Virus record (IMG/VR): IMGVR_UViG_3300020599_000003
Location: 113,804-177,803 of that record
DNA: 64,000 nt
Reading direction: 5' to 3' (one strand)
DNA from: a virus
A program made the translations under genes and the position numbers. Below, in pieces: positions 1 through 64,000 of this stretch (positions within the stretch are counted from its first letter, which is position 1; each line of letters opens with the position of its first letter). The notes beneath the pieces were generated by a model. The model made no database searches and had not been told where the DNA came from. It was given only the letters and a program-made list of their open reading frames with translations.

Positions 1-379
1 TGAACTGAGCCAGTGAGTCGTTGGCCGAGTCCACGAGTTCTTCGATGGCCTGGAGCAGATCAGAACTACGCTCCTGGTAGACTGCCGCAGTCACGTCCTT
101 GACGAGCTGCTCGGTCTCCGCGTCGGTGAGCTCCTTGCCGCCCCTGGAACGCTTCTTGACCTCCGCGGCGATGCGCTTGTCTGCGGTAGTCTCGATGATG
201 TCAACCCCGCGCTTGAACACGTCGCCGGCGAGCTTACTGTATTGGTTGATCAGCTTCAATAGCCGATCCGTATCTGCCTTGGTAGCCGTTCCCTTCAAGA
301 CCTTGTCGATGGTCCCCGACTCGGCCTTAGAGAGTTCAGCCCACTTTGCAGCGGCTTTCGTGGCTGTATCTACCGCCAT
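1..379 (-). CDS. Partial helical protein running off the left edge (possibly tape-measure/tail-associated)
   Basis: Open minus frame from ATG at 379 (MAVDTATKAAAKWAELSKAESGTIDKVLKG...) to the window edge, not in the ORF track; A/K/E/L-rich; lies downstream of baseplate/tail-tube genes. Confidence 0.55.
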   Translation of the reverse strand, partial: MAVDTATKAAAKWAELSKAESGTIDKVLKGTATKADTDRLLKLINQYSKLAGDVFKRGVDIIETTADKRIAAEVKKRSRGGKELTDAETEQLVKDVTAAVYQERSSDLLQAIEELVDSANDSLAQF

Positions 380-407
380 ATTGGGATACCCCTGGTATGC
401 CCCGCAA

Positions 408-448
408 GACCCTCCGAAGCTCATGTAGGGAGCGCTTTCGGAGGGTTT
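408..448. terminator. Intergenic inverted repeat
   Basis: accctccgaa...ttcggagggtttt arms between two minus-strand genes. Confidence 0.35.
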
Positions 449-481
449 TCGGAGCGGTTTTGAGAGGGTTTACGGGCCGCC

Positions 482-643
482 CTATAGAGGCACCATGCCG
501 TCCTCGATGGCCTTCTTACGGAGGTCACGCAAGGACTCAGCACGATTGGACATCCAGAACAGCTCGACTATAGGCATGGTGTCAGGCGGTTGCGACTTGA
601 ACTCCAGCATGTACAATGCTTTGCGTTCGAACAGAAGATCCAT
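482..643 (-). CDS. Small protein, possibly T4 gp51-like baseplate hub assembly factor
   Basis: Probable start at ATG 643, just after the upstream TGA (648-650); size and position after a gp26-like gene. Confidence 0.4.
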   Translation of the reverse strand: MDLLFERKALYMLEFKSQPPDTMPIVELFWMSNRAESLRDLRKKAIEDGMVPL

Positions 644-647
644 CCGG

Positions 648-1787
648 TCAAATGGGAAGAAACGAGCGGGCATCGAGCGTGATCTTGGATCGACGCTGAT
701 GCCCACACTCCGGACAAGTCACCAGAACATATTCGTCAGGGCCGTAGGACGTCGCGGCCTTTTCGAACTCCCCAATCTTCAGCAGCTCATCGTAGTCCAG
801 GGTTTCCATGAACTCGATACGCCGAGCGAGCGGAGCGTCGGGCTCCCCTTTGATGCGGATGAGCGAGGCAGCACGACACATGTACTTCAGATCGGCGTTG
901 TCCTCGTAATCCGGCTGGGCCAGAGCTTCCATGACGTCGATCATGAGAGCGGGCTTCAGTTCGAAATGCTCGAACTGGTACTGCGACATGTCGGGGGCGC
1001 TCCCCAAGTACTTCGTGTGGATGTTGGAGCGCGTGACCTGCATGGTGATCTGCAGCGACTCCGGAGCCTTTTTGCCTTGCTCGACTGCGAGCAGGTGTTC
1101 AGGGTTGTTGCACTTCGTCCGGTGCGTGAGGCTGGTCTTGATCTGGTTCAGGCGCAGGAAATACAGCACCCAATAGAAGTCAGGGATAGTCAGGTGGAAG
1201 GCCAGCGGCTTCTCCTGCCAGTTCGGATGCGACGTACCCAGAACATCGGACACGGCTTCCAGCAGATAGGCGTAGGACTGCGAGACATACGCCTCGTGCA
1301 GCTTGGCGAAGTGCGGGAGGCGGAACTTGCCGACGTACAACTCCTTGAACTCGTAGAATACGTAGCCGGACGGCAACTCCGCGATGGCGGTATCCGTATC
1401 CTTGCGAGGTGTGTAGGTCGGTGGATCGAGAGGGACCGTGGGGCCTTCCGGGTGGACGATCTCCGTGGTCAGGGGCTTGATCTCCTGGGCTTCCTTCATC
1501 CTTGCCGCGATGTGCGCCTGCAAGGCGGGGCTGATCTTGGGGAAGGGGCGTCCGGTGGCAGGATTGATCTCAGGCTGTTCGGCTTGAGAGGGTTCTTGAG
1601 AGGGTTCTTGAGGAGGTTCCTGCGTGGAGGCTCCAGGAGTCAGTCGTTGAGGTTGGCGCAGCGTCTGAGGTTCAGGCTCCGGCTGCTGGGGAGCACTCTC
1701 CTTCTGCCGGGTGAGAATGTTGTCAAGGTTGCGCTGGCGCGAGGCTGCGATGCCTTCTTGCGACAGATCGAACACTTGTCGGGTCAT
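648..1787 (-). CDS. Baseplate hub assembly protein, T4 gp26-like, with a Q/P/E-rich N-terminal extension
   Basis: C-terminal VTCPECGHQRRSKITLDARSFLP matches the gp26-type CxxC...FF ending; next to a tail-tube-like gene. Confidence 0.5.
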   Translation of the reverse strand: MTRQVFDLSQEGIAASRQRNLDNILTRQKESAPQQPEPEPQTLRQPQRLTPGASTQEPPQEPSQEPSQAEQPEINPATGRPFPKISPALQAHIAARMKEAQEIKPLTTEIVHPEGPTVPLDPPTYTPRKDTDTAIAELPSGYVFYEFKELYVGKFRLPHFAKLHEAYVSQSYAYLLEAVSDVLGTSHPNWQEKPLAFHLTIPDFYWVLYFLRLNQIKTSLTHRTKCNNPEHLLAVEQGKKAPESLQITMQVTRSNIHTKYLGSAPDMSQYQFEHFELKPALMIDVMEALAQPDYEDNADLKYMCRAASLIRIKGEPDAPLARRIEFMETLDYDELLKIGEFEKAATSYGPDEYVLVTCPECGHQRRSKITLDARSFLPI

Positions 1788-1826
1788 AGTCTTCTCGTAG
1801 TGTAGTTGATGGAACCTGACTAATAG

Positions 1827-2702
1827 TCAGAGCGGGATCCCCTGGTCTTGAGCGCCCGCGTCGATCAGGCCCGGAGCACCAGAGATGGTAACAAACACGT
1901 CGTCGACACTGATGTCCACCGCATAGTTGACGAGGGTGTCCTTGGACGAGTCCAGAGAAATTTCAGCCACGTTTGTGATCCAGCACCCCGTGTAAGTAAT
2001 GTACGCGACCTTGGAGAGGTCAGGGGCCAGGATGACGGCTGTGATGGGGCGCTTGATTTGAGCAGGCGCAGCCCACATGCCACCCCTCACGTTGGAGTTA
2101 GGGGGTGAAAATGGCACTAGCGGCGAGTTGTGCCATGCGTTCAGGTAGCGGAACGAGAGGCCCTGCGAATCCCCGTAGACCGTGAGCCGCATGTTGCCGA
2201 CATCGTAACCTGCCGGATATTTCGCCTTCCGGCCGTTGCGGAAGATGGTGCGGGCCTCGTACTGGCGGAGTGGTAGAGTGGCCTCCAGGACGTATTCGTA
2301 CCCGAGGCCAGTAGCACCAGACACTAGGCTGGAGGCTGAGCGGGTGAGCCCCTGAGTAACGTTTGCCGCCACGCTGGAGGCGAAGCCTGCGTTTGCCCCT
2401 AGGCCAGAGGCGAGGTCTCCAGCAGCGCCCCCGATTGCTCCCGCGACGCCACCGACTGCGCTCCCGATCATCCCGGTTCCGGACGAGATGCCGAAGTCAT
2501 ACCCCGGCAACTCGATGTACCACGTATGAGACAGAATCGGATCGGGGAGCTTGGTCGCGTCCTTGAAGGGATTGTAGGGGTTGAAGACGAGGTCGTTGAG
2601 AGAGGGGGCGCCGCCAGTGGTTAGATTCACGGCTGCACCAGCGACGTTGATGCCGGGGATCTTGCTGCTCAACCCCAAGGCTGTGTTCACGTCGAATCTC
2701 AT
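1827..2702 (-). CDS. Tail tube/tube-initiator protein (gp19/gp54-like fold)
   Basis: Start MRFDVN at 2702; EATLP...KYPAG.DVG.MRLTVY...YLNAW...YITYTGCWITNVAEISLD...ISVDD pattern. Confidence 0.6.
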   Translation of the reverse strand: MRFDVNTALGLSSKIPGINVAGAAVNLTTGGAPSLNDLVFNPYNPFKDATKLPDPILSHTWYIELPGYDFGISSGTGMIGSAVGGVAGAIGGAAGDLASGLGANAGFASSVAANVTQGLTRSASSLVSGATGLGYEYVLEATLPLRQYEARTIFRNGRKAKYPAGYDVGNMRLTVYGDSQGLSFRYLNAWHNSPLVPFSPPNSNVRGGMWAAPAQIKRPITAVILAPDLSKVAYITYTGCWITNVAEISLDSSKDTLVNYAVDISVDDVFVTISGAPGLIDAGAQDQGIPL

Positions 2703-2875
2703 ACTGTACTCCAAGAAAAGAAGCAGGCCCAACCGACGTGCGACGGGATAAGGACCTGCCGAAAGCCGTGTAGAGGAGCATCCCGCCGAAGACTCCAACG
2801 GCGCACGATGAGTAGTATCCTAGTAGGACTAGATTGTAATCCACTCAGTGACGTGGACGCATAGAGTCCATGCGA

Positions 2876-3328
2876 TCAAGTTCCGAAAAGAATCGCAATC
2901 CCGCTCGGGCTGGTCGGAGCGAACGGGTTCGGGTTAGGTCTGTCGATTAGGTGCATCATCGTCGCGTCGCGCCCCTGCTCGCGGGGTGCTTCAGGGTTCA
3001 TGTGCTTGCCGATGTCCACCGACTTGGTGATAGGGTCAGGCTTGCGCATGTTGATGACGATCTCCTGAGTGTCATCAGCGTCGGGCACATATTCAGGCTT
3101 GAGGTTGGTCTGATATATGAGCCACGTATTCGACATCTCCGGATCGTCCACGCGCTGGATACCGAGGTTGTCCAGCACGAAGTTGATCTGCTGGTCCGGG
3201 CAGGCTACCACGAGCTTGATTCTGCGAGTGGCACACCAGCCCTGGATGGAGATCAGATCTCGGTAGATCCGAGCCTTCACGGCGTCATTGAAGACGTCGT
3301 AGGCAATACCAAGGATTTCGGGTTTCAC
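2876..3328 (-). CDS. Hypothetical protein
   Basis: 150-aa ORF in a tightly packed minus-strand run. Confidence 0.7.
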   Translation of the reverse strand: MKPEILGIAYDVFNDAVKARIYRDLISIQGWCATRRIKLVVACPDQQINFVLDNLGIQRVDDPEMSNTWLIYQTNLKPEYVPDADDTQEIVINMRKPDPITKSVDIGKHMNPEAPREQGRDATMMHLIDRPNPNPFAPTSPSGIAILFGT

Positions 3329-3588
3329 AGCTTCCTCCGCAAGCGAGAGGTGAGGGTGGAGTAGTCCTGGTCGTCAAGTTCGATAGCCTGCGCATTGATG
3401 ACGACAGTGTTCTGCAAGGCCGACACGAGGACCGAAGACCCCGTGCGCAGGATATGCCCCCGCACTCGAATCTCCGGCCCTTGGTAGAAGTAGGGAACCG
3501 GAGCAGTCATTGCCAAGCGAGCACGTATCTGATTCAGAGTGGAGTCGTCGTGGTGGCTGGTCTTCAAGTGGTACATAGATCCTGTCAT
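3325..3588 (-). CDS. Hypothetical protein
   Basis: 87-aa ORF with ATGA overlaps to both neighbours. Confidence 0.7.
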   Translation of the reverse strand: MTGSMYHLKTSHHDDSTLNQIRARLAMTAPVPYFYQGPEIRVRGHILRTGSSVLVSALQNTVVINAQAIELDDQDYSTLTSRLRRKL

Positions 3589-5459
3589 CCGAGTTTGTGC
3601 TTGACTGCCCCCAACCTGGAGCTATTGCGCTTCATCAGGTCCAGTCGGTAGTTGGGGTCCTTGCTGGCAGTAGCAGCGATCTTCGCGATGTCCGCATTGA
3701 CCTTATGGCGCTTCTCTGCCTGAAGCATGGAAGGTACTGCTTTCCGCTTCCCGGTCCGAGTGTAGTCGTAATGTTCAGTGGGAACGCCGGGGAAACGAGC
3801 GAGCAGCGGAACCTTCGGCACATACTGGTCGTACTGCGACAGGGGGATGGTCGGCATGCGACGGTAGGAGGCTTCGGCGTGGTAATCGCCTTCGTCAGCG
3901 ACGTCGTCGTAATCGCTGACCCCGAGGGAGACTTCGGAGTCGGTCTCGTGCGAGGTGTCCTTGCCAGTGATCTGTTCAATCTTCCGGCGAAGCAGGACAT
4001 CTTCATCCATATCGCGCAACAGGGCTTCCGGATCGATCTTCGCAGCGGCCATGTAGCGCAGCAGCGGGATGGGTACACCGTGCTCGGACGCCTTCTCCAG
4101 CATCTCGAACGTGTTAAACTCGTCCAGGGCTTGGAGGTCCTTCTTCCAGTGGACGCGAGGCATGATCAGGTTGGCCCGATCGTTCGCGTTGTAGAAATAG
4201 TCCTCGAAGGTCTTGCTGCGCGTGAGGGTCGGGTCCTTGAAGAAGCCATTGATGATGGCAACCATCGGGAAGATGCGCTGGTAGAACACACGATGGGTGA
4301 GCTTCTCCCGGAATTCGTTCAGGCCCTCCAGGAACATGGAGTAGGACGATTCGTGCGCCTGGAAGGTCACACCGTCTGCGCCGAGGAACGCCTCAGACAC
4401 CCCGAGGGAGCGGAGCTTGTACTGGACGAGGGAGTCCATCACATCAGTCCACTTCCAGAAGTCACCACCCGGACGCAGGTCCGTAGCCTGGACAGAGTTG
4501 CGCGTCGTAACCCACCCACCAATGGGGTCCAGCTCGGCTGCCATGAACTGCTCAACGAGGGCGGCAAGCTCCTGGCCTGTGGGAGTCCAGTCGCTGTCGC
4601 CTGCCGTGACGTGTGTCATGGCACGCTGACGACGTTGCGCTTCTGTGAGAGTGCCACGGAACATGGCCTTCTCGAACAGATAGATGGGCAACAGGCGATG
4701 CAAGAAGGATACGTACGGACGATCCGTCATCGGGCCACGCGGGATGAACAGCGTGGTTGCCGGGTTCAGATCGAAGCGCCCCGTGTTCAGCAAGTCCCGG
4801 AACGCCGCAGGCAGAGAGTTGATGTAGCGGAGGTTGTACTCGGAGTTGTTGTGCAGGAACTGACTGATCGCGTTCGACACCGTGACCTGGATGTTCGGGT
4901 CCTTGTTGAAGAACGGAGTGGTGCGCACCGAGCATTGCAAGGCATCGTGGATCATCGTGTCCGAGAAGCGCTTCTTGTACGCATCGTAGATCACCGTGCC
5001 ACAGAAGAAGCCGTCCACAAGATGGGACCAGCCGATCTTCTGGAACATGCCCCGGAGGTTGAGCTGCGACACGGCATCCGTGTACACCCGCTTACGATCC
5101 GGGTCGATGCCGTTCAGGTCGAAGTCCGAGAACGGGAGGTTCAGCATGAGGTCCACGACCGAGCCGCCGACGCTGTCGTACAGGTAGATGTCGCGCCAGA
5201 AGAAGTTCAGCGCGGCAGGGTCCGACAGATAGGGCTCAGCCGGGAGGATCCCTGTGAAGTAATACTGATACTGCGACGGCCACAGAGTGTTGACCATCAG
5301 GTTCGCGCCGTTGCCCAGACCATTCAGGTTGCCGTTGCTCGGGGCCGCATCAGCAGTGAGCTGGTGCGGAGGTTTGGGCCGGAAGGTCGGCGACGAGACA
5401 GGCTGTCCTCGCGAGGCTTGGTTGGAGGCTATAGCCCGGATGATGTGATCTTTCGACAT
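3585..5459 (-). CDS. Portal protein
   Basis: 624 aa; RDIYLYDSVGGSVVDLMLNLPFS, WKWTD...KLRSLGVSEAFL and F+E.L..FRE.LT..VFY.RIFP segments resemble jumbo-phage portals; terminase 8 kb away. Confidence 0.7.
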   Translation of the reverse strand: MSKDHIIRAIASNQASRGQPVSSPTFRPKPPHQLTADAAPSNGNLNGLGNGANLMVNTLWPSQYQYYFTGILPAEPYLSDPAALNFFWRDIYLYDSVGGSVVDLMLNLPFSDFDLNGIDPDRKRVYTDAVSQLNLRGMFQKIGWSHLVDGFFCGTVIYDAYKKRFSDTMIHDALQCSVRTTPFFNKDPNIQVTVSNAISQFLHNNSEYNLRYINSLPAAFRDLLNTGRFDLNPATTLFIPRGPMTDRPYVSFLHRLLPIYLFEKAMFRGTLTEAQRRQRAMTHVTAGDSDWTPTGQELAALVEQFMAAELDPIGGWVTTRNSVQATDLRPGGDFWKWTDVMDSLVQYKLRSLGVSEAFLGADGVTFQAHESSYSMFLEGLNEFREKLTHRVFYQRIFPMVAIINGFFKDPTLTRSKTFEDYFYNANDRANLIMPRVHWKKDLQALDEFNTFEMLEKASEHGVPIPLLRYMAAAKIDPEALLRDMDEDVLLRRKIEQITGKDTSHETDSEVSLGVSDYDDVADEGDYHAEASYRRMPTIPLSQYDQYVPKVPLLARFPGVPTEHYDYTRTGKRKAVPSMLQAEKRHKVNADIAKIAATASKDPNYRLDLMKRNSSRLGAVKHKLG

Positions 5460-5464
5460 AGGTC

Positions 5465-5959
5465 TTATAGTCCCGTGGGGCCGTAGAACAGTTGGTCCTT
5501 GAAGGACAGGATCTGACCGCCGAAGCGCTCAGTGGCCTCCTCGGCCCATTCCTTGTGCGTTGCACCCTTCACCATGTTGATGTGGGCATTGTATTCGAGG
5601 AAGCCGTGCTTCCAACCATTGGTGGCGAGGTTACGATGCTGGACCACAGCCTTGGGGAAGTGTAGGATGCACACGATGATATCGCGGCCCTTGTGGTCGG
5701 TCCAGCATTCGAAGTGCCGGATGCGGGCGTACGGAGGGATGTCGCACTCCTCCCACGGACGCCCGGTGGTATTGCTGAACATCACCGTGCAATGCCACTC
5801 CATGGGAGGGACGAGCTGATCGCGTTCCGGATAGGTGGCAGCAACCTCGATGAGATCGAACATCGCCTCAGGCGTGAGGTGGTAGCAGAAGTATCCGCCC
5901 TCGCGGCCGAGCACGTCGTTGGCGTTGCGGAGCTGATTGTATTCGAGGCTGATAGCCAT
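5465..5959 (-). CDS. 2H phosphoesterase, T4 gp57B/Acb1 (anti-CBASS nuclease)-like
   Basis: Two 2H motifs, WHCTVMFS and YNAHINM, about 80 aa apart; 164 aa. Confidence 0.65.
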   Translation of the reverse strand: MAISLEYNQLRNANDVLGREGGYFCYHLTPEAMFDLIEVAATYPERDQLVPPMEWHCTVMFSNTTGRPWEECDIPPYARIRHFECWTDHKGRDIIVCILHFPKAVVQHRNLATNGWKHGFLEYNAHINMVKGATHKEWAEEATERFGGQILSFKDQLFYGPTGL

Positions 5960-5968
5960 TGGTGTTCC

Positions 5969-6838
5969 TTAGCCGGACATGAACTTGACGAGATCCGTGG
6001 AGATCGTCGTGTAGACAGATTGTACCGACGAGGCGAGGCGATTGCGGGTTTCGCGAGTCAGGTCAGAAACCTTGTCCTGGGGGGCTGTAGACAGATCGAC
6101 ATCCAACGTCATGAACTCACGCACCAGCGCCTCAGCCAGAGTCTTGAACGCAGGCTGGATGACGCGCTCAACCAGATGCTGAGCAAGCTGACCGCGATCG
6201 GACTGAGCACGCGCAGAGTTGAGCGTCTCCAGGATCATGGACATCATGCTGTTGATCTGGTATACACCGTGCCGACCGCCTGAGTCGCGTACAGCCTGTT
6301 CAGCGAACGGGATCAGGTCGGTGAGCGTCTGCAGGATGGCCTTGTGTACCGTGTTGGTGGCGCTCTCGAAGTTGCCGTCTTCAAGCAACTTCTGGATGGT
6401 CTCAACGTTCTTACCGACGATGGAGTTGCTGAGCGTCTCATCGTCGGTGAGGCTGATTCCCTGCCGATTGCGGATCCGGTCCAGATTGCGAGCAACCTTG
6501 GCAACCTTCTTGATGGCCTTCTTGACCGCACGGGGATTCGTCAATGCAGTAGAAGCTGATTTCTTGACCGCCTTCTTGACAGGATGCTGCTGACGGGGCA
6601 TGGGCGCTGAGTCAACCTCACCGATGTCGTGAGCGCGGCTGTAGGCAACCTTCTTGACCACCTTCTTCACAGGGCGACTGAATTCGCCAGACAGGTGTGG
6701 AGGGGGCGGGCGCTTTACAGGACGTGGCCCACCTGAAGGAGGGCGTGGGCCTGGGGGGCGAGGACCACCGCTAGAGACACGCCCGTTCTGCACGGGGCGG
6801 CGGGGCTGCCCCTCTCGGTACAGATTGATCGTGGTCAT
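5969..6838 (-). CDS. Hypothetical protein with a basic P/K-rich N-terminus and a helical C-terminal domain
   Basis: 289 aa; PVKKVVKK/PVKKAVKK repeats. Confidence 0.75.
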   Translation of the reverse strand: MTTINLYREGQPRRPVQNGRVSSGGPRPPGPRPPSGGPRPVKRPPPPHLSGEFSRPVKKVVKKVAYSRAHDIGEVDSAPMPRQQHPVKKAVKKSASTALTNPRAVKKAIKKVAKVARNLDRIRNRQGISLTDDETLSNSIVGKNVETIQKLLEDGNFESATNTVHKAILQTLTDLIPFAEQAVRDSGGRHGVYQINSMMSMILETLNSARAQSDRGQLAQHLVERVIQPAFKTLAEALVREFMTLDVDLSTAPQDKVSDLTRETRNRLASSVQSVYTTISTDLVKFMSG

Positions 6839-6844
6839 GAGAGC

Positions 6845-7219
6845 TTAGTACTGATCCCACTGCTGGAAGGTAGGTTCCGGGTATGACGCAGGGGCCGGCG
6901 GAGGCATGTTCGGCATCGTGGCAACGTTCTGCCGGGGTTGCTGAGCCGTCAGCTCGGCCAGCTTCTCGTTGGTGAGGGGCAAGCACACCCGGGATTCGGG
7001 ATGCACGGCGACGAACGAAGGATCCATCGAACCATCAGCGTTGCGATAGAAGATGCGGACGATCTTCATGGGCTGACGGGTGACAGGGCAGAGCAGGTTG
7101 TTCACCGTGTCCGCAGACATGTCCACCCCAGCGGACACCGGCTTCGGCTCCGGGCGCTTGCGTGCGGTGAGCGTGTTCTTCGAGGAGTCCCAAGCTTTGG
7201 GTACGCGCAGAGTGGTCAT
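6845..7219 (-). CDS. Hypothetical protein
   Basis: Start MTTLRVPK at 7219 overlaps the ruvC stop (ATGA). Confidence 0.65.
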   Translation of the reverse strand: MTTLRVPKAWDSSKNTLTARKRPEPKPVSAGVDMSADTVNNLLCPVTRQPMKIVRIFYRNADGSMDPSFVAVHPESRVCLPLTNEKLAELTAQQPRQNVATMPNMPPPAPASYPEPTFQQWDQY

Positions 7220-7773
7220 TTTCGGGCCTTCCGTTTGTGTAGAGGTTCTTGCGAGGTTGCTTCTGTCTGACGGATGATGTCGTCGATGTCGTACTGGATC
7301 TTGGTGTTCAGACCCTTCTCCAAGCCGTAACATCCTTGGAAGACAGCATCGATCTGGTGCGGGGTCGTCATACATCGCTTGTAGACACCATCCAGCTTCT
7401 CCGTTTGCTTCTGGAGTGGGACCTTCCACGAGGCAGCGGTGATGACCTTCATCGGCATATCGATGAAGTGGATGCACAAGGCCCCTAGCATGATGCCAAC
7501 CATCTCGACAGTCGTACCCATCAGGCCGCGAGACTGGAAGCGCTCAGCGATGATGGCTGAAGGGTTGTATTCGTTGACCCATTCCTCGACTTCAACTAGG
7601 AACTGCGACACACCGTCGCGGAAGCGGTCCTTGATGTTGTCGAGAGGGCATTCGAGGATGCCATTGGCTATGACTAGGGGCTTGTTGGATCCTCGGGGGA
7701 GCTCGACAATACCGATGCCGAAGTTGGTCTTCCCAGGGTCCAGCCCGAGTATGCGTCGGGTGGATGTTGCCAT
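7216..7773 (-). CDS. ruvC: RuvC-like Holliday junction resolvase
   Basis: ILGLDPGKTNFGIG, IIAERFQSRG and HQIDAV catalytic D/E/D motifs. Confidence 0.85.
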   Translation of the reverse strand: MATSTRRILGLDPGKTNFGIGIVELPRGSNKPLVIANGILECPLDNIKDRFRDGVSQFLVEVEEWVNEYNPSAIIAERFQSRGLMGTTVEMVGIMLGALCIHFIDMPMKVITAASWKVPLQKQTEKLDGVYKRCMTTPHQIDAVFQGCYGLEKGLNTKIQYDIDDIIRQTEATSQEPLHKRKARK

Positions 7774-7812
7774 GATCTGGTGGTCGTGAAGCGTTGTATG
7801 CGCGGGGCGCAT

Positions 7813-7825
7813 CATAAAATTGGGC
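7813..7825 (-). promoter_or_regulatory. CCCAATTTTATG motif upstream of ruvC
   Basis: The same 12-mer precedes both GIY-YIG loci. Confidence 0.45.
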
Positions 7826-7846
7826 ACAGGATCATAGGCACCAACG

Positions 7847-7884
7847 AAAAAGCCTCCCCACAGATCGCTCCATGGAGAGGCTTT
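7847..7884 (-). terminator. Rho-independent terminator-like hairpin
   Basis: aaagcctc-cca...tgg-agaggcttt with a T-run on the minus strand, right after the 7890 stop. Confidence 0.55.
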
Positions 7885-7889
7885 GGGCA

Positions 7890-8060
7890 CTATTCATCGT
7901 CGCGTTCAATCTTACGCACGACGCTTTCCATGCGCTTCTTACCGATCTTGAAGAGCTTCTTGCGAGCCTTTGCTGGCGGAGCACAGCAGGCACACCTAAG
8001 ACCACCGGGACCTACCTGGAAGCCTTTGTACTTGGAAAAGAATCGCTTGTTCTGGATCAT
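7890..8060 (-). CDS. Small basic Cys-cluster protein (56 aa; not in the ORF track)
   Basis: RBS TAGGAGA then ATG; MIQNKRFFSKYKGFQVGPGGLRCACCAPPAKARKKLFKIGKKRMESVVRKIERDDE; followed by a terminator. Confidence 0.7.
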   Translation of the reverse strand: MIQNKRFFSKYKGFQVGPGGLRCACCAPPAKARKKLFKIGKKRMESVVRKIERDDE

Positions 8061-8129
8061 GGGTATCTCCTATTAGGATATACGCATGAGTGCCTCCTTG
8101 TAGATAAGTGTGCGTAGGACTGGTGTTGA

Positions 8130-8543
8130 TCAGATGGGCGTGACCCGTTCACCAGCCTTGATGGTGACCACTTCGGTTGCCATGACGTGGAGGGCACTGA
8201 TCTTCGCGTCGCCCTTGGACAGATTGACCGACGGCGGCAGAAGCAGAGCCTTGCCCTGGAAGTTCTTGACGTAGTGGCGACCAGCCAGCTTGAACACGGA
8301 GTTCTTCGGGACGTCGCTGAACTTCACCACCGACGACGCGCCCAGCTTGGCGACCTCGGAGTCGAGGTCGAACTTGCTGCCTTTGAACACGGCGTTGCTC
8401 TTGCGGGCGGCTGCGGATTTCTTGGTCACGACTTCAGCCGCCTTGGCAACGGTGCGTTTGACATTGACCTTCTTCACGACAGGCTTCTTGGCTTCGGTCT
8501 TGGTAGCCTCGGTGGGGGTCTTCTTGGTTTTGGTTTGCGGCAT
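8130..8543 (-). CDS. Basic K/A/T-rich protein
   Basis: 137 aa; histone-H1-like N-terminal half. Confidence 0.75.
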   Translation of the reverse strand: MPQTKTKKTPTEATKTEAKKPVVKKVNVKRTVAKAAEVVTKKSAAARKSNAVFKGSKFDLDSEVAKLGASSVVKFSDVPKNSVFKLAGRHYVKNFQGKALLLPPSVNLSKGDAKISALHVMATEVVTIKAGERVTPI

Positions 8544-8574
8544 GTTTGTGATGCTCGTGTGCTTGTGGTTGAGG

Positions 8575-9342
8575 TTACTTGGTCTTGACCCGGTTCAGCG
8601 TGCGCCGCACCGATTCGAGGGTCTTGGGCTTGTTGGCGAGAGCGCCGGACGCGACCCAAAACTCGATTTCCTTGCGCTTGAATCGCTTGCCATTGGTGCG
8701 CAAGCTGTTCAGCGTTTGGACATCGTTCTTGTTGGCGACGCCGATCATCCAGGAGTTGAACTCGCTGGACACTTCGGCAGCATCCGTTGAGGGGTGGGCC
8801 GCCGTGGTCTGCTTGATGGTGCCGGTCCGGCTGGCAATGTAGTCGTCGGACAGATCGGGAGCGCGCTTGATGCGACCTACGTCTTCCGCAGCCAGTTCCG
8901 CGAAGGTCTTGGCTTCGCTGGCATTGCGCTGGCCGTCCATCAGCACCTTCACAGGCGCGTCTTCCAGCGAACGTGCCGACGCGGCTTGCGTGATCTTGGC
9001 TTCACGTTCAGCGATCTCGGCGCGCTCTTCGTCGGCACCCTCGTAGTTGTTCAGGAGTTCGGCGTACTCAGGCGTGATGAACTTGATCAGCTTGTCGTCG
9101 GCGTAGCGACGGAGCAGCGGAGTCTCCAGCAGGTGACGGCGAGGGACGCGATTGGTCAAGCAGTACGGGAGCCACGTAGCCGGTAGCTTGATGTGTTCGG
9201 CCGGGGCATTGGGGATCGGTACGGCCAGGATCAGCTCGCCGATCTGCTTGGTGCGCGGATGGTCGCCGGACGTGTTGATGACCCAGATGGGTTCCTGGGG
9301 ATCCTGGCGTTCGACTTCGTTAATAGTCAGCTCTTTTTTCAT
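8575..9342 (-). CDS. Hypothetical protein
   Basis: Probable start MKKELTINE at 9342; phage-like codon usage. Confidence 0.75.
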   Translation of the reverse strand: MKKELTINEVERQDPQEPIWVINTSGDHPRTKQIGELILAVPIPNAPAEHIKLPATWLPYCLTNRVPRRHLLETPLLRRYADDKLIKFITPEYAELLNNYEGADEERAEIAEREAKITQAASARSLEDAPVKVLMDGQRNASEAKTFAELAAEDVGRIKRAPDLSDDYIASRTGTIKQTTAAHPSTDAAEVSSEFNSWMIGVANKNDVQTLNSLRTNGKRFKRKEIEFWVASGALANKPKTLESVRRTLNRVKTK

Positions 9343-9358
9343 AGGTGTGAGGGTCCTC

Positions 9359-9697
9359 TTATTGATTCGTGTAGAGAGTGGTAGTTCCGTCGGATACGAC
9401 AACGAAAGAGCCAGCCGGGAGTATGTTGTTTTGGTCGTACCAGACATCGCTCGCCCAGAAAGTGCCGAGCACTCCCTGACTGAACAGTTCGTACCGTACA
9501 ACTGGATCATATGCCTTTGCGAACCAGTGGTTATCGTCTTTCTGGATGTTCTCCAGGAGAACGCTGCTCAAGATGACGGTGGAACTCGGTCGGATATTCA
9601 GAGCGATGAAGGACTTGACGTCGTTGAAGTCGCACACGGCATGTTGGTCTTGACTGGCGATGGCCGCTTCGATTTGCTCCTTCGTGAGAATGGTCAT
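9359..9697 (-). CDS. Small protein resembling an internal segment of jumbo-phage major capsid protein
   Basis: YDPVVRYELFSQGVLGT...ILPAGSFVVVS recalls the capsid DPV..ELL.TG.LGT...VL..G.IY.V segment (from memory). Confidence 0.45.
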   Translation of the reverse strand: MTILTKEQIEAAIASQDQHAVCDFNDVKSFIALNIRPSSTVILSSVLLENIQKDDNHWFAKAYDPVVRYELFSQGVLGTFWASDVWYDQNNILPAGSFVVVSDGTTTLYTNQ

Positions 9698-9993
9698 AGG
9701 TTGGATACCTCTTTAAACTTGGATTTGATGGAGTCTGTGATGCGGATGACGACTGCCTCAGAAGGGGGACGCTCCCCAACCAAAGCAGCGATGGTCTGTG
9801 CTGACGGTGGATTGCCGTCGAAGGCGCTGGAGTACTTGCATACTCCAGTCTTCCGGTGCTTCCACGTGCAAGACCCTGAAGGCAGGGGGCATACCGGCGT
9901 GATGAGCTTAGCGTTGATGACGACGCACTTGGTATGGTCCTCACCTTCCGAGGCGGCGGAGACAAGTCCGGCCGCTAGGTTGGCTTGGTTCAT
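9694..9993 (-). CDS. Cys/His-rich hypothetical protein
   Basis: Start MNQANL at 9993; CPLPSGSCTWKHRKTGVCKY. Confidence 0.6.
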   Translation of the reverse strand: MNQANLAAGLVSAASEGEDHTKCVVINAKLITPVCPLPSGSCTWKHRKTGVCKYSSAFDGNPPSAQTIAALVGERPPSEAVVIRITDSIKSKFKEVSNL

Positions 9994-10013
9994 AGAATAC
10001 TTTACTACATTCG

Positions 10014-10718
10014 TTATGTGGAGATCTCTCGCTTGCGAGCTGCTCTGGCATCCAGCATGCGCTGTCGGTATTCGGGATCTTGCCAACGCTTTCTGATGAA
10101 GTCACTAAAAGCTTTGCGGCGATCAGGATCATCCCAGTCCTTCTTCCTCTGTGCGGAAAGTGCCGCCCGATGTGACGGATCCTGACCGAGCTTCTTCATT
10201 GACTGGCTCAACGTCTTGCGGTACTCTGGGTCCTGAGCAGCCTCTCTTCGCTTGGATGTCAGACGTGCCCTGTAAGAAGGGTCTTGCCAGAGCTTCTTGT
10301 TGGCGTCGCTGCGTTCCCTTCGTAGTTCTGGATCGGACCATTCAGACTTCCGTACTTCGGACATCTTCTTCCGCGTCGATTCGGAATGACGGAATCCAGA
10401 CACCCCTTCGCCTCCAACTGTCAAGTTCGTCAGGCATCCTGTACCATCAACTTCTCTGCCATAGTAGGCAATCCATTCACATTCTAGTTTGAATGCCTGA
10501 GCTTCAGTAAGACTTTCGGCGAGTATCTTGATGCGGATGCGCTTGCCTTCCGCCAGATCCTTCTTGATGATGTTGTTCTTATGCGTGTTGGCACGCAACT
10601 TGCTTTCTAGGAAGTGCTTCTCTGCGCGGTAGCCTTGGCCCTTACCTATATAGAACGGCTTCTTCTTACGCTCGCGTTACAGGGCGTACACATAGAAGAT
10701 TTGCCGATTGGTGCTCAC
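10014..10718 (-). pseudogene. GIY-YIG homing endonuclease with NUMOD3-like repeats, interrupted by an in-frame TAA at 10677-10679
   Basis: GTG 10718: MSTNRQIFYVYAL*RERKKKPFYIGKG; the paralog at 40402 reads YVYGLYRERKQKPFYIGKG. Confidence 0.85.
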
Positions 10719-10885
10719 TTCGCACCCCGCTTCTTGAGCGACTGGCGGACTGCATCGCAGATGAGCTTGCTGACGGATACGTGAGGACTACCATCAGCAG
10801 AGCTTTTCAACGAGATCATCTTGAGTTGGTTCAGGAGCTTACGCTCGATACTCAAGGAGGTGACGGTGAGTTCAGGCTTCTTCAT
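10715..10885 (-). CDS. Ribbon-helix-helix-like small DNA-binding protein (56 aa; not in the ORF track)
   Basis: MKKPELTVTSLSIERKLLNQLKMISLKSSADGSPHVSVSKLICDAVRQSLKKRGAK; GTGA overlap with the endonuclease. Confidence 0.6.
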   Translation of the reverse strand: MKKPELTVTSLSIERKLLNQLKMISLKSSADGSPHVSVSKLICDAVRQSLKKRGAK

Positions 10886-10898
10886 GGCGCTAGTACCT

Positions 10899-10925
10899 AG
10901 TGGTTAGTAGTGCCATAAAATTGGG
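10899..10925 (-). promoter_or_regulatory. 27-bp element identical to 41287-41313
   Basis: CCCAATTTTATGGCACTACTAACCACT. Confidence 0.7.
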
Positions 10926-10935
10926 CCTGGTGTGG

Positions 10936-11922
10936 TCAGGCTGCCTTGAGGACAGACTCTCTCAAGCGTAGCAGGGATCCAACCTTATCTACTTCCATGC
11001 CTGCTGCTATAAAATGCGCTTCGAGAAATTCAGGTATGGATATGCGGATGGCCTCGCCTTGAGCGTGGTCCACATTCATGATCGCCTTGAGGTCCTCCTT
11101 GGTGCGGAAGGAGTTCGTCTGGCGGGTAGTTAGGTGCGCCCAGTCTTCCTGAGTGACGTCAGCACCATCGCTGATGATCAGACGATACAGGATGTGCGGG
11201 CTGGCATCGGCGTTGTCGAGGTCTTCCTTCGACTTGACGATCAACGTGCGGAGCAAAACTGCTGGATCGTGACGTCGTAGTTGGACATTGTAGTCGCGAG
11301 GCGAGTTGAACCGCACGTGAGCGAAGGACTTGTCCTCGCTTTCTCCGTAGCGTGTCTGGTACAGAGTGCCTGGGAAGTACGTGTTGCGCACCCGCTGAGC
11401 CTTGTGGATGTGGCCGATGATGGCGACAGCCTTGGACTCGTCGTCGGACTTGACGGGACGCCCGTTATCGTTGACTGCTCCGGCGACATCGACGTGCGCA
11501 ATGTTGAGCGCGTGAGGGTCGAAGCTACGATGCGGGAATGGTAGGAACTGCACCTTGCACCCGTCAATCAGCTTCTTCGTAGGCTTCGTGTAGACTGAGA
11601 CGTTGGAGCGACGTGCCTGCATCAGCAACTGAAGGCTGTGACCTGCGGCAGGGTCGTCCCCATACATGTCGTGGTTCCCGAGGATGAAGTGGAAATGCAG
11701 CGAAGGGAACTCATCAAGCAGGCCCAGGAGGGCGATGTGCGACTCGTAGGACATGCGTGGCTTGCTGCATGTGTCACCGAGCATGAAGACGTGCTGGATG
11801 CCGCGCTCGACTGCATAGTTGCACGGACCTCGTAGTTCATTGGTCACGAAGCTGGGACCATCCTCGACGAGGTTGAAGATGTTCCCATCGTAGTGGGCAT
11901 CGCCTAATGCAATGGCTTCCAC
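10936..11922 (-). CDS. sbcD: Mre11/SbcD-like (T4 gp47-type) recombination nuclease
   Basis: GDAH, LGD, GNHD, HVD and GHIH metallophosphoesterase motifs, then FPGTLYQ; probable GTG start at 11922. Confidence 0.85.
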   Translation of the reverse strand: MEAIALGDAHYDGNIFNLVEDGPSFVTNELRGPCNYAVERGIQHVFMLGDTCSKPRMSYESHIALLGLLDEFPSLHFHFILGNHDMYGDDPAAGHSLQLLMQARRSNVSVYTKPTKKLIDGCKVQFLPFPHRSFDPHALNIAHVDVAGAVNDNGRPVKSDDESKAVAIIGHIHKAQRVRNTYFPGTLYQTRYGESEDKSFAHVRFNSPRDYNVQLRRHDPAVLLRTLIVKSKEDLDNADASPHILYRLIISDGADVTQEDWAHLTTRQTNSFRTKEDLKAIMNVDHAQGEAIRISIPEFLEAHFIAAGMEVDKVGSLLRLRESVLKAA

Positions 11923-11945
11923 GTTGCTACCTGTTAGATGAGGCG

Positions 11946-12190
11946 CTACCAAAGAGTACAGCGCCGGGTTGGGGTTGGGGAAGAGGACCACGCTGATGAT
12001 CGGGAAGTCCATCTCTTCGTTCGACTAGAGCTTCTCACCGTCGACTAGGACGGAACCTTGATCCAACCAGCGTTGGAGCTCACTGCGGCTGGCGGGGCTT
12101 GACCTCGCGCTTCTCCGCCTTGGTGTCCACTTCGATAGTGATGAAGTTGCAGACCTTGTGGAGGTCTGCCAGCCAGTCACGCGCTTTCAT
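11946..12190 (-). pseudogene. Decayed small S4-like RNA-binding-domain protein
   Basis: Removing two extra C bases in C-runs and reading through a TAG (12025-12027) gives an 80-aa protein: MKARDWL...KPASRSELQRWLDQGSVLVDGEKL*SNEEMDFPIISVVLFPNPNRRCTLW. Confidence 0.6.
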
Positions 12191-12386
12191 GCTCACGCTC
12201 CGGTAGTGATTGTGGCTTGCCGAACACTTGCTCCATCTCGGCGGATGATCTTATGATGCGAGGGCTACGTGGTAGCGTACTCACGTCGGCCTCTCGGGCC
12301 ACCACATATGATGGAACATATTTACGCCGCTTGATGCGGCGAGCAATGAGCGAGATGAACTCAGCTATCAGGCGAAAGAGGTCCAT
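12177..12386 (-). CDS. Hypothetical protein
   Basis: 69 aa; strong RBS TAAGGAGG. Confidence 0.7.
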   Translation of the reverse strand: MDLFRLIAEFISLIARRIKRRKYVPSYVVAREADVSTLPRSPRIIRSSAEMEQVFGKPQSLPEREHESA

Positions 12387-12397
12387 TCTTGGCCTCC

Positions 12398-12669
12398 TTA
12401 GTTTGAGGGACTATCACAGATGACGATGTCGCAAACATCCCGACGCAGATCACGGCCGTAGTACTCGCCAGCGAGGAGCTCGCGTTCGTCGAAGATGCTG
12501 GCACGGTGCCAGAGCCCCCATCCACCACATCGGGTGCAGATGACCGTACCGTGGCCGAAGGTGGACTTGCGCGGAATGTCTGCAAGGTCGCGCAGATGGC
12601 GACGCAGGGGCTGTCGGGGCGTTCCATTAGCGGCGACGCTGAGTCCGCCACCATTCGCAGGTCTTCCAT
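12398..12669 (-). pseudogene. Probable frameshifted small Zn-finger protein
   Basis: GC3-rich codons switch frame near ACC TTG CAG; joined product MEDLRMVADSASPLMERPDSPCVAICATL/ADIPRKSTFGHGTVICTRCGGWGLWHR... Confidence 0.4.
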
Positions 12670-12670
12670 G

Positions 12671-13477
12671 CTAGGCTCGTTTCTTTTCGTTGAAGTATTC
12701 TTCGGATGCGGTGATCCAATCGCGCACGAACTTGGACCGCACGATATCCTCTTTCTGGAAGTCCACGTACGTCATGCCGCCGATGCGTTGCATGATGTTA
12801 ATGAAGTCTTGCAGGCCCGAGGTCTCCTTGCTGCGCGTGGAGAGGTCACACTGGCGGGTGTCACCGGATACGATGATGCGTGAGTTCTTACCTACCCGGG
12901 TCATGACCGAGTTGATCTCGTGGAACGTCATGTTCTGGGCTTCGTCCACCACGATGATGGCATTGTTCCAGGTGACGCCACGCAGGAAGGATGTGGACTT
13001 GAATACTACCTTCTTGGCCTCCTTCATGTCACTGTAGGTAGCCTCGCGACCGAAGATAGCAGCCATCGCTTCCTGATAGGGTTGCTCGTACTCGGCCAGC
13101 TTCTCGTCGACAGTGCCCGGGGTGAAACCGAGCTCACGCCCCTGGACGGCACTGCGCACAATGACGATGTGGTCCTGCTCGGCCTCCTTATCGAAGACGG
13201 ACTGGCACGCAAAGTACGAGCTGAGGAAAGTCTTGCCCGTACCAGCATGACCAGTCAGGGTGAGCGACTGGCCGGAAGCCCATGCATCCCGGGCCGCGTG
13301 CTGACGATCATTGGCGGGGCGCAGCGCACACATGTCGAGCAGCGTCCAGCGCTTCCGCTTGTCGGGTCCACGCTGACGAGCAGTTTGATCCTCAACCACC
13401 GCTTCGAGTTCATCGTTGAGGAGCGCGGCACGTTTGCGAGCTCGTTTGGCTACTGCTGCGGACTGAGACTTTGCCAT
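12671..13477 (-). CDS. phoH: PhoH-family ATPase
   Basis: LTGHAGTGKT, GFTPGTVDEK, SFLRGVTW, IVDEAQN, GDTRQCDL, DIVRSKFV. Confidence 0.93.
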   Translation of the reverse strand: MAKSQSAAVAKRARKRAALLNDELEAVVEDQTARQRGPDKRKRWTLLDMCALRPANDRQHAARDAWASGQSLTLTGHAGTGKTFLSSYFACQSVFDKEAEQDHIVIVRSAVQGRELGFTPGTVDEKLAEYEQPYQEAMAAIFGREATYSDMKEAKKVVFKSTSFLRGVTWNNAIIVVDEAQNMTFHEINSVMTRVGKNSRIIVSGDTRQCDLSTRSKETSGLQDFINIMQRIGGMTYVDFQKEDIVRSKFVRDWITASEEYFNEKKRA

Positions 13478-13535
13478 TGGATGCTTCCGTTAGAGGTTTG
13501 CAGGAGGGGCGATGGCGAAGGATCGAAAGTCCGTG

Positions 13536-13808
13536 TTACCTTCGCGGTTGGTGTGGAACTCCCCATAGATCACCTCTGCCCTCCGGACATTCAGGAGCCT
13601 TGAAGCCAAGAGGTTCTTTCTCGCCGCGCTGACCAGGACCCCAATCCAGGGCATCATACTTGCCGGTCAGGACGCCCCACGCAGCCTTCAAGCGCCAGAT
13701 GAAGGGTCCACCTCCCGGGCGGCAGGGCACGTAGGTCTTGGCAGAGGGATTGCCGAGGTCTGTGGAAATTTCCCAGTCTTGGATTTCTTTGACGGTGAAC
13801 TTGGGCAT
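13536..13808 (-). CDS. Hypothetical protein
   Basis: 90 aa; WRLKAAWGVLTGKYDALDW motif; overlaps the terminase stop. Confidence 0.65.
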   Translation of the reverse strand: MPKFTVKEIQDWEISTDLGNPSAKTYVPCRPGGGPFIWRLKAAWGVLTGKYDALDWGPGQRGEKEPLGFKAPECPEGRGDLWGVPHQPRR

Positions 13809-15949
13809 TACGCTCTCCTGAAGCGTGATAGAGGACTGCCAAAGCCTGACCGCCCGACGAAGATGCCGACGGGGTGGCCTGAGGAAGCGTCATTCGCATA
13901 CACACACGCAGCCTTCTTCACGATGTCATACGTTGTGCGGAAAGTCACGGCCCATACACCTAGGACCACGGCGCGGAACACGTCGTCCGTGTAGTCCACA
14001 GCTTTCTCAGGACACGCACCTCCACCACCTTGCTGCACGGTGAGGAACTGATGGAGCAGATGATGGACAGGCTTGTTGAGGAAGTACGTGCGGTAGTCGT
14101 CAATGTCCGCCTTCTTGATCTCGGTCGCTTCCTCAATGGAGAGCTCCGGCAAGATCAGGTTGGCATTCCATAACGTCTGCAGGAAGTTGTCGAAGTCCGA
14201 TCGCTTGAGCGTCTGCTGGCGCACCTGCATGCCCGGGATGTCGTCTCTGATACGCGAGAGTAGGTCCAGCGAGTTCCAACGGTCGGCCACCAGGAGCTGC
14301 CCGTTCATCGACTTGGTGAACGGGAGCAGCACGTTCTTGTAGACGCGGTTGAAGTTAATGGTCTTGCCACCACGCGGGATGAGCTCGAGGACGGCAGGCA
14401 CGGTGACCTTGTACTCGTTGTCCGGATCCAAACCTACAGCAGCAATGCCGAAGCTGTTGTTGCTGTAGCCCGCGTCTATTGAAATGGCCGTGGGAAACTT
14501 ACATTTACCCGGTACAGCGTTCTTGAGGGTTCCCCAGATCTCCTCTTCGCTGGCTTCATACTCCAGCTTGATGGCGTTCTTGGCACCACGGAACGGGTAG
14601 CGGTCCTTCGTGTAGTGAGTGTGAGGGATGAAGGTGTTGGTGGTCAGCGGAGGTTGGGCACCGAAGTCCCGCATCGCCCCAATAGGGTCGGCCAGGAACT
14701 TACTCTTGATGAACTCAGAGTCGCGAGGAAGCGTGGGGTTGATTTCCCACGTTGCCATGTGCGAGCCTAGGTAGATCTTCTTACCTTCCTCGGTTTGCGT
14801 CAGACGATACCGACGCATCACCATGTCTTTGACGTGCTTGGGGGACGACAGGCCGAACAAGACAGGCATCGGCACGTAACTGTGACCGCGCATGATCAGC
14901 TCACGTGCTGCGGCGTTGACCGTACCGAGGCTGGACTCCAGCGAGTTGATCGCTTCCTTGGCGTTGGCGCGCTCGGAGGTCTCATCAGCATCGTCCTTGA
15001 TGACATCGCTCGGCATGGCGAACAGGCCAAGTTCGTCGATTGCCGCAAAGATACGAGTGTCACCACGGAGGATGGAAGCGTTCGGGTGGCTGGGATAGAT
15101 CCAGAGGTTCTTGCCGCCAGCCCATACCTTGATGAAGAGGTCCTTCTTTCGATACAGCTCAGCACCGTACTGCTTACCATAGTGATCCAGGAGCTTGAAG
15201 TACTCCGCGAACCACGGAGTCATCGTCACGTAGCTCATGAATGGGGACCACAGAAGCGACACTGCCTTGTTGAAGGTCAGCGACACCATAGTCCCGGTGA
15301 GCGGCGTGAAGGGCTGGATGCGGTGCGGGGCAAGCGTTGCCATCGGAGGCATCTTCAGGTGGCGATGGAAGATGTACGCCATAGCTGAGGAGCCGGTGAG
15401 GGACTTACCAGCCCGCTGGCCCCACATGAGGTCGAGCTCCTGATAGAGATACATCAGGCCACTCTTGACGAAGTCTGCCTTGGTGCGCTTACACTTGGGG
15501 CACTTCCCATATTCCAGGAGCGTGATGTGACCCTTGAGGTCCGCCGTGCCGTAGTCCACAGGCACACCAAGAGGGTCTAACCACTTGTGGTCCTTGGTGC
15601 AGACCGGGCAGTAGTCCCCGAACAGGCGTAGATACGTCAGCATCTGGCGAGCCCACGGAGGGTTCGCCTTACAGTAGTTTGTCGAGAAGTCGAAGTAGTT
15701 CTTCGCCAGCGGCAGGTCCCGATCATCGATCTTCAGGTCGCGCATCGCACCCGTCGCGGGGTCGATGGCTTCGTTCATCAGCTGGTGGATGTCGAAGTCC
15801 CCCGGCAAATTAGCCGCAGCCGCGAGAGCGGGATGGTCTGGTTTGACGAGATCTAGGAGCTCGGGGTCGGTATCAGCGGTCTGACTTGCCGTTCCGAATA
15901 GTTCCGGGAACAGGAGGCTGATTTCGCGGGATAGCGTGTCCTTGTCCAT
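13808..15949 (-). CDS. terL: Terminase large subunit
   Basis: WGQRAGKS Walker A, FAAIDELG Walker B, SIDAGYSNNSFGI RNase-H nuclease, terminal DDVFRA; N-terminal CPVC/CPKC. Confidence 0.85.
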   Translation of the reverse strand: MDKDTLSREISLLFPELFGTASQTADTDPELLDLVKPDHPALAAAANLPGDFDIHQLMNEAIDPATGAMRDLKIDDRDLPLAKNYFDFSTNYCKANPPWARQMLTYLRLFGDYCPVCTKDHKWLDPLGVPVDYGTADLKGHITLLEYGKCPKCKRTKADFVKSGLMYLYQELDLMWGQRAGKSLTGSSAMAYIFHRHLKMPPMATLAPHRIQPFTPLTGTMVSLTFNKAVSLLWSPFMSYVTMTPWFAEYFKLLDHYGKQYGAELYRKKDLFIKVWAGGKNLWIYPSHPNASILRGDTRIFAAIDELGLFAMPSDVIKDDADETSERANAKEAINSLESSLGTVNAAARELIMRGHSYVPMPVLFGLSSPKHVKDMVMRRYRLTQTEEGKKIYLGSHMATWEINPTLPRDSEFIKSKFLADPIGAMRDFGAQPPLTTNTFIPHTHYTKDRYPFRGAKNAIKLEYEASEEEIWGTLKNAVPGKCKFPTAISIDAGYSNNSFGIAAVGLDPDNEYKVTVPAVLELIPRGGKTINFNRVYKNVLLPFTKSMNGQLLVADRWNSLDLLSRIRDDIPGMQVRQQTLKRSDFDNFLQTLWNANLILPELSIEEATEIKKADIDDYRTYFLNKPVHHLLHQFLTVQQGGGGACPEKAVDYTDDVFRAVVLGVWAVTFRTTYDIVKKAACVYANDASSGHPVGIFVGRSGFGSPLSRFRRA

Positions 15950-16547
15950 TGAGGAATACCACTTCCTTCGGCTGAACCGGAGTCTCTACCGTGAGGGCCT
16001 CGGGGTCAACCTTGAAAAACGAACCGATGAACTTCGCCATGCGGGCCTGCACGGCGCGGCGCACTAACTTGTCGAAGTGAACGTAGGGCGCACCGTCGAC
16101 AGTGATGCCTAGCATCTTCTGGATGACGTCCTGTGCTTGGGCTGCGCCGGTGCTGGAGGCCAGGAGTAGTGGGTTGATCTCGTTGAGGAAGAACTCCCGC
16201 ACCTTGTCGATGTTCTTGGTGACATAGTCAGGGAACTCGTCCTTATATGCATCTACCCGCCGCTGGATCACATCTTCGATAGTCTGCGATGCCCTGCGTC
16301 GTGAATTGGCGGTTGCGGCCTTGAGACGAGTCACTTCCTCTTTGGTCGATTCGGGGAGCCGATAGAAGAATCGGCTGCGGAACTTGCGAGGCGCATCGAC
16401 AGCCGGTGCGGGAGTAGCGACTGGCCGCACCGGCTCAGCCATTGCACGCATGAAGTCGGCGGTGACAGCCTTACTATCCTCCGTCGACATCCCTGCGGTC
16501 AGGCTCTTCGATCGCCCCCGTGAGAGGGCGATTGTTGCCATACTCAA
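15873..16547 (-). CDS. Hypothetical protein upstream of terL
   Basis: 224 aa; 77-nt overlap with terL. Confidence 0.65.
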   Translation of the reverse strand: MSMATIALSRGRSKSLTAGMSTEDSKAVTADFMRAMAEPVRPVATPAPAVDAPRKFRSRFFYRLPESTKEEVTRLKAATANSRRRASQTIEDVIQRRVDAYKDEFPDYVTKNIDKVREFFLNEINPLLLASSTGAAQAQDVIQKMLGITVDGAPYVHFDKLVRRAVQARMAKFIGSFFKVDPEALTVETPVQPKEVVFLNGQGHAIPRNQPPVPGTIRNGKSDR

Positions 16548-16792
16548 CCTTCTTCGTTGTTGTCCATAGGCTCGTCGTCTTCGTAGTCCTCGTCGTCTTC
16601 GTAGTCTTCGTAGTCCTCGTCGTCTTCGACGTCGCGGCCATCATCGAAGATGGTGACCCCCCAACCGGCAGGTAGGACTAGAGTACCATCGTTAATGTCC
16701 AGGGCATCCTGGATTTCGTCGAGCAGTCGGTCCTGGTCATCTTCAGACAGTTCCTCAGCACCGACGTGTCGGGTCAGAAAGATAACGGGCAT
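16544..16792 (-). CDS. Small acidic protein
   Basis: 82 aa; EDDEDYED repeats. Confidence 0.7.
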   Translation of the reverse strand: MPVIFLTRHVGAEELSEDDQDRLLDEIQDALDINDGTLVLPAGWGVTIFDDGRDVEDDEDYEDYEDDEDYEDDEPMDNNEEG

Positions 16793-16795
16793 TGT

Positions 16796-18280
16796 TTACT
16801 CCTCTTCGTTGTGAAGTTCGGCGGTTTGGTCTTTCGGCAACTGCTTGGTACTGGCGCTTTCCAAGGCAGTGTAGAGCTCGTCACCGCGACCCGACAGGAC
16901 TTGCTTCTTGCACCATTGGCGAATGGGGAAGGGCTTCCCGAGACCGTGCTTCTGGCAGATCTCAGCCGCGCAGGAGCGTGGGTCGAGAATCCAGCGCTTC
17001 AGCTCAGCCCACGTAATGGTCTTGGTGGACTTGCCGTGCTTGTCCAAATTCAGAACCATTCGATTGCGGGCATCGCGTCCACCTGCGATCAACTGTCCGG
17101 TGAGATACAGGTAGTAGATCGTATCGAATACCGGGTCGATACCCTTCGCCTTGCCGTCGCGGGAATCGTGCAGCCAGATGCGCTGCCAGATTTCACGACC
17201 GGCAGGGGCTAGTAGCTTGTTCTTGTGAGTCTTGACGGACACATAGGAGTAGGCGTCCACGCCACCGTTCAACCCAGGTTCAACCTCGCATCCAGGCTTC
17301 TTCTTGGATGGAGTGGGCCATAGAGGGGCGGAGTTGATGGAGCGCTTGGTATGGCGGGTGCGGACGTCGCTCATGTACTTCAGGGCATTGCCACCCTTCT
17401 CGTCTTCCTTTGGGCCATACATCGCCATCGGGATTGCCGAGAGTTGATTGGTGCCCAGGACCGCAACCTTCTTCGCGGCCAGCATACCCTTGAAGCGCTT
17501 CAGACCAGCACTGAACATGCGGGCTTGCGAGGCCAGCGAATTATCGCCTTCGTCTTCATCCTTGGCGTCCGGATTGAGGCCAGCCCATGAGTCGATGAAC
17601 ACGATGCCTTGCAGTTTGCCGTTGGGGGCCGGGATGTAGATGCCGTCGTTGTTCTTGACAGACTTGTCGTGGTATTGAGCAAGATGGAGGTTGGCCTTCA
17701 CCTTCTCGTACTTGAGATACCACTTGTCCCCGATCTTCAGCTTGTCCGGCAAGCGCAGTAGAGTCGCTGTGAGCCAGTTGAAGAATATCTTGCCACGAGT
17801 GACGGTCCGGTAGTAGACGCGACCTGCGTGCACGACCCGACCTTCGCTGTCCTTCTTGCCGAAGAGTTGCTCACGAGTCATCTTGACACCAACCCCGTTC
17901 AAGATGCTGGTGATGTACGGAACCGAGTTCTTACTCGAACCCTCGGAGTCGAAGAACGCGATGATGGGGATTTCCGCGGCGATGGCCTCGCCCATCGTGT
18001 GGAACATGTTGGTCGTCTTCGCTGTCTGCTCGAATCCAGAATTAATGTTCAGCGACGGCAAAATGCCGCCACCCAAGGCCAAGTCCATGCAGAGGGAGCC
18101 GTGCGACAAGAGCTCGGTGTCCTCCATAACGTCAGCCGAGCCAACCAGCTTCTCGACTTCGCCCAGGATGCCGCCATACAGGTTCGGTACGCTCGAAGTG
18201 GCCTGCGAGGCTGCTTTCTTAACTGCTGCCTTCTTCACGGCCTTCTTGACCGCTTTCTTCACTGCCTTCTTGACAGCCAT
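16796..18280 (-). CDS. recA: RecA/UvsX-like recombinase with an N-terminal AVKK repeat
   Basis: SHGSLCMDLALGGGI, GFEQTAKTT, FFDSEG, IDSWAGL, ARMFS..LK, GTNQL, GGNALKY. Confidence 0.9.
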   Translation of the reverse strand: MAVKKAVKKAVKKAVKKAAVKKAASQATSSVPNLYGGILGEVEKLVGSADVMEDTELLSHGSLCMDLALGGGILPSLNINSGFEQTAKTTNMFHTMGEAIAAEIPIIAFFDSEGSSKNSVPYITSILNGVGVKMTREQLFGKKDSEGRVVHAGRVYYRTVTRGKIFFNWLTATLLRLPDKLKIGDKWYLKYEKVKANLHLAQYHDKSVKNNDGIYIPAPNGKLQGIVFIDSWAGLNPDAKDEDEGDNSLASQARMFSAGLKRFKGMLAAKKVAVLGTNQLSAIPMAMYGPKEDEKGGNALKYMSDVRTRHTKRSINSAPLWPTPSKKKPGCEVEPGLNGGVDAYSYVSVKTHKNKLLAPAGREIWQRIWLHDSRDGKAKGIDPVFDTIYYLYLTGQLIAGGRDARNRMVLNLDKHGKSTKTITWAELKRWILDPRSCAAEICQKHGLGKPFPIRQWCKKQVLSGRGDELYTALESASTKQLPKDQTAELHNEEE

Positions 18281-18307
18281 GTGTGAAATTCCTATGTGAA
18301 AACGAAA

Positions 18308-18342
18308 ACGGCCCGGTACACTGGTTTAGCATACCGGGCCGT
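18308..18342 (-). terminator. Terminator hairpin after the SSB gene
   Basis: acggcccggta/taccgggccgt 11-bp stem plus a T-run on the minus strand. Confidence 0.7.
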
Positions 18343-18363
18343 GTCATTTACTGCCGGGAGGGA

Positions 18364-19824
18364 TTAACCCCAATCGTCTTCGGAGGGGCGGCGCAGAGCC
18401 TTCTTGGCCGCCTTCTTCACCGGACGTTGCTGCTGTTGAGGAGGACGAGCAGCCTTCTTGACCGGACGCTGCTGTTGCTGCGGGCGCGTAGCCTTCTTCA
18501 CCGGGCGGCGTTGCGGGGCCGGTTCTTCCCAACCTTCGTCGCCACCTTCGGAACCGTCTTCCCACGGGGCGTCATCTTCACCGCCGGAGCCGTCATCCCA
18601 GCCCTCGTCACCACCTTCGGTGCCATCACCTTGGTCATCGGACCAGTCCTCGGTGCCGTCGCCGGATTCATCCCAGCCACCTTCGTCTCCACCCGACTCG
18701 TCCCAGCCACCTTCATCGCCGGAACCATCGTCGTAGCCACCGTCGCCGGATTCATCCCAGCCTTCGTCGCCACCTTCACTGGAGCCGTCATCCCAGCTTT
18801 CTTCCTGCGGTGCCGGGCGCGCAGCCTTCTTGGCCGGACGACGCTGCTGCGGAGCGGGTTCATCCCAGCCACCTTCATCGCCACTGCCGTACTCGTCCCA
18901 ACCTTCGCCGCCATCGTCACCACCTTCGTCCCAGCTCTCTTCCTGCGGAGCCGGGCGGGCAGCCTTCTTGACGGCTGCCTTCTTGACGGGGCGACGGCCA
19001 CGGCCCGGATTCTGGTCGTCATCGAAGCCGTCGTCACCGCCGCCAGCGTCGGCGAGGCCCATCTTTTCGGCCCAGCGGTCGTAGCTCTCGCGGATACGGT
19101 CCTCAGGTTCCGGGCGCTCCAGGTCGGACAGGTCCCAGGTCAGATACTTCAGCTGACGCTCGCTCAGCGGCATCCGCTCACCGGGCAGGATCTGATACTG
19201 GCTTGCCGCAGGCTTTTTCGGCGAGTGCTTGATGCGGATCGTCATACCGAACTTCGGATGCGCGATCGACATGGCCTTGGTTTCGCCAGTGTTCTTGTTG
19301 GTGACGATGTTGGTCTGGGCGATACCCTGGATCTGCTCCAGCATCGTGGAGGACAGACGCAGCACCTTGACCGGGGTCCAGGAGTCAGAGTCCTTTTCCT
19401 TGAAACCCGTTGCCAGTTCCTGCTCGGTCGGGCGCGGGATCCGCTCGGGGCGGCGTGCTTCTTCGTGCAGGATGATGGCGTTGCAGTAGCCATACTTCTG
19501 GATCTGGATCAGGCGAGCATCACGCTCGACGCCCTTCTCACCCTTACTGATCTCGAAGAACGGATCGAACACAGTGGTGTCGAACGACTGGCTTTCGGGG
19601 TCGTAGGACGGCGACGGCATGTAGAATTTGGTCGGGGAGCCGTCCTTCTTTTTGGTGGCAACCCAATAGCCCGCGTACATGAAGACGGGGCTGATGATCC
19701 GCACTGTGACGAACTTATCGGGCGGGAACTTGAACAGGTCGACCTGCTCTCGGATCGACGGGGATTTGTCGCCACCAGTGTTGGTGCGGACTTCACTGAA
19801 GTCGTGACCACGACGCTTGCTCAT
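18364..19824 (-). CDS. Single-stranded DNA-binding protein (gp32-like) with a very long acidic Gly/Trp tail
   Basis: Start MSKRRGHDF at 19824; FVTVRII...VKVLRL...GMTIRIKH...YQI OB-like core; adjacent to recA. Confidence 0.65.
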   Translation of the reverse strand: MSKRRGHDFSEVRTNTGGDKSPSIREQVDLFKFPPDKFVTVRIISPVFMYAGYWVATKKKDGSPTKFYMPSPSYDPESQSFDTTVFDPFFEISKGEKGVERDARLIQIQKYGYCNAIILHEEARRPERIPRPTEQELATGFKEKDSDSWTPVKVLRLSSTMLEQIQGIAQTNIVTNKNTGETKAMSIAHPKFGMTIRIKHSPKKPAASQYQILPGERMPLSERQLKYLTWDLSDLERPEPEDRIRESYDRWAEKMGLADAGGGDDGFDDDQNPGRGRRPVKKAAVKKAARPAPQEESWDEGGDDGGEGWDEYGSGDEGGWDEPAPQQRRPAKKAARPAPQEESWDDGSSEGGDEGWDESGDGGYDDGSGDEGGWDESGGDEGGWDESGDGTEDWSDDQGDGTEGGDEGWDDGSGGEDDAPWEDGSEGGDEGWEEPAPQRRPVKKATRPQQQQRPVKKAARPPQQQQRPVKKAAKKALRRPSEDDWG

Positions 19825-19906
19825 AGAGGTACTCCGGTATGGTAAGGGGGTTGGTTGCGTTCTTACGGGTCGTCTCCCTAGGGTGACTATCCTGCGCATT
19901 GGTTAT

Positions 19907-20230
19907 TTACTGCGTCTTGGCCGGTACGTGAGCGTCCAGCCATGCAGTAAGCTGGTTGAAGACCAGCGCCCCCACTTTGACCGAATCGGTCTTGCCATCG
20001 CGTAGGAGCACGAGGGTGGGGAGGCCGCGGACGTTGAACCGCTGGAGGAGCTCCGGGGCGGTGTCAACGTTCACCTTGACGATGCGGAGGTTGTCGCCGT
20101 AATGCTCTTCAGCCCGTTCCAGGACCGGAGTGAGCATACGGCAGGGGCCGCACCAATCGGCGAAGAAGTCCACCAGGACCAGAGGGGCTTTGGTGTCTTC
20201 TTCGAAGGTTTCTTGAGTGGAGAGGATCAT
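19907..20230 (-). CDS. trxA: Thioredoxin
   Basis: VDFFADWCGPCRML, KVNVD, VRGLPTL. Confidence 0.95.
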   Translation of the reverse strand: MILSTQETFEEDTKAPLVLVDFFADWCGPCRMLTPVLERAEEHYGDNLRIVKVNVDTAPELLQRFNVRGLPTLVLLRDGKTDSVKVGALVFNQLTAWLDAHVPAKTQ

Positions 20231-20595
20231 AGGGTCTTCGTGAGGCCATCTTCGCCGAAGCGTGACAGCGTGAGGGATACATTAGTGTTGAGTCGGCGCA
20301 TGACGTTGGGGAGGTCGGCGCTCGGCTCGCTGTTCGAGGCAATCACCCCGGTGATGTCGCGAACGTACAGCAATGCCTTGCGGTACGATTCGGCTTGATG
20401 GACGGCCCGCTCGTTGACGTGGTTCGCCATCTGGAGGGCGGTCATCTGCGGATCGAACGGACGGTCGGATTGTAGCATCTGCACCATCTGTTCCGCTTGA
20501 AGCGCGCGCTGCTTCCATGTGTCACGCTCGTCAAGGAGCATCTTAGACTCGAATGTCGCTGAGAGACCGGACAGTGTGGTGGGGATGTCAGTCAT
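20227..20595 (-). CDS. Hypothetical coiled-coil protein
   Basis: 122 aa; overlaps both neighbours. Confidence 0.7.
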   Translation of the reverse strand: MTDIPTTLSGLSATFESKMLLDERDTWKQRALQAEQMVQMLQSDRPFDPQMTALQMANHVNERAVHQAESYRKALLYVRDITGVIASNSEPSADLPNVMRRLNTNVSLTLSRFGEDGLTKTL

Positions 20596-21556
20596 GTGCT
20601 TTCAAGAGCTCCAGAAGTCGTAGATGGCGATAGCTGACGTGTTCAGCAATGCCGAGTGAGGCCCGCACGCAGCCGCGAGGGTCTACCTGCTTGGCAATGT
20701 AGGATAGGGACTGCATAGCTTCCATGTCGCGGTTGGCTTGCGTGCTGTACTGTGCGAACGCCGCTTCGCCGTGGTCTTCCACCTGCTGATCGTAGCTGGT
20801 TTCGGCAGATTCAGCAAAGACTTCGTCGAGAACCTTCGATCGAGCACCTCGCAGCCAATTCGTGATGAACGTAGTCAAGACTCCGTGACGAGAGTCGCAG
20901 CGGTCAATGGCCTTGTACAGCGTGATCATGAAGACATTGACGATTTCCCCGAGCTTGCGTCGATGGCGGGCAGTGACATAAGTCTTCTGCGCACCGTTGA
21001 GGGCAAGCAAGATGTACTTCTCGACAATGGCGTTCTTGAAGGCTGAAGCCTCACCCAGCCAATGCTTGGCTTCCAGGGTAGCACCATACAGATTGCCACA
21101 CTTCTTCACCTCGAGATTCGTTTCAACTTCACGCAGACGCAGAAGACGGGTGGATATCTCCAGCGGATCTCCTGACGGAGGGGATTCGTGCAGACGTCGG
21201 TACTCGTCCGTCAGATTCACGAACACGTTGAGGAAGGCGAACAGAATCCCTCGATTCAAATGGAGTTCCTTGGCGGCTGCTACACGATCCTTAGCGAGTA
21301 GCAGGTTCATGAACGCAACTGGCAACATATGCTTGTCGTCAGAGGTCATCTTGATCGGGCGAACCGCCTGCTGACCCACAACCTTCGCCACGTAGTTCAG
21401 GAACAGGTTGGGGCAAGTGTTGATTACAGGCCCGAGGGCCAGCCACAGGAAATGATCCAACGTCTTCAGATACTGCGCAGACGTGTAATTCGCTGTGATC
21501 TGCTCCTTCCTGTTCTTCAGAGCAGCGAAGGTGAGGTCATGTGTGTACGTTGCCAT
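20588..21556 (-). CDS. Phage sigma-70-like transcription factor
   Basis: LYKAIDRCDSRHGVLTTFITNWLRGA matches sigma region 2.3-2.4 (LMKAVDKFD..RG..FSTYA.WWIRQA). Confidence 0.7.
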   Translation of the reverse strand: MATYTHDLTFAALKNRKEQITANYTSAQYLKTLDHFLWLALGPVINTCPNLFLNYVAKVVGQQAVRPIKMTSDDKHMLPVAFMNLLLAKDRVAAAKELHLNRGILFAFLNVFVNLTDEYRRLHESPPSGDPLEISTRLLRLREVETNLEVKKCGNLYGATLEAKHWLGEASAFKNAIVEKYILLALNGAQKTYVTARHRRKLGEIVNVFMITLYKAIDRCDSRHGVLTTFITNWLRGARSKVLDEVFAESAETSYDQQVEDHGEAAFAQYSTQANRDMEAMQSLSYIAKQVDPRGCVRASLGIAEHVSYRHLRLLELLKAHD

Positions 21557-21560
21557 GTCC

Positions 21561-21983
21561 CTACGTCTTGGGGAGCTTGCTAGCGATCTTGAGATATAGT
21601 GCTACTAGATGCTTGCACAAAAATGGAAGATTCTTCGGGTTCGTGATCCGTGCAGGCTGACCATTGGAGTAGTAGATATCCGCCGCACCGTGCTTATGGT
21701 TGGCGAATTCTGCACGAAATGTATTGTCTAGGCACGAACATCCCACCTTGACGTTTAGCTTCTTGTCGATGAACACGATGGCCGAGACATACGTGTTGCG
21801 GTCCGACGCAGGTACTGGGACCAGGAAGCCATCCCGGTCGAGGCGTTTGATCGACGACGTGTGTGCGGCAACGAAGCCAGAACCGTCCGGCAGGTGGCCT
21901 GACTTCATGTCCTTGAGGCGTACAAACTGAGCGAGATACTTACGCTCGTCAGAAGTGCGACGATAGAGTTCCTGGATTTTCAT
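21561..21983 (-). CDS. SWIM-type zinc-finger protein
   Basis: GCSCLDN...LCKHLVALY. Confidence 0.7.
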   Translation of the reverse strand: MKIQELYRRTSDERKYLAQFVRLKDMKSGHLPDGSGFVAAHTSSIKRLDRDGFLVPVPASDRNTYVSAIVFIDKKLNVKVGCSCLDNTFRAEFANHKHGAADIYYSNGQPARITNPKNLPFLCKHLVALYLKIASKLPKT

Positions 21984-22085
21984 GGTGCAGCCCCGCTAGT
22001 GGTGAAGACCTAAAATTACGGTACTACGTGGATAACTAAAGTGGATCCAGGTTGGATCTCCACCCGACCGCTTACGTCTACCAGG

Positions 22086-22120
22086 AAAGCCCGGTTAGCA
22101 CCATGCTGACCGGGGCTTTT
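22086..22120. terminator. Terminator hairpin
   Basis: aaagcccggttagca/tgctgaccggggctttt. Confidence 0.65.
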
Positions 22121-22156
22121 CGTTTGTGGGTTGAATGCTAGAGATTCAACCGCCGT

Positions 22157-22855
22157 TTACCGCTCCACCGACACGACCATCGTCCCAAGTTTGGTGGATA
22201 GCTCGTCCGCGCTCTCGTAGACCGTCTTGTCGAACTCCTCCATGAAGGATTCGGGGAACTGGTCTTCCGTGAGGTCGAACTGCGCGGCCACGTTGGACAG
22301 GATGGCATTGCGGGTGAAGGTGTCGTCCAGGGCCAGCGGGTACGTAATGTCCATGCCGGACAACACTTCAACGACCGAGCAGATGGCGTCTGTGGTGACT
22401 GCCATGTCGAGGTACTCAATGTCTTCGTCGGTCAGGTCGCGCTCACGGACGGGATCGGCGACCATCTTACCTTCCACACCGGCGTTGATGCGGGCGCGAG
22501 TGCGTTCTTGGAGCGCAGCCATGGCCTGCTCGATGTAGATCAGGGCGCGCTCGTTGTAGTCGCTCGGATACGGGCCGCCCTGGAAGCAGTCGAGGCGATG
22601 CTTGCAGATGGCGAGCAGAGCTTCAACTGTCAGACCGTTGGGAGTGTCGTTCTCGACAGGACCTTGCTGGAAGGCGATCAGGAAGCGGTTGCCCACCAGA
22701 TTGGACGGGTGAACCGACGGCACGGTGGCTTGGTATAGATGGTACGCGCCGCCGGGGCCAGGCAGGTCGATGGCCTTGATGTCGATGAACTTGTCAGCCT
22801 TGGTCAGCTGGAAGGAGTCGACGATGGGGGATGCTGCGGAGGTGTATGCGCTCAT
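22157..22855 (-). CDS. Tad1-like immune-signal sponge fused to an acidic C-terminal domain
   Basis: Start MSAYTS at 22855; IAFQQGPVE...NGLTVEALL.I..HRL..FQ.G.Y....N..A...IE.A...LQERT..R...GVEG. Confidence 0.7.
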   Translation of the reverse strand: MSAYTSAASPIVDSFQLTKADKFIDIKAIDLPGPGGAYHLYQATVPSVHPSNLVGNRFLIAFQQGPVENDTPNGLTVEALLAICKHRLDCFQGGPYPSDYNERALIYIEQAMAALQERTRARINAGVEGKMVADPVRERDLTDEDIEYLDMAVTTDAICSVVEVLSGMDITYPLALDDTFTRNAILSNVAAQFDLTEDQFPESFMEEFDKTVYESADELSTKLGTMVVSVER

Positions 22856-23343
22856 TCGGTGCGCTCCTTGGTGTGTGCGGTTTCGTCGATGGCGGGCACA
22901 TCGTTGTCGTATTCGTCGATCAGCAGATCGATCAGTTCGAGAGCATGCGACAGGTCTTGGGTGCCCTTCCACGTGCAGAGCAGGGTGATGACCGACTGCG
23001 CATTGGTGCAGGCCGGGGGACCGCTGAGCGTCGACAGGAAGCGAGTCAGCGAAGCATTGACGCGGATCTCATCTACGAGATGGTGACCCAGATTCGCGTT
23101 CTGCGTGCTGATGCGGCCTTCGTTGTAGACCTCGATCAACTTGACGACGTAGTGACGTGCCTTGCTGAGGTCCTTGAAGGCAGACTCACCCTCCTTGTTG
23201 CCGAAACGAGACAGATACTTGGTTGCTGCGCCCTCCAAGTGGCGAAGGTGGAGGTCAGTTGCCATGTCCCAGTGATTGTAATCACCGCCCTTATAGTGAT
23301 CACCACCAACCTGCATTTCATTTGCTTTCATGAGAGTATCCAT
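22852..23343 (-). CDS. DUF3310/SaV-like (T7 gp1.7-like nucleotide kinase) protein
   Basis: QVGGDHYK...HWD...EGAATKYLSRFGNKEG...DLSKARHY. Confidence 0.75.
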   Translation of the reverse strand: MDTLMKANEMQVGGDHYKGGDYNHWDMATDLHLRHLEGAATKYLSRFGNKEGESAFKDLSKARHYVVKLIEVYNEGRISTQNANLGHHLVDEIRVNASLTRFLSTLSGPPACTNAQSVITLLCTWKGTQDLSHALELIDLLIDEYDNDVPAIDETAHTKERTE

Positions 23344-23347
23344 CTAG

Positions 23348-24397
23348 TTAAGTGTTCTTGATGTCTTTGTTGAGGCGGCGTTCCATCCACAGGCGAGCAG
23401 CAAGCAGCCAATCATTTTCGCACTGGTAAGCAGCGTTGAACGCCACCTTGGCTTCCAGGATTCGATTGTAAGCTGCGGCACGGTCTCCGCTCTTCCAGAG
23501 CGCATACGAATGGCGCATCGGCTCCGCCACGTAGCGAAACCAGGGTACGTCATTGAAGCCAATGTGCTCACACTGATCGTAGTGGCCGACCAGAGTCTGT
23601 ACCGCTTCTTCGAAATTCGGATAGTCTGCGCCCAGCGGGTGGGAAACTACCGACGAGTGATAGATGTCTGCAGAGGCTGCGTACTCGCTGGTCAGTTGGT
23701 ATTGACCATCGCCACCTTTCTCTACGAATCGCTTAGTGATGTCAAACTCAGTGTACAGGTGCAGATTGTTTGACACCTGATAGTAGGTACCGACAGGGAA
23801 ACCCACACGGTTCGCAACGTACTCGTGCAAGAATGAGAAATGCACGACGTTCGCGCCGTAGCAGCCCCAGACGATGTCGTTACTCCGGTTATAAACCGTC
23901 ATGTTCACCCGATCACGAAGGATCTCAAACAGAGCAATAAGGTTGCACGCCTTGTCCTTCGTGCTCTTGGTAAGGTCCTCATGGTCCCAGATCTGCACAA
24001 CGGCTTGGCGTGAGTTCGGGTCCTTCTTGAGGATCTGCACAACCTCGTTCAGCTGATCGTGCCCAAAGTGCTTGCGCCACCGATATCCGTAGGCAGCATT
24101 CTGAGTCTCGCCATCATCGCTGTAGGCGAGCATCTGCTTGGCGTAGAAGCCTACAGTGGCGATGTCATTGTTGCCAGCAAGCATCCACATTGCCTCCATC
24201 AGATGGAGGAATGGATTCGCATCACGGATGGGGTTGAACGACACACGCTGGAGGGGGTTGGTCCACACCGTCGTAACGGGCGTGGGGAATCGCAGGACAG
24301 GCCCGTTGCGACTGTCCATTGGAATGCCGTGCAGCAGAACTTGCTGCAATGCCTGAGCTAGTCCCTGGTCTGGATTGCACGCTTCGAGAATGCGCAT
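23348..24397 (-). CDS. Thymidylate synthase-family dUMP hydroxymethylase (5-hmdUMP synthase)
   Basis: RBS AGGAG then ATG 24397; NPFLHLMEAMWMLAG, YSDDG, AYGYRWR, SRQAVVQIWD, DKACN, RSNDIVWGCYGANVVHFS, SNNLHLY. Confidence 0.85.
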   Translation of the reverse strand: MRILEACNPDQGLAQALQQVLLHGIPMDSRNGPVLRFPTPVTTVWTNPLQRVSFNPIRDANPFLHLMEAMWMLAGNNDIATVGFYAKQMLAYSDDGETQNAAYGYRWRKHFGHDQLNEVVQILKKDPNSRQAVVQIWDHEDLTKSTKDKACNLIALFEILRDRVNMTVYNRSNDIVWGCYGANVVHFSFLHEYVANRVGFPVGTYYQVSNNLHLYTEFDITKRFVEKGGDGQYQLTSEYAASADIYHSSVVSHPLGADYPNFEEAVQTLVGHYDQCEHIGFNDVPWFRYVAEPMRHSYALWKSGDRAAAYNRILEAKVAFNAAYQCENDWLLAARLWMERRLNKDIKNT

Positions 24398-24423
24398 AAG
24401 TACTCCTAGTTTGTATGAGGCAT

Positions 24424-25350
24424 TTACTGCATATCCCACAGGCTGAGCTGATTGGCGTCATCGCCGGAGGCTTTGTAGCGGTTCTTCGACCGCCCCCCAG
24501 CCAGCAGGCGAGCCATCTTGCTCGTCTCACACAGGCAGTTCTGCAGATCATGTGCTTCCAGCTTGCGGTCGGCGAAGATGGCCTTCAGCCGGGCGTCGTT
24601 GCGGAGAGCCGTGGTATATACGTGGAAGGCTTCCAGCCACGTAGAAGGCTTGATATCCTTCGGCCGAACGTTCAGGACGTAGGAAAGGCCGCGTGTGGAG
24701 CCCGGACCCTGCGGAGCCCACGTGTCTTTGTCGGACCAGGTGCCCTTGACGATGTGCCGCAGGTCAGCGACGACTTGGCCCGCTATGAACGAGCCGAGAC
24801 CACGATACTGCATCAGGTTGTAGTGTGTCTGCTGCATGCTCGTGGTGTCGACCTCCTCATCGGAAATCGTGTTCCACATATCACGGAGGTTGTTCAGGAC
24901 CGCTTCCCACTTCGCTACTCCACCGCCACCCCCGTTGATGATGTAGACGCCGGTGAAGATTTGTTGCTTGGCCTTCGCCATCTGCGCGAGCTTGACGTGC
25001 AGGTTCTTGTAGTGGAAGCCGTCGTAGCCCTTGGGGTACAGCAGCCCCAGCGTCTCGGGGCGATTGATGAGGCGGGCCAGCGAAGCGCCTACGGCCATCT
25101 CGGACGGGGCGAGGCGGCGATTGGTGTAGAAGTTCTCGAGCAGCCAAATGCTGACCTTGTCATCCATGCGACGGACGTTGCACCAGCGCGTGTTCGCCAT
25201 CAACTCGTTCTTGGTCCACGGGGCAGGCTTTCCCATGGCGCGGTTGCGACGAATGTTCTCGCGCTCGATGATCCACTTAACAGAGACTTCGTAGTGCGGC
25301 TTGTAGATTTGGAATTGGCTCACGTAGAGCTCCTCTGTGCGGCGCGCCAT
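24424..25350 (-). CDS. aGPT-Pplase1-family DNA base hypermodification enzyme
   Basis: ERENIRR....GKPAPWT.N.LM...RWCNVRRMDD, GLGSFIAGQVVADL, GPGSTRGL, DLQNCLCETSK. Confidence 0.85.
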   Translation of the reverse strand: MARRTEELYVSQFQIYKPHYEVSVKWIIERENIRRNRAMGKPAPWTKNELMANTRWCNVRRMDDKVSIWLLENFYTNRRLAPSEMAVGASLARLINRPETLGLLYPKGYDGFHYKNLHVKLAQMAKAKQQIFTGVYIINGGGGGVAKWEAVLNNLRDMWNTISDEEVDTTSMQQTHYNLMQYRGLGSFIAGQVVADLRHIVKGTWSDKDTWAPQGPGSTRGLSYVLNVRPKDIKPSTWLEAFHVYTTALRNDARLKAIFADRKLEAHDLQNCLCETSKMARLLAGGRSKNRYKASGDDANQLSLWDMQ

Positions 25351-26312
25351 CCATCACGGCAGGCGTCCTGGATTGTTCGATTGGGTGCCCAGCCCCACGC
25401 GGACATCGCGAACGACGCATCGGCGACGACATAAGCCGGATCGCCAGCGCGAGGGTCGGTCAGCACGCAGGGTACAGACACCTTATTTACTTCCTCGAAG
25501 GTGTCGATGAGCTCCAGCACGGAGGTGCCTTCGTTGGTGCCCACGTTGACCGCACCGTGCAGGCGCTCCTTGGAGGACACCAGATACTCCAGCGCGCATA
25601 CGTGAGCCTCGGCGACGTCCATAACGTGGATGTAGTCGCGGACGCACGTACCATCCTTCGTGGTGTAGCGGTCTCCGAACACCTTGAGCTCGGTGCCACT
25701 GATCGCAGCGTTGATGATGCGCGGGAACAGGTTGCCCGGCGCACCCAGACCCTGGTCGGTGAGTAGGCCGGATTGGTGCCCACCGATGGGATTGAAGTAG
25801 CGCAGGCTGAGGCTGTTCAGGCTGGTGCAGTCGGCGAGGAACTGCTCCACCATCAGCTTGGTGCGACCATAAGGGCTGATCGGGCCGAGCGGCGAGGATT
25901 CGCTCAGTTTGGCCTTGTATACTGGCGGCGCGTACACTGCGGCGCTGCTACTGAAGATCAGGTTCTTGATGCCGTAGCGTTCCATGGCCTCGACGAGCGC
26001 AATGGACTGGGCCACGTTGTTCTGGTAGTAGCGCACCGGCTGTTCCACCGACTCCGGCACAGACTTATATCCGGCCAGATGGATGACCGCATCGACGCCG
26101 TTCAGTGCCGGAGTATGGTAGCCACGCAACGCCCCCACAGACATCTGCAGAAAGTGTTGGGCCGACACATCCAGCTGACCCAGCGCATGTAGCGTGTTCA
26201 GGGAGCTATTCGACAAGTCGTCCATGATGACGATCTCGTGCCTGGATTCACGGAGGGCCACGCAGACATGCGAGCCTATGTAGCCCAGGCCACCAGTGAC
26301 GAGAACCTTCAT
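25320..26312 (-). CDS. galE: UDP-glucose 4-epimerase
   Basis: TGGLGYIGSH, HLAGYKSVPESV, FSSSAAVY, PYGRTK, LRYFNPIG, DGTCVRDYIHVMD. Confidence 0.95.
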   Translation of the reverse strand: MKVLVTGGLGYIGSHVCVALRESRHEIVIMDDLSNSSLNTLHALGQLDVSAQHFLQMSVGALRGYHTPALNGVDAVIHLAGYKSVPESVEQPVRYYQNNVAQSIALVEAMERYGIKNLIFSSSAAVYAPPVYKAKLSESSPLGPISPYGRTKLMVEQFLADCTSLNSLSLRYFNPIGGHQSGLLTDQGLGAPGNLFPRIINAAISGTELKVFGDRYTTKDGTCVRDYIHVMDVAEAHVCALEYLVSSKERLHGAVNVGTNEGTSVLELIDTFEEVNKVSVPCVLTDPRAGDPAYVVADASFAMSAWGWAPNRTIQDACRDGWRAAQRSST

Positions 26313-27529
26313 ACCTTTCTCCAGTTCGCCAGCACCGCACGATTGATTTCAGTTGCCAGACCCTTGGCGTGCGGCTTGGGGCGCACAGCTTTCAGCTCCA
26401 CACGCACCGCCATGCCGCTGGTTACGAGTTGCTTCACGCGGGACAGGATGGGCTTGGGTTCGCCACACATCTTCTTGCCGTCGTGGTACAGGATGATTTC
26501 CTCGTTGTAGATTTCGAGGCGCGTGACGTCCGGGTGCGCTCCAGCCATCGTCTGGAACTTGCTCATGATGGCGGTAAGGTACTTCACCGCCAAGCCAGAC
26601 GAGAACGCTTCGTTGGGCTTGCCGAGCTTGGTCAGCATGGAGCGCGCGCTGGCGTACCATTCAGCCCACTGGAATTTGCCCAGGTCCCAGGTGTTGACCG
26701 GCTTCCAGGCGTGGCGGTTGATTCGACCGAGCTCGAAGCGTTTGTCCTGGTCCTTGCCCTTGGAGGTTGCGCCAGGGAACAACGTGACCAGCAGGGCGAT
26801 GGCTCGATTGTTCGTGAACTCGTTGCGGTACACGTTCATGCCGCCGCTCGACTTCTTCATGTCGAACTCGGCACTGAACGCCACGTCGTAAATGCGCACG
26901 AAGTTGGCTTCTTGCAGCGTCGTAAGGTTCGACATGAGGTCGATATACGCCACGTCTTGCAGCAGGCCGTGCCGTTCCATGAACGCGAAGTGGCGCACGA
27001 ACATGTCCGTCTTGTACCCGAAGATGCAGGCGTTCTTCGTGTTCTCGTGGACGTACAGACCCGTAGCGTGCTTACGCTCGGGCGTCATCAGGTCGTAGTT
27101 GTTGCGGCTGGCACCGGCAAAGCCAATGCCCGCGTAGTCCTTCCAGAGGGCCGGGAGCTTCTTCCAGACGGCGTTGAGTGCGGCTTGCCCAGCTTCAGTG
27201 CGCGTCGTCTTGTACTTGCCGTCGATCAATACCTGCAATGTGAGATCGTCATCGGCGAACAGGAATTGTTTGCAGCCGTTTTCCTGGAGCCACTTCGCCA
27301 TCAGGTAGCGCTTCGTGATCAGCTTGAGGTCGTCGTTGAAGCTCTTGATCAGGAGCGGCTTGATGCCGTCTTCCTTGAGACGGTCCTGGAGCGCAAGGCG
27401 TTCACTGGCGCAGGTGACCACGATGGTGTTGGAGATGATCTCCGGCGTGAGGTAACGCAGCGTCTTCTGGCGGTCGATGCGCCCACGCGTGAACAGGACG
27501 ACGTAGGTTTCTTTCGGGTTCAGCCGCAT
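26309..27529 (-). CDS. GT-A glycosyltransferase, TET-associated (TAGT/GREB1-like) type
   Basis: Start MRLNPK at 27529; FTRGRIDRQKTL, FLFADDDL, YIDL..NL, GGMN.YR. Confidence 0.7.
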   Translation of the reverse strand: MRLNPKETYVVLFTRGRIDRQKTLRYLTPEIISNTIVVTCASERLALQDRLKEDGIKPLLIKSFNDDLKLITKRYLMAKWLQENGCKQFLFADDDLTLQVLIDGKYKTTRTEAGQAALNAVWKKLPALWKDYAGIGFAGASRNNYDLMTPERKHATGLYVHENTKNACIFGYKTDMFVRHFAFMERHGLLQDVAYIDLMSNLTTLQEANFVRIYDVAFSAEFDMKKSSGGMNVYRNEFTNNRAIALLVTLFPGATSKGKDQDKRFELGRINRHAWKPVNTWDLGKFQWAEWYASARSMLTKLGKPNEAFSSGLAVKYLTAIMSKFQTMAGAHPDVTRLEIYNEEIILYHDGKKMCGEPKPILSRVKQLVTSGMAVRVELKAVRPKPHAKGLATEINRAVLANWRKV

Positions 27530-28335
27530 TTCGGAGGCTCCGTGGTCAGGATTTCCTCGTACAGCGTGCTGTCGTCGTGCGGCGGCTGCTGGAGGATAGG
27601 GTTGATCTTGGGGGTCTGGATTGCGCGCACTTTCCACAGGTACGAAGCGTGGTTCAGCGGCTGCGGCTGGCGGCGCGGATACAGGTAGCCTAGGTGCGCA
27701 CAGAAGTCGTAGTCGTAGGAATACAGATACTCGCACATGGTGAGGATCTTGTGCTTGTCCTCCTCGGGCAGAGCATCGTACCACGCCCGGCTGCTCTTGG
27801 AGTTGAGGTGCTTGAGCTCGAACTGGCCGTCAGCACCGAATAGAAACCGGCTGATCTTCGACTCCAGGTTCGGGTCTTCCAGCGAGTAATGGGCGTACTC
27901 GATGGCGTATGCCTTGGAGGGGAAGAACGCAGCCTGAGGCCGGAACCACGGGAACTCCGGGAGCCACACACTCTCCGGTGTCAACATCTCCCACAGGAAG
28001 TCCACCAGCGGCAGGTTGAATCGTGTGTACCAGTCGTGCCGCTTGACCTCGAACTCGCGAATGGCGGAGAGGAAGCGGTCGAGCGGATCACGCACGATTC
28101 CGAAGAAGCGATACTTCGACAGGCGGTGTGGGCTGAGAATGCGCGCCACCGACTGGAAGTCCAGGTGGGACATATTCTCCATGTGGTATGCACCGTCGCG
28201 GGGGTCGCGGAAGAACCCCTGGTAGCGGTAGGTGTCAGGTACACCCAGGCGCTTGAGGAGTTCGGTGCGGATGCTGGTGCCGCCCGCCTTGGGGTTGTGC
28301 AAGAAGACGATCTTGCGACCTTCATCAACGATCAT
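27520..28335 (-). CDS. Sulfotransferase (Sulfotransfer_2 family)
   Basis: 5'-PSB loop FLHNPKAGGTSIR; 3'-PB motif FGIVRDPLDRFLSA; FRPQ. Confidence 0.88.
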   Translation of the reverse strand: MIVDEGRKIVFLHNPKAGGTSIRTELLKRLGVPDTYRYQGFFRDPRDGAYHMENMSHLDFQSVARILSPHRLSKYRFFGIVRDPLDRFLSAIREFEVKRHDWYTRFNLPLVDFLWEMLTPESVWLPEFPWFRPQAAFFPSKAYAIEYAHYSLEDPNLESKISRFLFGADGQFELKHLNSKSSRAWYDALPEEDKHKILTMCEYLYSYDYDFCAHLGYLYPRRQPQPLNHASYLWKVRAIQTPKINPILQQPPHDDSTLYEEILTTEPPKCG

Positions 28336-29120
28336 TGTCGCTCCAGAGCTTCGGCGCGCTTGCGCCAGTACATACACTGCTCGCCCAGGCTGAGATTGCG
28401 GGGGTCCTGTTCATGGTGGTATCCGGCAAGCGGGATCGCCATACCATCGACGATGTCCGCATGCGTGGTGGGCGGGGCCACGCTGCCGACCATCTCGTAG
28501 CCGAACAGCAGGAAGTCCCGGGCATACAGCCTATTTACCAGACCCAGCACATCCTCGTCCAACTGGTCGACAGTCAGGCGCGCGCCAACATCGTACTTGC
28601 GCTGATCCTTGGCGTGATCGAGTTCGGTACGCTGGATGCCCAGGTGCATGGTCAGCTGGGACCAATGCAGGTCCAGCTCTTCGAAGCGCCCGATGAAGTC
28701 CGCGAACTTCGTGTTATTCCAGTAGAAGAAGTAGTGCTGCGGGCAGAAGTGGGTGTACCGCCAGTCGAATCGGAGGTTGCTCACGGTCATGTGGCGGCGC
28801 GCCCATTCGTTGAAGTCGGTGTCCGGGGCCAGCTTGTGCTGGTACTTGTGTTCCGCCCACGAGCTGAACAGGCGGTCGTAGGGGTTGCGCACGAAACCGA
28901 ACTTCGTGTAACTGGCGAAGTCGCGGTCCGGCCACACGTGGGGTACGTCGCCAGCACACACATGGAACAGCTCCACCACGCGCTCCAGGGACGGGATGTA
29001 TTCCTGGTACGCCAGCCGATGCGGGTTGCTGTCGTACTGGAAGAGCTGGCGGCGGATGCTGGTGCCCGCAGCCTTGGGGTTGTGGATGAAGAGGAACTTG
29101 TTAGTATCGGAGATGATCAC
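28332..29120 (-). CDS. Sulfotransferase (Sulfotransfer_2 family)
   Basis: FIHNPKAAGTSIR, FGFVRNPYDRLFSSW, HFCPQ, DFIGRFEEL, LYARDFLLFGY. Confidence 0.92.
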   Translation of the reverse strand: MIISDTNKFLFIHNPKAAGTSIRRQLFQYDSNPHRLAYQEYIPSLERVVELFHVCAGDVPHVWPDRDFASYTKFGFVRNPYDRLFSSWAEHKYQHKLAPDTDFNEWARRHMTVSNLRFDWRYTHFCPQHYFFYWNNTKFADFIGRFEELDLHWSQLTMHLGIQRTELDHAKDQRKYDVGARLTVDQLDEDVLGLVNRLYARDFLLFGYEMVGSVAPPTTHADIVDGMAIPLAGYHHEQDPRNLSLGEQCMYWRKRAEALERQ

Positions 29121-29128
29121 GATGTGCC

Positions 29129-30127
29129 TTAGACGCGCTTACCGCGTACGAACTTGATGTACTTGAGATTGGCCTGATACGTCTTCGCATCGACCTTGCC
29201 GCCCGCCGCCTGCCATTCGTAGGCCACGCGGTCGCAGATGTCCGAGAACTTGTCCGTGTCCTTGTAGGTGAAGATCTTGGGCGTGCGGCTGAGGCCGTTC
29301 AGCTGGCAGAAGTCGCGGATGAAGTCACGCGTTTCCTGGACGTGGTCCTCGGTGATGCCGGTCACGATGCGCTTGTGGCGACGGAAGATGATGAAGTTGC
29401 CACGCATCTTCTCGTCGCGGGTGAAGCCTTCGATCACACCCGGGAAAAGCTGCATGCACTTCAGCGCATCGTTCGCTGTCAGGAAGTCCGTGCGGCTGTT
29501 GCCCACGCCGGATTCGCGGATAGCCTTGGACGTCGACGGAAACGTGGCAAGTCCGGTATAGACTGCAGCGGACTTGGTCGCCATGAAGTTCTGGATCGGG
29601 ATGGGTTGGTCCACCGTGAACAGGATGCGATTGTGCCAGATATCGCGGGGGCGGCGCGCAGAGAAGCCTGCTGCCGCGCTGCCGAGCTCGTTCTCCAGTA
29701 CCGCCCTGCCGTTGCGCGCATGTCCGAATGTGCTGAGCTGCTTGCGGCAGATGGCGACCATGTTGTAGACCTCGAACATGCGCGGGATCACGTCCAGCAT
29801 GCGGTCCATGAACAGGCCCGGAGCATCCTTCGCCTTGACGTAGCGTCCGGCTTTCTGGTCCCATGCGAACATGTACTGGTCGTCGTCCAGCTGCATGTAG
29901 TGTCCCTTCAGCTTCTCGTAGAAGAAGCGCTTCTTCTTGTAGAGGCAATCCATGTACGGCTCGAAGCGGTTGATGGACCGCACCTTGTTGCCGTACCACG
30001 CGTTCTTGTACTGCTTGTATTCCTCCGGCATGACCCACAAGTCGATGTGCTGCAGGAATTGTTCCGGCATGCTCTCGAACGCGACCATGTTGTTGGCGCG
30101 CCCGTAGGAAGTGACGACGTAGCGCAT
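29129..30127 (-). CDS. GT-A glycosyltransferase, TAGT-like
   Basis: VVTSYGRAN, YMQLDDDQ, DQPI..Q...G. Confidence 0.65.
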   Translation of the reverse strand: MRYVVTSYGRANNMVAFESMPEQFLQHIDLWVMPEEYKQYKNAWYGNKVRSINRFEPYMDCLYKKKRFFYEKLKGHYMQLDDDQYMFAWDQKAGRYVKAKDAPGLFMDRMLDVIPRMFEVYNMVAICRKQLSTFGHARNGRAVLENELGSAAAGFSARRPRDIWHNRILFTVDQPIPIQNFMATKSAAVYTGLATFPSTSKAIRESGVGNSRTDFLTANDALKCMQLFPGVIEGFTRDEKMRGNFIIFRRHKRIVTGITEDHVQETRDFIRDFCQLNGLSRTPKIFTYKDTDKFSDICDRVAYEWQAAGGKVDAKTYQANLKYIKFVRGKRV

Positions 30128-30894
30128 CAGATGAGACCTCCAATCTTCGCAGCGCTACGCCACGAGATACGAGTGTTGGAATCAGGGTGCTGAGCCGACG
30201 GCGGTTTTTCCTTGACCACGTCGGGGTGCAGCTGGATGAGTTGCTTCAGGCAGCGTGCCGCTTCCTCGCGGGTGCGCTCGCCGGACAGGCCACCGTCGCC
30301 TTCAGCGCCGCGCTGTGCCACTACCATATCATATGTCAGAGCAATGCGCCATCCACCCTTGAGCCATTGCAGCGTGTAGTCAATGTCTTCGTAGAAGTGG
30401 ATGCGCCCCCACTCGATAGCTTTGATGGCGGCACGAGAAGCGCCGAATGCAAAACCGAGATGGAAGTTTTCTTTGATCCCACCCTTCTGGGCGAATGCCT
30501 TGGTGCCGAGTCCGATTACAGGATAGTCGCGCACGAGCTTCGGCATCGTCTTCGTCCAGAACTTGCGCGTGGCCGCCGCGTTGGTGGAGGCCACGACGTG
30601 CTTATCCTGCTTGGTGTCGAAGACGTACAGGTAGAGGTCGTCGTCGAACATGAAGCTGAACGGGTATTTGCTCTGCTTCATGATCCACTCGCGCTTCTTG
30701 TGGAGGGTCTTGATGTTGTCCGGCTGCGCCAGCACGTTGACGCCAGGGTAGTTGCTGCGCAGCGCGTCAACCTCGTCACGCGGACACACCAGGGTCACCA
30801 GCGACCGCAGCGGGAGCGGCATACGCTCGACAGTGAGTTGCTTCGTGGTGCGGCCACGGGTTGGGATGAAGATGTGGTAGTTAGGCTTCGACAT
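30127..30894 (-). CDS. GT-A glycosyltransferase, TAGT-like
   Basis: Start MSKPNY at 30894; IFIPTRGR, KREWI, FMFDDDL, YEDIDYTLQ.L..GW, GGLS.ERT. Confidence 0.8.
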   Translation of the reverse strand: MSKPNYHIFIPTRGRTTKQLTVERMPLPLRSLVTLVCPRDEVDALRSNYPGVNVLAQPDNIKTLHKKREWIMKQSKYPFSFMFDDDLYLYVFDTKQDKHVVASTNAAATRKFWTKTMPKLVRDYPVIGLGTKAFAQKGGIKENFHLGFAFGASRAAIKAIEWGRIHFYEDIDYTLQWLKGGWRIALTYDMVVAQRGAEGDGGLSGERTREEAARCLKQLIQLHPDVVKEKPPSAQHPDSNTRISWRSAAKIGGLI

Positions 30895-31642
30895 CGGGGA
30901 GAAGTCCTTGGTACGATCTGAGTTCCCCGGGCGTGCCGAGGCAGTGGAAAGAGGTGCGAGGCACCGACAGAACAGCAACCTCCTGCGCAGCCGTCTTGGA
31001 GAACATGTCCACGAACGTGGCTTCCCGCCCTTCTGGCAGCTTCTCCAGGTACTGCGCAGCGAGAGTCTCGAACTCGGACAACGAGCGGAACCAGTAGATG
31101 CCGCACGCGCCGAGTACATCACCACCAATGGGCAGGTCCGGCTGGCGCTCCCAGGCACGTAGGAGGCGCGTGCGGTCGGCGGACGTGAACAGCTTGGCCT
31201 TGTTGGTGTCGTCCGGGCTGGACTCGCCATAAAAGCCCACGAGGCCACACGTCGTATTGTGACGCTCGAAATACGCTGCGGTCTCGTTCATGGGTTGACG
31301 GATGTACGAGTCGCAATCGTAGAACAGTACCGGGCGCAGTGGATTGATCTCGGGCCATAGGTTAACTGCGTTCAGCGCAGATTCGACGGGGCCGCGTGTG
31401 ATGGCTTCCAGCGCGACGAAGTTCTTGAACGCGCCCGAGCCGAACAGGGTCTTCCCGGATGCCCACGGAGGCAGCGCCCCGTACAGATCAGTGGCTCCAG
31501 GGGAAATGTGCATCATGCTGGAGACGAACATCCACATGGGAAGCTTGCCGTCCACGAGGATGAACGGCTTCGGCACTTCGTATCCAGCGTCGGCAAAGCG
31601 TTGGCCTGCGCCAGCAGCGAGCAGGCAGAGTTGGGTTTTCAT
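30881..31642 (-). CDS. Sugar-phosphate nucleotidyltransferase (capsule-locus BcbG/EcbG-like)
   Basis: LAAGAGQRFADAGYEVPKPFI, TRGPVESAL, YDCDS, CGIYWF, LGTPGEL. Confidence 0.75.
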   Translation of the reverse strand: MKTQLCLLAAGAGQRFADAGYEVPKPFILVDGKLPMWMFVSSMMHISPGATDLYGALPPWASGKTLFGSGAFKNFVALEAITRGPVESALNAVNLWPEINPLRPVLFYDCDSYIRQPMNETAAYFERHNTTCGLVGFYGESSPDDTNKAKLFTSADRTRLLRAWERQPDLPIGGDVLGACGIYWFRSLSEFETLAAQYLEKLPEGREATFVDMFSKTAAQEVAVLSVPRTSFHCLGTPGELRSYQGLLPDVEA

Positions 31643-33084
31643 CAGATTTCCCCGACCAGCTCGTTGGCGAGCCGGATGAATTGGTGTTGGTGGTCGGGCC
31701 GGTCGCTGTGCAGAGGCACCATCGAGTAGAACAGCAGCGCGGTCTGTGCCAGCAGCCATTCGCGGCACACATCGAAGCGCAACCGGATCGACCGCAGGAA
31801 GAAATCGACCAACGTCTGGTTGCGCTCGAACGGCCTATCGGCCATGATATGGTCGTAGCCCACCAACGAGTGGAACAGCTTCGCTAGATCGTAGCGGATG
31901 TCCCCGAACAGCGTCGGCGTGTTGTCGTTGTCAACGCCACGCGGATCGATCAGCACGATGTCGCGCAGGCGATGGTCGTATAGGATATTGCTGAAGCACA
32001 AGTCGCCATGCACCAGATACGAATACCTCCGTGTAGCGTTGCCGACGATCTCACGGCAGTGGTCGATGTTCTGCTGGATCCGCGTGGTCGCCATCCCGTC
32101 GGGGTATTCAGCGAAGCGTGCAAGGGGCTTGTCCTGGAACAGGGCAGTGGACTGCTCGATGGCGGATAGTGGCGCAGGGCCAACGTCCATGGATGCGTCG
32201 AGCCATTTGAAGCAGCGCTCCAGGATGCATTCCCACTCCTGGTCGCGCAGCTTGCCGTGGACGTACATCTCGGATAGCGTAGGCAGTGGGCTGTACTCCA
32301 GCGAGTATTCGCCGTCGAAGCGGCCGGGATTGGTCAGCAGCTTCGGGGCGTAGATTTGCAGAGCGGGCGGCAGGTTAGCGAACCAGTTCAGCTCGCCGAA
32401 GATCTTGTGCTTGGGGCCACGTTTGGTGACTGTCCGATGGTCCACCGATTCCAATGCATTGAAGTTGCGCGTGGTGTGCTTGAGGTAGGCGTGCTTGGAC
32501 GTGAAGTACGTGCTGAGGTGACCGAAGTCCTTCCACGAGTCTGGGGCCACGCGCTCGACATGCAGCGCCCCGAGGAACTTGATGAACTCGGCGCGATCCT
32601 TGAGCGGGCTGTCGTGCAGCTTCTTGACGGTGCTACGGCACGCCGTGAAGTGACCCACGAAAGCGCGCTCGGTGCCAGGCAGGAAATCCCAATGGCGCGT
32701 CGACCCGACGTAGTCGTTCGTGGTGTACACGATGGGGAGTTCACGGCGCAGGAAGCTAGTACGAAGCGTGTCTCCCCAAAGGAAGTGGACGCACGTACTG
32801 TCGTCAATGCGGCAGACCAGTTGACGTATGAGGAAGTTCAGAACCTCATGCAATTCCAGGTCCCGCAGATTGGCGATGAAAGTCACACCCTCAATCTGAG
32901 GCGTGGCAGTGTCGGGCCAAGTCACGATGATCTCGTCCACTTGGTCCCGAGCGGCCTCGATTTGAAGCTGCAAAAGGGTCTTGCCGCCAACAGGTACAGC
33001 GGCGGCAGGAATGGGTCCGAAGAGGAACTGCAACTCCGCATCACACAATGCGGAGCTCAGGATAACGAGGATCTGTTTCTTCAT
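31642..33084 (-). CDS. Nucleotidyltransferase-like/APH-type kinase fusion (capsule-locus BcbE/EcbE-like)
   Basis: N-terminal ELQFLFGPIP...PVGGKTL; DFGHLSTYF...TRNFN.L; HGDLCFSNILYD, IDPRG, GDIRYDLAKL.HS. Confidence 0.75.
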   Translation of the reverse strand: MKKQILVILSSALCDAELQFLFGPIPAAAVPVGGKTLLQLQIEAARDQVDEIIVTWPDTATPQIEGVTFIANLRDLELHEVLNFLIRQLVCRIDDSTCVHFLWGDTLRTSFLRRELPIVYTTNDYVGSTRHWDFLPGTERAFVGHFTACRSTVKKLHDSPLKDRAEFIKFLGALHVERVAPDSWKDFGHLSTYFTSKHAYLKHTTRNFNALESVDHRTVTKRGPKHKIFGELNWFANLPPALQIYAPKLLTNPGRFDGEYSLEYSPLPTLSEMYVHGKLRDQEWECILERCFKWLDASMDVGPAPLSAIEQSTALFQDKPLARFAEYPDGMATTRIQQNIDHCREIVGNATRRYSYLVHGDLCFSNILYDHRLRDIVLIDPRGVDNDNTPTLFGDIRYDLAKLFHSLVGYDHIMADRPFERNQTLVDFFLRSIRLRFDVCREWLLAQTALLFYSMVPLHSDRPDHQHQFIRLANELVGEI

Positions 33085-34166
33085 TGGTTCGTCCGGTAAT
33101 CATCACCAGTATACGCTTTGGTCCAGGAGACCACCACTTCTTGACGCACTTCTGACGTACTGTATTTACGGTCTTGGACCCTGACTAGACCGGGATGTAT
33201 CTTGGCGAGTCTGAACGCCTCCGCGTTCGAGGCCTCCATTGTTCGTTCGGTACTGACTCCCCCTTCTGCACCAAAATCCAGCGGGTTGATGACGAGGTTT
33301 TGCATGATCGCATTGGGGTAGCCCAGCTTCAGCAGATGCAGCGTGACGTTGAAGTCCTCGCGGAAGCGCACTTCGTCGAAGCGGATGCCGTTGTCCAGCA
33401 GCGTGCGCCGGTGATGACCGATGGCGTGCATGGCGCGGCCCACGATCTTAAGCTCCTTGCGCACCGCGTTGTTCATCATGCGACTGGAGATGCAGGTATG
33501 GGCGTACCCATCCTCCACCATGAGCTTTCGTAGAGCTTTCCAGGCTGCGGTACGCTGCTTATCGTCAAATCCATCTTTGAATAGGAATGTGACGCCCTTC
33601 TCCATCGCTTCATCAGTAACACGCCATTGGCCCGACTTCTCCGTACCGTGCCATTCGCGCATACTCATCGGACACCGCCGGAAGAAGTACATGTCGTCGT
33701 CCATCTGGAAGATGTTCTCGCTGCGCACGTTCTCTATAATCCATTGGCGTTTTTTGGCTATTCCATCTACAGAGGGGTCATCAACAGCCCATACCAAGTC
33801 GTGCTTGTAATAGCGACGGATTTCCTTAGCCTCATCCCAATCGCTGGTCAGCACGAGGGTGTTGGCGCGGATTTCGGGCGGCAGCTCCAGCAGAGTGATC
33901 TGGCGGTGCGGACGCCGGTACGTCGGGATGACTATCTGGAAGTCCTTATCAGCCACGGGTGGGCGCTTGCCAGCGGGCTTGAGAACAATGCGTGGCTTCA
34001 CATCAATGAACTGCGCACGGTTCGAGTTGACTCGCGATTCCTTCGGCTCTTTGGCTTTCGCTGCCTTGGGTTTCGCGGTGGACTTGGCACCCTTCTTGGT
34101 CGGTGCCTTGGGAGGAGCTTCGGCTGGCTGGGGCCGATTGGCGAGGATCCGAGAAAGTATGCCCAT
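33081..34166 (-). CDS. GT-A glycosyltransferase, TAGT-like, with a basic N-terminal extension
   Basis: IVIPTYRRPHRQIT, KRQWI, FQMDDDM, REDFNVTLHLLKLGYPN, GAEGGVSTERT. Confidence 0.82.
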   Translation of the reverse strand: MGILSRILANRPQPAEAPPKAPTKKGAKSTAKPKAAKAKEPKESRVNSNRAQFIDVKPRIVLKPAGKRPPVADKDFQIVIPTYRRPHRQITLLELPPEIRANTLVLTSDWDEAKEIRRYYKHDLVWAVDDPSVDGIAKKRQWIIENVRSENIFQMDDDMYFFRRCPMSMREWHGTEKSGQWRVTDEAMEKGVTFLFKDGFDDKQRTAAWKALRKLMVEDGYAHTCISSRMMNNAVRKELKIVGRAMHAIGHHRRTLLDNGIRFDEVRFREDFNVTLHLLKLGYPNAIMQNLVINPLDFGAEGGVSTERTMEASNAEAFRLAKIHPGLVRVQDRKYSTSEVRQEVVVSWTKAYTGDDYRTNQ

Positions 34167-34172
34167 GAGATA

Positions 34173-34682
34173 TCACCCGTATTGGAGAGCGCAGACGCCT
34201 AAGCGCCGGTACATTTCGATCTGGTGGTCGGAGTCGTCCACCGCGAAGAGGATGTCTAGATTGTTGGCCCGCAGCATTTCCACGAATTCCTGCTTGAACT
34301 TGGTGGAGGCTGAGGCCCCGTGCCCGTAAATGCTCACATCCTTGAAGTGCGTTGCCATGCGGCCGGACTGTAGAGCCTCATCGGCCAGACTACTGCTCAG
34401 GCACGACTGGAAGATGCGGCGCTGGTCTGGAGTGTTGGGGCGGGCTGACAAGAACACGATCTGCACTGGCGAGTACCAGAGCATATCGACAACTCGCAGG
34501 AACGGCAGCGGAGTGTCCAGGGCTGCGAGATTGTTGTACTCACGGCGGTCTTCAGGTGTGGAGTTGGGCTTGGTAATCAGGTGGAGGCGGTGGCGGTGAT
34601 CGAACAGAACACCGTCCACGTCCACAAGCACGATGGGCAGCCGGTTGCCACGCGCCCAGTCCAGTGAGAATTCGCCGATCAT
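34173..34682 (-). CDS. HAD phosphatase (PNKP/PseT C-terminal-like)
   Basis: VLVDVDGVL, FLSARP, FK, AVDDS..I.MY..LGV. Confidence 0.8.
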   Translation of the reverse strand: MIGEFSLDWARGNRLPIVLVDVDGVLFDHRHRLHLITKPNSTPEDRREYNNLAALDTPLPFLRVVDMLWYSPVQIVFLSARPNTPDQRRIFQSCLSSSLADEALQSGRMATHFKDVSIYGHGASASTKFKQEFVEMLRANNLDILFAVDDSDHQIEMYRRLGVCALQYG

Positions 34683-35446
34683 GACAGCGAGAAGATGACG
34701 GTGCCATCTTCGTTGGTCGTGAACTGTGGGAATCCTTCGACGCCGACGTTCCACTTCTTGACGTTGTGCTCAATGGTGCTGGCCGGGTACATGTCCCCGT
34801 TCAGGTGGAAGCCATCGACCAATGTTTCAGCCATGTTGTCGGCCTGGATGATGCGCCAGTGCTTCGTGTTGCCGTCACTGAGTGTGTTGTAGCGGATGTA
34901 GAATCGCTTGTAACCAGCACGGCTGCGGAGGAGCTTGTCGCAGACGGTGGCCCAATCGTCAAGTTGCTCGGCACTCTGCCAACCCTGGATGACGAGGTCG
35001 GCGACGCCAGGACCCGCCAGGGTATTGGAGGTGAGGGGCTTCTCGAACAACATATTGGTGTCTGCGAAGCGACCCTCATCGATGGTGTCCATCCAGATTT
35101 TATGGATGACCAGATTGGAGTTCTCGGTGTTGGCGGCAGCATGGAACGTGCGGCGAGTTTCCAGCGTAGGGTTCACGAAGTCCACGACCACGAACGGCGC
35201 GGTCAGCGACGTGTAGCCAGCGAGGCTGCCCAGGATACGTGCTTGCTCCAGGCGATCCTCAGGCGTGAAGCCCAGGTGTTTGGTAATCGTGCTACGTGCC
35301 CAGTCCGCGTTGATGTGGACCGCACCCAAGAGTTTGCTGAGCTTCTTGGCGAGCGTGGTTTTGCCGGAGCCGGGCAAGCCCATGATGTTGATGATGCGGT
35401 GGGTGCGCGGCGATGACGTTGTTTCGATCTTGGCTTGCTGGGTCAT
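34679..35446 (-). CDS. cysC: Adenylyl-sulfate (APS) kinase-like P-loop kinase with a C-terminal extension
   Basis: IMGLPGSGKTTLA, INADWAR, GFTPEDRLEQAR, VVVDFVNPT..TR, GRFADTN..FEKP. Confidence 0.75.
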   Translation of the reverse strand: MTQQAKIETTSSPRTHRIINIMGLPGSGKTTLAKKLSKLLGAVHINADWARSTITKHLGFTPEDRLEQARILGSLAGYTSLTAPFVVVDFVNPTLETRRTFHAAANTENSNLVIHKIWMDTIDEGRFADTNMLFEKPLTSNTLAGPGVADLVIQGWQSAEQLDDWATVCDKLLRSRAGYKRFYIRYNTLSDGNTKHWRIIQADNMAETLVDGFHLNGDMYPASTIEHNVKKWNVGVEGFPQFTTNEDGTVIFSLS

Positions 35447-35447
35447 A

Positions 35448-35999
35448 TCAGTACTCCATGGAATGTTCACTGATGGTGTCGTGGCATCGCAGAACGCAGA
35501 TGCCTTCTTCCTTGAACATGTTGATGTTCTTGATGCTGTCGTCGATGGCTGCGACAATGTCCAGACCGGCAGCCTGGATTTTCTTCACGATGCGACGTTT
35601 GTAGTCCACCGAGTTTTCTTCGTGGGGTGCGGTGTCCTTGAATTGGTAGTACCAATCTTCGTAGCCGGGGATGAACGGCTTAATCGCGTTCTCGAACGTG
35701 CTGATTTGGAACTGGTCCTCCGGGCGAGCCGTCAGGAAGATGAGCGTGTACACCACGGACAGACGGCGCAACATCCTGCACAGCGGGAGAGGCTCGTCCT
35801 CCGGGGCCTCCCGCTCGTAAGCTTCCCAGTCCGCACCCGTGGTCTTGTACTCGATGCGACCGTCGCGGATTTCGCAGATGTGATGCAGGCGCGGCAGGTT
35901 GTTCAGGAGAACACCGTCCACGTCAACGATGAGGACCTGCGAATCTTTCCGCAGGTTGCGGAGGCCAGCAGCCAGACTGTGATCGAAATCTGCCATCAA
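35448..35999 (-). CDS. HAD phosphatase (PNKP/PseT C-terminal-like)
   Basis: LIVDVDGVL, FLTARPE, YK, AIDDS..NI.MF. Confidence 0.8.
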   Translation of the reverse strand: MMADFDHSLAAGLRNLRKDSQVLIVDVDGVLLNNLPRLHHICEIRDGRIEYKTTGADWEAYEREAPEDEPLPLCRMLRRLSVVYTLIFLTARPEDQFQISTFENAIKPFIPGYEDWYYQFKDTAPHEENSVDYKRRIVKKIQAAGLDIVAAIDDSIKNINMFKEEGICVLRCHDTISEHSMEY

Positions 36000-36117
36000 G
36001 TTTTCCTAGATGAAATTGGTGGAACGCTCACGGAACATGCGAGCATCTTTGAGAGCGATACGCGTAAGCGCACTATCTTGCGCCGCGCATCCAGCATCGG
36101 TGGTGACGCTGTGCACG

Positions 36118-37110
36118 TCAGCCCCCGAATTGTGATCGTGCGTAGTTGACGGTCTTGTCCAGCAGCACGCCGACTTGCTTCGGAAGCGTGGTGCCCGTGT
36201 AGTACAACGCGAACGACTCGGCCAGTAATTCGCGGACGTGCTCTGTAGCGTACTCGCTGACCAGGGGTTCCAGATCCTTGTTGGTCACCTGAGTGGGCCA
36301 GCACGCTTCGACTTCCGCCCAATTGTTCGACGCTATCAGGATGTTGATTTCCGTCGGCGACAGTTGGTGGTTGGCCTTGATGTACGCCAGGATCTTCGCG
36401 AAGTGTTTCTTGGAGTCGTCGTCCAGGTCGCGCTTGAACACGTTGACCGAAGTACCAGCACTCTCGAACGCTTTGCACAGGGCGCGGCAGTCGCGCTCGG
36501 ACACCGGCGTGACCTTGATGCTGCGGTTGTACAGCTTGACCCACGCACCGTTCAGGTTGTCGTTGTCCATGCAATACTGGAAGTGCATGTGATGTCCGAG
36601 CTCGTGCATGATGACATACGGATAATACGCAGCGGTCATCTTCTCGGGGCGCACGCGGATGACCGGCGTTTCGATGCCCTTCTGCTTAGGGTAGTACATG
36701 CCAGAGTATTTGCCCCCACCTTCGCCGCTGAACACTTCCCAGACGATGCTGTCTTCGATCAGGCGATGCAGGCCGTTCTTCTTGAGCTTGGCATGGACCA
36801 TGTTGATGGCGCGCCACAGGCTCTGCGCGGCTTCCTTCTCCGGCTTGTAGAAGAAGTGGACGTCACCGATGACGGGGTGTGACACCGTCTTGGTGTACAG
36901 GTTCGGTGCTATCTTCTTGTGGGGCGTGGGGCCGAAATTGGCGATCACGCCCCGCTGCTCCACGTCGATAATCTGACGCAGTTCAGGGATGTGGGCGTGC
37001 TTTTCGAGGCGGACGCGGACCATACCTTGCTTGACAGCCAGCACCTTTGCGAGTTGAGGCTTGTCGTTCGGTCCTTCCACCATCACGTAATCATTGACAG
37101 CAATGTGCAT
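36118..37110 (-). CDS. KOW/SH3-like domain plus zincin metallopeptidase-like protein
   Basis: MHELGHHMH (HExxH) and YA....ELLAESFA..Y. Confidence 0.6.
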   Translation of the reverse strand: MHIAVNDYVMVEGPNDKPQLAKVLAVKQGMVRVRLEKHAHIPELRQIIDVEQRGVIANFGPTPHKKIAPNLYTKTVSHPVIGDVHFFYKPEKEAAQSLWRAINMVHAKLKKNGLHRLIEDSIVWEVFSGEGGGKYSGMYYPKQKGIETPVIRVRPEKMTAAYYPYVIMHELGHHMHFQYCMDNDNLNGAWVKLYNRSIKVTPVSERDCRALCKAFESAGTSVNVFKRDLDDDSKKHFAKILAYIKANHQLSPTEINILIASNNWAEVEACWPTQVTNKDLEPLVSEYATEHVRELLAESFALYYTGTTLPKQVGVLLDKTVNYARSQFGG

Positions 37111-37166
37111 GAGGGCTCCTGGTTGGTATAGACATTATTTACCCCATTGGTCCGGCAGGAAAACAG

Positions 37167-37202
37167 AAAAGCCCTCCCGAGCCGAAGCAGGGGAGGGCTT
37201 TT
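37167..37202. terminator. Terminator hairpin
   Basis: aaaagccctccc...gggagggctttt. Confidence 0.75.
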
Positions 37203-37228
37203 GCCAGACACCTATGATGCCGTACTGA

Positions 37229-38227
37229 TTAGCTGAACGTGACGGCTGCGCCACCTTGTTGAGCGCCTTGAGCGGATTGCTGCACTGCCTCGACCACGGT
37301 AGCGGCTTGAGCAGGCGTTGCGACGCCCGCTGCCGGAGCGGATTGCTGCGCGGCCAGGGAAGCGGCCAGGGCCGAGAAGTCCTTGGGAGCATCGACGGGG
37401 GGAGCCAGTTCGGCTTCGGTAGTGCTTTCCTCAGCAGCCGGAACCTCCTCGGCGACATGCTCTTGCTCTTCCTCTTCCTGCTCTTCCAGCTGAGCCAGAT
37501 GCACGACCAACGAAGAGCCGGCCCGATTGTGCTGTACCGAAGTCCCCAGATATGCATCGATCTGGATCAGCTCCTCGCCGAGCTTGAACCCTGCGTAGTT
37601 CGTGGTGACGCTGGCCGGATCGAACACCGATTCGACGACCTTGTCGAAGTCCGGCGCATTGCTGAACACAAGGGCGATGCGGGTGCCGACATGCGACAGG
37701 CCACCGTGGCGCTCGATGATGATCGGTTCCTGCTCGACAGCCAGAAGTGCATTCTGCAGGTCCGAGGACGAGAGCAGCGGGGGATTGCGCTTGTCACCTT
37801 CGACCGTCAGAAACTGGATGTCGATCGGAGTGGACGGTTTGGCCTTGAAGACAGCGACGTCTTCGGACGTGACCTTTGCAGGAGCTTCGGCGGTAGCCTT
37901 GGACTTGGTTTCCGCTTCGGTCTTGACGAGGGAAGCCAGAACATCCTTGGCGGCAGCACCGGATCGGATCGCTTCGATCAGGTGCTCGGCATCGACGTTG
38001 ACGTTGTAGAACGTGTGGTTGTTCAGGAACTTTTCAACCGACATCGAGATCGGCGTTCCGTTGTCGGTGATGAAGACGACCTGCGGCGGGTTGGCTTCGA
38101 GGAACTTCGGGTTGAAGTTGCCTTCAGTGTTCGTGATGAACAGCGCGGTGACCAGCTTCTGGTTGCGAGTGTTGAACCAATTGGAGCCGGGAGTCAACAG
38201 TTCCAAGCTTTCTTCGGTATTCGTCAT
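37229..38227 (-). CDS. Hypothetical acidic protein
   Basis: 332 aa; A/Q/E-rich tail. Confidence 0.8.
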   Translation of the reverse strand: MTNTEESLELLTPGSNWFNTRNQKLVTALFITNTEGNFNPKFLEANPPQVVFITDNGTPISMSVEKFLNNHTFYNVNVDAEHLIEAIRSGAAAKDVLASLVKTEAETKSKATAEAPAKVTSEDVAVFKAKPSTPIDIQFLTVEGDKRNPPLLSSSDLQNALLAVEQEPIIIERHGGLSHVGTRIALVFSNAPDFDKVVESVFDPASVTTNYAGFKLGEELIQIDAYLGTSVQHNRAGSSLVVHLAQLEEQEEEEQEHVAEEVPAAEESTTEAELAPPVDAPKDFSALAASLAAQQSAPAAGVATPAQAATVVEAVQQSAQGAQQGGAAVTFS

Positions 38228-38321
38228 GACTTTTGATTCCTAGGTTGTTGAGAGACATCCCTGCAGAGGATAGTGAACAGTACCTGCTGCACACCCCTCA
38301 TTTACTACATCCGTTTTGGAG

Positions 38322-38642
38322 CTATTTCTGCTCGTTTTGGATCGTCTTGGAGGGGATTTCGGGGGAGCTCACGTTGAACGCTTTGGATATCGCGTCAGCC
38401 AGAGCTCGGTGCTTCTTGCCGCAGAGGATCAGCTTGATGGCTTCACCTTGAGCGAACTTCAAGTTCTCGGCCTGCGTGAGCGGTCCAGGCATGAACGCCG
38501 GATACTCACACGGGACCATCAAAGATGGATCAACTTCGACTTTCTCCTTGACGGTGACGACCACGGGGTCGGGAACTTTCGGTGGGGTGCCTACGCAGCC
38601 CGAGAGGGTAGCAGCGAGGAACAGGAGCGGAATCTTTTTCAT
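38322..38642 (-). CDS. o-spanin (Rz1-like lipoprotein)
   Basis: MKKIPLLFLAATLSGC lipobox; Pro-rich; overlaps the i-spanin end. Confidence 0.7.
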   Translation of the reverse strand: MKKIPLLFLAATLSGCVGTPPKVPDPVVVTVKEKVEVDPSLMVPCEYPAFMPGPLTQAENLKFAQGEAIKLILCGKKHRALADAISKAFNVSSPEIPSKTIQNEQK

Positions 38643-39067
38643 CTTGCGAGTAGCGCCTTTGCCAGGAAGTCGTTGTACGCTGAAGCGGTCTGCTTCTGTA
38701 CGCTGCATTCCTTGGCGATCACGGGGGATTCCTTGGTGAAGATGTCGATATTGGATAGTGACAAATCCTGGACTTTCTGCGTGAGAGTGATGAGATTGAA
38801 CGCCTGCGTCTTCAGTTCTTTCTGGAGGTCAGCGATCTTGGCGTTGCGGATCGTAGCCTCGGTATTGAACTTGTCGATCTGCGGCTGGTACACCTTGACA
38901 GTGGCATTGACTCCGTCCTGATACGCTGAGTTGTAGATCCATTTGTACGTGGACAGGCAGGCGACGAACAGGACGGCCAGGGCGACGAGGATTGCGTAGA
39001 ATTTCCAGTTGCTGAACAACCCTTTGATGGACGCCCAGATCACTGGTAATGCTGGTAAGGGGATCAT
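38639..39067 (-). CDS. i-spanin (Rz-like)
   Basis: N-terminal TM helix ILVALAVLFVACL followed by a coiled coil. Confidence 0.7.
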   Translation of the reverse strand: MIPLPALPVIWASIKGLFSNWKFYAILVALAVLFVACLSTYKWIYNSAYQDGVNATVKVYQPQIDKFNTEATIRNAKIADLQKELKTQAFNLITLTQKVQDLSLSNIDIFTKESPVIAKECSVQKQTASAYNDFLAKALLAR

Positions 39068-40080
39068 GCGAGCTCCGATTGAGAGAAGTGAGTGCGTTTG
39101 AGCTTGTCGAGAATTTCCTGCGGACAATTGCCGGGGTCCCACAAGGTCTTCTTGAGCCGTGCTGCAAGGGCATCGTTGCCCGCCTTAACAGCGGCAGCGT
39201 ACTTCGGCCAGGGATTACCCGCCGTGCGCCATAGTCGAATCGGGGATACCTCCATAAACTTGGAAGCGGATTCTACCACGACATCATTCGCACCGATACC
39301 GGCCTCATCGCCATCCATCATAGGAACTAGGTGGTCAACACCACCGGCATCCAGAAGCATCGCCTTGTTATCAGTCCAGCTATTAGTGCCGAACATACAC
39401 ATGGCGGGGATGCGGTTCATGAGCAAGCGCAGTGCGTCACGCTGCCCCTCAACCACGACCATCTTGCGCGTGCCGCTCTTCTTCATCATGCGGAGTGCGA
39501 AATCGTACGGGAACAATCCGTCGACCTTGGACCAAGGTCCTCTTGCGTGGATGTACGAAGGCTTCCCCTCCTTCTTTTCCATGCGAGCGTTGGTGTAACC
39601 GCGCAGTTCCCCGTTGATGAGGCAGGGCATGTAGATGGACTTGACACCCCACTCCTTGTGAATCATGAGCTTGCAGCCGCACGCGATCAGGAGGTTGGTG
39701 GGGATGCCGCGCCACATCTTGTTGCGTGGCAGCGGTGCGCTCCGATAATCCTCTAAGCCGGAGCGGTCGAAAATTTCGAGGGGGTTGTCGTCTGGCTCGG
39801 GCAGATTGGTCATGACCACCGAGGACTTCAGCGGCTTCATGGGGTCTCGTACGAACGGCTCAAGGCCCGTCGCTAGGGCTACGTCGTCGTATGTCCACTT
39901 CTGCTTGCAGGCAAAGCATTCGGCGATGCCGCTGCGGTAGTAGACGCGCATGGATGGGGACGTGTCTTGATGGAACGGGCAACAGATCATTGTTGCCTTC
40001 CCATTACCCATACGCTTGCTCTGTGGTAAGAGAGACAGTTGCGCAGCTATATGTCTAGCACGGTCGTCATTGGAAAGCAT
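39064..40080 (-). CDS. dnaG: DNA primase (CHC2 Zn finger + TOPRIM)
   Basis: CCPFHQDTSPSM...CFACK; VVEGQRDAL; MDGDEAG. Confidence 0.88.
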   Translation of the reverse strand: MLSNDDRARHIAAQLSLLPQSKRMGNGKATMICCPFHQDTSPSMRVYYRSGIAECFACKQKWTYDDVALATGLEPFVRDPMKPLKSSVVMTNLPEPDDNPLEIFDRSGLEDYRSAPLPRNKMWRGIPTNLLIACGCKLMIHKEWGVKSIYMPCLINGELRGYTNARMEKKEGKPSYIHARGPWSKVDGLFPYDFALRMMKKSGTRKMVVVEGQRDALRLLMNRIPAMCMFGTNSWTDNKAMLLDAGGVDHLVPMMDGDEAGIGANDVVVESASKFMEVSPIRLWRTAGNPWPKYAAAVKAGNDALAARLKKTLWDPGNCPQEILDKLKRTHFSQSELA

Positions 40081-40082
40081 GA

Positions 40083-40481
40083 CTAGTTCAGCGAAGACTT
40101 AGGTGGGGTCGGGACTAGGGGTTCAGGTAGAGTGAGGCACGAGCCACCAAACTGGAACACGAACTCGTGGAGTTGGGTGGGCTTTACTGCTTCATTTACT
40201 ATAGCCTCTGTGATGGTCTGCAGGAGCGATTCGGGATCCTGGCTAAAGAACCTCACTTCGTACAGGACGTTGGTTTCGTCACTGATGGTGAGTCGGTGTT
40301 GCGTGGCAGGGACCCGCGTGCCAAGCTCCAGAACGACTTCCAGGTGAGTGTCTGGGCCGTCAATGAAGTACGTGATAGGCTCGTCGCACACCTTCTCGCA
40401 GCTAAAGCCTGCGAGCTGCCCTGCATTCAGCCATATATTTGCGATACGCGGGATCTTGCCATCGTCGTTTGGCATCTTCAC
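40083..40481 (-). CDS. Hypothetical protein (start uncertain; overlaps the endonuclease end)
   Basis: Open frame between the endonuclease and primase. Confidence 0.5.
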   Translation of the reverse strand: MKMPNDDGKIPRIANIWLNAGQLAGFSCEKVCDEPITYFIDGPDTHLEVVLELGTRVPATQHRLTISDETNVLYEVRFFSQDPESLLQTITEAIVNEAVKPTQLHEFVFQFGGSCLTLPEPLVPTPPKSSLN

Positions 40482-41268
40482 TCCTTGCTTTCAATCGTTC
40501 AGGATCTTGCCAAGCCTTCTTGAGCGCTTCAGCGTTCTTCTTCCGATGCGTCGGATCCTTCCACCGCTCTCTAGAAGCCTTGCTTACAGCCTTCAGACGC
40601 TTTGGATCCTTCCACTGTTCCGTAGCAGATTCACTCTTACGCTTTCTTCTATCTGGGTCTTCCCAGAACTTCTTCGCAATTTCACTAGCAGCCTTGCGCA
40701 GTTCCGGATCTTGCCAGCGCTTCTTCGCAACTTCACTCATAGTTTGACTGGCTGCCCGCTTTCTCGCGGGGGTTGCCCAGCTTTTCTTATGGATTTCGCT
40801 CAGACGTTTTCGAAACTCCGGATCTTGCCATTGCGCCTTGGAAAGTTCACTGCGAATTGCCCTGAGTTGAGGGTTGCCCCAGGTTTCCCTCATCTTACGG
40901 AGGTACTGCTCAGTAGGTATGTACCCGGATGTGCCGTCTCCTCCAAGAGTCAGGTTCGCCAAGCAGCCCGTACCGTCGACTTCTCTACCATAATATGCGA
41001 TCCACTCGCATTCCAGCTTTAGAGCCTGTGCTTCGGTGAGACCTTCGTTAAGGATCTTAACGCGGATACGCTTCCCATCAGCAAGATCTTTCCGGATGAT
41101 GTTGCTCTTATGCGACTTCCCACGAAGATTGGATTCCATGAGATGTGACTCTGCCCTGCGCCCGTGGCCCTTCCCTATATAGAAGGGTTTCTGTTTCCGT
41201 TCACGATATAGACCGTAGACATAGAAGATTTTCTTACGGGACTTGGCATTGCTTCTTACAGTGCTCAT
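40402..41268 (-). mobile_element. Free-standing GIY-YIG homing endonuclease with repeated W(Q/K)DP NUMOD3-like units
   Basis: FYVYGLYRERKQKPFYIGKG, E.EWIAYYGR, L.NLT.GGDG; lower GC than neighbours; sits between polymerase and primase. Confidence 0.88.
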
Positions 41269-41286
41269 GGCAGCTCCGACTCAGAC

Positions 41287-41313
41287 AGTGGTTAGTAGTG
41301 CCATAAAATTGGG
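41287..41313 (-). promoter_or_regulatory. 27-bp element identical to 10899-10925
   Basis: CCCAATTTTATGGCACTACTAACCACT. Confidence 0.7.
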
Positions 41314-41405
41314 TGCATCACTTACCTTCTCGCATTCCATGCGTGGGAATAGTCCGAGTGGTACGAGCATTGGTTGTCCTTTCGGGGCTTCGGCCCCGAG
41401 TGAGA

Positions 41406-44400
41406 TTACTTCTTGTCCTTGTCGGTAGGTTCGAAGGAGTATGCAGCCGCCATCTTGAGTGCGTCGGGGACTACGTTGATGGCTTCAGGGACACCAAGCA
41501 GCGGGAATCGCTTGTGCAGGTATGCACGAGTGTTCTTGTTGATCCACGGTGCGAAGGCGCGCCTCATCGCTTCCTTCGGACTGCAGTCCAGCAGGCCCAA
41601 CTTCTCGCCGTCCTTGATCGACTCGCCGATGCATTCGACCAGCGACTTCATGCTGAAGTCGAACTTGTACGAGTTGGAATCGTCCATCCCGAATTCAGCC
41701 TCGATCTCCGGCTCGATGGTGTATTCCAAGCCGAAGTACTTCTTCACACGGTCGCGCGAACCGTAGGTGGCCTCATGCATCATGATGTGGAGCAGCGGGA
41801 TCACCATGTCTATTGGAACCATGAAGTAAGATGCATCATGGACGATACGCTGCACGTACAGCTTCGATGCGTGCTCCACGTCGAGATCTAGCTCCTTGGC
41901 AATAACCGGCGCTTCCATGTAGAACGTCTTGTCGATGGCCCGATTGGCTTCCGTACCCTGCTCCGATGCTACACCCTGGATAGGGGCGTTGACACCTCGA
42001 CGAACCTGCTTGGCCTGCGCCTGATTCTCCTGGATGAGCGCGGCGTACAGATGGCGGATGCGGCCGAAGGGCGAATACACGTGGAGCTTCTCCACGGCCT
42101 GCTTCTTCATGCGTTCGAGCCACGCGGCACCGCGCGGGAAGGCTGCTAGAAGCTTGTCCATGATGCCCTGAGCATATTCCTCACGATCCTCGGCACGGAT
42201 CTTGGCCATCATGCGCAATTGCTCGGCGACTTCCCTGTCGATCTCAGCGGCTCGCTTGGGATCAACCCCCGCCTTCTTCTCCTTGCGCAGCGCGACGATC
42301 TTGTCCTTGATCGCTACGATGTCCGCCGCCTTGGTTTGCTCACCGAGCGAGGCAGCACCCAGGCCGTAGATGGTGCCGAACACGGCGCGCTTAACGGCGT
42401 CACGCAGCGAGTCGGACTTCTCGACGATCTTGTTGAAGAACAGCTTGACGTTCTGAATGTGAACATCCCCGTCAGTCTTGATTTTCTTCTTGACCTCATC
42501 TGTTGGCGTAAGGATCCATTGCTGTCGTAACTTCTGCCCCTTGCGGAACGTGTCCGCAATCACCTTGTCGCCCGACACAATCGACCAGAACCGCACCTCG
42601 TGCGCGGAGAAGTCGAACTTGAGCAGGATATAACCCTTGCGCGCCACGAACGCCCGCTTGATCAGCTTGGCAGCGCGACCTCGCTGTGGAATAACTTGGA
42701 GCGAAGGTTCATACGACGCCAGACGACCAGTGGTCACACCCATGTACGAGTAGTCAGGGCGCAGCGTGTAGTCCGTAACACCGTCAATTGTGGTGCGCAG
42801 GCGCTTCAACCAGCCCCGCGCATACGTGCCGTAGAGCTTGTCGATTTCCTGGTATTCCGCGTAGGTCTCGACCTCGGCCACGCTCATCTTGTACTGTTCG
42901 ATGAACACCTTGTCGATGGCAGGTTGACCTTTGTCCGTGAAATCAACTGGCTCTAGCTTGAGTTGGTCGATGAATAGCGCAATGCGGTGGGCGGGCTTGG
43001 ACGGAGTGAACAACCACTTCGACGCCGAAGCCGCCGACGGAGCTTCCTTGGCCCACAGACCCATGCCCCGGAAACCTGAGTTGCCCAGCAGGGCGGCATT
43101 GGTTGCCTGGACGCTGTCGTAGGCCCGCAGCTCCTCGTCCTTCTCGTGGATTTCGATCTTAAGCGGAGAGTTGTCGCTAACCAGATGGCGCAGGTAATCC
43201 ACGTCTATTGCTGAGCCACACTGTCGCATGCGCGAAAGCTGATGCTCGGTTTCGCCCATGATGTACCGCATGTGGCGCCGGAAATACGGCGCGTAGTTGC
43301 GATCACCGATGAGCTGGTGCGAGGCACGCAGCATCTGTGCTCTCTTGAGTAGTTGCAGGTGCAGCACGTCGGCCGCGCAATATTTCAGCAGGCCGGGGTC
43401 GTTTGGTGGCACCTGACCGCAGGTGTCCCGCTCTTCCTTACCGAACTCCGCCGTGCTGTAGAAGTCGGACCCATAGTAGTGCGAGACGTAGCTCAAGCCG
43501 CCAGACGGCGTACCAAAGACCTTGAGCTGGTTGGCGTTCTCGTCCAGCAGATGCTCGCCCGCACGAATCTCCCAGACGTAGTGGGGCACGATCTGCACAC
43601 CCAGCACCGAGCGGATGATCCGCAAGTCGAATGCACCGTTGAAGAACAGGAGCTCGGGCAGCTCGGTGTTGTCGCAGATTTGGTGGATGCGGTGATTGGG
43701 GTGATACTTCTTCTCCCCGTTGTACTTCTTGCGGTAGAAGCTGCGGTCGCCGCGGAACGCACTGCGCAGCGTGGCCGACCAGCGTTTAGTCTGCTCCGGG
43801 GTCAGCGGCGTGGACGGGTGGTTCAACGGGATGATGTACTGCGCCCCGAGTTCTTCCTCGAAACAGAACTGGATCATGTAGATCGCGTTCTTGTACACCG
43901 AGAGGCTTCGCGTTTCCGTGTCGATTGCCACAGCCTTGGTTTTGCGCAGCTTTTCCATGACTGCGTTGAACTTGGCATCGGTGTCAACGAAGCGCGGGCG
44001 CAGGTTCCTCTTGAACTCCGGGCCAATGTCGTAGGGGTTGCGCCCAATGATCAGGTTGGCTAGGTGATGGCACCAGAAGCCGAACAGATTGCCCTTCGCA
44101 CCGTCCATTTCGATAAGGCGGGCGAAGTCGAGCGTGTTGACTGTCGGGAGGGTGACTTTGCCGTAGGGCAGTTGGTGATACCAGCCGCGCTTGAGCTGAC
44201 TGTCCTTCACCGTCGGGTGCATGGCTTTCATGGCCTGATCACCGGCTATCAGGACCTTGTGAGGCTTAACCTTCTGGATGATTTCATGCACGCGGCGGGC
44301 GAACCGCGCCTCTTCCTGAGCACGCAGCTCAGGTGGAAGGTGCAAGTGTTTACGAGCATTGAAGTTGACGACCGTGTAGGTCGGCGGGGTTAGGTCGGGA

Positions 44401-44615
44401 TCGATGCGCCGGGCGTGCTGCCGCGCGTAAGCGACAACGGCCTTGAAGGTGGGCATCACCTCCTTGGACAGAAGCGTCTTGGCTTCGATGTCCCGGAAAT
44501 CCACCGACTGCATGACGATCAGAATATGGTTGGACGTCGAGCGGTGGTCATCCTGGTAGAGCGAGAGGTCGTAGGACTCCCCGAACTCCTTGGGTTCGTA
44601 CTTGAATCGTGCCAT
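41406..44615 (-). CDS. polA: Family A DNA polymerase with an N-terminal UDG-like domain
   Basis: Exonuclease motifs IDTET, FNGAFD, YCAADV; polymerase motifs TGRLAS.EP.LQ, DFSAHEVR, KRAVFGTIYG, VHDA. Confidence 0.93.
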   Translation of the reverse strand: MARFKYEPKEFGESYDLSLYQDDHRSTSNHILIVMQSVDFRDIEAKTLLSKEVMPTFKAVVAYARQHARRIDPDLTPPTYTVVNFNARKHLHLPPELRAQEEARFARRVHEIIQKVKPHKVLIAGDQAMKAMHPTVKDSQLKRGWYHQLPYGKVTLPTVNTLDFARLIEMDGAKGNLFGFWCHHLANLIIGRNPYDIGPEFKRNLRPRFVDTDAKFNAVMEKLRKTKAVAIDTETRSLSVYKNAIYMIQFCFEEELGAQYIIPLNHPSTPLTPEQTKRWSATLRSAFRGDRSFYRKKYNGEKKYHPNHRIHQICDNTELPELLFFNGAFDLRIIRSVLGVQIVPHYVWEIRAGEHLLDENANQLKVFGTPSGGLSYVSHYYGSDFYSTAEFGKEERDTCGQVPPNDPGLLKYCAADVLHLQLLKRAQMLRASHQLIGDRNYAPYFRRHMRYIMGETEHQLSRMRQCGSAIDVDYLRHLVSDNSPLKIEIHEKDEELRAYDSVQATNAALLGNSGFRGMGLWAKEAPSAASASKWLFTPSKPAHRIALFIDQLKLEPVDFTDKGQPAIDKVFIEQYKMSVAEVETYAEYQEIDKLYGTYARGWLKRLRTTIDGVTDYTLRPDYSYMGVTTGRLASYEPSLQVIPQRGRAAKLIKRAFVARKGYILLKFDFSAHEVRFWSIVSGDKVIADTFRKGQKLRQQWILTPTDEVKKKIKTDGDVHIQNVKLFFNKIVEKSDSLRDAVKRAVFGTIYGLGAASLGEQTKAADIVAIKDKIVALRKEKKAGVDPKRAAEIDREVAEQLRMMAKIRAEDREEYAQGIMDKLLAAFPRGAAWLERMKKQAVEKLHVYSPFGRIRHLYAALIQENQAQAKQVRRGVNAPIQGVASEQGTEANRAIDKTFYMEAPVIAKELDLDVEHASKLYVQRIVHDASYFMVPIDMVIPLLHIMMHEATYGSRDRVKKYFGLEYTIEPEIEAEFGMDDSNSYKFDFSMKSLVECIGESIKDGEKLGLLDCSPKEAMRRAFAPWINKNTRAYLHKRFPLLGVPEAINVVPDALKMAAAYSFEPTDKDKK

Positions 44616-44651
44616 TGTGTGCTGTCTCTCTAGCTATGGCGTTGGAAATGC

Positions 44652-44678
44652 AAAAGGGCCAGGAATCACCCCGGCCCT
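44652..44678 (-). terminator. Terminator-like hairpin
   Basis: aaaagggcc...ggccct with a T-run on the minus strand. Confidence 0.55.
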
Positions 44679-44695
44679 GTACTGCTGATGCGTAT

Positions 44696-45049
44696 TTACG
44701 CCGAAGCGCGCTGCTCAGCTCGGAGCAGCTTCAGCTCACGGGCAGCGTCGCGCAGGCGATCGAGGTTCTTGGTCGAGGCGTCATCCGCCCACGCAAGCGC
44801 AGCAGCCAGCACGTCGGATTCCGCGATCTCGATGTCTTCGGGAACTACGATTTCCAGGCTATGGATACGCACGCTGGAACGTGTGGCGAGAAGCCCCGTA
44901 AGCTCGGCTTCCTGAAAGTCCTGCTTGAGCTTGTCCAGCTGTTCCTGGGTAGGTTCCCAGTCCGGGTTGCCTGCCGTGATGTGCGTCATGGTGCGCGTCT
45001 TCGCCGCACGCAGGCTGATGGGCAGTTGGGGTTCGCTGCGCTCGCTCAT
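44696..45049 (-). CDS. Small protein carrying a portal-like segment
   Basis: MTHITAGNPDWEPTQEQL..L...F..AEL..LLATRSSV versus the portal's MTHVTAGDSDWTPTGQEL..L...F..AELDPIGGWVTTRNSV. Confidence 0.7.
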   Translation of the reverse strand: MSERSEPQLPISLRAAKTRTMTHITAGNPDWEPTQEQLDKLKQDFQEAELTGLLATRSSVRIHSLEIVVPEDIEIAESDVLAAALAWADDASTKNLDRLRDAARELKLLRAEQRASA

Positions 45050-45366
45050 TCGAGTTCGTCCAGTCCTTTGTCCAACTCGTCCAACTCGTCCTGCTCGCCG
45101 CGCTCGAAGCACAGCACGTTGCTGATCGAGATCAGGTGGACGTCCTCGCTGATGCGCGTGAAGCGGTCGTAGTACACGGTGTCGCCGACCTTGACTTCGT
45201 TGTACACCGTCTTGCCATACTCGGTACGGGCACGGGCGACGGCCTTGACCACGCCGACCTTGTATTCACGGTTCGTGGTTTGTGCCAGCACGATGCCGCC
45301 GGCCGAGGTCTTCTCGTCGTCTTTCGGGGTGACCAAGACGCGGTCGCCAAATACTTGCAATGTCAC
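45046..45366 (-). CDS. groS: GroES-like co-chaperonin
   Basis: LQVFGDRVLV...KTSAGGIVL...GVVKAV...VKVGDTVYY; GTG start with RBS AAGGAG. Confidence 0.92.
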   Translation of the reverse strand: MTLQVFGDRVLVTPKDDEKTSAGGIVLAQTTNREYKVGVVKAVARARTEYGKTVYNEVKVGDTVYYDRFTRISEDVHLISISNVLCFERGEQDELDELDKGLDELE

Positions 45367-45414
45367 GTGTATCTCCTTGGTTGCGCCGGGCCGGTATGGC
45401 CCTAGACATGGTAT

Positions 45415-45672
45415 TTACTGCTTTGGCAGGAAGTCCAGGTTCCAGCGAATGCTGCGGCTGGCCCAGATATTGACGCGAGTTTGTAGGTTGTCGGGGCGGC
45501 AATGCACGCCAAACCCGGCGATGCGGCCCGCGCTATGCTCGTTGCGCAGGAAGCGGGTAAGGCCCGTGACGATGTCAGCGTAGGCATCGGATGGACGCTC
45601 GTTGTTTTGGACCGCCTGCGCATAGAGCGTCTGGAGCTGGCCCTGCAAAGCAGATGGGTAGTCGGCTGTCAT
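45415..45672 (-). CDS. Hypothetical protein
   Basis: 85 aa; overlaps the helicase stop. Confidence 0.6.
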   Translation of the reverse strand: MTADYPSALQGQLQTLYAQAVQNNERPSDAYADIVTGLTRFLRNEHSAGRIAGFGVHCRPDNLQTRVNIWASRSIRWNLDFLPKQ

Positions 45673-46901
45673 ATGGCGAAGATCAAGTTATTTGATGGGC
45701 GTGTGCAGGCCGAGTAGCGCCAGCGCGCCGCGTTCTCGCGGGCGATGTACGACTCGTCATACACAAGAACGTTCTTGAAGGTGGAACCTTGTGCCTTGTG
45801 CGCAGTCAGGACGTGGCCGAAATCGAAGGAGGACGTGGCCGCGAGTTGCTTCCAGTGCAGCGTGTCGGGGTCGCCAGTGAAGAAATCCACCGGCACCACG
45901 ACATTGACTTCGTTGGACTCATTGCCCTGTTCACGCAAGCGCATGGAGACGACCTGTACCGTGACTTGCTCGCCTTCGGGACCAGGATCGTCCGGACCCC
46001 AGACGGACTTGTGCTCCGTCACCTCGCCTGTGTATCGGTTGGTGCGGTAGTAGAAGCACTTGTGGGTGAAGGGGCCGGTGAGGTCCAGCACTTCCCACAT
46101 CTGCCCGTTGATGAGGCCACGTGAGCGCTCGTTCTTCAGGCAGATGAGCAGTTCACCCTTTTCGGGATAGGGGCTCTTGTACTCGAATACGTCGCGGGCA
46201 CGTAGATTGAACTCACGGCGCGTGGAGTTCCTTCCGACAATGATCTTGGACTCGCCTCGGTGATCGAGGATGAGTTGATCTAAGCGACGGCGCACGCCAG
46301 CTTTCGTCACTACACGGGAGTCGCCGTAGCGGCCAACTCGCAAGCGACGACCTTCGCGGATTTCTTTCGACATCCAGATGACGGGATTGTCTTTGGCCTG
46401 CCGATGGATTTCCGTGAGCTGGTAGTCAGGCGTACAGTTGTCGTATGGCGAGTCTCCCTTGAGGGCGGGCAGTTGGAAGGGGTCGCCCATGACCAACATC
46501 GGGATGCCAAAACTGGACAGCGCGTCATCCAGTTCTTTGTCTGCCATACCACACTCGTCCAGATTGATAAGGTCCGGAGGAGACTCCAGGCTACTGCGCA
46601 ACCGATATCCCAGAAGCTGACCCTCTTCGGAGATGTCGGGCGCATAGCAGAAGGAGTGGATTGTCATCGAATCCAGACCCTTCTTGGTGAGCTCTAGCGC
46701 CGCCTTGCCTGTGAACGCTACACCTTGTGTAGCGCACCACGAGGCGACCTCTACAGCCAGGGTGGATTTCCCGGTGCCAGCGAAGCCGAATAGAATGAAC
46801 TTCTGCTTGTGGCCTGGGTCTTGCAGCCACTTGTAGATGAGGTCGAGAGCTTCAGCTTGCTGGCCCTCGAATTGAGGCGGCTCAGGCGATTGAGTCACCA
46901 T
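45669..46901 (-). CDS. SF1B helicase (Dda/RecD2-like)
   Basis: GFAGTGKS, DECGM, GDPFQLP, LTEIHRQA, LTAHKAQGS, YSACTR. Confidence 0.9.
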   Translation of the reverse strand: MVTQSPEPPQFEGQQAEALDLIYKWLQDPGHKQKFILFGFAGTGKSTLAVEVASWCATQGVAFTGKAALELTKKGLDSMTIHSFCYAPDISEEGQLLGYRLRSSLESPPDLINLDECGMADKELDDALSSFGIPMLVMGDPFQLPALKGDSPYDNCTPDYQLTEIHRQAKDNPVIWMSKEIREGRRLRVGRYGDSRVVTKAGVRRRLDQLILDHRGESKIIVGRNSTRREFNLRARDVFEYKSPYPEKGELLICLKNERSRGLINGQMWEVLDLTGPFTHKCFYYRTNRYTGEVTEHKSVWGPDDPGPEGEQVTVQVVSMRLREQGNESNEVNVVVPVDFFTGDPDTLHWKQLAATSSFDFGHVLTAHKAQGSTFKNVLVYDESYIARENAARWRYSACTRPSNNLIFAI

Positions 46902-46914
46902 GGGAGGATTCTCC

Positions 46915-48210
46915 TCAGTTGATGAAGCCCGCCGCGACAGTGTCGCCAGACTTCTTGTCAATCAGAATAAACTTGCGGCCCGGTGCGCTCTTGTAGTCGC
47001 ACTCGGGCACCAGCAGCTCGTTTTCCAACTCCAGGGCCGCCTGCGCGATGTCGTTTGTCATCAGCGAGTAGTTCTGCGTATCCACGAGCGCACCGGAGGT
47101 AGGATCAAGCAGCGACGCGCCGTACATAATCGATGCACCAGTCGAGCCCAGCTCGGTACGAATGATGTAGCCCGGATGGTCATGGACTGCGAGACTGTCG
47201 GACATCCACACCAGCGTAACCTGAAGTCGATTGTGTGGGTGCATCGGATTGTCGGCAGAGGCGATCACGTAGCCCGACTGCATCGTGGATGTCAGCCCCA
47301 CGATACCGATCTCGATGGCATCGCCTTGCACCACTTCCCCCACGTCGCGACCCAGGATGCCGAGGTAATCCACGTGCGACGTGATGACGCTCCCATTGGA
47401 ATGGCTCGGGTTGGCCTGACGATCGAACCACGGCGTGTAGACCTGCACGCGCTCACCAAGTCGCAATACACCGCTGAGGATATTGCCAACGGCACGGTTA
47501 CGCAGCTCCGACGAATGGCGGCACGGAGCCTGGATGGCGACGGTAACGCCACCTTCCGAGATGTTGTGCTGGTCGTCGGCCATGCGAGTCACGAGCTCCA
47601 TTAGTGAAGGTCGGAAGGGGTTCCCTTCCTCGCGAGCCTTGGACACGTTCTCACCGGTGAGGGCGGATATAGCGATCGTGGCGTCCTGCAAGCCTCCGGT
47701 GAATTCGTCGATCACTTCTTCGACTTGGCCGAGCCGATCGTAATCCCAAGCGAGCGTGTCGGCTTTGTTGATGACGAAGACTGTGGCAAGGCCGAAGAGG
47801 GAGCAGATGCGATAGTGGAGTTTGGTTTGAGATTCGAGTTCTTTGTGCCCGATGACGTAGTTCGGGTCGACGAGGATGAGGGCGATATCCGAGTTGGATG
47901 CGCCAGTTGCCATGTTCCGGGTGTATTCGGCGTGGCCGGGGCAGTCGGCGAGGATGAACTTGTGGGTCGGGGTCGAGAAATATCGATACGCCACGTCGAT
48001 CGTGATGCCACGTTCGCGCTCCTCGGTGAGACCGTCGGTGAACATGGCGAGATTGAGTTCGCCACGCGAGAACTGAGAATTGGTGACTGCGGCGATCTGG
48101 TCTTCCATGAGCGCCTTGGAGTCGAGCATCAGCCGTCCGATCAAGGTGGACTTACCATTGTCGACGGAGCCGCACGTGAGGATGCGGACGAGTTTCTTTT
48201 CTTGGTTCAT
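46915..48210 (-). CDS. cysN: Sulfate adenylyltransferase GTPase subunit 1
   Basis: TCGSVDNGKSTLIGRL, EERERGITIDVAYRYFST, ADCPGHAEYTRNMATGAS, FILIDK.SG.TVAAG. Confidence 0.95.
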   Translation of the reverse strand: MNQEKKLVRILTCGSVDNGKSTLIGRLMLDSKALMEDQIAAVTNSQFSRGELNLAMFTDGLTEERERGITIDVAYRYFSTPTHKFILADCPGHAEYTRNMATGASNSDIALILVDPNYVIGHKELESQTKLHYRICSLFGLATVFVINKADTLAWDYDRLGQVEEVIDEFTGGLQDATIAISALTGENVSKAREEGNPFRPSLMELVTRMADDQHNISEGGVTVAIQAPCRHSSELRNRAVGNILSGVLRLGERVQVYTPWFDRQANPSHSNGSVITSHVDYLGILGRDVGEVVQGDAIEIGIVGLTSTMQSGYVIASADNPMHPHNRLQVTLVWMSDSLAVHDHPGYIIRTELGSTGASIMYGASLLDPTSGALVDTQNYSLMTNDIAQAALELENELLVPECDYKSAPGRKFILIDKKSGDTVAAGFIN

Positions 48211-48241
48211 CAGACGTCCTTGTAGATGACGCAGGCTTGCA

Positions 48242-49159
48242 TCAGAAGTATCCCTGTTTCTTGCGCTGCTCCATGGCAGCTTCGGACGCGGCATCGTCGG
48301 CACGGGTTGCTCCGCGCTCGGAGATGGTCGTGACCATGGTTTCCTGAATGATCTTGGCAACCGTGTCCGCGTCCGAAGCCACGGGGCAGGTGCAAGTAAT
48401 GTCGCCCACGGTGCGGAAGCGGACCTTCTCACGCACGACCATTTCACCAACGCGAGACGGCATCAGGTTCGGGAAGTATGGGATCAGGCGCCTGCCGCGC
48501 AGGATCACGTTGCGCTCGTGCGCGTAGTAGATCGACGGCAGTTCGATGTTCTCGCGCTCGATATAGCGCCACACGTCGAGCTCGGTCCAGTTCGAGATGG
48601 GGAACACACGGAAGTTGTCGCCCTGCTTCGTGTCCTCACCGAACGTGGTGTTGTAGATACCCCAGAGCTCGGGGCGTTGATGTGCCGGGTCCCAGCCACC
48701 GAACTGACGACGCACAGAGAACACCCGCTCCTTGGCGCGAGCCTTCTCTTCGTCGCGGCGTGCGCCACCAATCAGAGTCGTGAACGACCCCTGTTCGATT
48801 GCGCGGCGCAAGGTCACGGACTGCGCCGAATTGCGGGACTGCCCCTCGGCGACTTCGACAGCGCCGGAGTCGATGTCATGCTGTACGTAATACGGCACAT
48901 GCTCGAACGGAGTAGTGGCAGCAGTACGTTCGATGAACGCTTCAACTTCCGGGAAGTTGTGGCCGGTGTCGATGTTTACGAGCTTGACGTGGTTGTAGTG
49001 GCACGACTCTAGCGCCCTCATGGCGATATGGCGTACCACGGCGCTGTCCTTGCCTCCGGAGAACAATAAGGCCACGCGGCCTGTGGAAGAGAACACGGCG
49101 TCGCGGATGATAGAGGCGGCTTCCGCTTCAAGCCGGTCGAGATCAGTGCGATGGGTCAT
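48242..49159 (-). CDS. cysD: Sulfate adenylyltransferase subunit 2
   Basis: LFSGGKDS, DTGHNFPEV, GGARRDEEKARAKERVFS, RVFPISNWTELDVW, FRTVGD.TCT, MEQRKKQGYF. Confidence 0.97.
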   Translation of the reverse strand: MTHRTDLDRLEAEAASIIRDAVFSSTGRVALLFSGGKDSAVVRHIAMRALESCHYNHVKLVNIDTGHNFPEVEAFIERTAATTPFEHVPYYVQHDIDSGAVEVAEGQSRNSAQSVTLRRAIEQGSFTTLIGGARRDEEKARAKERVFSVRRQFGGWDPAHQRPELWGIYNTTFGEDTKQGDNFRVFPISNWTELDVWRYIERENIELPSIYYAHERNVILRGRRLIPYFPNLMPSRVGEMVVREKVRFRTVGDITCTCPVASDADTVAKIIQETMVTTISERGATRADDAASEAAMEQRKKQGYF

Positions 49160-49161
49160 GG

Positions 49162-49500
49162 TTAACGGTTCTTGGGTTGTTCGTCCTCGTACACAAGGGC
49201 ACGAGGCTTGTGGATGTTGCCGAACTTGTCGGTGACGGAGTGAGCTTCGTTCCCGTTGAAGGTCAAGTCCCAGACGACAGTACCAGCCTCTTCCCCATCG
49301 CCAGTGAGAAGGCGAGGTACTGCCCACGCGGCAGGCCCGAGAGGGGGCCGTTGGCGCTGTACAGCCTTGGAGGGGTGCGTCAGGTGCTTGTCGCCCATCT
49401 CGGCACGGCGCTGCGCAAACTTGTCCATGAGAGATTTCCCTGCATCGCTGAGGTCGGTGAAGACGCGCTGCATCGGACGCACGGCGTAGCGTTGGCTCAT
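49162..49500 (-). CDS. Hypothetical protein
   Basis: 112 aa; RBS GGAG; immediately upstream of cysD. Confidence 0.65.
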   Translation of the reverse strand: MSQRYAVRPMQRVFTDLSDAGKSLMDKFAQRRAEMGDKHLTHPSKAVQRQRPPLGPAAWAVPRLLTGDGEEAGTVVWDLTFNGNEAHSVTDKFGNIHKPRALVYEDEQPKNR

Positions 49501-49627
49501 GATGATCTCCGTAAGAGTTGCGGGATTTACCGGGTTATTTACTGCCTGTCTGCACCGCTCACGGCATTCGCGGTGGGCGTCTTCGGATAAGTGCGTCTGT
49601 ATACCCTATAAGGACAGTCATTTGAGA

Positions 49628-51520
49628 TTACGGAACCTGCACATCAGGCGGTCCGTACTTGGCGGATTCTGCTTGTGCAGCGCGGCCCCAGATGAGGCGA
49701 CGTTCTTCCTCCAGCTTCTGTATGCGCTCCTTGTCGTCTACCTTGCGGGCACGACTGATCGCAGTCTTGATGGCATCGAGGCGCTTTCGATCCTTCGTGG
49801 TCAGGGAACTTGATCCAGGTTTCCTGTTGCCGCCGAATCTGGTCGTAGAGAACAGGCTGAATGAGTGGGATTTCATGAACGATGTGTCGATGGTAGGCAA
49901 ATCGTACATGGCTTCCTTCAGATACTCAGCCATGCGCAACGTTGGCACCATGACGAGCATCGTGGATCGTGACCGATGATTGCGAACATTGCCACGCCCC
50001 AAGCATTGAAGAGCATTGGCAACAGAGTAGTCAAAGTTCGAGTCATATCCACAGCCAGTGCGCTGATTGACTAGACCTTTGGTCAGCGTCTCCAGGACTT
50101 GACGAACTTTCGGATCAGCATTGACCGCGGCCAGATAGAAGATAGTGTTCGCGCTGATCCACTCGTTCATGCCGCGTGCTTGCGCGTGTTCCAGGTACAC
50201 CGTGTCACTGCTTCCCGACCAGCGCCGGTACGCCTTTTCCTCTTCGCCATAATTGGTGAAGACAAGTGGCCGCTCCGCACGGAAAGCATCCGCATTGCCG
50301 CGTACACTAGGTTTGCGACGGATCAGATTCTGCATCCACATATTGCGAGCTGAGACAGAGGCTTCGCACAACCATTCAACGATGTTGGAATGGATTCCGT
50401 GCTTCTTGCGTAGTACATGCTCGTGTACATTTGGAGATTGAATTGCCTCCAACTCACGCAATCTTGCCAATTGTGCCTTGAACCATTCCCTCGGGACGTC
50501 CGGAAACTTTTCCCCGATAAAGCCACGGGACAGGGATGTGATGGACAGCATGTCCGCATCATTGTTGAGTAGTGGGATCAAGACGACTCGCTTGTAGCGT
50601 GCTTGGGCTTGGACCCGCCGAATAGCCGCTTCTGGCAGGTACTTGGCTAGGAAAGTCTCCGTGTAATCGATCAGTCGTATGCGTGCGCCTTGGGACTGAT
50701 CACGCAACAGCAAGAAGAACATCTGGCTACGATCAAAATTGGCACTCAACACGAATGCATCGCGGAAGCCTTCGAACGGACGGAAGGGGATTTCTACTTG
50801 GACGACTTGGTACGTACCATCGACGTGCTTCGACAGTGCGCCATATCCAGATACGCGAGGTGGCGACCCGTCAGGCCCAGGTGAGATGCGGCAGTGGAAC
50901 TTCCACAGACGATCGAACGTGCGGGCATCGTTAACCCGTGCAATTTCAGTCCGAGCCTCTCGCGAGGTCATGGGGTTTGGGAACACCTTCCTAATGTCGG
51001 AACTAAGGAAGACGGTGCGAAACATCTTGTCGAATAGGCGCTTATCGTGTGAGGAGAAATTGACCTTCGACACTGCTGCAACCCACTGGCGGTCTTCATC
51101 AAAGATGACGGTCGTCTTCGGGAACTCAGGGTGACTACGCAACTCCAGGAATGAATGGTGCGTGATGAAGATCACACGCTTACTAGAGTCATTAAGCGCA
51201 GCCATGATGCGAGAGTTGATGTCCTGAGCGTGGGCACCGATCCTCCCGGAGTATATGCAAGCAGTACAACTCTCAAGGTGACTATGACCTGCACCATAGA
51301 TCTTGTCCATGAGGCCCTTGTAAGTCTGTAGTAGGAGGGTGATAGTCGGGGCCACATACAGGATGCGCGTACCGGGGTCTCTATCAGTACCCAGGCTGAG
51401 GAGATGTTGATACATGAAATTGATCGCAGCCTGCGTCTTCCCTACACCGGGCATGGACTGGACGTATTTGATGTCTACAACTCTGTGCGCTGGCTTCTTG
51501 TGGGATGTCTTGGTCCTCAT
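49628..51520 (-). CDS. SF2 (DExD-like) helicase, possibly origin-binding
   Basis: SMPGVGKT, YVAPT..L, FITH, VIFDED, LSAN, Q.LGRGNVR; visibly more AT-rich; start MRTKTS with RBS GGAG. Confidence 0.65.
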   Translation of the reverse strand: MRTKTSHKKPAHRVVDIKYVQSMPGVGKTQAAINFMYQHLLSLGTDRDPGTRILYVAPTITLLLQTYKGLMDKIYGAGHSHLESCTACIYSGRIGAHAQDINSRIMAALNDSSKRVIFITHHSFLELRSHPEFPKTTVIFDEDRQWVAAVSKVNFSSHDKRLFDKMFRTVFLSSDIRKVFPNPMTSREARTEIARVNDARTFDRLWKFHCRISPGPDGSPPRVSGYGALSKHVDGTYQVVQVEIPFRPFEGFRDAFVLSANFDRSQMFFLLLRDQSQGARIRLIDYTETFLAKYLPEAAIRRVQAQARYKRVVLIPLLNNDADMLSITSLSRGFIGEKFPDVPREWFKAQLARLRELEAIQSPNVHEHVLRKKHGIHSNIVEWLCEASVSARNMWMQNLIRRKPSVRGNADAFRAERPLVFTNYGEEEKAYRRWSGSSDTVYLEHAQARGMNEWISANTIFYLAAVNADPKVRQVLETLTKGLVNQRTGCGYDSNFDYSVANALQCLGRGNVRNHRSRSTMLVMVPTLRMAEYLKEAMYDLPTIDTSFMKSHSFSLFSTTRFGGNRKPGSSSLTTKDRKRLDAIKTAISRARKVDDKERIQKLEEERRLIWGRAAQAESAKYGPPDVQVP

Positions 51521-51722
51521 TGTTACTCCATGGGTCTGGACGCTATTGAGTACTTTACTACGTTCAAAACCCATCAATTTCAGTGTTACTTTTTGCCCGT
51601 TATTAAGAGGGTTGGTAACGGCCAGGCATGGACACAAGGTCCAAATCGGTTACCAAACTTAGGAAATGGCTCGTGCCGCGCTCCCATTAGGGGCGGCTCC
51701 TTCGTCGCTCGCCCCTCACCAT

Positions 51723-51750
51723 TCGGCCTTCGGCCTTCGGCCTGCGGCCT
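51723..51750. repeat. 7-bp tandem repeat (TCGGCCT x4)
   Basis: tcggcct tcggcct tcggcct gcggcct. Confidence 0.75.
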
Positions 51751-52010
51751 CATGTTACCTGCCGTTTTATAATAAGGGAAAAAGTAACACTGGTCAACCA
51801 CCGAGGGTGGGGAGCGCAGCGACCTCACCCTGGGTTGTAGAACCTCCAGCGACGGGCCACCGACATTTCCTAAGTTTGGTAACAGAAATTCTCCGCCCGC
51901 CACCTGCCCGCCCCCGCCCGCAACCCGTCTGTAGCGTCTCCGTTTGGAGGCTTTTTATTCAGCCAATTTGGCTTTGGGGAGCTCCCCAGGGCTTAACCCC
52001 GGCAAAGCCG

Positions 52011-52092
52011 GTTTTTGCTCAAAAATTGCGCAATTGGCGGGTTTTTGCTCAAAAATTGCGCAATTGGCGGGTTTTTGCTCAAAAATTGCGCA
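52011..52092. repeat. 30-bp tandem repeat x2.7 with internal palindromes (iteron-like)
   Basis: Unit gtttttgctcaaaaattgcgcaattggcgg; contains the AATTGCGCAATT palindrome. Confidence 0.9.
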
Positions 52093-52242
52093 GTTTTGGC
52101 CCCGCGCCACCGCAAAACACTCCAAAAGTGTTGTTTTTTGGCCAAAATGGCTCCAAAATGCTTTGTTTGGGGTCGTTTTGTGTTAAAATATGTCCAACGG
52201 GCAAGCCCTGTCCGTGTAACCGCCCTGTTTAGGAGAACTACC

Positions 52243-52683
52243 GTGGTACGTACCCGCGTCGTCACCAAGCAAGCCAAGAAGAAGCCCGCGAAGCCGTCGC
52301 CGATTCCGGTCGAGCTGACGTTCAAGGTCGGTCCGCAGCAAATCAAGAATCTGCTGTCCGAAGCCATGGCGGATATCGAGGAACAATTCGACATCCCCAA
52401 GTGCCCGATCTCGCTCGACATGCTGCGCGGCGACAAGGTCTTCATGAAGGAGCTGTCCAAGCTCGTCCGCCAGCAATTGCTGTACACTCTCAGCGACGTG
52501 CGCCGCATGGACGACACCGTCCAGGACTTGTCGGATGCCATCGTCCGCAAGCACCGCCCGGCGCTCGAGAAGGCTAAGGAGGAAGCCGAAGCGATCCGCA
52601 GGGAACAGAAGGTGGACTTGCAAGTCCCCCGCAAGAATGCCGAAGCGGCCCGCCGCCTGCTGAGCGAAAAGGGTCTGCTGTAA
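52243..52683 (+). CDS. Hypothetical protein (first plus-strand gene)
   Basis: RBS AGGAGA then GTG 52243; MVRTRVVTKQAKKKP... Confidence 0.75.
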   Translation: MVRTRVVTKQAKKKPAKPSPIPVELTFKVGPQQIKNLLSEAMADIEEQFDIPKCPISLDMLRGDKVFMKELSKLVRQQLLYTLSDVRRMDDTVQDLSDAIVRKHRPALEKAKEEAEAIRREQKVDLQVPRKNAEAARRLLSEKGLL

Positions 52684-52805
52684 ATAACCGCATTCAACAA
52701 GGAGTAATGCCTATCGGGTAGCATCATCCAGGCGCATTACGGGGGTCGGTTCCCCGTAGTGCCCCTCAGTGATTCCACCTCGTCCCATCCAACTAAGGAC
52801 TATCC

Positions 52806-53198
52806 ATGCTTCTCGCAACCTTCCGTGCTGATGCAACCGCCATTCGCCTGCTCTCCCAGCAATTCAACCAGATGTGCGATTTGTGGCCCGAGCTGAACCA
52901 CGGCCACAAACTCACGTTCATCCCCGGCAACCCGGAATGTGCCGTGTCCGGTGATTCCAACTCGGTCATGCGCTTCATCGGCACCGTTGCCAGCTTCGGT
53001 TCTAATTGTCTGGTCAAGGTCGGTCCGCAGCAAAGCAAGAATCTGCTGTCCGAAGCCGCGCCGGATGACAAGGAGATACGCATGAATGGATTTGAATTCA
53101 GTCACTACGAAACATGCTACGACAACCACGGTTGCGCATGGGTCAAGGCATGGTATGTCGGGCCAGACGGCACGAGAAAGTGGTTGCCTGCGGACTGA
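52806..53198 (+). CDS. Hypothetical, apparently chimeric ORF
   Basis: Contains a 44-bp near-copy of the upstream gene and an internal RBS+ATG near 53081. Confidence 0.55.
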   Translation: MLLATFRADATAIRLLSQQFNQMCDLWPELNHGHKLTFIPGNPECAVSGDSNSVMRFIGTVASFGSNCLVKVGPQQSKNLLSEAAPDDKEIRMNGFEFSHYETCYDNHGCAWVKAWYVGPDGTRKWLPAD

Positions 53199-53317
53199 TG
53201 TCGCGCCGTTACGCCGGATCAATACTACGGTGCCGCATTCTACCGCCTGCAAGCCTAATCCAACCTCGGCGGGTTCGCCCGCCACCCTCCCCTCCCAAGT
53301 ATCCAGAGGTCAACACC

Positions 53318-53767
53318 ATGAAGATCATCGTCAAATCCAACACCCGCGCCACCATCCAACTCAACAAGGACGCCATGTTCTACGTCGGCCGCTTCGTTCG
53401 CGACGGCAAGATCGTCTTCAAAGGCGCCGACTTCGGCGACTTCCTCGCACAAGGCTTCGGCTGGTTCCAACTGGCCTCCGATCGTCTGAAGAGTGCGGTG
53501 TTGCTGGTCCGCTCGTGCATGAACGTGTACCGCAAGTATCGCGACGGTGAACTGCGGGCATTGCTCGCCATCAAGCAAGGCGCGCAGGTCATCGCTGTCA
53601 CGTACAATCACTCACCCTTCGTGCAATACACCCTGGCCCCGCGCATCGAGCCTGTGCGTAAGCAGGTACGGCGTATCCAGGAGTCCGCGCTGCGGAGGCC
53701 TCTCCTCGGCATGAGGCCCACCAATGCCCAACTGTCCGCCCTCGTCAACAAGTTCGCCAAGGTTTAA
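53318..53767 (+). CDS. Hypothetical protein
   Basis: RBS GAGG then ATG 53318; C-terminal LSALVNKFAKV. Confidence 0.7.
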   Translation: MKIIVKSNTRATIQLNKDAMFYVGRFVRDGKIVFKGADFGDFLAQGFGWFQLASDRLKSAVLLVRSCMNVYRKYRDGELRALLAIKQGAQVIAVTYNHSPFVQYTLAPRIEPVRKQVRRIQESALRRPLLGMRPTNAQLSALVNKFAKV

Positions 53768-53929
53768 CATGGATGTCGTCTCTACCCTCGATGCCGCACC
53801 TGCGGGCGCGACATTCGCTGACTCTCATCCTCGCACCAACTGAATGCTCAAGCCAAGAACACGATCTCGTCGGCACAGAGCATCATTGGTGATGACGAGA
53901 TCCCCGTCGCGCTCGACGACGAAAAAGGA

Positions 53930-54361
53930 ATGACTGTGGATTTCACCAAAGACCAACTGATCGACGCTCTGCGTAGGTTGATGAGCAACCCCAACGAACT
54001 CATCGAGTTCTACTATGGTGCCGATTGTCGGCAGACCGTGATCGCGAAGATCCGGTTCCAGAACACCCACGGTGGTATGCAATTCAGCCTGCGCATCGTG
54101 TCCGAGCGCGGCGAGGGTTCCGGCATCTACTATCCGCCAGATTGTCTGGAGGAGGTTGCCGAGTACGGAATGTGTTTCGCTCAGACACGTAGTAAATCAC
54201 TTCCTGTGGGTTATGCTTCGGTCAGCCACCTGTTCGAGATTCGTTTCCGACTCGCACCAAACTACTACACGCTAGGTGTGCACTCCTTTGACCCCGACGC
54301 CATCTCCGACATGAAAGATGCCGAAGTAATCACCCTCACCCTTCCGGAGCAAACCAAATGA
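53930..54361 (+). CDS. Hypothetical protein
   Basis: 143 aa; overlaps the next gene. Confidence 0.65.
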   Translation: MTVDFTKDQLIDALRRLMSNPNELIEFYYGADCRQTVIAKIRFQNTHGGMQFSLRIVSERGEGSGIYYPPDCLEEVAEYGMCFAQTRSKSLPVGYASVSHLFEIRFRLAPNYYTLGVHSFDPDAISDMKDAEVITLTLPEQTK

Positions 54362-54582
54362 AAACTCTGATCGCCGTCCTCACACTCGCAATCCTCACCG
54401 GATGCTCCGCCTCGTACAACAACCTCAAGTTCATGTCACGCACCGAGGTGTCCGAGGCCATTCGCTACTGCGAAGAGCAGGGGCAGCGCCCGTCCGTCAC
54501 CACGGTTCAGACGTGGTTCGGGAACGGATGGGTGGATAGCCCTGTCAACGTAGTGTGCTTCCCGAAGAGCCAACGCCACTGA
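54358..54582 (+). CDS. Small lipoprotein
   Basis: MKTLIAVLTLAILTGC lipobox. Confidence 0.75.
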   Translation: MKTLIAVLTLAILTGCSASYNNLKFMSRTEVSEAIRYCEEQGQRPSVTTVQTWFGNGWVDSPVNVVCFPKSQRH

Positions 54583-54836
54583 TGGAATACATCACAGTCA
54601 TGCTCACCACCTTCGTCAGCGCGACGTTGCGTGGCACGCAGAACAAGAACGTCATCGGCAATCACAGAGCATTGGCGTTCTTCACGGCGATCCTGATGTA
54701 CACTGTTGACGCCGCCACGGTCGTATTCGTGGCAAAAGTGGGCCTTTCACTGGCCCCGTTCGCAGGCATCAGTGCGGGTTTTGGCTACATCGCATCGATG
54801 TATCTACATCGCCTCCTCTCTAGGAGAAAGAAATGA
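54582..54836 (+). CDS. Small membrane protein
   Basis: Three hydrophobic segments; start MEYITV. Confidence 0.7.
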   Translation: MEYITVMLTTFVSATLRGTQNKNVIGNHRALAFFTAILMYTVDAATVVFVAKVGLSLAPFAGISAGFGYIASMYLHRLLSRRKK

Positions 54837-55342
54837 ATCACGAGCTCGCAGCACGGCTCACAGTCTGGGTGGATGAATTCTGGAGACCCAATGCTGAGGA
54901 TATCGACCGCGTGAAAGAAGCCGAGATCAAGTCTGCCCTGGGCGATTTCTTGGAGCATGTGGGACGTAGACCCCGTCCCAAGCTCGTTGTCGATTTGAAG
55001 CAAATCCGAGGTGACGAGTCCCACGATTTCGGGAGCCGAGTTCTCGCATCGCACGCTATGCGCCTTGGCCTCTCGTTCCAATTGGACGCATTTGCCTTCC
55101 TCAGAGGTTGCTGCGATTCCCCTGGCGATATTGTCATGTACTTGGTGGCAATCGCCCACCGTCATGCAGCGAATGACGCCCGCGGTCTGGATGTTCCTCT
55201 ATCCTTGGAGTCGGTCGAGTCCTTCATCTCCGACGCCATCTGGAACAAGGCCCGTCTGGCACGTCACTGGGATCAGCAGAAACTGGAAAACGGCGGCAAC
55301 CTCCTCGATTTGGTCGAACCCTCGTGGTTCGTTTCGTCGTAG
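54833..55342 (+). CDS. Hypothetical protein
   Basis: 169 aa; C-terminal WD.QK...GGNLLD. Confidence 0.7.
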   Translation: MNHELAARLTVWVDEFWRPNAEDIDRVKEAEIKSALGDFLEHVGRRPRPKLVVDLKQIRGDESHDFGSRVLASHAMRLGLSFQLDAFAFLRGCCDSPGDIVMYLVAIAHRHAANDARGLDVPLSLESVESFISDAIWNKARLARHWDQQKLENGGNLLDLVEPSWFVSS

Positions 55343-55359
55343 TCCTTCAAGGAACTACC

Positions 55360-56229
55360 ATGAGTTCTGATCGTATCCGATGGACGCAGGACGAGCGCGA
55401 TGCCATCGTAACCTGCGCCGTGCAGTACGCACGAGGTCGTACTACCAGTCGCCTGGAGGCCCTCAATCTCGGCATGAAGGCTGCATTGCAGGGCCATCGC
55501 CATCGCAACTGCGTGAGTGTCTCGCATTTCGGCCACTACATCAACGAGGAGTTCGACCGGCGCCTCCACATGCCTGAGAAGATTGGCGAACCTCTTCCGA
55601 AGATTGGTCACCCGGAATCGGTAGAAGTTCGTGTCCCCGCTCCGCCACCTCAACCTGAGGTAGCCGCTCCCCTCACCAAGGAACCTGATCCTCTACCGCA
55701 AGCCCTCGCAGAGGGCGAGGAGATCGTCCTGAACTTCCCAGGCGTCGTCATTCCGGCGAGTGTCATCAACCGAATCGCAGCCTCTGTGGAGGCTCGCGTG
55801 ATGGCTCGCGTGATGGCTCGCGTGATGGCGATCATGCAGGCAGTTCAGGCTCCGATCCCGTGCTCGGAGCCCTCGATCGAGGCAGCCCCGCTACCACAGG
55901 AGCCACCTCAAGAAGGAGGTCGACTTCAGGTAATCGTTGTTGGGCTCATGCCTCAGCGTAAGCAATGGTTGCTTAACGCAATCCCCGCGCGCCTGAAACA
56001 TCGCCTGGATGTGGAATTCATTTATGAGGATTCCCCTATCACGCCGCAACGTGATCACATCGTCATCCACTGCACATTGAAGGGGCAGTCCGAAGTCCCA
56101 CAACGTCTCGTGTCACCGGGCCGCTACTATCGAGTCGGCCACAATGCCATGTCGGTACTAGGAACCCTCCAGACCGCCGCTGATTACCACCTCATCGAGA
56201 TGGAGCAACATGCAACTCGCTCGCACTGA
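55360..56229 (+). CDS. Hypothetical Pro-rich protein
   Basis: RBS AAGGA; contains a 12-bp x3 repeat encoding ARVM. Confidence 0.7.
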   Translation: MSSDRIRWTQDERDAIVTCAVQYARGRTTSRLEALNLGMKAALQGHRHRNCVSVSHFGHYINEEFDRRLHMPEKIGEPLPKIGHPESVEVRVPAPPPQPEVAAPLTKEPDPLPQALAEGEEIVLNFPGVVIPASVINRIAASVEARVMARVMARVMAIMQAVQAPIPCSEPSIEAAPLPQEPPQEGGRLQVIVVGLMPQRKQWLLNAIPARLKHRLDVEFIYEDSPITPQRDHIVIHCTLKGQSEVPQRLVSPGRYYRVGHNAMSVLGTLQTAADYHLIEMEQHATRSH

Positions 56230-56536
56230 ACTGTTCTTCTTCAACCACGTTTCCCGCGACCACAGGGCCGAGCGTATGGAACTGTTCGGCCGTGTCGCTC
56301 ACAACAATGAGCAGCCGGTACTTGTCATCGCCAACGAGGAGCAGCTCAAGACCTGGAAGGAAATCTTCCCCAGGGGTCTGTTTTCGTACACGCGCCCGGA
56401 TTCGGTGAACCTGCGCCGCAATCCCTTCCCTGAGAACACGGCCATCCTGCTTGACCCTGAGCTCAGTCGCCAGGACCTCGCGTTCTTGCGCAGCAAGGCC
56501 CTCCGCGACAGAGCCAACATGACGCAGGTGTCGTGA
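56210..56536 (+). CDS. Hypothetical protein
   Basis: 108 aa; GC3-rich codons. Confidence 0.65.
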   Translation: MQLARTELFFFNHVSRDHRAERMELFGRVAHNNEQPVLVIANEEQLKTWKEIFPRGLFSYTRPDSVNLRRNPFPENTAILLDPELSRQDLAFLRSKALRDRANMTQVS

Positions 56537-56640
56537 TAAAGCCCGCGTCAGCATGACACTCGGTACGAGCAAGTCAGCCACTATTTCATGACCACTGAAC
56601 CGGAGGTTCCTAGTTTCGTGATCCGTAGTAAATAAGCGTC

Positions 56641-57384
56641 ATGGAAAAGACCACCTATCCGCTCGCGGTCCCCACCGGAATCGTGCTCACGAACGTGGCG
56701 CAGTTTAATCGGCTCATGGGCCAAGCCGAAAAAGCATCGCGCCTGCTCGACTCGCTCCTCGCTGACATCAACTTCGTGATCCGTCATCTGCAGGAAGGCT
56801 ATCTGCAGGAGGAAACCGAGAAGCTGAACAAGCTCAAGGTCCAAGTGCGGCAGTTGCAGAGGGGAGCAATCGTCCGCGATGCCGAAGAGATCGACACTGG
56901 CCCCGAAGTGTTCGAGAGGACACTCGCCGAATCGCAAGCATGTGTCCGCCTCTGGAAGCGGCTTGCTCAACGAATCCACCCTGATAAGGGTGGTGACCTC
57001 CGCACGTTCAATCAGGCTGTTCAGGCGTTCAAGAACCGGGATTTGCGGACGCTCCAGTTCATCTGGGACGCAGCCGTGAATTTTAGCCACCCTGGCTGGA
57101 AGTCCTCAAATGTTGGATACGCTCAGGATCGCCTAGATCATATGACGATGCAGCTTGAGCAGGTGAAGACCACTCAGCAATTCGCAGCGGTCAAGGCATT
57201 CCGCTCCCGACGTACTCAGGATGCAGTAAATATCGTCCGAACCCTGTTGGAGGATAGCATTCAGCGAGCAATACTGGATGTTCAGGTACTAACGAGGAAG
57301 CTCTGTGGGGAGACTGCCGCATCTATGCTCCAATCGGCAATGGATGCCGGTGTAGTCGAATCACCATTCCAAGCTCGAACCTGA
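56641..57384 (+). CDS. J-domain (DnaJ-like) coiled-coil protein
   Basis: LWKRLAQRIHPDKGGD...FNQAVQAF (HPD motif). Confidence 0.7.
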   Translation: MEKTTYPLAVPTGIVLTNVAQFNRLMGQAEKASRLLDSLLADINFVIRHLQEGYLQEETEKLNKLKVQVRQLQRGAIVRDAEEIDTGPEVFERTLAESQACVRLWKRLAQRIHPDKGGDLRTFNQAVQAFKNRDLRTLQFIWDAAVNFSHPGWKSSNVGYAQDRLDHMTMQLEQVKTTQQFAAVKAFRSRRTQDAVNIVRTLLEDSIQRAILDVQVLTRKLCGETAASMLQSAMDAGVVESPFQART

Positions 57385-57425
57385 TCCAGCGAACAGGTCA
57401 CTATCCCACTAATCTGGAGAATCAT

Positions 57426-58085
57426 ATGCCCGTTGTCAAGAAAGTCGTCAAACGTCCCGCAGGTCCGGCTGTCAAGAAGGTAGTAAAGAAGGTGGCTCCC
57501 ACCAACACCGCCAATCTCACTCCCCTGGAAAAGGCCCGCCTCGCACGTCAGAACGGTACGTCAGGGAAGAAGCCTGCCAAGCAAGTCAACTACCAATCCA
57601 ACGCCGACGCCAAGGCGAAGTTCGATGCTCCGAGTGACTTCCGTCCGTGCTTCTACGAAGTCACCATGAAGACCGAGGCCGATGGCCTGCTCGGCAGCAA
57701 GATCACCGCCAAACGAATCCAGGGCTCCTACGAAAAGGCCCCGGAAAAGAACCGCCGCCCGGTCCACAAGTTCGATCCGCGCACCTTGATGGGGATCGCC
57801 GCTCGCATCGGTGCCGCCACGTTCGTCAACAAGGAAACCAACCGTCTGCCGGCGAACGCCGTGTTCGTCATGGTTCTGCGAGTCGCCAAGAACAAGGACG
57901 GTCACATCCGTGTCGGCCTGAAGCACATCCAGGGCCAAGTCACGAAGAACAGTGTGTCGCGCATGGTCATGCTGGACAAGAAGCATCCGGTCTACCGTCG
58001 CCTCCGTCGTGCGGTCAAGTTCCTGCCTGCGGCGTTCATTTCCGCAATCCAGCCCCCGAAGCTGGGTCGCGGCGAAACCGACTAA
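57426..58085 (+). CDS. Basic hypothetical protein
   Basis: MPVVKKVVKR..AVKKVVKK; K/R-rich. Confidence 0.8.
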   Translation: MPVVKKVVKRPAGPAVKKVVKKVAPTNTANLTPLEKARLARQNGTSGKKPAKQVNYQSNADAKAKFDAPSDFRPCFYEVTMKTEADGLLGSKITAKRIQGSYEKAPEKNRRPVHKFDPRTLMGIAARIGAATFVNKETNRLPANAVFVMVLRVAKNKDGHIRVGLKHIQGQVTKNSVSRMVMLDKKHPVYRRLRRAVKFLPAAFISAIQPPKLGRGETD

Positions 58086-58101
58086 TCCACAAGGATGGTA
58101 A

Positions 58102-58482
58102 ATGAGCGCTGTCAACAAGATCGTCATCGCGCAACTCGTCACGGGTGCCTGGATCGTCGGTCGCATCGAAACCAACGATGGTTTCCTCGAAGAGGCCCTT
58201 GAGAAAGGTCTGGCCAAAGGTGGTCTGGTTATCACGACTCCGCTGGAAGTCGTCATGCAACCCGGCCCGGGCGGAAAGGCGCAACTTATGTTGCCGCCCT
58301 ACGGGTATCCGATCATCCAGTTTGACGTGACCAAGGATGTGCCTCGCTTCTTCCCCACGCACACCTTCGTGCAATACCCGGACGAAGCGCCTCAGCAAAT
58401 CGCGGACTACTACATGCAGTCCACGTCGAGCATCCAAATCGCACCAGCCGGTGCGGTGCCGCCCCGCCATCCGCGCCTTTAA
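58102..58482 (+). CDS. Conserved phage protein, possibly Sm-like fold
   Basis: 126 aa; IAQLVTG.WIVG...P...QLMLPPY...IADYY pattern. Confidence 0.6.
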   Translation: MSAVNKIVIAQLVTGAWIVGRIETNDGFLEEALEKGLAKGGLVITTPLEVVMQPGPGGKAQLMLPPYGYPIIQFDVTKDVPRFFPTHTFVQYPDEAPQQIADYYMQSTSSIQIAPAGAVPPRHPRL

Positions 58483-58709
58483 AGCTGCTGCAAACCCCGT
58501 TTTTGCTTAGTTTTTGAGCAAATTTGGCCCCAACTCCTCCAAAACAGGCTCCCACGCGGCCGAAAAGTATGGTAAAATACCTCTACGGGGCAGCCCTACG
58601 GGCGGCCCACGGGTAAACCCTGCGCCCCAAGGCGCAGTAAATAGTAGTACACGGTGCCACCCGTTTCTGTGGCAAACTTCAACCTCATGAGAAAGAAGGA
58701 AGTATCAAC

Positions 58710-59363
58710 ATGGCAATCCAAAAGCGTCCCGTCAAGAAGGCTGTCAAGAAGGCTGTCAAGAAGGCTCCGCAACGCCCGGTCAAGAAGGCTGTGAAGAAGG
58801 CTGTCAAGAAGGCTGTCAAGAAGGCTCCGCAGCGTCAGCAGCAGCAGCAGCGCCAAGCCAAGAAGCCCCAAGCCCAGAAGCAACGCCCGCAAGTCCAGGC
58901 CCAGGCTGAAGGCCAAATCGTCCGCACAGTCTCGGCCGAAGGTGCCAAGTTCCTGCCGCAAGGTATCGCAGTCGCCGGCCTGAAGATCCCGACTGCCAAC
59001 ATCATCGGCATCATCGGCGGCTTCATCCTGTTCGCGGCTGACGCTCCGGCTGCTCCGGAACCCAGCGCCGACGACGAAGGTGGCGACGAAGGCTACGACG
59101 AAGGCTACGACGAAGGTTACGACGAAGGTGGCTACGACGAAGGTGGCGACGAAGGTGGCGACGAAGGTGGCTACGACGATGGCTCTGGTGACGAAGGCTA
59201 CGACGATGGCTCTGGTGACGAAGGCTGGGCTGACGAAGGTGGCGACGAAGGCTACGACGAAGGTGGTGACGAAGGCTACGACGATGGCTCTGGTGACGAA
59301 GGCTGGGCTGACGAAGGTGGCGACGAAGGTGGCGCTGACGAAGACGAGTGGTCCTTCGACTGA
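58710..59363 (+). CDS. Charge-segregated low-complexity protein (KKAV N-terminus, DEGG/DEGY C-terminus)
   Basis: RBS AAGGAAG; tandem DNA repeats; followed by a terminator. Confidence 0.8.
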   Translation: MAIQKRPVKKAVKKAVKKAPQRPVKKAVKKAVKKAVKKAPQRQQQQQRQAKKPQAQKQRPQVQAQAEGQIVRTVSAEGAKFLPQGIAVAGLKIPTANIIGIIGGFILFAADAPAAPEPSADDEGGDEGYDEGYDEGYDEGGYDEGGDEGGDEGGYDDGSGDEGYDDGSGDEGWADEGGDEGYDEGGDEGYDDGSGDEGWADEGGDEGGADEDEWSFD

Positions 59364-59409
59364 GTAGACGCCAAGCCAAACCCTAGGTCGGTTCTAGGGT
59401 GAGGCTAGG

Positions 59410-59441
59410 AAAGCTCCTGGGGATGCATCCCCAGGAGCTTT
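59410..59441 (+). terminator. Perfect 32-bp palindrome, terminator-like
   Basis: aaagctcctggggatgcatccccaggagcttt. Confidence 0.75.
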
Positions 59442-59479
59442 CTCCGTTTGTACGCGCCACATCACGCCAAGAGGAGCAA

Positions 59480-59797
59480 ATGCGGAACCAACCCAAAGAC
59501 TTCCTTTCGCTCTACAGCCGAGACTGCCTGTCGTGCCATATGCTGGTCGACGGTGCCCCGGCAAAAGCGCGGCGATGTTCCTTCCAGAACGGGAACAAAT
59601 CCTGCCCTGCGTCCGAAGTCAAGATCATCGTGACTGGACGCTTGCGGGCGCAAGCGGTTGCCCTGGTGAAAGCTCGTGCTGACCAGGACTTGGATGCTGA
59701 GATTCGCATCCTGCGCTCCATCGGGAAAGAATCCGAGGACGCCCGCAAGACTTTCTATAAACTGCTGGATCAGCTGTCGAACAAGACAGCCGGCTGA
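59480..59797 (+). CDS. Cys-containing hypothetical protein
   Basis: RBS GAGGAG; CLSC...CSFQNGNKSCPA. Confidence 0.7.
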   Translation: MRNQPKDFLSLYSRDCLSCHMLVDGAPAKARRCSFQNGNKSCPASEVKIIVTGRLRAQAVALVKARADQDLDAEIRILRSIGKESEDARKTFYKLLDQLSNKTAG

Positions 59798-59810
59798 TGG
59801 GAGCATCAAC

Positions 59811-60650
59811 ATGACGCCTGAAAGAAGACTAGTTTTCGTCAAGCAGAGGCATTGGATTATGCCCGCTGACGAACAGACTTATGCTGAGTTACGCAGTCTG
59901 GGCATTAGTCACACGCGTCTCCACGCAGATGTGTTTGACACTCTGCTGGAACTCAAGATCAAGCCGACCGGAATCCCCGGAACGGTCAAGAGGTTCGATA
60001 GCATCTGGACTCCCTTCCTCGAGAAGGTGGCGGCTGCGTGGAAGAAGACCCCTTCCACCAAGTTCCAAAACTCTGCCAACACTATCCGCATGGATAGTAC
60101 CCATCCTGGTGTATACGAGGAGATCCGGCGCAACCTCGGTAAGATCGAGGAATGCTTCGACCGCTTCTTCGTGCGCTGGGGTACGCAGTACACGTTCACC
60201 CATTCCGAATCGAATGGGCGGCATCGTATCAACATCGAATTCACGCACGGCGCTAGACCTCCGGTCATTGCCATTAGCCCTGAGGCTGCTCTGGGTGAGC
60301 AGCCGATCACCATCGATCTGGGCATGACCCGGTTGCTCATCACCAACGACGACTCCGGGCTGCCCGGCGCTGGCAACACAAAGAAGCTGGAGGTCCAGAC
60401 CAAGCGTGGTTCCGAATACGTCACGGTGTATCGCAGCCGATTCCTCGGGAGCGCTTTTGGCCTGAGCCGAGAAGCCCTGTCGTTCTTCCTCGCCAACGGA
60501 ATCGTCGAGAAGGGCGAAAGCGAGGAGTCCGACCCCGAGAGCTTCCAACGCGCTCTAGCCGCAACCGCACACCTGACAACTGCACAAGGCCAGCGTAAGC
60601 TGTCGCATGGCAAGGCGGGTAAACATCTGATCACCAAGGAGAACGAATGA
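59811..60650 (+). CDS. Hypothetical protein
   Basis: RBS GGGAG then ATG 59811. Confidence 0.7.
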   Translation: MTPERRLVFVKQRHWIMPADEQTYAELRSLGISHTRLHADVFDTLLELKIKPTGIPGTVKRFDSIWTPFLEKVAAAWKKTPSTKFQNSANTIRMDSTHPGVYEEIRRNLGKIEECFDRFFVRWGTQYTFTHSESNGRHRINIEFTHGARPPVIAISPEAALGEQPITIDLGMTRLLITNDDSGLPGAGNTKKLEVQTKRGSEYVTVYRSRFLGSAFGLSREALSFFLANGIVEKGESEESDPESFQRALAATAHLTTAQGQRKLSHGKAGKHLITKENE

Positions 60651-60916
60651 CCGAGGCCCAACTCCACCAACTGATGGCCGTGCAAGCGCAGATCGCCACG
60701 CATCAAGCTCGCATCGCGTACTGGCAATCGTTCCTGGCCTCCGGCGCGTACAAGGAGAGCGACATCAGCCGTCCAGCAGCGGAAGATTGCCATGTGCAGC
60801 TCTCGGACAAGGGAAAGCGCGACCGAGTGCTCGGCTACATTCACAATCACGTCGAGCTTCTGCAGGAGCTCCAGGACTTCCACTTTAAGGCTATGCGCGA
60901 GGCGCATTCCATATAA
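60647..60916 (+). CDS. Hypothetical protein
   Basis: 89 aa; RBS AAGGAG. Confidence 0.7.
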   Translation: MTEAQLHQLMAVQAQIATHQARIAYWQSFLASGAYKESDISRPAAEDCHVQLSDKGKRDRVLGYIHNHVELLQELQDFHFKAMREAHSI

Positions 60917-60969
60917 CCCAATTACATGCGGTCGGGGCCTCCGTGCCCCTACCTCAACAGAGGATTCTC

Positions 60970-62871
60970 ATGCAAGGATTCGCAGCTCCCGCATCGCGAC
61001 CGGCCAAGAAGGCAGCGCGCAAGTACGACGAGGGCTCCATCACCGGCTACACCCGTGACCTGGACAAGATCCGTGCCAAGCCCACGCTTTACATTGGCCC
61101 CACTGACGACGACGGTGTGTTCACGCTTCTACGCGAGTGTATGGACAACGCAGTGGACGAGGCCCGCGCCGGTCGCAATGATCTCGTCGACGTGATCGTG
61201 GAAGGCCCCCAAGGCCCGTTCACTGTGGCCGACAACGGCGTCGGTATCCCAGTGAAGGTCCACCCCAAGATGAAGATCAGCACTCTCACCCATGTGCTGA
61301 CCAACCTGCAATCGTCTGGCAAAATCCAGGGCGATGCCTACGAGTCCGCCATCGGCACACACGGCGTCGGGCAGAAGGGCGTGGTCGCCCTCAGCGCCAG
61401 TTTCGACTGCTGGACGTTCCGCTCCGACTCGGGTGGCTGGCATCACACCTCGTTCAAGGAGAGCAAGGAGACGTCGCCGGTCAAGAAGTGTGGATCGCCC
61501 GGTGGCCGCAAGCGCGGCACGGTCGTGAAGTTCATGCCCAGCCCCATCTTCTTCAAGAAATCCAAGCTCGACCTAAAGCGCCTCGTACAGTGGGCCGAGC
61601 TCACCTCCTACATGAACCCCGGACTCACGATCAGAGTGAAGGCTGCGGGAAAGACGAAGGAATGGAAGTCGGAGAACGGAGTCAAGGACTACTTGGCTGC
61701 GCGTCTGAAGGAGCTCAAGGCCAAGCCGATCAACCAGAACTTCCTCACCGCATCGACCCCTACGATGGAATTCATCCTCACGTGGGCTGACGTCGAAGGA
61801 TCGCAGGTGCAGTTCTTCACCAACACGGTGCGCAACGTCGAGGAAGGCGTACACGCTACTGACATGTACCGTGCTCTGCACGCTTCGTTGAAGCCGTTCG
61901 ATCCACCCCGCAACAAGGTTGTGTGGGGCGTGAAGGACTTGCAGGACGGCATGGTCGGCCTGCTGAACTACAAGATCAACGCCCCGCAGTTCGACAGCCA
62001 GACGAAGGAAAAGCTCGTGGACGCGCGTGTCAAGGGCGCGTGCTACAAGGAATGCCTGGAACTGTTCTCGGCCTTCTGGAAGAAGCATCCGGGGTTCGCC
62101 AAGGAGCTGGTGACGCGGGCAATCGAATTGCGCAGCCGCACCAACGAATTCTTGACGGACAAGAAGCTCATCAAGAACGTGCAGGCTGCCAAGAAGACGC
62201 TCTCCGGCAAGCTGGCCGCGATCCAGGGTAACGCCCCCATCGAGGCCCGCGAGCTGTTCATCGTCGAGGGTGACTCGGCAGGCGGCGGCGTGCGGCGCAT
62301 CCGTGATCGACGCACCCAGGCCGTCCTGCCTCTCAAGGGTAAGCCGCTGAATCCGATCGACACGCCGCAGGCGAAGATCAACTCCAACACTGAGATCGTC
62401 AGCCTGCTGGCTGCGCTTGGTGTGGACCTGAACAGCAAGAGCAGCGAGCCGAAGATCAACTACGGCAAGGTCATCCTCATGGCCGACGCTGACGTTGACG
62501 GACAGCACATCAACACGCTCCTCCAGGCCATCCTCTGGAAGTACGTGCCGCACCTGTTCGCCAAGGGCTGCATCTACTCTGTACGGTCGCCGCTGTTCAA
62601 GGCGAACCATAAGGGTAAGACCGTGTTCGGCATGACCAAGGAGGAAATCTACAAGCAACTCGGCACCAAGAACGTGGATTGCACCTACCTCAAGGGGTGG
62701 GGCGAGCTGAACGACGAGGACTTGGTCGTTGCTATTCAGCCAGGCATCCGCACTCTCATCAAGATCGACCCGCCCAATCGCGAGCAAGCTGCGAAGTTCC
62801 TGCAGCTGATGGGGTCGTGCCCGTCATACCGTAAGCAGATGCTGGGTATCGAACTCGCAAAGGACGAATAA
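60970..62871 (+). CDS. gyrB: Type IIA topoisomerase B subunit (GyrB/ParE)
   Basis: E.MDNAVDE, DNGVGIPV, SSGK, IGTHGVG, VEGDSAGG, PLKGK, DADVDGQHI, YLKGWGE. Confidence 0.95.
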   Translation: MQGFAAPASRPAKKAARKYDEGSITGYTRDLDKIRAKPTLYIGPTDDDGVFTLLRECMDNAVDEARAGRNDLVDVIVEGPQGPFTVADNGVGIPVKVHPKMKISTLTHVLTNLQSSGKIQGDAYESAIGTHGVGQKGVVALSASFDCWTFRSDSGGWHHTSFKESKETSPVKKCGSPGGRKRGTVVKFMPSPIFFKKSKLDLKRLVQWAELTSYMNPGLTIRVKAAGKTKEWKSENGVKDYLAARLKELKAKPINQNFLTASTPTMEFILTWADVEGSQVQFFTNTVRNVEEGVHATDMYRALHASLKPFDPPRNKVVWGVKDLQDGMVGLLNYKINAPQFDSQTKEKLVDARVKGACYKECLELFSAFWKKHPGFAKELVTRAIELRSRTNEFLTDKKLIKNVQAAKKTLSGKLAAIQGNAPIEARELFIVEGDSAGGGVRRIRDRRTQAVLPLKGKPLNPIDTPQAKINSNTEIVSLLAALGVDLNSKSSEPKINYGKVILMADADVDGQHINTLLQAILWKYVPHLFAKGCIYSVRSPLFKANHKGKTVFGMTKEEIYKQLGTKNVDCTYLKGWGELNDEDLVVAIQPGIRTLIKIDPPNREQAAKFLQLMGSCPSYRKQMLGIELAKDE

Positions 62872-64000
62872 TGGCAACACGGAAACAACTACCCCCGCAG
62901 GTCGAAGAGCTCCTTCGCAATGCGGACTTCCTCAAGTTTGCGGAATCTAACTACCGCGACTACATGATGGCGGTCATCGAGGATCGTGCTATTCCGGACT
63001 TCCGCGACGGTATGATCCCGGTGGCACGCCGCATCCTGTGGTCGGCCTACGACATGGGCATCCGGTTCAACAGCAAGCCGGTGAAGTCCGCTCGCGTGGT
63101 CGGCGATGTGCTGGGCCGCTACCACCCGCACGGCGACTCCAGCGTGTACGGGGCGATGGTCAGCGTGACCAATCGAAACTCCCCGTTCCCCTTCATCAAG
63201 GGCGAGGGTAATTGGGGGTCCATGACCGCCCCTGGCTTTGCCGCCATGCGGTACACCGAGGCACGGCTGAGCAAGAACGCGGAAGCGGTCCTGTTCGACA
63301 AGTTCTACACGCCCACCATCCAGTACGTGCCCAACTACGATGGTTCGTTCAAGGAACCGTTGCACCTGCCTGGGATACTGCCGTCGATCATCCTGACAGG
63401 CAAGCTGGGTATGGCTCCGGGCGCAACCACGAACATCCCCGTGGTCACGTTCAAGTCGCTCATCGCGGTGCTGCGCAACGTGTACGAGACTGGCAAGCTC
63501 GACCCTGCCTTCGCGTACAAGACGCTGCGCTTCACGTCAGTGTCCGGTGGCGTGGAAATCATGCCCAAGACGAAGGAAGAACACGAGGCGCGGCGCGCCT
63601 TGTTCACGACGACGAAGGGCAAGATCAAGCTGGGGTCCACGTACACCTTCGACGAGCAGACCTCCACCCTGACGGTGACCGCGTTCGCCGATCATTGGGC
63701 GATCCCGAAACTGATCGAGAAGGTCGAACACATCGAGCATGTGCAGGATGCCACTGACGACACGCGCAAGGACGACAAGTACGCCCGCCTCGTCATCAAG
63801 CTGAAGCGTGGCCTGAACGGTCCGCAAAAGAAGAAGGTGGTTGACACCATCGTCAACAAGCTTCTGACAGTCTCACAGAGCCCGGTTCTGAACTTCACCG
63901 AGCGGTACATCGACGAGACCGGTCAGGCCCAGGCCCGGATGCGCCCGATGTCGCTGCTCCGATTCCTGACCGAGTGGATCAAGTATCGCATCGACCTGGA
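62871..64000 (+). CDS. gyrA: Type IIA topoisomerase A subunit (GyrA/ParC), partial
   Basis: RAIPDFRDGM.PV.RRILW, KSARVVGDVLGRYHPHGDSSVY, AAMRYTEARL; TAATG coupling to gyrB; runs off the right edge. Confidence 0.95.
   Translation, partial: MATRKQLPPQVEELLRNADFLKFAESNYRDYMMAVIEDRAIPDFRDGMIPVARRILWSAYDMGIRFNSKPVKSARVVGDVLGRYHPHGDSSVYGAMVSVTNRNSPFPFIKGEGNWGSMTAPGFAAMRYTEARLSKNAEAVLFDKFYTPTIQYVPNYDGSFKEPLHLPGILPSIILTGKLGMAPGATTNIPVVTFKSLIAVLRNVYETGKLDPAFAYKTLRFTSVSGGVEIMPKTKEEHEARRALFTTTKGKIKLGSTYTFDEQTSTLTVTAFADHWAIPKLIEKVEHIEHVQDATDDTRKDDKYARLVIKLKRGLNGPQKKKVVDTIVNKLLTVSQSPVLNFTERYIDETGQAQARMRPMSLLRFLTEWIKYRIDL

What the first reader, a model, noticed from the sequence alone, without database searches (positions are those of the whole stretch)
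23348..35999. Candidate new phage DNA hypermodification system: sulfated/glycosylated thymidine
Seen in sequence: a translationally coupled run (mostly ATGA/TGATG overlaps) of HAD, APS kinase, HAD, GT, kinase-fusion, nucleotidyltransferase, GT, GT, sulfotransferase, sulfotransferase, GT, GalE, aGPT-Pplase1 and dUMP hydroxymethylase, followed by DUF3310. Established: a dUMP hydroxymethylase with aGPT-Pplase enzymes marks thymidine-hypermodifying phages (phiW-14, ViI, M6), and TAGT-type GT-A enzymes glycosylate hydroxymethylated bases. Inference: adding PAPS-dependent sulfotransferases and sugar-activation genes predicts a 5-hmdU-derived base carrying a sulfated sugar or a sulfate ester. I do not know of such a DNA base being described. 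It would plausibly shield DNA from restriction and Cas nucleases.
Basis: partly seen in the sequence, partly recalled or inferred. Interest (0 to 1): 0.95.

Follow-up and report, generated by a model that had tools for sequence, protein, structure and literature searches.

The report
Phage genes for sulfated sugar-DNA
An uncultured large phage related to Ralstonia phage phiRSL1 carries a 15-gene operon, plus its own sulfate-activation enzymes, that most likely replaces thymine with hydroxymethyluracil, hangs sugars on it and sulfates them, a DNA chemistry I found described nowhere and one that can be tested directly in phiRSL1.

Summary

- The phage also encodes ATP sulfurylase (CysD and a CysN-like GTPase, window 46915-49327). 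With the APS-kinase-like gene, it has a complete route to the sulfate donor PAPS.
- The core set is a TS-like dUMP hydroxymethylase, aGPT-Pplase1 (PF18723), at least one TAGT glycosyltransferase, a Sulfotransfer_2 enzyme and an APS-kinase-like kinase. It recurs in 12 distinct loci, including cultured phiRSL1, in shuffled gene order. No locus has the sulfotransferase without a glycosyltransferase.
- The nearest bacterial relatives of the sulfotransferases lie in O-antigen or capsule loci, which points to a sugar as the acceptor.
- There is no 5-HMUDK kinase and no aGPT-Pplase2 transferase, so this is not the M6/ViI-type pathway.

Best reading (about 0.6): pre-replicative 5-hmdU, then glycosylation on DNA and O-sulfation of the sugar. 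No chemistry has been shown. Ten literature searches found no report of a sulfated DNA base. The 2013 paper that defined these families (Iyer et al.) could not be read.

The scan has found the same gene kit before in other phiRSL1-like genomes. I rate it a new variant of a known kind, with high interest.

The parts
35448..35996 (-). g01, HAD-superfamily phosphatase (subfamily IIIB / PNKP-phosphatase-like), 182 aa. First gene of the run.
   Evidence: Pfam Acid_phosphat_B 9e-7. phrog_415 2e-20. 30% identical to g03. Weak homolog of phiRSL1 ORF228.
34679..35446 (-). g02, APS-kinase-like P-loop kinase with a conserved C-terminal extension of about 110 aa, 255 aa. Proposed PAPS-forming kinase.
   Evidence: Pfam APS_kinase 6.7e-10, above its gathering score. 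TIGR00455 37.6 bits, below its cut-off. Best PDB match is APS kinase 2yvu at 4e-11, with the APS-binding motif aligned. Similarity to PaMx11 gp49, a 5-HMUDK, is limited to the P-loop. 48% identical to phiRSL1 ORF238.
34173..34682 (-). g03, HAD phosphatase of the polynucleotide-kinase-phosphatase type, 169 aa. ATGA overlap with g02.
   Evidence: Pfam HAD_PNKP 8.7e-8. phrog_415 6.8e-19. Overlap seen. HAD_PNKP genes recur beside the module in L005, L011, L015, L019 and L040.
33081..34166 (-). g04, TAGT-type GT-A glycosyltransferase, 361 aa, with a Lys/Ala/Pro-rich basic N-terminal tail of 72 residues.
   Evidence: Pfam TAGT 8.7e-11. phrog_842 8e-52. DDD motif at 156-158; tail pI 11.5 with 18 K+R. 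63% identical to phiRSL1 ORF237.
31642..33084 (-). g05, bifunctional nucleotidyltransferase (N-terminal) and APH/choline-ethanolamine-type kinase (C-terminal), 480 aa. Proposed to activate a sugar or alcohol through X-1-P to NDP-X.
   Evidence: AF2 model pLDDT 95.3. Foldseek matches the N-terminal domain to PntC, RmlA, LicC, HddC and GDP-Man pyrophosphorylase, and the C-terminal domain to APH and ethanolamine kinases. phrog_24015 5e-86. The Atlas places it with 'WeoK / capsular biosynthesis' NTP_transferase+APH clusters. 2903 representatives at E<=1e-3.
30881..31642 (-). g06, stand-alone nucleotidyltransferase-like protein, 253 aa.
   Evidence: No Pfam hit. phrog_3980 5.6e-14. The Atlas places it with NTP_transferase clusters at 0.97-0.98. 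32% identical to phiRSL1 ORF235, annotated 'nucleotidyl transferase'.
30127..30894 (-). g07, TAGT GT-A glycosyltransferase, 255 aa. The best-conserved glycosyltransferase of the module.
   Evidence: Pfam TAGT 4.2e-36, covering the full model. 71% identical to phiRSL1 ORF234. DDD at 84-86. All four IMG/VR loci that hold a relative also hold the sulfotransferase.
29129..30127 (-). g08, divergent GT-A glycosyltransferase, 332 aa. No counterpart in the phiRSL1 cluster.
   Evidence: phrog_842 3.5e-12. 20% identical to g07 over 220 residues. DDD at 81-83, pI 9.6.
28332..29120 (-). g09, PAPS-type sulfotransferase (Sulfotransfer_2), 262 aa.
   Evidence: Pfam 3.6e-19, 70 bits against a cut-off of 22. 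5'-PSB motif HNPKAAGTS and 3'-PB motif RNPYDRLFS, invariant across 25 homologs. 66% identical to phiRSL1 ORF232. 314 relatives found.
27520..28335 (-). g10, second, divergent Sulfotransfer_2 enzyme, 271 aa. Absent from phiRSL1.
   Evidence: Pfam 9e-9, 36 bits against 22. Motifs HNPKAGGTS and RDPLDRFLS present. Groups at 98/94 support with the only sulfotransferases of the TS-linked modules L024 and L026.
26309..27529 (-). g11, GT-A (weak TAGT) glycosyltransferase with a C-terminal extension of about 150 aa, 406 aa.
   Evidence: Pfam TAGT 1.6e-5, 25.4 bits, just under the gathering score; 27.6 bits in the genome scan. 27% identical to phiRSL1 ORF233. DDD at 93-95.
25320..26312 (-). g12, UDP-glucose 4-epimerase GalE, 330 aa. 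Absent from the phiRSL1 cluster.
   Evidence: TIGR01179 338.7 bits against a cut-off of 262.3. Pfam Epimerase 1.7e-47.
24424..25350 (-). g13, aGPT-Pplase clade 1 (PF18723, HMUDK_hel), 308 aa. All-helical, DNA-glycosylase-like, with an invariant Cys274-Glu275 pair.
   Evidence: Pfam 4.3e-41. hhalign 99.9% to PaMx11 gp50 and no match to the clade-2 transferase gp46. Invariant C-E in 11 module homologs. AF2 pLDDT 70, with the top weak Foldseek hits all HhH DNA glycosylases bound to DNA.
23348..24397 (-). g14, thymidylate-synthase-family enzyme, 349 aa. Predicted dUMP hydroxymethylase and the only TS-family gene in the genome.
   Evidence: Pfam 5e-22, but far below the ThyA equivalog cut-offs. 44% identical to PaMx11 gp51 and 50% to phiRSL1 ORF230. 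Catalytic Cys and the uracil-specifying Asn are conserved in all 13 module homologs. No ThyX.
22852..23343 (-). g15, DUF3310 protein, 163 aa, directly after the hydroxymethylase.
   Evidence: Pfam DUF3310 1.3e-4, 22.3 bits, just under the gathering score. A DUF3310 homolog also follows the TS gene in L040 and occurs in the PaMx11 locus.
48242..49327 (-). CysD, sulfate adenylyltransferase small subunit, 13 kb from the cluster on the same strand.
   Evidence: NF003587 353 bits against a cut-off of 195; Pfam PAPS_reduct 6.8e-34.
46915..48450 (-). CysN-like GTPase, the large subunit of ATP sulfurylase, adjacent to CysD.
   Evidence: TIGR02034 CysN 256 bits and NF004035 285 bits over the full length; both are below the equivalog cut-offs but are by far the best matches. 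GTP_EFTU 6e-36.

Best explanation
This is a thymidine hypermodification operon. It most likely makes virion DNA in which thymine is replaced, wholly or partly, by 5-hydroxymethyluracil carrying a sulfated mono- or oligosaccharide.

Proposed steps:
1. g14 converts dUMP to 5-hm-dUMP. A dCMP deaminase and a dUTPase_2-family enzyme elsewhere in the genome feed dUMP. The base is then incorporated during replication.
2. g05, g06 and GalE (g12) supply NDP-sugars.
3. The basic TAGT-type GT-A enzymes (g07, g04, g08, g11) glycosylate the 5-hydroxymethyl group on DNA and extend the glycan. The glycosylase-like g13 probably engages or flips the base.
4. CysD, CysN and the APS-kinase-like g02 make PAPS.
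5. The two sulfotransferases (g09, g10) O-sulfate the sugar(s).
6. The PNKP-type HAD phosphatases may remove the by-product PAP or dephosphorylate a sugar phosphate.

Shown here: the gene families, the intact motifs, the operon structure and the conserved co-occurrence. Inferred: every chemical step, DNA as the acceptor, the position of the sulfate and the order of steps. Sulfation could happen on the NDP-sugar before transfer.
For: - Families and motifs.
- g14 has the catalytic Cys and the uracil-specific Asn. It is 44% identical to the TS-family gene (gp51) of PaMx11, a phage whose DNA carries a 5-hmdU-derived base (PMC8989533). An independent phylogeny groups the phiRSL1 homolog with dUMP hydroxymethyltransferases (PMC11946847). 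It is the only TS gene in the genome and there is no ThyX.
- The core set (TS, Pplase1, at least one TAGT, sulfotransferase, APS-kinase-like) occurs in 12 distinct loci in shuffled order. Flanking genes are only 30-41% identical to the own genome's. The minimal modules L019, L021 and L040 keep exactly these five functions.
- In L005 and L011, CysD and a short CysN sit inside the module between the APS kinase and Pplase1. The window's phage carries CysD and CysN 13 kb away. So the kinase serves sulfate activation.
- No module has a sulfotransferase without a TAGT. All three bacterial relatives of the sulfotransferase that I examined lie in O-antigen or capsule loci.
- The four glycosyltransferases and g13 have pI 9.6-9.7. 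g04 has a tail of pI 11.5. No protein has a membrane segment.
- The g13 model resembles DNA-bound HhH glycosylases.
- TAGT scores above its cut-off in none of the 14 control bacterial genomes.
- Phages with aGPT-Pplase1 but no detectable 5-HMUDK include RP13, whose DNA is highly modified; YerA41, from the same phage group, carries glycosylated thymidine (PMC13697223).
Against: - No chemical or expression data exist for this phage or, as far as I could find, for phiRSL1.
- The APS-kinase-like protein scores far below the CysC equivalog cut-off and its lid motif is not recognisable.
- The sulfotransferases have neutral pI, unlike the DNA-facing enzymes. They may therefore not act on DNA directly.
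- Their bacterial relatives modify surface polysaccharides. That is equally compatible with a non-DNA glycan target.
- The module-bearing phages share distant backbone genes, so the 12 loci are not fully independent.
- No dNMP or thymidylate kinase for hm-dUMP was found.
- The function of clade-1 aGPT-Pplase is unknown even in M6 and PaMx11, where it is dispensable in vitro (PMC8989533).
Confidence: 0.6

Rival explanations
1. Sulfate acts as a leaving group. A sulfotransferase takes the place of the missing 5-HMUDK and esterifies the 5-hydroxymethyl group of hmdU in DNA. g13 then uses its Cys-Glu pair, as the clade-2 amino-acid:DNA transferases do on 5-phosphomethyl-dU, to displace sulfate with a nucleophile. 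The final base would carry no sulfate.
For: - No 5-HMUDK and no clade-2 transferase in the genome, while g13 is always present and keeps an invariant Cys-Glu.
- In phiRSL1, L007 and L011 the sulfotransferase lies directly upstream of Pplase1. That is the position 5-HMUDK holds in PaMx11, where the order is kinase, Pplase1, TS.
- The clade-2 mechanism, with Cys attack at C6 and loss of phosphate, is established (PMC8989533).
Against: - Sulfotransfer_2 relatives sit in polysaccharide loci.
- The sulfotransferase never occurs without a TAGT glycosyltransferase.
- In the window two genes separate the sulfotransferases from g13.
- Clade 1 has no demonstrated transferase activity, and hhalign found no alignment to clade 2. 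The Cys-Glu equivalence is therefore untested.
- Two different sulfotransferases are hard to explain by a single activation step.
Confidence: 0.1
2. The sugar and sulfate genes do not act on DNA. They build or alter a sulfated glycan on another target, such as a virion protein, the host envelope or LPS, or a small molecule. In this reading they only share an early or middle operon with the hydroxymethylase and Pplase1.
For: - Closest cellular relatives of the sulfotransferase and of the g05 fusion (the Atlas clusters are labelled 'capsular biosynthesis') work on surface polysaccharides.
- Other viral contigs carry a sulfotransferase, an APS kinase, GalE and a nucleotidyltransferase without any TS or Pplase1 within 10 kb (L033-L037, L012).
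- The sulfotransferases have neutral pI.
Against: - There is no transmembrane segment, signal peptide, flippase, polymerase or lipid-carrier transferase.
- The glycosyltransferases belong to the TAGT family and are basic.
- Linkage to TS and Pplase1 survives repeated rearrangement across 12 loci, and the minimal modules contain nothing else.
- The operon lies among replication genes (SSB and RecA in phiRSL1; helicases and PolA in the window).
Confidence: 0.17
3. The APS-kinase-like enzyme and the 'sulfotransferases' handle a non-sulfate group. The model is Campylobacter Cj1415, an APS-kinase homolog that 3'-phosphorylates CDP-phosphoramidate. The decoration would then be something other than sulfate.
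For: g02 is well below the CysC equivalog cut-off. From my own knowledge, APS-kinase homologs with other substrates exist (the Cj1415 MeOPN pathway).
Against: - CysD scores above its NCBIfam cut-off and a CysN-like GTPase lies next to it. Both are in this genome and inside the module in L005 and L011.
- Both sulfotransferases keep the PAPS 5'- and 3'-phosphate-binding motifs.
Confidence: 0.05

Closest known systems
Ralstonia phage phiRSL1 (Mieseafarmvirus) ORF228-238 cluster, NC_010811
   Same: The order is the same: APS-kinase-like (ORF238, 48% identity), TAGT (ORF237, 63%), NT-kinase fusion (ORF236, 38%), NT (ORF235, 32%), TAGT (ORF234, 71%), GT (ORF233), sulfotransferase (ORF232, 66%), Pplase1 (ORF231, 27%), TS-like (ORF230, 50%), with a HAD (ORF228) nearby.
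   Different: The window's version is larger. It adds a second sulfotransferase of another clade (g10), a fourth glycosyltransferase (g08), GalE, a second HAD and, elsewhere in the genome, CysD and CysN. phiRSL1 has no CysD. No DNA-level similarity was found. I found no report on phiRSL1 DNA composition.
5-hmdU-derived thymidine hypermodification of M6, ViI, PaMx11, phiW-14 and SP10 (Lee et al. 2018, PMC5889632; 2021, PMC8989533)
   Same: A dUMP hydroxymethylase of the same TS subfamily and a clade-1 aGPT-Pplase sit directly upstream of it. The logic of post-replicative decoration of 5-hmdU in DNA is shared.
   Different: There is no 5-HMUDK, no clade-2 amino-acid:DNA transferase, and no PLP, radical-SAM or FAD tailoring enzymes. 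In their place are glycosyltransferases, NDP-sugar enzymes, sulfotransferases and PAPS synthesis.
Phage DNA glycosylation with TAGT-type and other glycosyltransferases (T-even glucosyl-hmC; 5mYOX/TET- or ThyS-linked GT-A pathways, bioRxiv 10.1101/2023.12.21.572611)
   Same: GT-A/TAGT enzymes sit next to a thymidylate-synthase homolog, with secondary glycosyltransferases, an epimerase and an APH-type phosphotransferase as neighbours. That preprint lists exactly these neighbour classes.
   Different: That work does not mention sulfotransferases, APS kinase or CysDN. The base here is predicted to be a uracil derivative, not cytosine.
Heavily sugar-modified thymidine of SP-15, YerA41 and Ralstonia phage RP13 (PMC13697223; PMC7354516)
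   Same: These are T-modified genomes with glycans. RP13, EP_H11 and EcoM_IME92 have aGPT-Pplase1 without a detectable 5-HMUDK. SP-15 carries an anionic sugar derivative (phosphoglucuronolactone).
   Different: SP-15, the one member with a defined linker, joins the sugars to uracil through a dihydroxypentyl chain. No sulfate or sulfation genes are reported there.
Bacterial O-antigen and capsule sulfation loci (Pantoea ananatis, Vibrio algivorus, a gammaproteobacterial MAG)
   Same: Sulfotransfer_2 enzymes 34-40% identical to g09 sit beside glycosyltransferases, an NTP-transferase, epimerases and, in Vibrio, a CysN-like gene.
   Different: Those loci also have ABC transporters, Bac_transf initiating transferases and flippases, which export a glycan. 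The phage module has none of these and has DNA-base enzymes instead.

Membership tests
5-HMUDK / aGPT-Pplase2 thymidine hypermodification pathway (M6, ViI, PaMx11 type) | dUMP hydroxymethylase of the thymidylate-synthase family | tested here: met
   g14 matches PF00303 at 5e-22, has the catalytic Cys and the uracil-type Asn, and is 44% identical to PaMx11 gp51. Hydroxymethylase as opposed to methylase activity is inferred from homology only.
5-HMUDK / aGPT-Pplase2 thymidine hypermodification pathway (M6, ViI, PaMx11 type) | 5-hmdU DNA kinase (P-loop 5-HMUDK) | tested here: not met
   tblastn of PaMx11 gp49 against the whole 178-kb record finds only a 24-residue P-loop match in g02. Beyond the P-loop, g02 aligns with APS kinases.
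5-HMUDK / aGPT-Pplase2 thymidine hypermodification pathway (M6, ViI, PaMx11 type) | Clade-2 aGPT-Pplase (amino-acid:DNA transferase) | tested here: not met
   tblastn of PaMx11 gp46 finds no significant match (best E 0.25). hhalign of the g13 family against gp46 gives 0.1% probability.
5-HMUDK / aGPT-Pplase2 thymidine hypermodification pathway (M6, ViI, PaMx11 type) | Clade-1 aGPT-Pplase (PF18723) next to the hydroxymethylase | tested here: met
   g13 scores 141.6 bits against a cut-off of 25 and 99.9% by hhalign to PaMx11 gp50. It lies directly upstream of g14.
TAGT-type phage DNA glycosylation | GT-A glycosyltransferase matching PF20691 with a DxD motif | tested here: met
   g07 125 bits and g04 42.6 bits are above the 27.5 cut-off. 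g11 is borderline at 25.4-27.6 bits. g08 matches only through phrog_842. All four have DDD.
TAGT-type phage DNA glycosylation | A linked source of a hydroxymethyl-pyrimidine (5mYOX/TET or thymidylate-synthase homolog) | tested here: met
   The TS homolog g14 is in the same operon. The same linkage is seen in 12 loci.
TAGT-type phage DNA glycosylation | Glycosyl transfer to a base in DNA | not testable with these tools
   Needs an enzyme assay on 5-hmdU DNA. Only indirect support is available: basic pI, a K/A/P-rich tail and no membrane segments.
PAPS synthesis (CysD, CysN, CysC) | ATP sulfurylase small subunit CysD | tested here: met
   NF003587 353 bits against a cut-off of 195.
PAPS synthesis (CysD, CysN, CysC) | ATP sulfurylase GTPase subunit CysN | tested here: inconclusive
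   Full-length best matches are to the CysN models (256-285 bits) but fall below their cut-offs of 336-715. The gene is adjacent to CysD.
PAPS synthesis (CysD, CysN, CysC) | APS kinase CysC | tested here: inconclusive
   The Pfam domain is above its gathering score (39.6 against 21.1), but TIGR00455 scores 37.6 against 138.7. The P-loop and the 'D-W-A-R...LGF-x-x-E-D-R' APS-site motif align to 2yvu. Context with CysD and CysN in L005 and L011 supports the role.
PAPS-dependent sulfotransferase, Sulfotransfer_2 (PF03567) | Family HMM above its cut-off plus the 5'-PSB and 3'-PB PAPS-binding motifs | tested here: met
   g09 scores 70.3 bits and g10 36.3 bits against a cut-off of 22. The HNPKxxGTS and R(N/D)PxxRxxS motifs are present, and their core residues are invariant or nearly so across 25 homologs. 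Motif assignment rests on general knowledge of sulfotransferases; no solved homolog was found by sequence.
phiRSL1-type module (ORF230-238) | Orthologs of the nine ORFs in the same order | tested here: met
   Eight clear counterparts at 27-71% identity plus a weak ORF233 counterpart (g11), collinear.

The most novel reading that the evidence does not exclude
Virion DNA of this phage, of phiRSL1 and of about ten uncultured relatives carries O-sulfated glycosyl-5-hydroxymethyluracil. This would be the first sulfate-bearing nucleobase in any DNA. The sulfate donor would be made by the phage itself: an APS kinase in every module, plus ATP sulfurylase here. The window's version, with four glycosyltransferases and two sulfotransferases, would make a multiply sulfated oligosaccharide. 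That would add negative charge to DNA rather than neutralising it, unlike the known amine modifications.
Probability: 0.5. Interest if true: 0.9.

Novelty: new variant of a known kind. Interest (0 to 1): 0.8.

Why it matters
Known phage thymidine and cytosine hypermodifications add sugars, amino acids or polyamines. I found no report of a sulfate ester on DNA.

- **Physical properties.** A sulfated glycan in the major groove would be bulky and anionic. It should block restriction enzymes, Cas nucleases and DNA glycosylase-type defences. It should also change DNA charge density, packaging and sequencing behaviour, including nanopore and PCR failures.
- **New enzymes.** It would add DNA-glycan sulfotransferases and a phage-borne PAPS pathway to the DNA-modification toolbox.
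- **Why every module has its own APS kinase.** From my own knowledge (Bick et al. 2000), several proteobacteria, including Pseudomonas aeruginosa and Burkholderia cepacia, assimilate sulfate by reducing APS directly, so if the hosts of these phages do the same they may make little or no PAPS.
- **Testability.** phiRSL1 is cultured, so the prediction can be tested at once.

Tried and rejected
**Searches that found nothing**
- megablast of the cluster against 50,697 phage records gave no hit.
- phmmer of g05, g06, g07 and of the sulfotransferase profile against the PDB found nothing useful.
- hhalign of the g13 family against the clade-2 transferase gp46 gave no alignment, so the Cys-Glu equivalence is unproven.
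- The sigma-70 promoter and terminator scan gave no more sites than shuffled sequence.

**Searches that did not extend the sample**
- The search for related loci with the single g09 sequence found only two distant loci. The alignment-based search worked.
- The 22-sequence TAGT alignment was too divergent to search with. A closer set returned only contigs already in hand. I therefore could not measure how many glycosyl-hmdU modules lack a sulfotransferase.

**Literature**
- Ten searches found no paper linking sulfotransferases to phage DNA modification.
- Iyer et al. 2013 (NAR 41:7635) and Weigele & Raleigh 2016 are not held.
- The Burkholderia phage Matilda preprint reports no modified base by HPLC. 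This does not bear on the finding. Its published relatives BcepSaruman and BcepSauron gave no tblastn match to the g09 sulfotransferase in the phage collection, where only phiRSL1 matched. Matilda's own record was not checked.

**Ideas rejected**
- g02 as a 5-HMUDK: similarity is limited to the P-loop.
- g14 as a dCMP or CMP hydroxymethylase: it has Asn, not Asp, at the specificity position.

Full report
**1. Source and observation**

The window is the last 64 kb of a single 177,803-bp IMG/VR virus record. The record has direct terminal repeats and CheckV estimates it at 75% complete.

They are HAD, APS-kinase-like, HAD, GT, nucleotidyltransferase-kinase fusion, nucleotidyltransferase, GT, GT, sulfotransferase, sulfotransferase, GT, GalE, aGPT-Pplase1, thymidylate-synthase homolog and DUF3310.

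I chose start codons by ribosome-binding sites and by neighbours. This gives ATGA overlaps at five junctions and one-base TGATG overlaps at two. The rest are short overlaps or gaps of at most 26 nt. A 122-nt gap precedes the first gene. An 11-bp GC-rich hairpin follows the gene after DUF3310.

**2. The individual genes**

*g14, the TS homolog.* It is a divergent member of the family, with 71 bits against ThyA equivalog cut-offs of 108 bits or more.
- It has the catalytic Cys.
- At the position that is Asn177 in E. coli ThyA and Asp in the CMP hydroxymethylase MilA, it has Asn. Its substrate is therefore a uracil nucleotide. Both residues are conserved in all 13 homologs from related modules.
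- It is 44% identical to PaMx11 gp51 and 50% to phiRSL1 ORF230. PaMx11 DNA carries a 5-hmdU-derived base (PMC8989533). A published tree groups the phiRSL1 protein with dUMP hydroxymethyltransferases (PMC11946847).
- The genome has no other TS, no ThyX and no thymidylate kinase. It does have a dCMP deaminase and a dUTPase_2 enzyme outside the window.

*g13, the Pplase1.* It matches PF18723 at 141.6 bits.
- Its family aligns at 99.9% probability with PaMx11 gp50 (clade 1) and not with the clade-2 transferase gp46.
- Eleven module homologs share an invariant Cys-Glu pair.
- The AF2 model (pLDDT 70) is all-helical. Its best, weak, Foldseek matches are all helix-hairpin-helix DNA glycosylases bound to DNA.

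*The glycosyltransferases.* g07, g04 and g11 hit the TAGT model and g08 hits phrog_842. All four have a DDD motif and pI 9.6-9.7. g04 carries a 72-residue Lys/Ala/Pro-rich tail of pI 11.5.

*Sugar activation.* g05 folds with pLDDT 95 into an N-terminal nucleotidyltransferase domain (PntC, RmlA, LicC, HddC-like) and a C-terminal APH/ethanolamine-kinase domain. This fusion is also common in bacterial capsule loci. g06 is a second nucleotidyltransferase-like protein. g12 is a bona fide GalE.

*The sulfotransferases.* g09 and g10 are Sulfotransfer_2 enzymes with intact 5'- and 3'-phosphate-binding motifs for PAPS.

*g02, the kinase.* Beyond the P-loop it aligns with APS kinases, including the APS-site motif. 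With a true 5-HMUDK it aligns only at the P-loop. It is below the CysC equivalog cut-off.

**3. A complete sulfate-activation pathway**

This is new here. Thirteen kb away on the same strand lie CysD (353 bits against a cut-off of 195) and a full-length CysN-like GTPase. With g02, the phage can go from sulfate to PAPS on its own.

phiRSL1 and four other module-bearing viral records, three of them rated complete, lack CysD. Every module nevertheless has the APS-kinase-like gene. Supplying PAPS therefore appears to be the indispensable step.

**4. Comparative evidence**

*phiRSL1.* It has the same cluster in the same order, ORF238 to ORF230, with a HAD nearby. It lacks g03, g08, g10 and g12.

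*Other loci.* Relatives of the sulfotransferase led to metagenomic and IMG/VR loci. I scored every locus with profiles built from the window's proteins.
- Twelve distinct loci carry the sulfotransferase, the APS-kinase-like gene, at least one TAGT, Pplase1 and the TS gene within 10 kb. They are the window, phiRSL1, L015, L016, L019, L021, L024, L026, L040, L005/6, L007 and L011.
- Gene order differs from locus to locus. In L005 and L011, CysD and a short CysN lie inside the module.
- The smallest versions (L019, L021, L040) keep exactly one TAGT, one sulfotransferase, the kinase, Pplase1 and TS.
- No locus has the sulfotransferase with TS but without a TAGT.

*Independence.* Flanking genes of these loci match the own genome at only 30-41% identity. 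The phages are thus distant relatives, not independent lineages. The set has nonetheless been kept together through deep divergence and rearrangement.

*Sulfotransferase tree.* g09 groups with phiRSL1 and L015. g10 groups, with 98/94 support, with the only sulfotransferases of modules L024 and L026. The window therefore combines two sulfotransferase types that each work alone elsewhere.

*Bacterial relatives.* The relatives in Pantoea, Vibrio and a gammaproteobacterial MAG all sit in O-antigen or capsule loci with glycosyltransferases, Glf, ABC transporters or initiating transferases.

**5. Mechanism**

The best-supported reading is as follows.
1. 5-hm-dUMP is made before replication.
2. TAGT-type enzymes glycosylate 5-hmdU in DNA after replication, using phage-activated and epimerised NDP-sugars.
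3. The sugars are O-sulfated with phage-made PAPS.

Support for a sugar as the acceptor comes from the polysaccharide context of the sulfotransferase relatives and from the rule that a sulfotransferase never occurs without a glycosyltransferase.

Support for DNA as the substrate of the glycosyltransferases comes from five points:
- the TAGT family assignment;
- their basic charge;
- the lack of any export or membrane component;
- the linkage to a DNA-glycosylase-like protein and to the base-making enzyme;
- the position of the operon among replication genes.

What remains open:
- the role of g13; clade 1 is dispensable in vitro in M6 (PMC8989533);
- whether sulfation occurs on DNA or on the nucleotide sugar; the sulfotransferases have neutral pI;
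- the identity of the sugars;
- the role of the two PNKP-type HAD phosphatases; I suggest removal of the inhibitory by-product PAP, but this is a guess.

I put the whole chain at about 0.6.

**6. Rivals**

(a) *Sulfate as a leaving group that replaces the phosphate of 5-PmdU.* In this reading g13 acts as the transferase. It is attractive because the kinase and the clade-2 transferase are missing, and because the sulfotransferase sits where 5-HMUDK sits in PaMx11. Against it are the sulfotransferase-glycosyltransferase rule and the sugar-type relatives. About 0.1.

(b) *A non-DNA glycan target.* About 0.17.

(c) *A non-sulfate group.* About 0.05, and made unlikely by CysD and CysN.

**7. Comparison with what is known**

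The module shares the hydroxymethylase and the clade-1 Pplase with the M6, ViI and PaMx11 systems. It fails two defining features of that pathway, 5-HMUDK and aGPT-Pplase2, so it should not be filed there.

It fits the broader class of glycosyltransferase-based DNA hypermodification next to a thymidylate-synthase homolog. The neighbour classes listed for that class are epimerase, secondary glycosyltransferases and APH phosphotransferase (bioRxiv 10.1101/2023.12.21.572611), and all are present here.

Among phages with aGPT-Pplase1 but no detectable 5-HMUDK, RP13 has highly modified DNA of undefined chemistry. YerA41 and SP-15, members of the same phage group, carry glycan-bearing thymidine (PMC13697223).

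Sulfation is the new element. None of the papers I could search or read mentions a sulfotransferase in a DNA-modification pathway or a sulfated DNA base.

**8. Earlier findings of this scan**

The scan has reported the same gene kit in other phiRSL1-like genomes (e1-5322003, e1-5409260, e1-5409261, e1-5596775) and this same stretch from another window (e1-5813479). They reach the same reading.

One of them says the chemistry was predicted in 2013. I could not verify this, because Iyer et al. 2013 is not held. If the claim is true, the novelty lies in the unshown chemistry and not in the idea.

**9. Verdict**

Relative to the literature I could reach, it is a new variant of a known kind of system. 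Interest is high because it is chemically unprecedented and can be tested at once in a cultured phage.

Noticed in passing
window 46915-49327 (minus strand): Phage-encoded ATP sulfurylase: CysD (above the NCBIfam cut-off) and a full-length CysN-like GTPase, lying between helicase genes. This is rare in cultured phages. Only four phage-collection records matched CysD at E<=1e-20, one of which is a Salmonella enterica genome contig, and phiRSL1 was not among them.
   Followed up: yes
L021:14792-16852 (IMGVR_UViG_3300047552_000234): The thymidylate-synthase homolog of this related module is interrupted by an insertion of about 330 residues immediately before the catalytic Cys. The insertion starts with Cys and ends His-Asn followed by Cys. 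This is the pattern of an intein sitting in the active site.
   Followed up: partly
window 33951-34166 (N-terminus of g04): A 72-residue Lys/Ala/Pro-rich tail (18 K+R, pI 11.5) is fused to a TAGT glycosyltransferase. It resembles histone-H1-like DNA-binding tails. phiRSL1 ORF237 lacks it.
   Followed up: partly
L033-L037 and L012: Other viral contigs carry a sulfotransferase, an APS kinase and either GalE (L033-L037, most also with a nucleotidyltransferase) or a GT4 glycosyltransferase (L012), with no TS, Pplase1 or TAGT within 10 kb. L012 sits between topoisomerase and 5'-3' exonuclease genes. These may be separate phage sulfation systems with an unknown target.
   Followed up: no
window 22852-23343; L040:17497-17997; L002: A DUF3310 gene follows or lies near the dUMP-hydroxymethylase gene in this phage and in L040, and one occurs in the PaMx11 locus. 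It is a recurrent neighbour of unknown function.
   Followed up: no
window 22090-22114: An 11-bp GC-rich inverted repeat with a 3-nt loop lies just after the stop of the gene downstream of DUF3310. The T-run is better on the plus strand. It may be a bidirectional terminator that marks the 3' end of the operon.
   Followed up: partly
window 41955-42977 (G000:C1:155758-156780, minus strand): A family-A DNA polymerase domain lies within a 1075-aa open frame. I did not check whether it belongs to the UDG-fused polymerases recently described for T-modified phages (PMC13697223).
   Followed up: no
window 36118-37110 (minus strand): A 330-aa gene just upstream of the operon is 35% identical to phiRSL1 ORF248, annotated 'peptidase'. 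It contains an HExxH-like 'HELGHH' motif. In phiRSL1 nine small ORFs separate it from the module; here they are absent.
   Followed up: no

What the first reader, a model, noticed from the sequence alone, without database searches (positions are those of the whole stretch)
46915..49159. Phage encodes a complete PAPS supply (CysD + CysN + APS kinase) with no reductive sulfur genes
Full-length cysD and cysN sit between two helicase genes, 11 kb from the APS kinase at 34679-35446. No cysH, cysIJ or cysK is seen in this window. Making PAPS without reducing it points to a sulfate donor for sulfotransfer rather than an auxiliary cysteine pathway. The only PAPS consumers visible are the two sulfotransferases in the DNA-modification operon.
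Basis: partly seen in the sequence, partly recalled or inferred. Interest (0 to 1): 0.85.

Follow-up and report, generated by a model that had tools for sequence, protein, structure and literature searches.

The report
Phage-encoded sulfate activation for sulfotransferases
A large uncultured relative of Ralstonia phage phiRSL1 carries its own sulfate-activating enzyme (CysD/CysN) and no sulfate-reducing genes, most likely to supply the sulfate donor PAPS to two sulfotransferases in its DNA-base-modification gene cluster, which would make possible a sulfated DNA base, a chemistry I found no report of.

Summary
cysD (48242-49159) and cysN (46915-48210) are intact, full-length and under purifying selection. 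They lie between a DEAD-box and an SF1 helicase gene in a 177.7-kb circularly assembled phage genome. The whole genome has no cysH, sulfite reductase or cysK.

The "APS kinase" (34679-35446) is divergent. It passes Pfam's cut-off but not NCBIfam's, and it carries an extra C-terminal domain. APS kinases are nevertheless its best match by both sequence and fold.

In all 12 related phage contexts I examined, this kinase sits within a few genes of a sulfotransferase. That includes a sister subclade where the thymidine cassette is replaced by a 7-deazaguanine cassette and the neighbour is a previously unrecognised Stf0-like sulfotransferase.

cysDN is confined to one sub-lineage (five phage CysD sequences, one acquisition from a Burkholderiales bacterium). 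Most sulfotransferase-bearing relatives, including cultured phiRSL1, lack it. So cysDN is an accessory booster, not a core part.

Two unrelated viral contigs have cysDN directly beside sulfotransferases.

A PAPS supply for sulfotransfer is the best reading (about 0.6). A cysteine-supply role through host APS reductase is not excluded.

This scan has noted phage PAPS-plus-sulfotransferase cassettes on other DNA before. The link to a DNA-modification cluster is what differs here.

The parts
48242..49159 (-). cysD, ATP sulfurylase small (PP-loop) subunit, 305 aa
   Evidence: NF003587 353 bits (cut-off 195). 1ZUN_A E 2.7e-54 over the full length. SGGKDS PP-loop present. dN/dS 0.14-0.24 against phage orthologues.
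46915..48210 (-). cysN, GTPase subunit of ATP sulfurylase, 431 aa, with no fused APS-kinase domain
   Evidence: TIGR02034 256 bits (below the 336 cut-off). 1ZUN_B E 2.6e-51 over the full length. G1, G3 and G4 motifs intact. A 31-nt spacer with AAGGA lies after the cysD stop. dN/dS 0.24-0.37.
49162..49500 (-). Conserved 112-aa ORF of unknown function just upstream of cysD (stop, 2 nt, ATG)
   Evidence: 49-51% identical orthologues lie in the same place in two other cysDN-bearing phage contigs. Not found in G001, G002 or the 45-kb stretch of phiRSL1 that was held.
49628..51637 (-). DEAD/ResIII-type helicase, upstream flank
   Evidence: PF00270 2e-7. The same neighbour occurs in L020, L127 and L128.
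45669..46901 (-). SF1 (Dda/UvrD-like) helicase, downstream flank
   Evidence: PF13604 1.2e-16. GGAG lies before the ATG at 46901.
34679..35446 (-). Divergent APS-kinase-like P-loop kinase (residues 1-175) with an extra beta-rich C-terminal domain (about 180-255)
   Evidence: PF01583 39.6 bits. At E<0.01, 18 of the 20 distinct PDB sequences matched are APS kinases, the other two matching only the P-loop stretch (best 2yvu, 1.8e-11). AF2 pLDDT 89.7. Foldseek top hit is the human PAPSS1 APS-kinase domain at 3.2e-9. Family-invariant NAD-x-x-R, LGF..(E)DR, DFVxP and GRFxDTN motifs.
35448..35999 (-). HAD phosphatase (PNKP 3'-phosphatase type, DVDGV), 1 nt upstream of the kinase start
   Evidence: PF03767 9e-7. 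phrog_415 1.9e-20. Junction TGA-T-ATG.
34173..34682 (-). Second HAD_PNKP-type phosphatase; its ATG overlaps the kinase stop codon (ATGA)
   Evidence: PF25109 8.7e-8. phrog_415 7.6e-19. Junction read directly.
28332..29120 (-). Sulfotransferase ST1 (Sulfotransfer_2), 66% identical to phiRSL1 ORF232
   Evidence: PF03567 70.3 bits. HNPKAAGTS (5'-phosphosulfate loop) and VRNPYDR..S (3'-phosphate motif) present.
27520..28335 (-). Sulfotransferase ST2 (Sulfotransfer_2), ATGA-coupled to ST1
   Evidence: PF03567 36.3 bits. HNPKAGGTS and VRDPLDR..S present. Junction read directly.
23348..34166 (-). Context: thymidine-hypermodification operon. It holds a TS-like dUMP hydroxymethylase (23348-24439), 5-hmdU DNA kinase (24424-25350), GalE-type epimerase (25320-26312), TAGT-type glycosyltransferases (26309-27529, 29129-30127, 30127-31248, 33081-34166) and a nucleotidyltransferase/kinase (30881-33084)
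   Evidence: Pfam and PHROG hits. The order is syntenic with phiRSL1 ORF230-238.

Best explanation
The phage makes its own activated sulfate. CysD/CysN (GTP-driven ATP sulfurylase) converts sulfate and ATP to APS. The divergent APS-kinase-like enzyme phosphorylates APS at the 3'-OH to give PAPS. The two Sulfotransfer_2 enzymes, which keep the 3'-phosphate-binding motif and so should need PAPS, not APS, use it within the 5-hydroxymethyl-dU glycosylation operon. The most likely acceptor is a sugar attached to the modified thymidine in phage DNA. The two PNKP-type HAD phosphatases that are translationally coupled to the kinase may remove the inhibitory by-product PAP. The core module of the lineage is kinase plus sulfotransferase. 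cysDN is a later add-on in one sub-lineage that raises APS supply above what the host provides. Shown: gene identities, motifs, folds, synteny, selection and co-occurrence. Inferred: every enzyme activity, the acceptor, and the role of the HADs.
For: 1. cysD and cysN are full-length, carry their catalytic motifs and align end to end with the 1ZUN complex. dN/dS is 0.14-0.37.
2. The five phage CysD sequences are monophyletic (SH-aLRT 100, stem 0.95), nested in Burkholderiales CysD. In the four contexts read the gene lies next to the 596-691-aa helicase-position gene. This indicates one acquisition that was then retained.
3. The closed genome has no cysH, NIR_SIR or PALP.
4. For the kinase, APS kinases are the best matches in sequence and structure. 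The residues aligned to the APS-contacting R of DGDxxR, F of GF and R of EDR are invariant in 39 homologues.
5. The kinase lies within six genes or fewer of a sulfotransferase in all 12 contexts: this phage, ERR3928896, SRR34572457, G001, phiRSL1, and the contigs of P0012, P0013, P0021 and P0024. In the 7-deazaguanine subclade (G002, L126, P0020 contig) its immediate neighbour X is Stf0-like. Evidence for X: ESM Atlas score 0.97; AF2 pLDDT 90.8; VIA Z 10.7 to 1tex with the nine best hits all sulfotransferase-fold proteins that bind PAPS/PAP; Foldseek 2.4e-5; N-terminal QRTGSKSL.
6. The nearest out-group kinases are fused to an HxGH nucleotidyltransferase.
7. Only 25 of 81 sampled Burkholderiaceae genomes have a canonical APS kinase, so many candidate hosts would not supply PAPS.
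8. Unrelated viral contigs show Sulfotransfer_1-CysD-CysN/CysC (L010) and Sulfotransfer_3-CysD-CysN (L008).
9. The genome has 73,823 T, so sulfating every modified T would be a large sulfur demand. That last step is inference.
Against: 1. cysDN lies 11.5 kb from the kinase and 18 kb from the sulfotransferases, in the replication module and not in the modification operon.
2. phiRSL1, G001 and G002 carry kinase plus sulfotransferase with no cysD and no Sat-type sulfurylase anywhere in the record. The system therefore works without phage cysDN.
3. The kinase scores 37.9 bits against the TIGR00455 cut-off of 138.7. It has NAD in place of DGD and a different lid (GRFxDTN in place of KGLYK..FTG..PYE).
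4. The flanking HADs match 'polynucleotide kinase' PHROGs, which allows a PNKP-like reading of the trio.
5. The host is unknown.
6. There is no expression or biochemical evidence.
Confidence: 0.6

Rival explanations
1. cysDN is an ordinary auxiliary metabolic gene pair. It raises APS for the host's own assimilatory pathway (APS reductase, sulfite reductase, CysK) so that cysteine and methionine do not limit virion protein synthesis. The kinase/sulfotransferase module simply draws on the same pool or on host APS. This is not exclusive of the best explanation, because APS is a branch point.
For: cysDN sits apart from the modification operon, and most sulfotransferase-bearing relatives lack it. 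Phages commonly carry a single bottleneck step of a host pathway, and viral cysD/cysN are listed as sulfur AMGs in virome papers. The nearest cellular CysD are from Burkholderiales, where CysH is reported to use APS directly (from my knowledge, not tested here). One other viral cysDN locus (L006) lies in a replication module with no sulfotransferase in the stretch available.
Against: In this lineage cysDN is seen only in phages that also have kinase plus sulfotransferase where the context is known. No reductive gene is present, not even cysH. Two of four other viral cysDN loci examined lie directly beside sulfotransferases.
Confidence: 0.2
2. The 'APS kinase' is not an APS kinase. With its two PNKP-type HAD phosphatases it could be a split polynucleotide kinase/phosphatase, or a kinase for modified (deoxy)nucleotides such as 5-hmdUMP or a deazaguanine nucleotide. 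The phage then makes APS but not PAPS, and the sulfotransferases depend on host PAPS.
For: The kinase scores far below NCBIfam's APS-kinase cut-off. AAA_33 scores almost as well as APS_kinase. PHROG names it only 'kinase', and both HADs match 'polynucleotide kinase'. The canonical lid is missing and the first Asp of DGD is Asn. The gene travels with two chemically different base-modification cassettes, each of which needs nucleotide-level steps.
Against: No polynucleotide kinase or dNMP kinase appears among the PDB sequence hits at E<1; gluconate kinases are the only non-APS-kinase entries among the top fold hits. The APS-kinase-specific GF[ST]xEDR motif is invariant. The putative substrate-site residues are the same in the hmdU and deazaguanine subclades, which argues for one common substrate. 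The element that both cassettes share besides the kinase and a PNKP-type HAD phosphatase is a sulfotransferase.
Confidence: 0.15
3. PAPS is made and used, but the acceptor is not DNA. It could be a virion or host-surface glycan. Alternatively, sulfate may serve only as a transient leaving group during base modification, so that mature DNA carries no sulfate.
For: Sulfotransfer_2 enzymes are typically carbohydrate sulfotransferases. In L008 the sulfotransferase-cysDN unit lies beside a tail-fibre-type (Mtd_N) gene and glycosyltransferases. Earlier notes of this scan read other phage cassettes as glycan sulfation. Sulfation used as activation for elimination is known from the curacin and olefin-synthase sulfotransferase domains, which appear among the fold hits of X.
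Against: Here the sulfotransferases are ATGA-coupled inside an operon with a dUMP-hydroxymethylase homologue, a 5-hmdU DNA kinase and TAGT-type DNA glycosyltransferases. In the sister subclade the sulfotransferase lies between QueD and QueC.
Confidence: 0.25

Closest known systems
CysD/CysN ATP sulfurylase with CysC APS kinase (E. coli; P. syringae complex 1ZUN)
   Same: The two-subunit, GTPase-coupled sulfate adenylyltransferase has all motifs and a full-length alignment. A kinase of the APS-kinase fold follows in the pathway.
   Different: It is encoded by a phage with no cysH, cysIJ or cysK. The kinase is unfused, divergent (NAD-x-x-R, GRFxDTN lid, extra C-terminal beta domain) and encoded 11.5 kb away. 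CysN scores below the NCBIfam cut-offs.
Rhizobial NodP/NodQ + NodH (Nod-factor sulfation) and mycobacterial CysD/CysNC + Stf0 (sulfolipid)
   Same: A dedicated sulfate-activation set supplies PAPS to a carbohydrate-type sulfotransferase rather than to cysteine synthesis. Stf0 is the best structural match of the sister subclade's sulfotransferase X.
   Different: Those are cellular systems with glycolipid or oligosaccharide acceptors. Here the genes are viral, and the sulfotransferases lie inside DNA-base-modification operons.
Phage thymidine hypermodification via 5-hmdU DNA kinase (phages SP10, PhiW-14, ViI and M6, recalled from memory) and TET/JBP-associated glycosyltransferases
   Same: The same backbone is present: a dUMP-hydroxymethylase homologue, a 5-hmdU DNA kinase (PF18723) and TAGT glycosyltransferases (PF20691).
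   Different: I found no described system that includes sulfotransferases or a PAPS supply (literature searches found none).
Ralstonia phage phiRSL1 ORF230-238
   Same: The cluster is syntenic: TS homologue, ORF231, sulfotransferase (66% identical to ST1), glycosyltransferases (63-71%), nucleotidyltransferases and 'APS kinase' (48%).
   Different: phiRSL1 has one sulfotransferase and no cysDN. The GenBank annotation names the genes, but I found no paper that analyses the pathway or the DNA chemistry.
Viral cysD/cysN reported as sulfur auxiliary metabolic genes in viromes
   Same: Phage-borne cysDN.
   Different: Those genes are usually read as assimilatory helpers. Here, and in L008 and L010, the context points to sulfotransfer.

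Membership tests
CysD (sulfate adenylyltransferase subunit 2) | PP-loop ATP pyrophosphatase motif SGGKDS and a score above the curated family cut-off | tested here: met
   SGGKDS is present. NF003587 scores 353 bits against a cut-off of 195. TIGR02039 (309.7 < 396.6) and NF009214 (360 < 413) are not reached.
CysD (sulfate adenylyltransferase subunit 2) | Full-length homology to a solved CysD and adjacency to cysN | tested here: met
   1ZUN_A E 2.7e-54, residues 5-305 against 26-325. cysN starts 31 nt downstream.
CysD/CysN | GTP-stimulated ATP sulfurylase activity | not testable with these tools
   Needs an enzyme assay or complementation of E. coli cysD/cysN mutants.
CysN (GTPase subunit) | G1, G3 and G4 GTPase motifs plus EF-Tu-like domains II and III | tested here: met
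   GSVDNGKST, DCPGH and NKAD are present. 1ZUN_B aligns over residues 3-430. GTP-eEF1A_C scores 26.2 bits, just under its cut-off of 27.
CysN (GTPase subunit) | Score above the NCBIfam curated cut-off | tested here: not met
   TIGR02034 256 < 336.1 and NF003478 259 < 590. It still scores far above EF-1alpha (156). It is a divergent member.
APS kinase (CysC; PF01583 / TIGR00455) | Score above the family cut-off | tested here: inconclusive
   The Pfam gathering score is met (39.6 > 21.1). The TIGR00455 equivalog cut-off is not (37.9 < 138.7). Only profile positions 4-109 of 152 match.
APS kinase (CysC; PF01583 / TIGR00455) | P-loop, D-G-D-x-x-R, G-F-[ST]-x-E-D-R and F-I-S-P substrate motifs | tested here: inconclusive
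   GLPGSGKTT, LGFTPEDR and DFVNP are present and family-invariant. DGD is replaced by an invariant NAD, so the second Asp and the Arg are kept.
APS kinase (CysC; PF01583 / TIGR00455) | Canonical lid (KGLYK...FTG...PYE) | tested here: not met
   It is replaced by an invariant GRFxDTN...P segment, with an extra C-terminal beta domain.
APS kinase (CysC; PF01583 / TIGR00455) | APS-kinase fold | tested here: met
   AF2 pLDDT 89.7. Foldseek's top hits are the APS-kinase domains of PAPSS1/2, P. chrysogenum, M. tuberculosis CysC and Arabidopsis (best 3.2e-9), with gluconate kinase interleaved.
PAPS-dependent sulfotransferase (Sulfotransfer_2, PF03567) | Family score, a 5'-phosphosulfate-binding loop and a 3'-phosphate-binding motif | tested here: met
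   ST1 scores 70.3 and ST2 36.3 bits (cut-off 22). HNPK[AV][AG]GTS and VR[ND]PxxR..S are invariant in 8 phage homologues.
Assimilatory sulfate-reduction gene set (cysH, cysIJ, cysK) | Presence of PAPS/APS reductase, sulfite reductase or O-acetylserine sulfhydrylase in the phage genome | tested here: not met
   The only PF01507 hit is cysD. No PF01077 or PF00291 hit occurs in the closed 177.7-kb record, and controls were positive.
NodPQ-NodH-type dedicated sulfation cassette | ATP sulfurylase, APS kinase and sulfotransferase encoded together in one operon | tested here: not met
   All three functions are present and co-oriented, but cysDN lies 11.5 kb from the kinase and 18 kb from the sulfotransferases, with the replication genes between them. 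The system works like such a cassette but is not organised as one.
T4-type polynucleotide kinase/phosphatase (rival for the HAD-kinase-HAD trio) | The kinase domain is related to Pnk kinases | tested here: inconclusive
   No Pnk or Pnkp kinase appears among the PDB sequence hits at E<1. phrog_505 'polynucleotide kinase' matches only the P-loop (25 bits). The HADs do match PNKP-type phosphatases.

The most novel reading that the evidence does not exclude
phiRSL1-lineage phages carry a portable 'APS kinase + sulfotransferase (+ 3'-phosphatase)' module that plugs into two different DNA-base-modification cassettes: glycosylated 5-hydroxymethyl-dU and 7-deazaguanine. In one sub-lineage it is backed by phage cysDN. 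The product would be a sulfate ester on a hypermodified DNA base, a DNA modification I found no report of. A phage would then rewire sulfate activation for genome protection and not for nutrition.
Probability: 0.35. Interest if true: 0.9.

Novelty: new variant of a known kind. Interest (0 to 1): 0.66.

Why it matters
If the reading is right, viral cysD/cysN genes that virome studies count as sulfur-assimilation helpers may instead, at least in part, feed sulfotransferases. Sulfation would then join glycosylation, amination and deazapurine substitution among the chemistries phages use to modify their DNA against restriction and CRISPR. The idea is directly testable because phiRSL1, a cultured phage of Ralstonia solanacearum, carries the same kinase-sulfotransferase-glycosyltransferase-hmdU cluster. 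The divergent kinase family and the Stf0-like family X are also unannotated enzyme families with clear assays.

Tried and rejected
1. Megablast of the cysDN region against 50,697 phage records found no match. Relatives had to be reached through proteins.
2. I considered that cysDN is a recent, functionless capture of host DNA. I rejected this because the phage clade is monophyletic on a long stem, synteny is conserved across the four contexts read, and dN/dS is 0.14-0.37.
3. I considered that the CysD-like protein is a DndC-type or other PP-loop enzyme. I rejected this on the NF003587 score, the full-length 1ZUN_A alignment and the adjacent CysN.
4. I considered that G002 and its subclade (kinase inside a 7-deazaguanine cluster, no Sulfotransfer_2) disprove the kinase-sulfotransferase link. 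This reversed when the unannotated neighbour X turned out to be sulfotransferase-like.
5. Supporting searches for X that gave nothing: Pfam (only Sulfotransfer_4 at E 0.073), a profile search of the PDB by sequence, and hhalign against the phage Sulfotransfer_2 family (probability 0.1). X is therefore not a Sulfotransfer_2 relative at the sequence level.
6. A profile of the phage Sulfotransfer_2 proteins against PDB sequences gave no hits.
7. No Sat-type ATP sulfurylase is present in G000, G001, G002 or phiRSL1.
8. Literature searches for sulfotransferase together with DNA hypermodification, 5-hmdU DNA kinase, 5-hydroxymethyluracil or phiRSL1 returned nothing relevant.
9. L007's cysDN lies beside an integrase and secreted Bacteroidota-type proteins, so it is probably host flank and was not counted as phage evidence.
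10. I did not run a complex prediction for CysD-CysN.
Full report
**What is there**

The window is the last 64 kb of a 177,803-base IMG/VR virus record. The first 127 bases of the record repeat at its end, so it is a closed assembly of 177,676 bp at 58.5% GC.

- cysD, 48242-49159, 305 aa.
- cysN, 46915-48210, 431 aa, 31 nt downstream behind an AAGGA.

CysD passes the NCBIfam subfamily model NF003587 (353 bits, cut-off 195). It keeps the SGGKDS PP-loop and aligns end to end with CysD of the solved P. syringae CysD-CysN complex (1ZUN_A, E 2.7e-54).

CysN is more divergent. TIGR02034 gives 256 bits, below its cut-off of 336. It is nevertheless clearly CysN and not a translation factor: 178 bits to 1ZUN_B against 102 to EF-1alpha. 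Its G1, G3 and G4 motifs are intact.

The gene order is tightly packed: DEAD-type helicase (49628-51637), a conserved 112-aa ORF, cysD, cysN, then an SF1 helicase (45669-46901). DNA polymerase A and primase lie further downstream.

**No reductive pathway**

In the whole closed genome the only PAPS_reduct-family hit is cysD. There is no sulfite/nitrite reductase domain and no PALP enzyme, so no cysK. All three searches gave hits in 12 to 14 of 14 control genomes. There is no Sat-type sulfurylase either.

The genome has exactly two Sulfotransfer_2 genes, at 28332-29120 and 27520-28335, joined by an ATGA overlap. Nothing matches Sulfotransfer_1, Sulfotransfer_3 or family X described below. Both sulfotransferases keep the 5'-phosphosulfate loop (HNPKxxGTS) and the 3'-phosphate motif (VRxPxxR..S). 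I therefore infer that they need PAPS and not APS.

They sit inside an operon with:
- a thymidylate-synthase homologue;
- a 5-hmdU DNA kinase;
- a GalE-type epimerase;
- four TAGT-type glycosyltransferases;
- nucleotidyltransferase/kinase proteins.

**The kinase**

It passes Pfam's APS_kinase gathering score (39.6 against 21.1). It scores only 37.9 bits against NCBIfam's cut-off of 138.7, and only the first two thirds of the profile match.

Evidence in its favour:
- At E<0.01, 18 of the 20 distinct PDB sequences it matches are APS kinases; the other two match only the P-loop stretch. The best is 2yvu at 1.8e-11.
- An AlphaFold model (pLDDT 89.7) finds APS-kinase domains first, led by human PAPSS1 at 3.2e-9, with gluconate kinase interleaved.
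- The P-loop, the D-x-x-R, the APS-kinase-typical LGF[ST]xEDR and DFVxP are invariant in 39 homologues.

Evidence against:
- DGD is NAD.
- The canonical lid is replaced by GRFxDTN.
- A beta-rich domain of about 75 residues is appended.

The gene is translationally coupled on both sides to PNKP-type HAD phosphatases: a 1-nt spacer upstream and an ATGA overlap downstream, and both HADs carry DVDGV. This allows two readings of the phosphatases. They could be PAP 3'-phosphatases in a CysQ-like role, or the trio could be a split polynucleotide kinase/phosphatase.

**Relatives**

The phage belongs to the lineage of Ralstonia phage phiRSL1. phiRSL1 ORF230-238 is syntenic with the window's operon. It comprises a TS homologue, ORF231, a sulfotransferase 66% identical to ST1, glycosyltransferases at 63-71%, nucleotidyltransferases, and an annotated APS kinase at 48%.

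I collected 12 genomic contexts of the kinase.

- Nine contexts have the thymidine-type cassette. They are this phage, Logan contigs ERR3928896_1754 and SRR34572457_17372, IMG/VR record G001, phiRSL1, and the contigs of P0012, P0013, P0021 and P0024. In all nine the kinase opens a cassette containing a Sulfotransfer_2 gene. In ERR3928896 the two genes are directly adjacent.
- Three contexts (G002, L126 and the P0020 contig) looked like a counter-example. There the kinase lies inside a 7-deazaguanine cluster (QueD, kinase, X, phosphoribosyltransferase, QueC, QueE, FolE, HAD) with no Sulfotransfer_2.

The unannotated neighbour X starts MKVHILSxQRTGSKSL. Several results point to a sulfotransferase:
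- It lands in Stf0/Sulfotransfer_3 viral clusters in the ESM Atlas (score 0.97).
- It folds with pLDDT 90.8.
- Its best solved matches are M. smegmatis Stf0 (Foldseek 2.4e-5; VIA Z 10.7, rmsd 3.9, 198 residues aligned).
- The nine best VIA hits are all sulfotransferase-fold proteins that bind PAPS/PAP, ahead of P-loop kinases.

Sequence-level support for X is thin: Pfam gives only Sulfotransfer_4 at E 0.073, and hhalign to the Sulfotransfer_2 phage family finds nothing. I rate X as probably a sulfotransferase.

If so, the kinase is paired with a sulfotransferase in every context, across two different base chemistries. This is the strongest argument that the kinase makes PAPS.

A further hint comes from the nearest out-group of the kinase domain, which is 45-57% identical. 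Those proteins are fused to a small HxGH nucleotidyltransferase. Earlier notes of this scan read that enzyme as a candidate mini ATP sulfurylase. That is a lead and not evidence.

**Where cysDN fits**

Phage CysD sequences at 99, 76, 75, 69 and 67% identity form one clade (SH-aLRT 100) on a long stem of 0.95 substitutions per site. The clade is nested among Burkholderiales CysD, and the best cellular identity is 57-59% to Burkholderia and Paraburkholderia.

In the four contexts read, the gene sits next to the gene in the DEAD-helicase position (596-691 aa). In three of them it is preceded by the same small ORF.

dN/dS against orthologues:

| Gene | dN/dS |
|---|---|
| cysD | 0.14-0.24 |
| cysN | 0.24-0.37 |
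| polymerase A | 0.12 |
| SF1 helicase | 0.09 |

So cysDN was acquired once, has been kept, and is under constraint, though more relaxed than the replication core.

The ERR3928896 phage (polymerase 85% identical) has cysDN plus kinase plus sulfotransferase. Its sugar genes have been swapped for a heptose-type set, so the sulfur genes persist while the sugar chemistry changes.

However, phiRSL1, G001 and G002 have the kinase and a sulfotransferase with no CysD domain anywhere in the record. cysDN is therefore dispensable for the system. It is best seen as a booster of APS supply.

**Support from outside the lineage**

Of four other IMG/VR loci with cysD:
- L010 reads Sulfotransfer_1, ORF, CysD, CysN-CysC fusion, TauE.
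- L008 reads tail-fibre-type gene, Sulfotransfer_3, CysD, CysN, glycosyltransferase.
- L006 has cysDN in a polymerase/helicase module with no sulfotransferase in the stretch held.
- L007 looks like host flank beside an integrase.

In a sample of 81 genomes of the GTDB family that contains Burkholderia, only 25 have a canonical APS kinase at E<=1e-20. Many candidate hosts would thus provide APS but not PAPS, which would explain why the kinase is the constant partner of the sulfotransferases. That explanation is inference.

The genome contains 73,823 thymidines. If most were sulfated, a burst of a hundred genomes would need several million sulfate groups. This is a rough, inferred argument for extra ATP sulfurylase.

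**Weighing**

The best explanation (confidence about 0.6) is a phage PAPS supply for its sulfotransferases, with DNA-linked sugar as the most likely acceptor. The rivals are:
- a non-APS substrate for the kinase;
- a non-DNA or transient use of sulfate.

I found no paper describing a sulfated DNA base, a phage PAPS pathway tied to DNA modification, or any analysis of the phiRSL1 cluster. The library searched does not cover subscription journals.

The scan itself has already noted phage PAPS-plus-sulfotransferase cassettes in unrelated gut and T4-like phages. The general idea is therefore not unique to this window. What is specific here is the tie to base-modification operons, the divergent kinase family, and a cultured relative on which the chemistry can be tested.

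Noticed in passing
L015:10674-11540 (G002); L126:10687-11571: A sister subclade of phiRSL1-like phages has the same APS-kinase-like gene inside a 7-deazaguanine cluster (QueD, kinase, X, phosphoribosyltransferase, QueC, 480-aa unknown, QueE, FolE, HAD). X is an unannotated Stf0-like sulfotransferase family with 26 representatives at E<=1e-3 among 1.8 billion proteins. This suggests a sulfated deazapurine derivative or a sulfation-activated step.
   Followed up: partly
proteins P0039-P0120 (alignment A1): The nearest out-group of the kinase domain (45-57% identity) is a family of about 250 aa, abundant in metagenomes. In it the APS-kinase-like domain is fused to a small HxGH/ISxTxxR nucleotidyltransferase (GRYQPWHEGH motif; PF01467 on some members). 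This is a possible miniature PAPS synthase.
   Followed up: no
L022:10001-18800 (Logan ERR3928896_1754): A relative with 85% identical polymerase keeps cysDN, kinase, sulfotransferase and 5-hmdU kinase. It replaces the GalE/nucleotidyltransferase sugar genes with a heptose-type set (SIS isomerase, PfkB kinase, CTP_transf_like). Its thymidylate-synthase homologue is interrupted by an intein (682 aa).
   Followed up: no
L021:10881-11801 against L022: In SRR34572457 a GIY-YIG/NUMOD3 homing endonuclease gene is inserted exactly between the kinase and the sulfotransferase. The two genes are adjacent in the otherwise near-identical ERR3928896 contig.
   Followed up: no
window 49162-49500 (-): A 112-aa ORF of unknown function, abutting the cysD start, is conserved (49-51% identity) only in cysDN-bearing phages. 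It may belong to the acquired cassette.
   Followed up: partly
window 34173-35999 (-): The HAD-kinase-HAD trio is translationally coupled (TGA-T-ATG and ATGA). In relatives one PNKP-type HAD closes the far end of the modification cassette instead. The kinase and a HAD thus bracket a variable cassette in both subclades.
   Followed up: partly
window 34679-35220 (-), kinase residues about 180-255: The kinase has a C-terminal all-beta domain with its own invariant residues (R185, N187, T188, W197, R198, E207, K231, N233). No fold match was sought for it alone, and its function is unknown.
   Followed up: no
L043:10001-14359 (ENA contig, 214 kb): One relative has kinase, UDP-galactopyranose mutase, sulfotransferase and TAGT but no 5-hmdU kinase or TS homologue in the next 10 kb. 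The sulfation and glycosylation genes can therefore occur apart from the hmdU genes.
   Followed up: no
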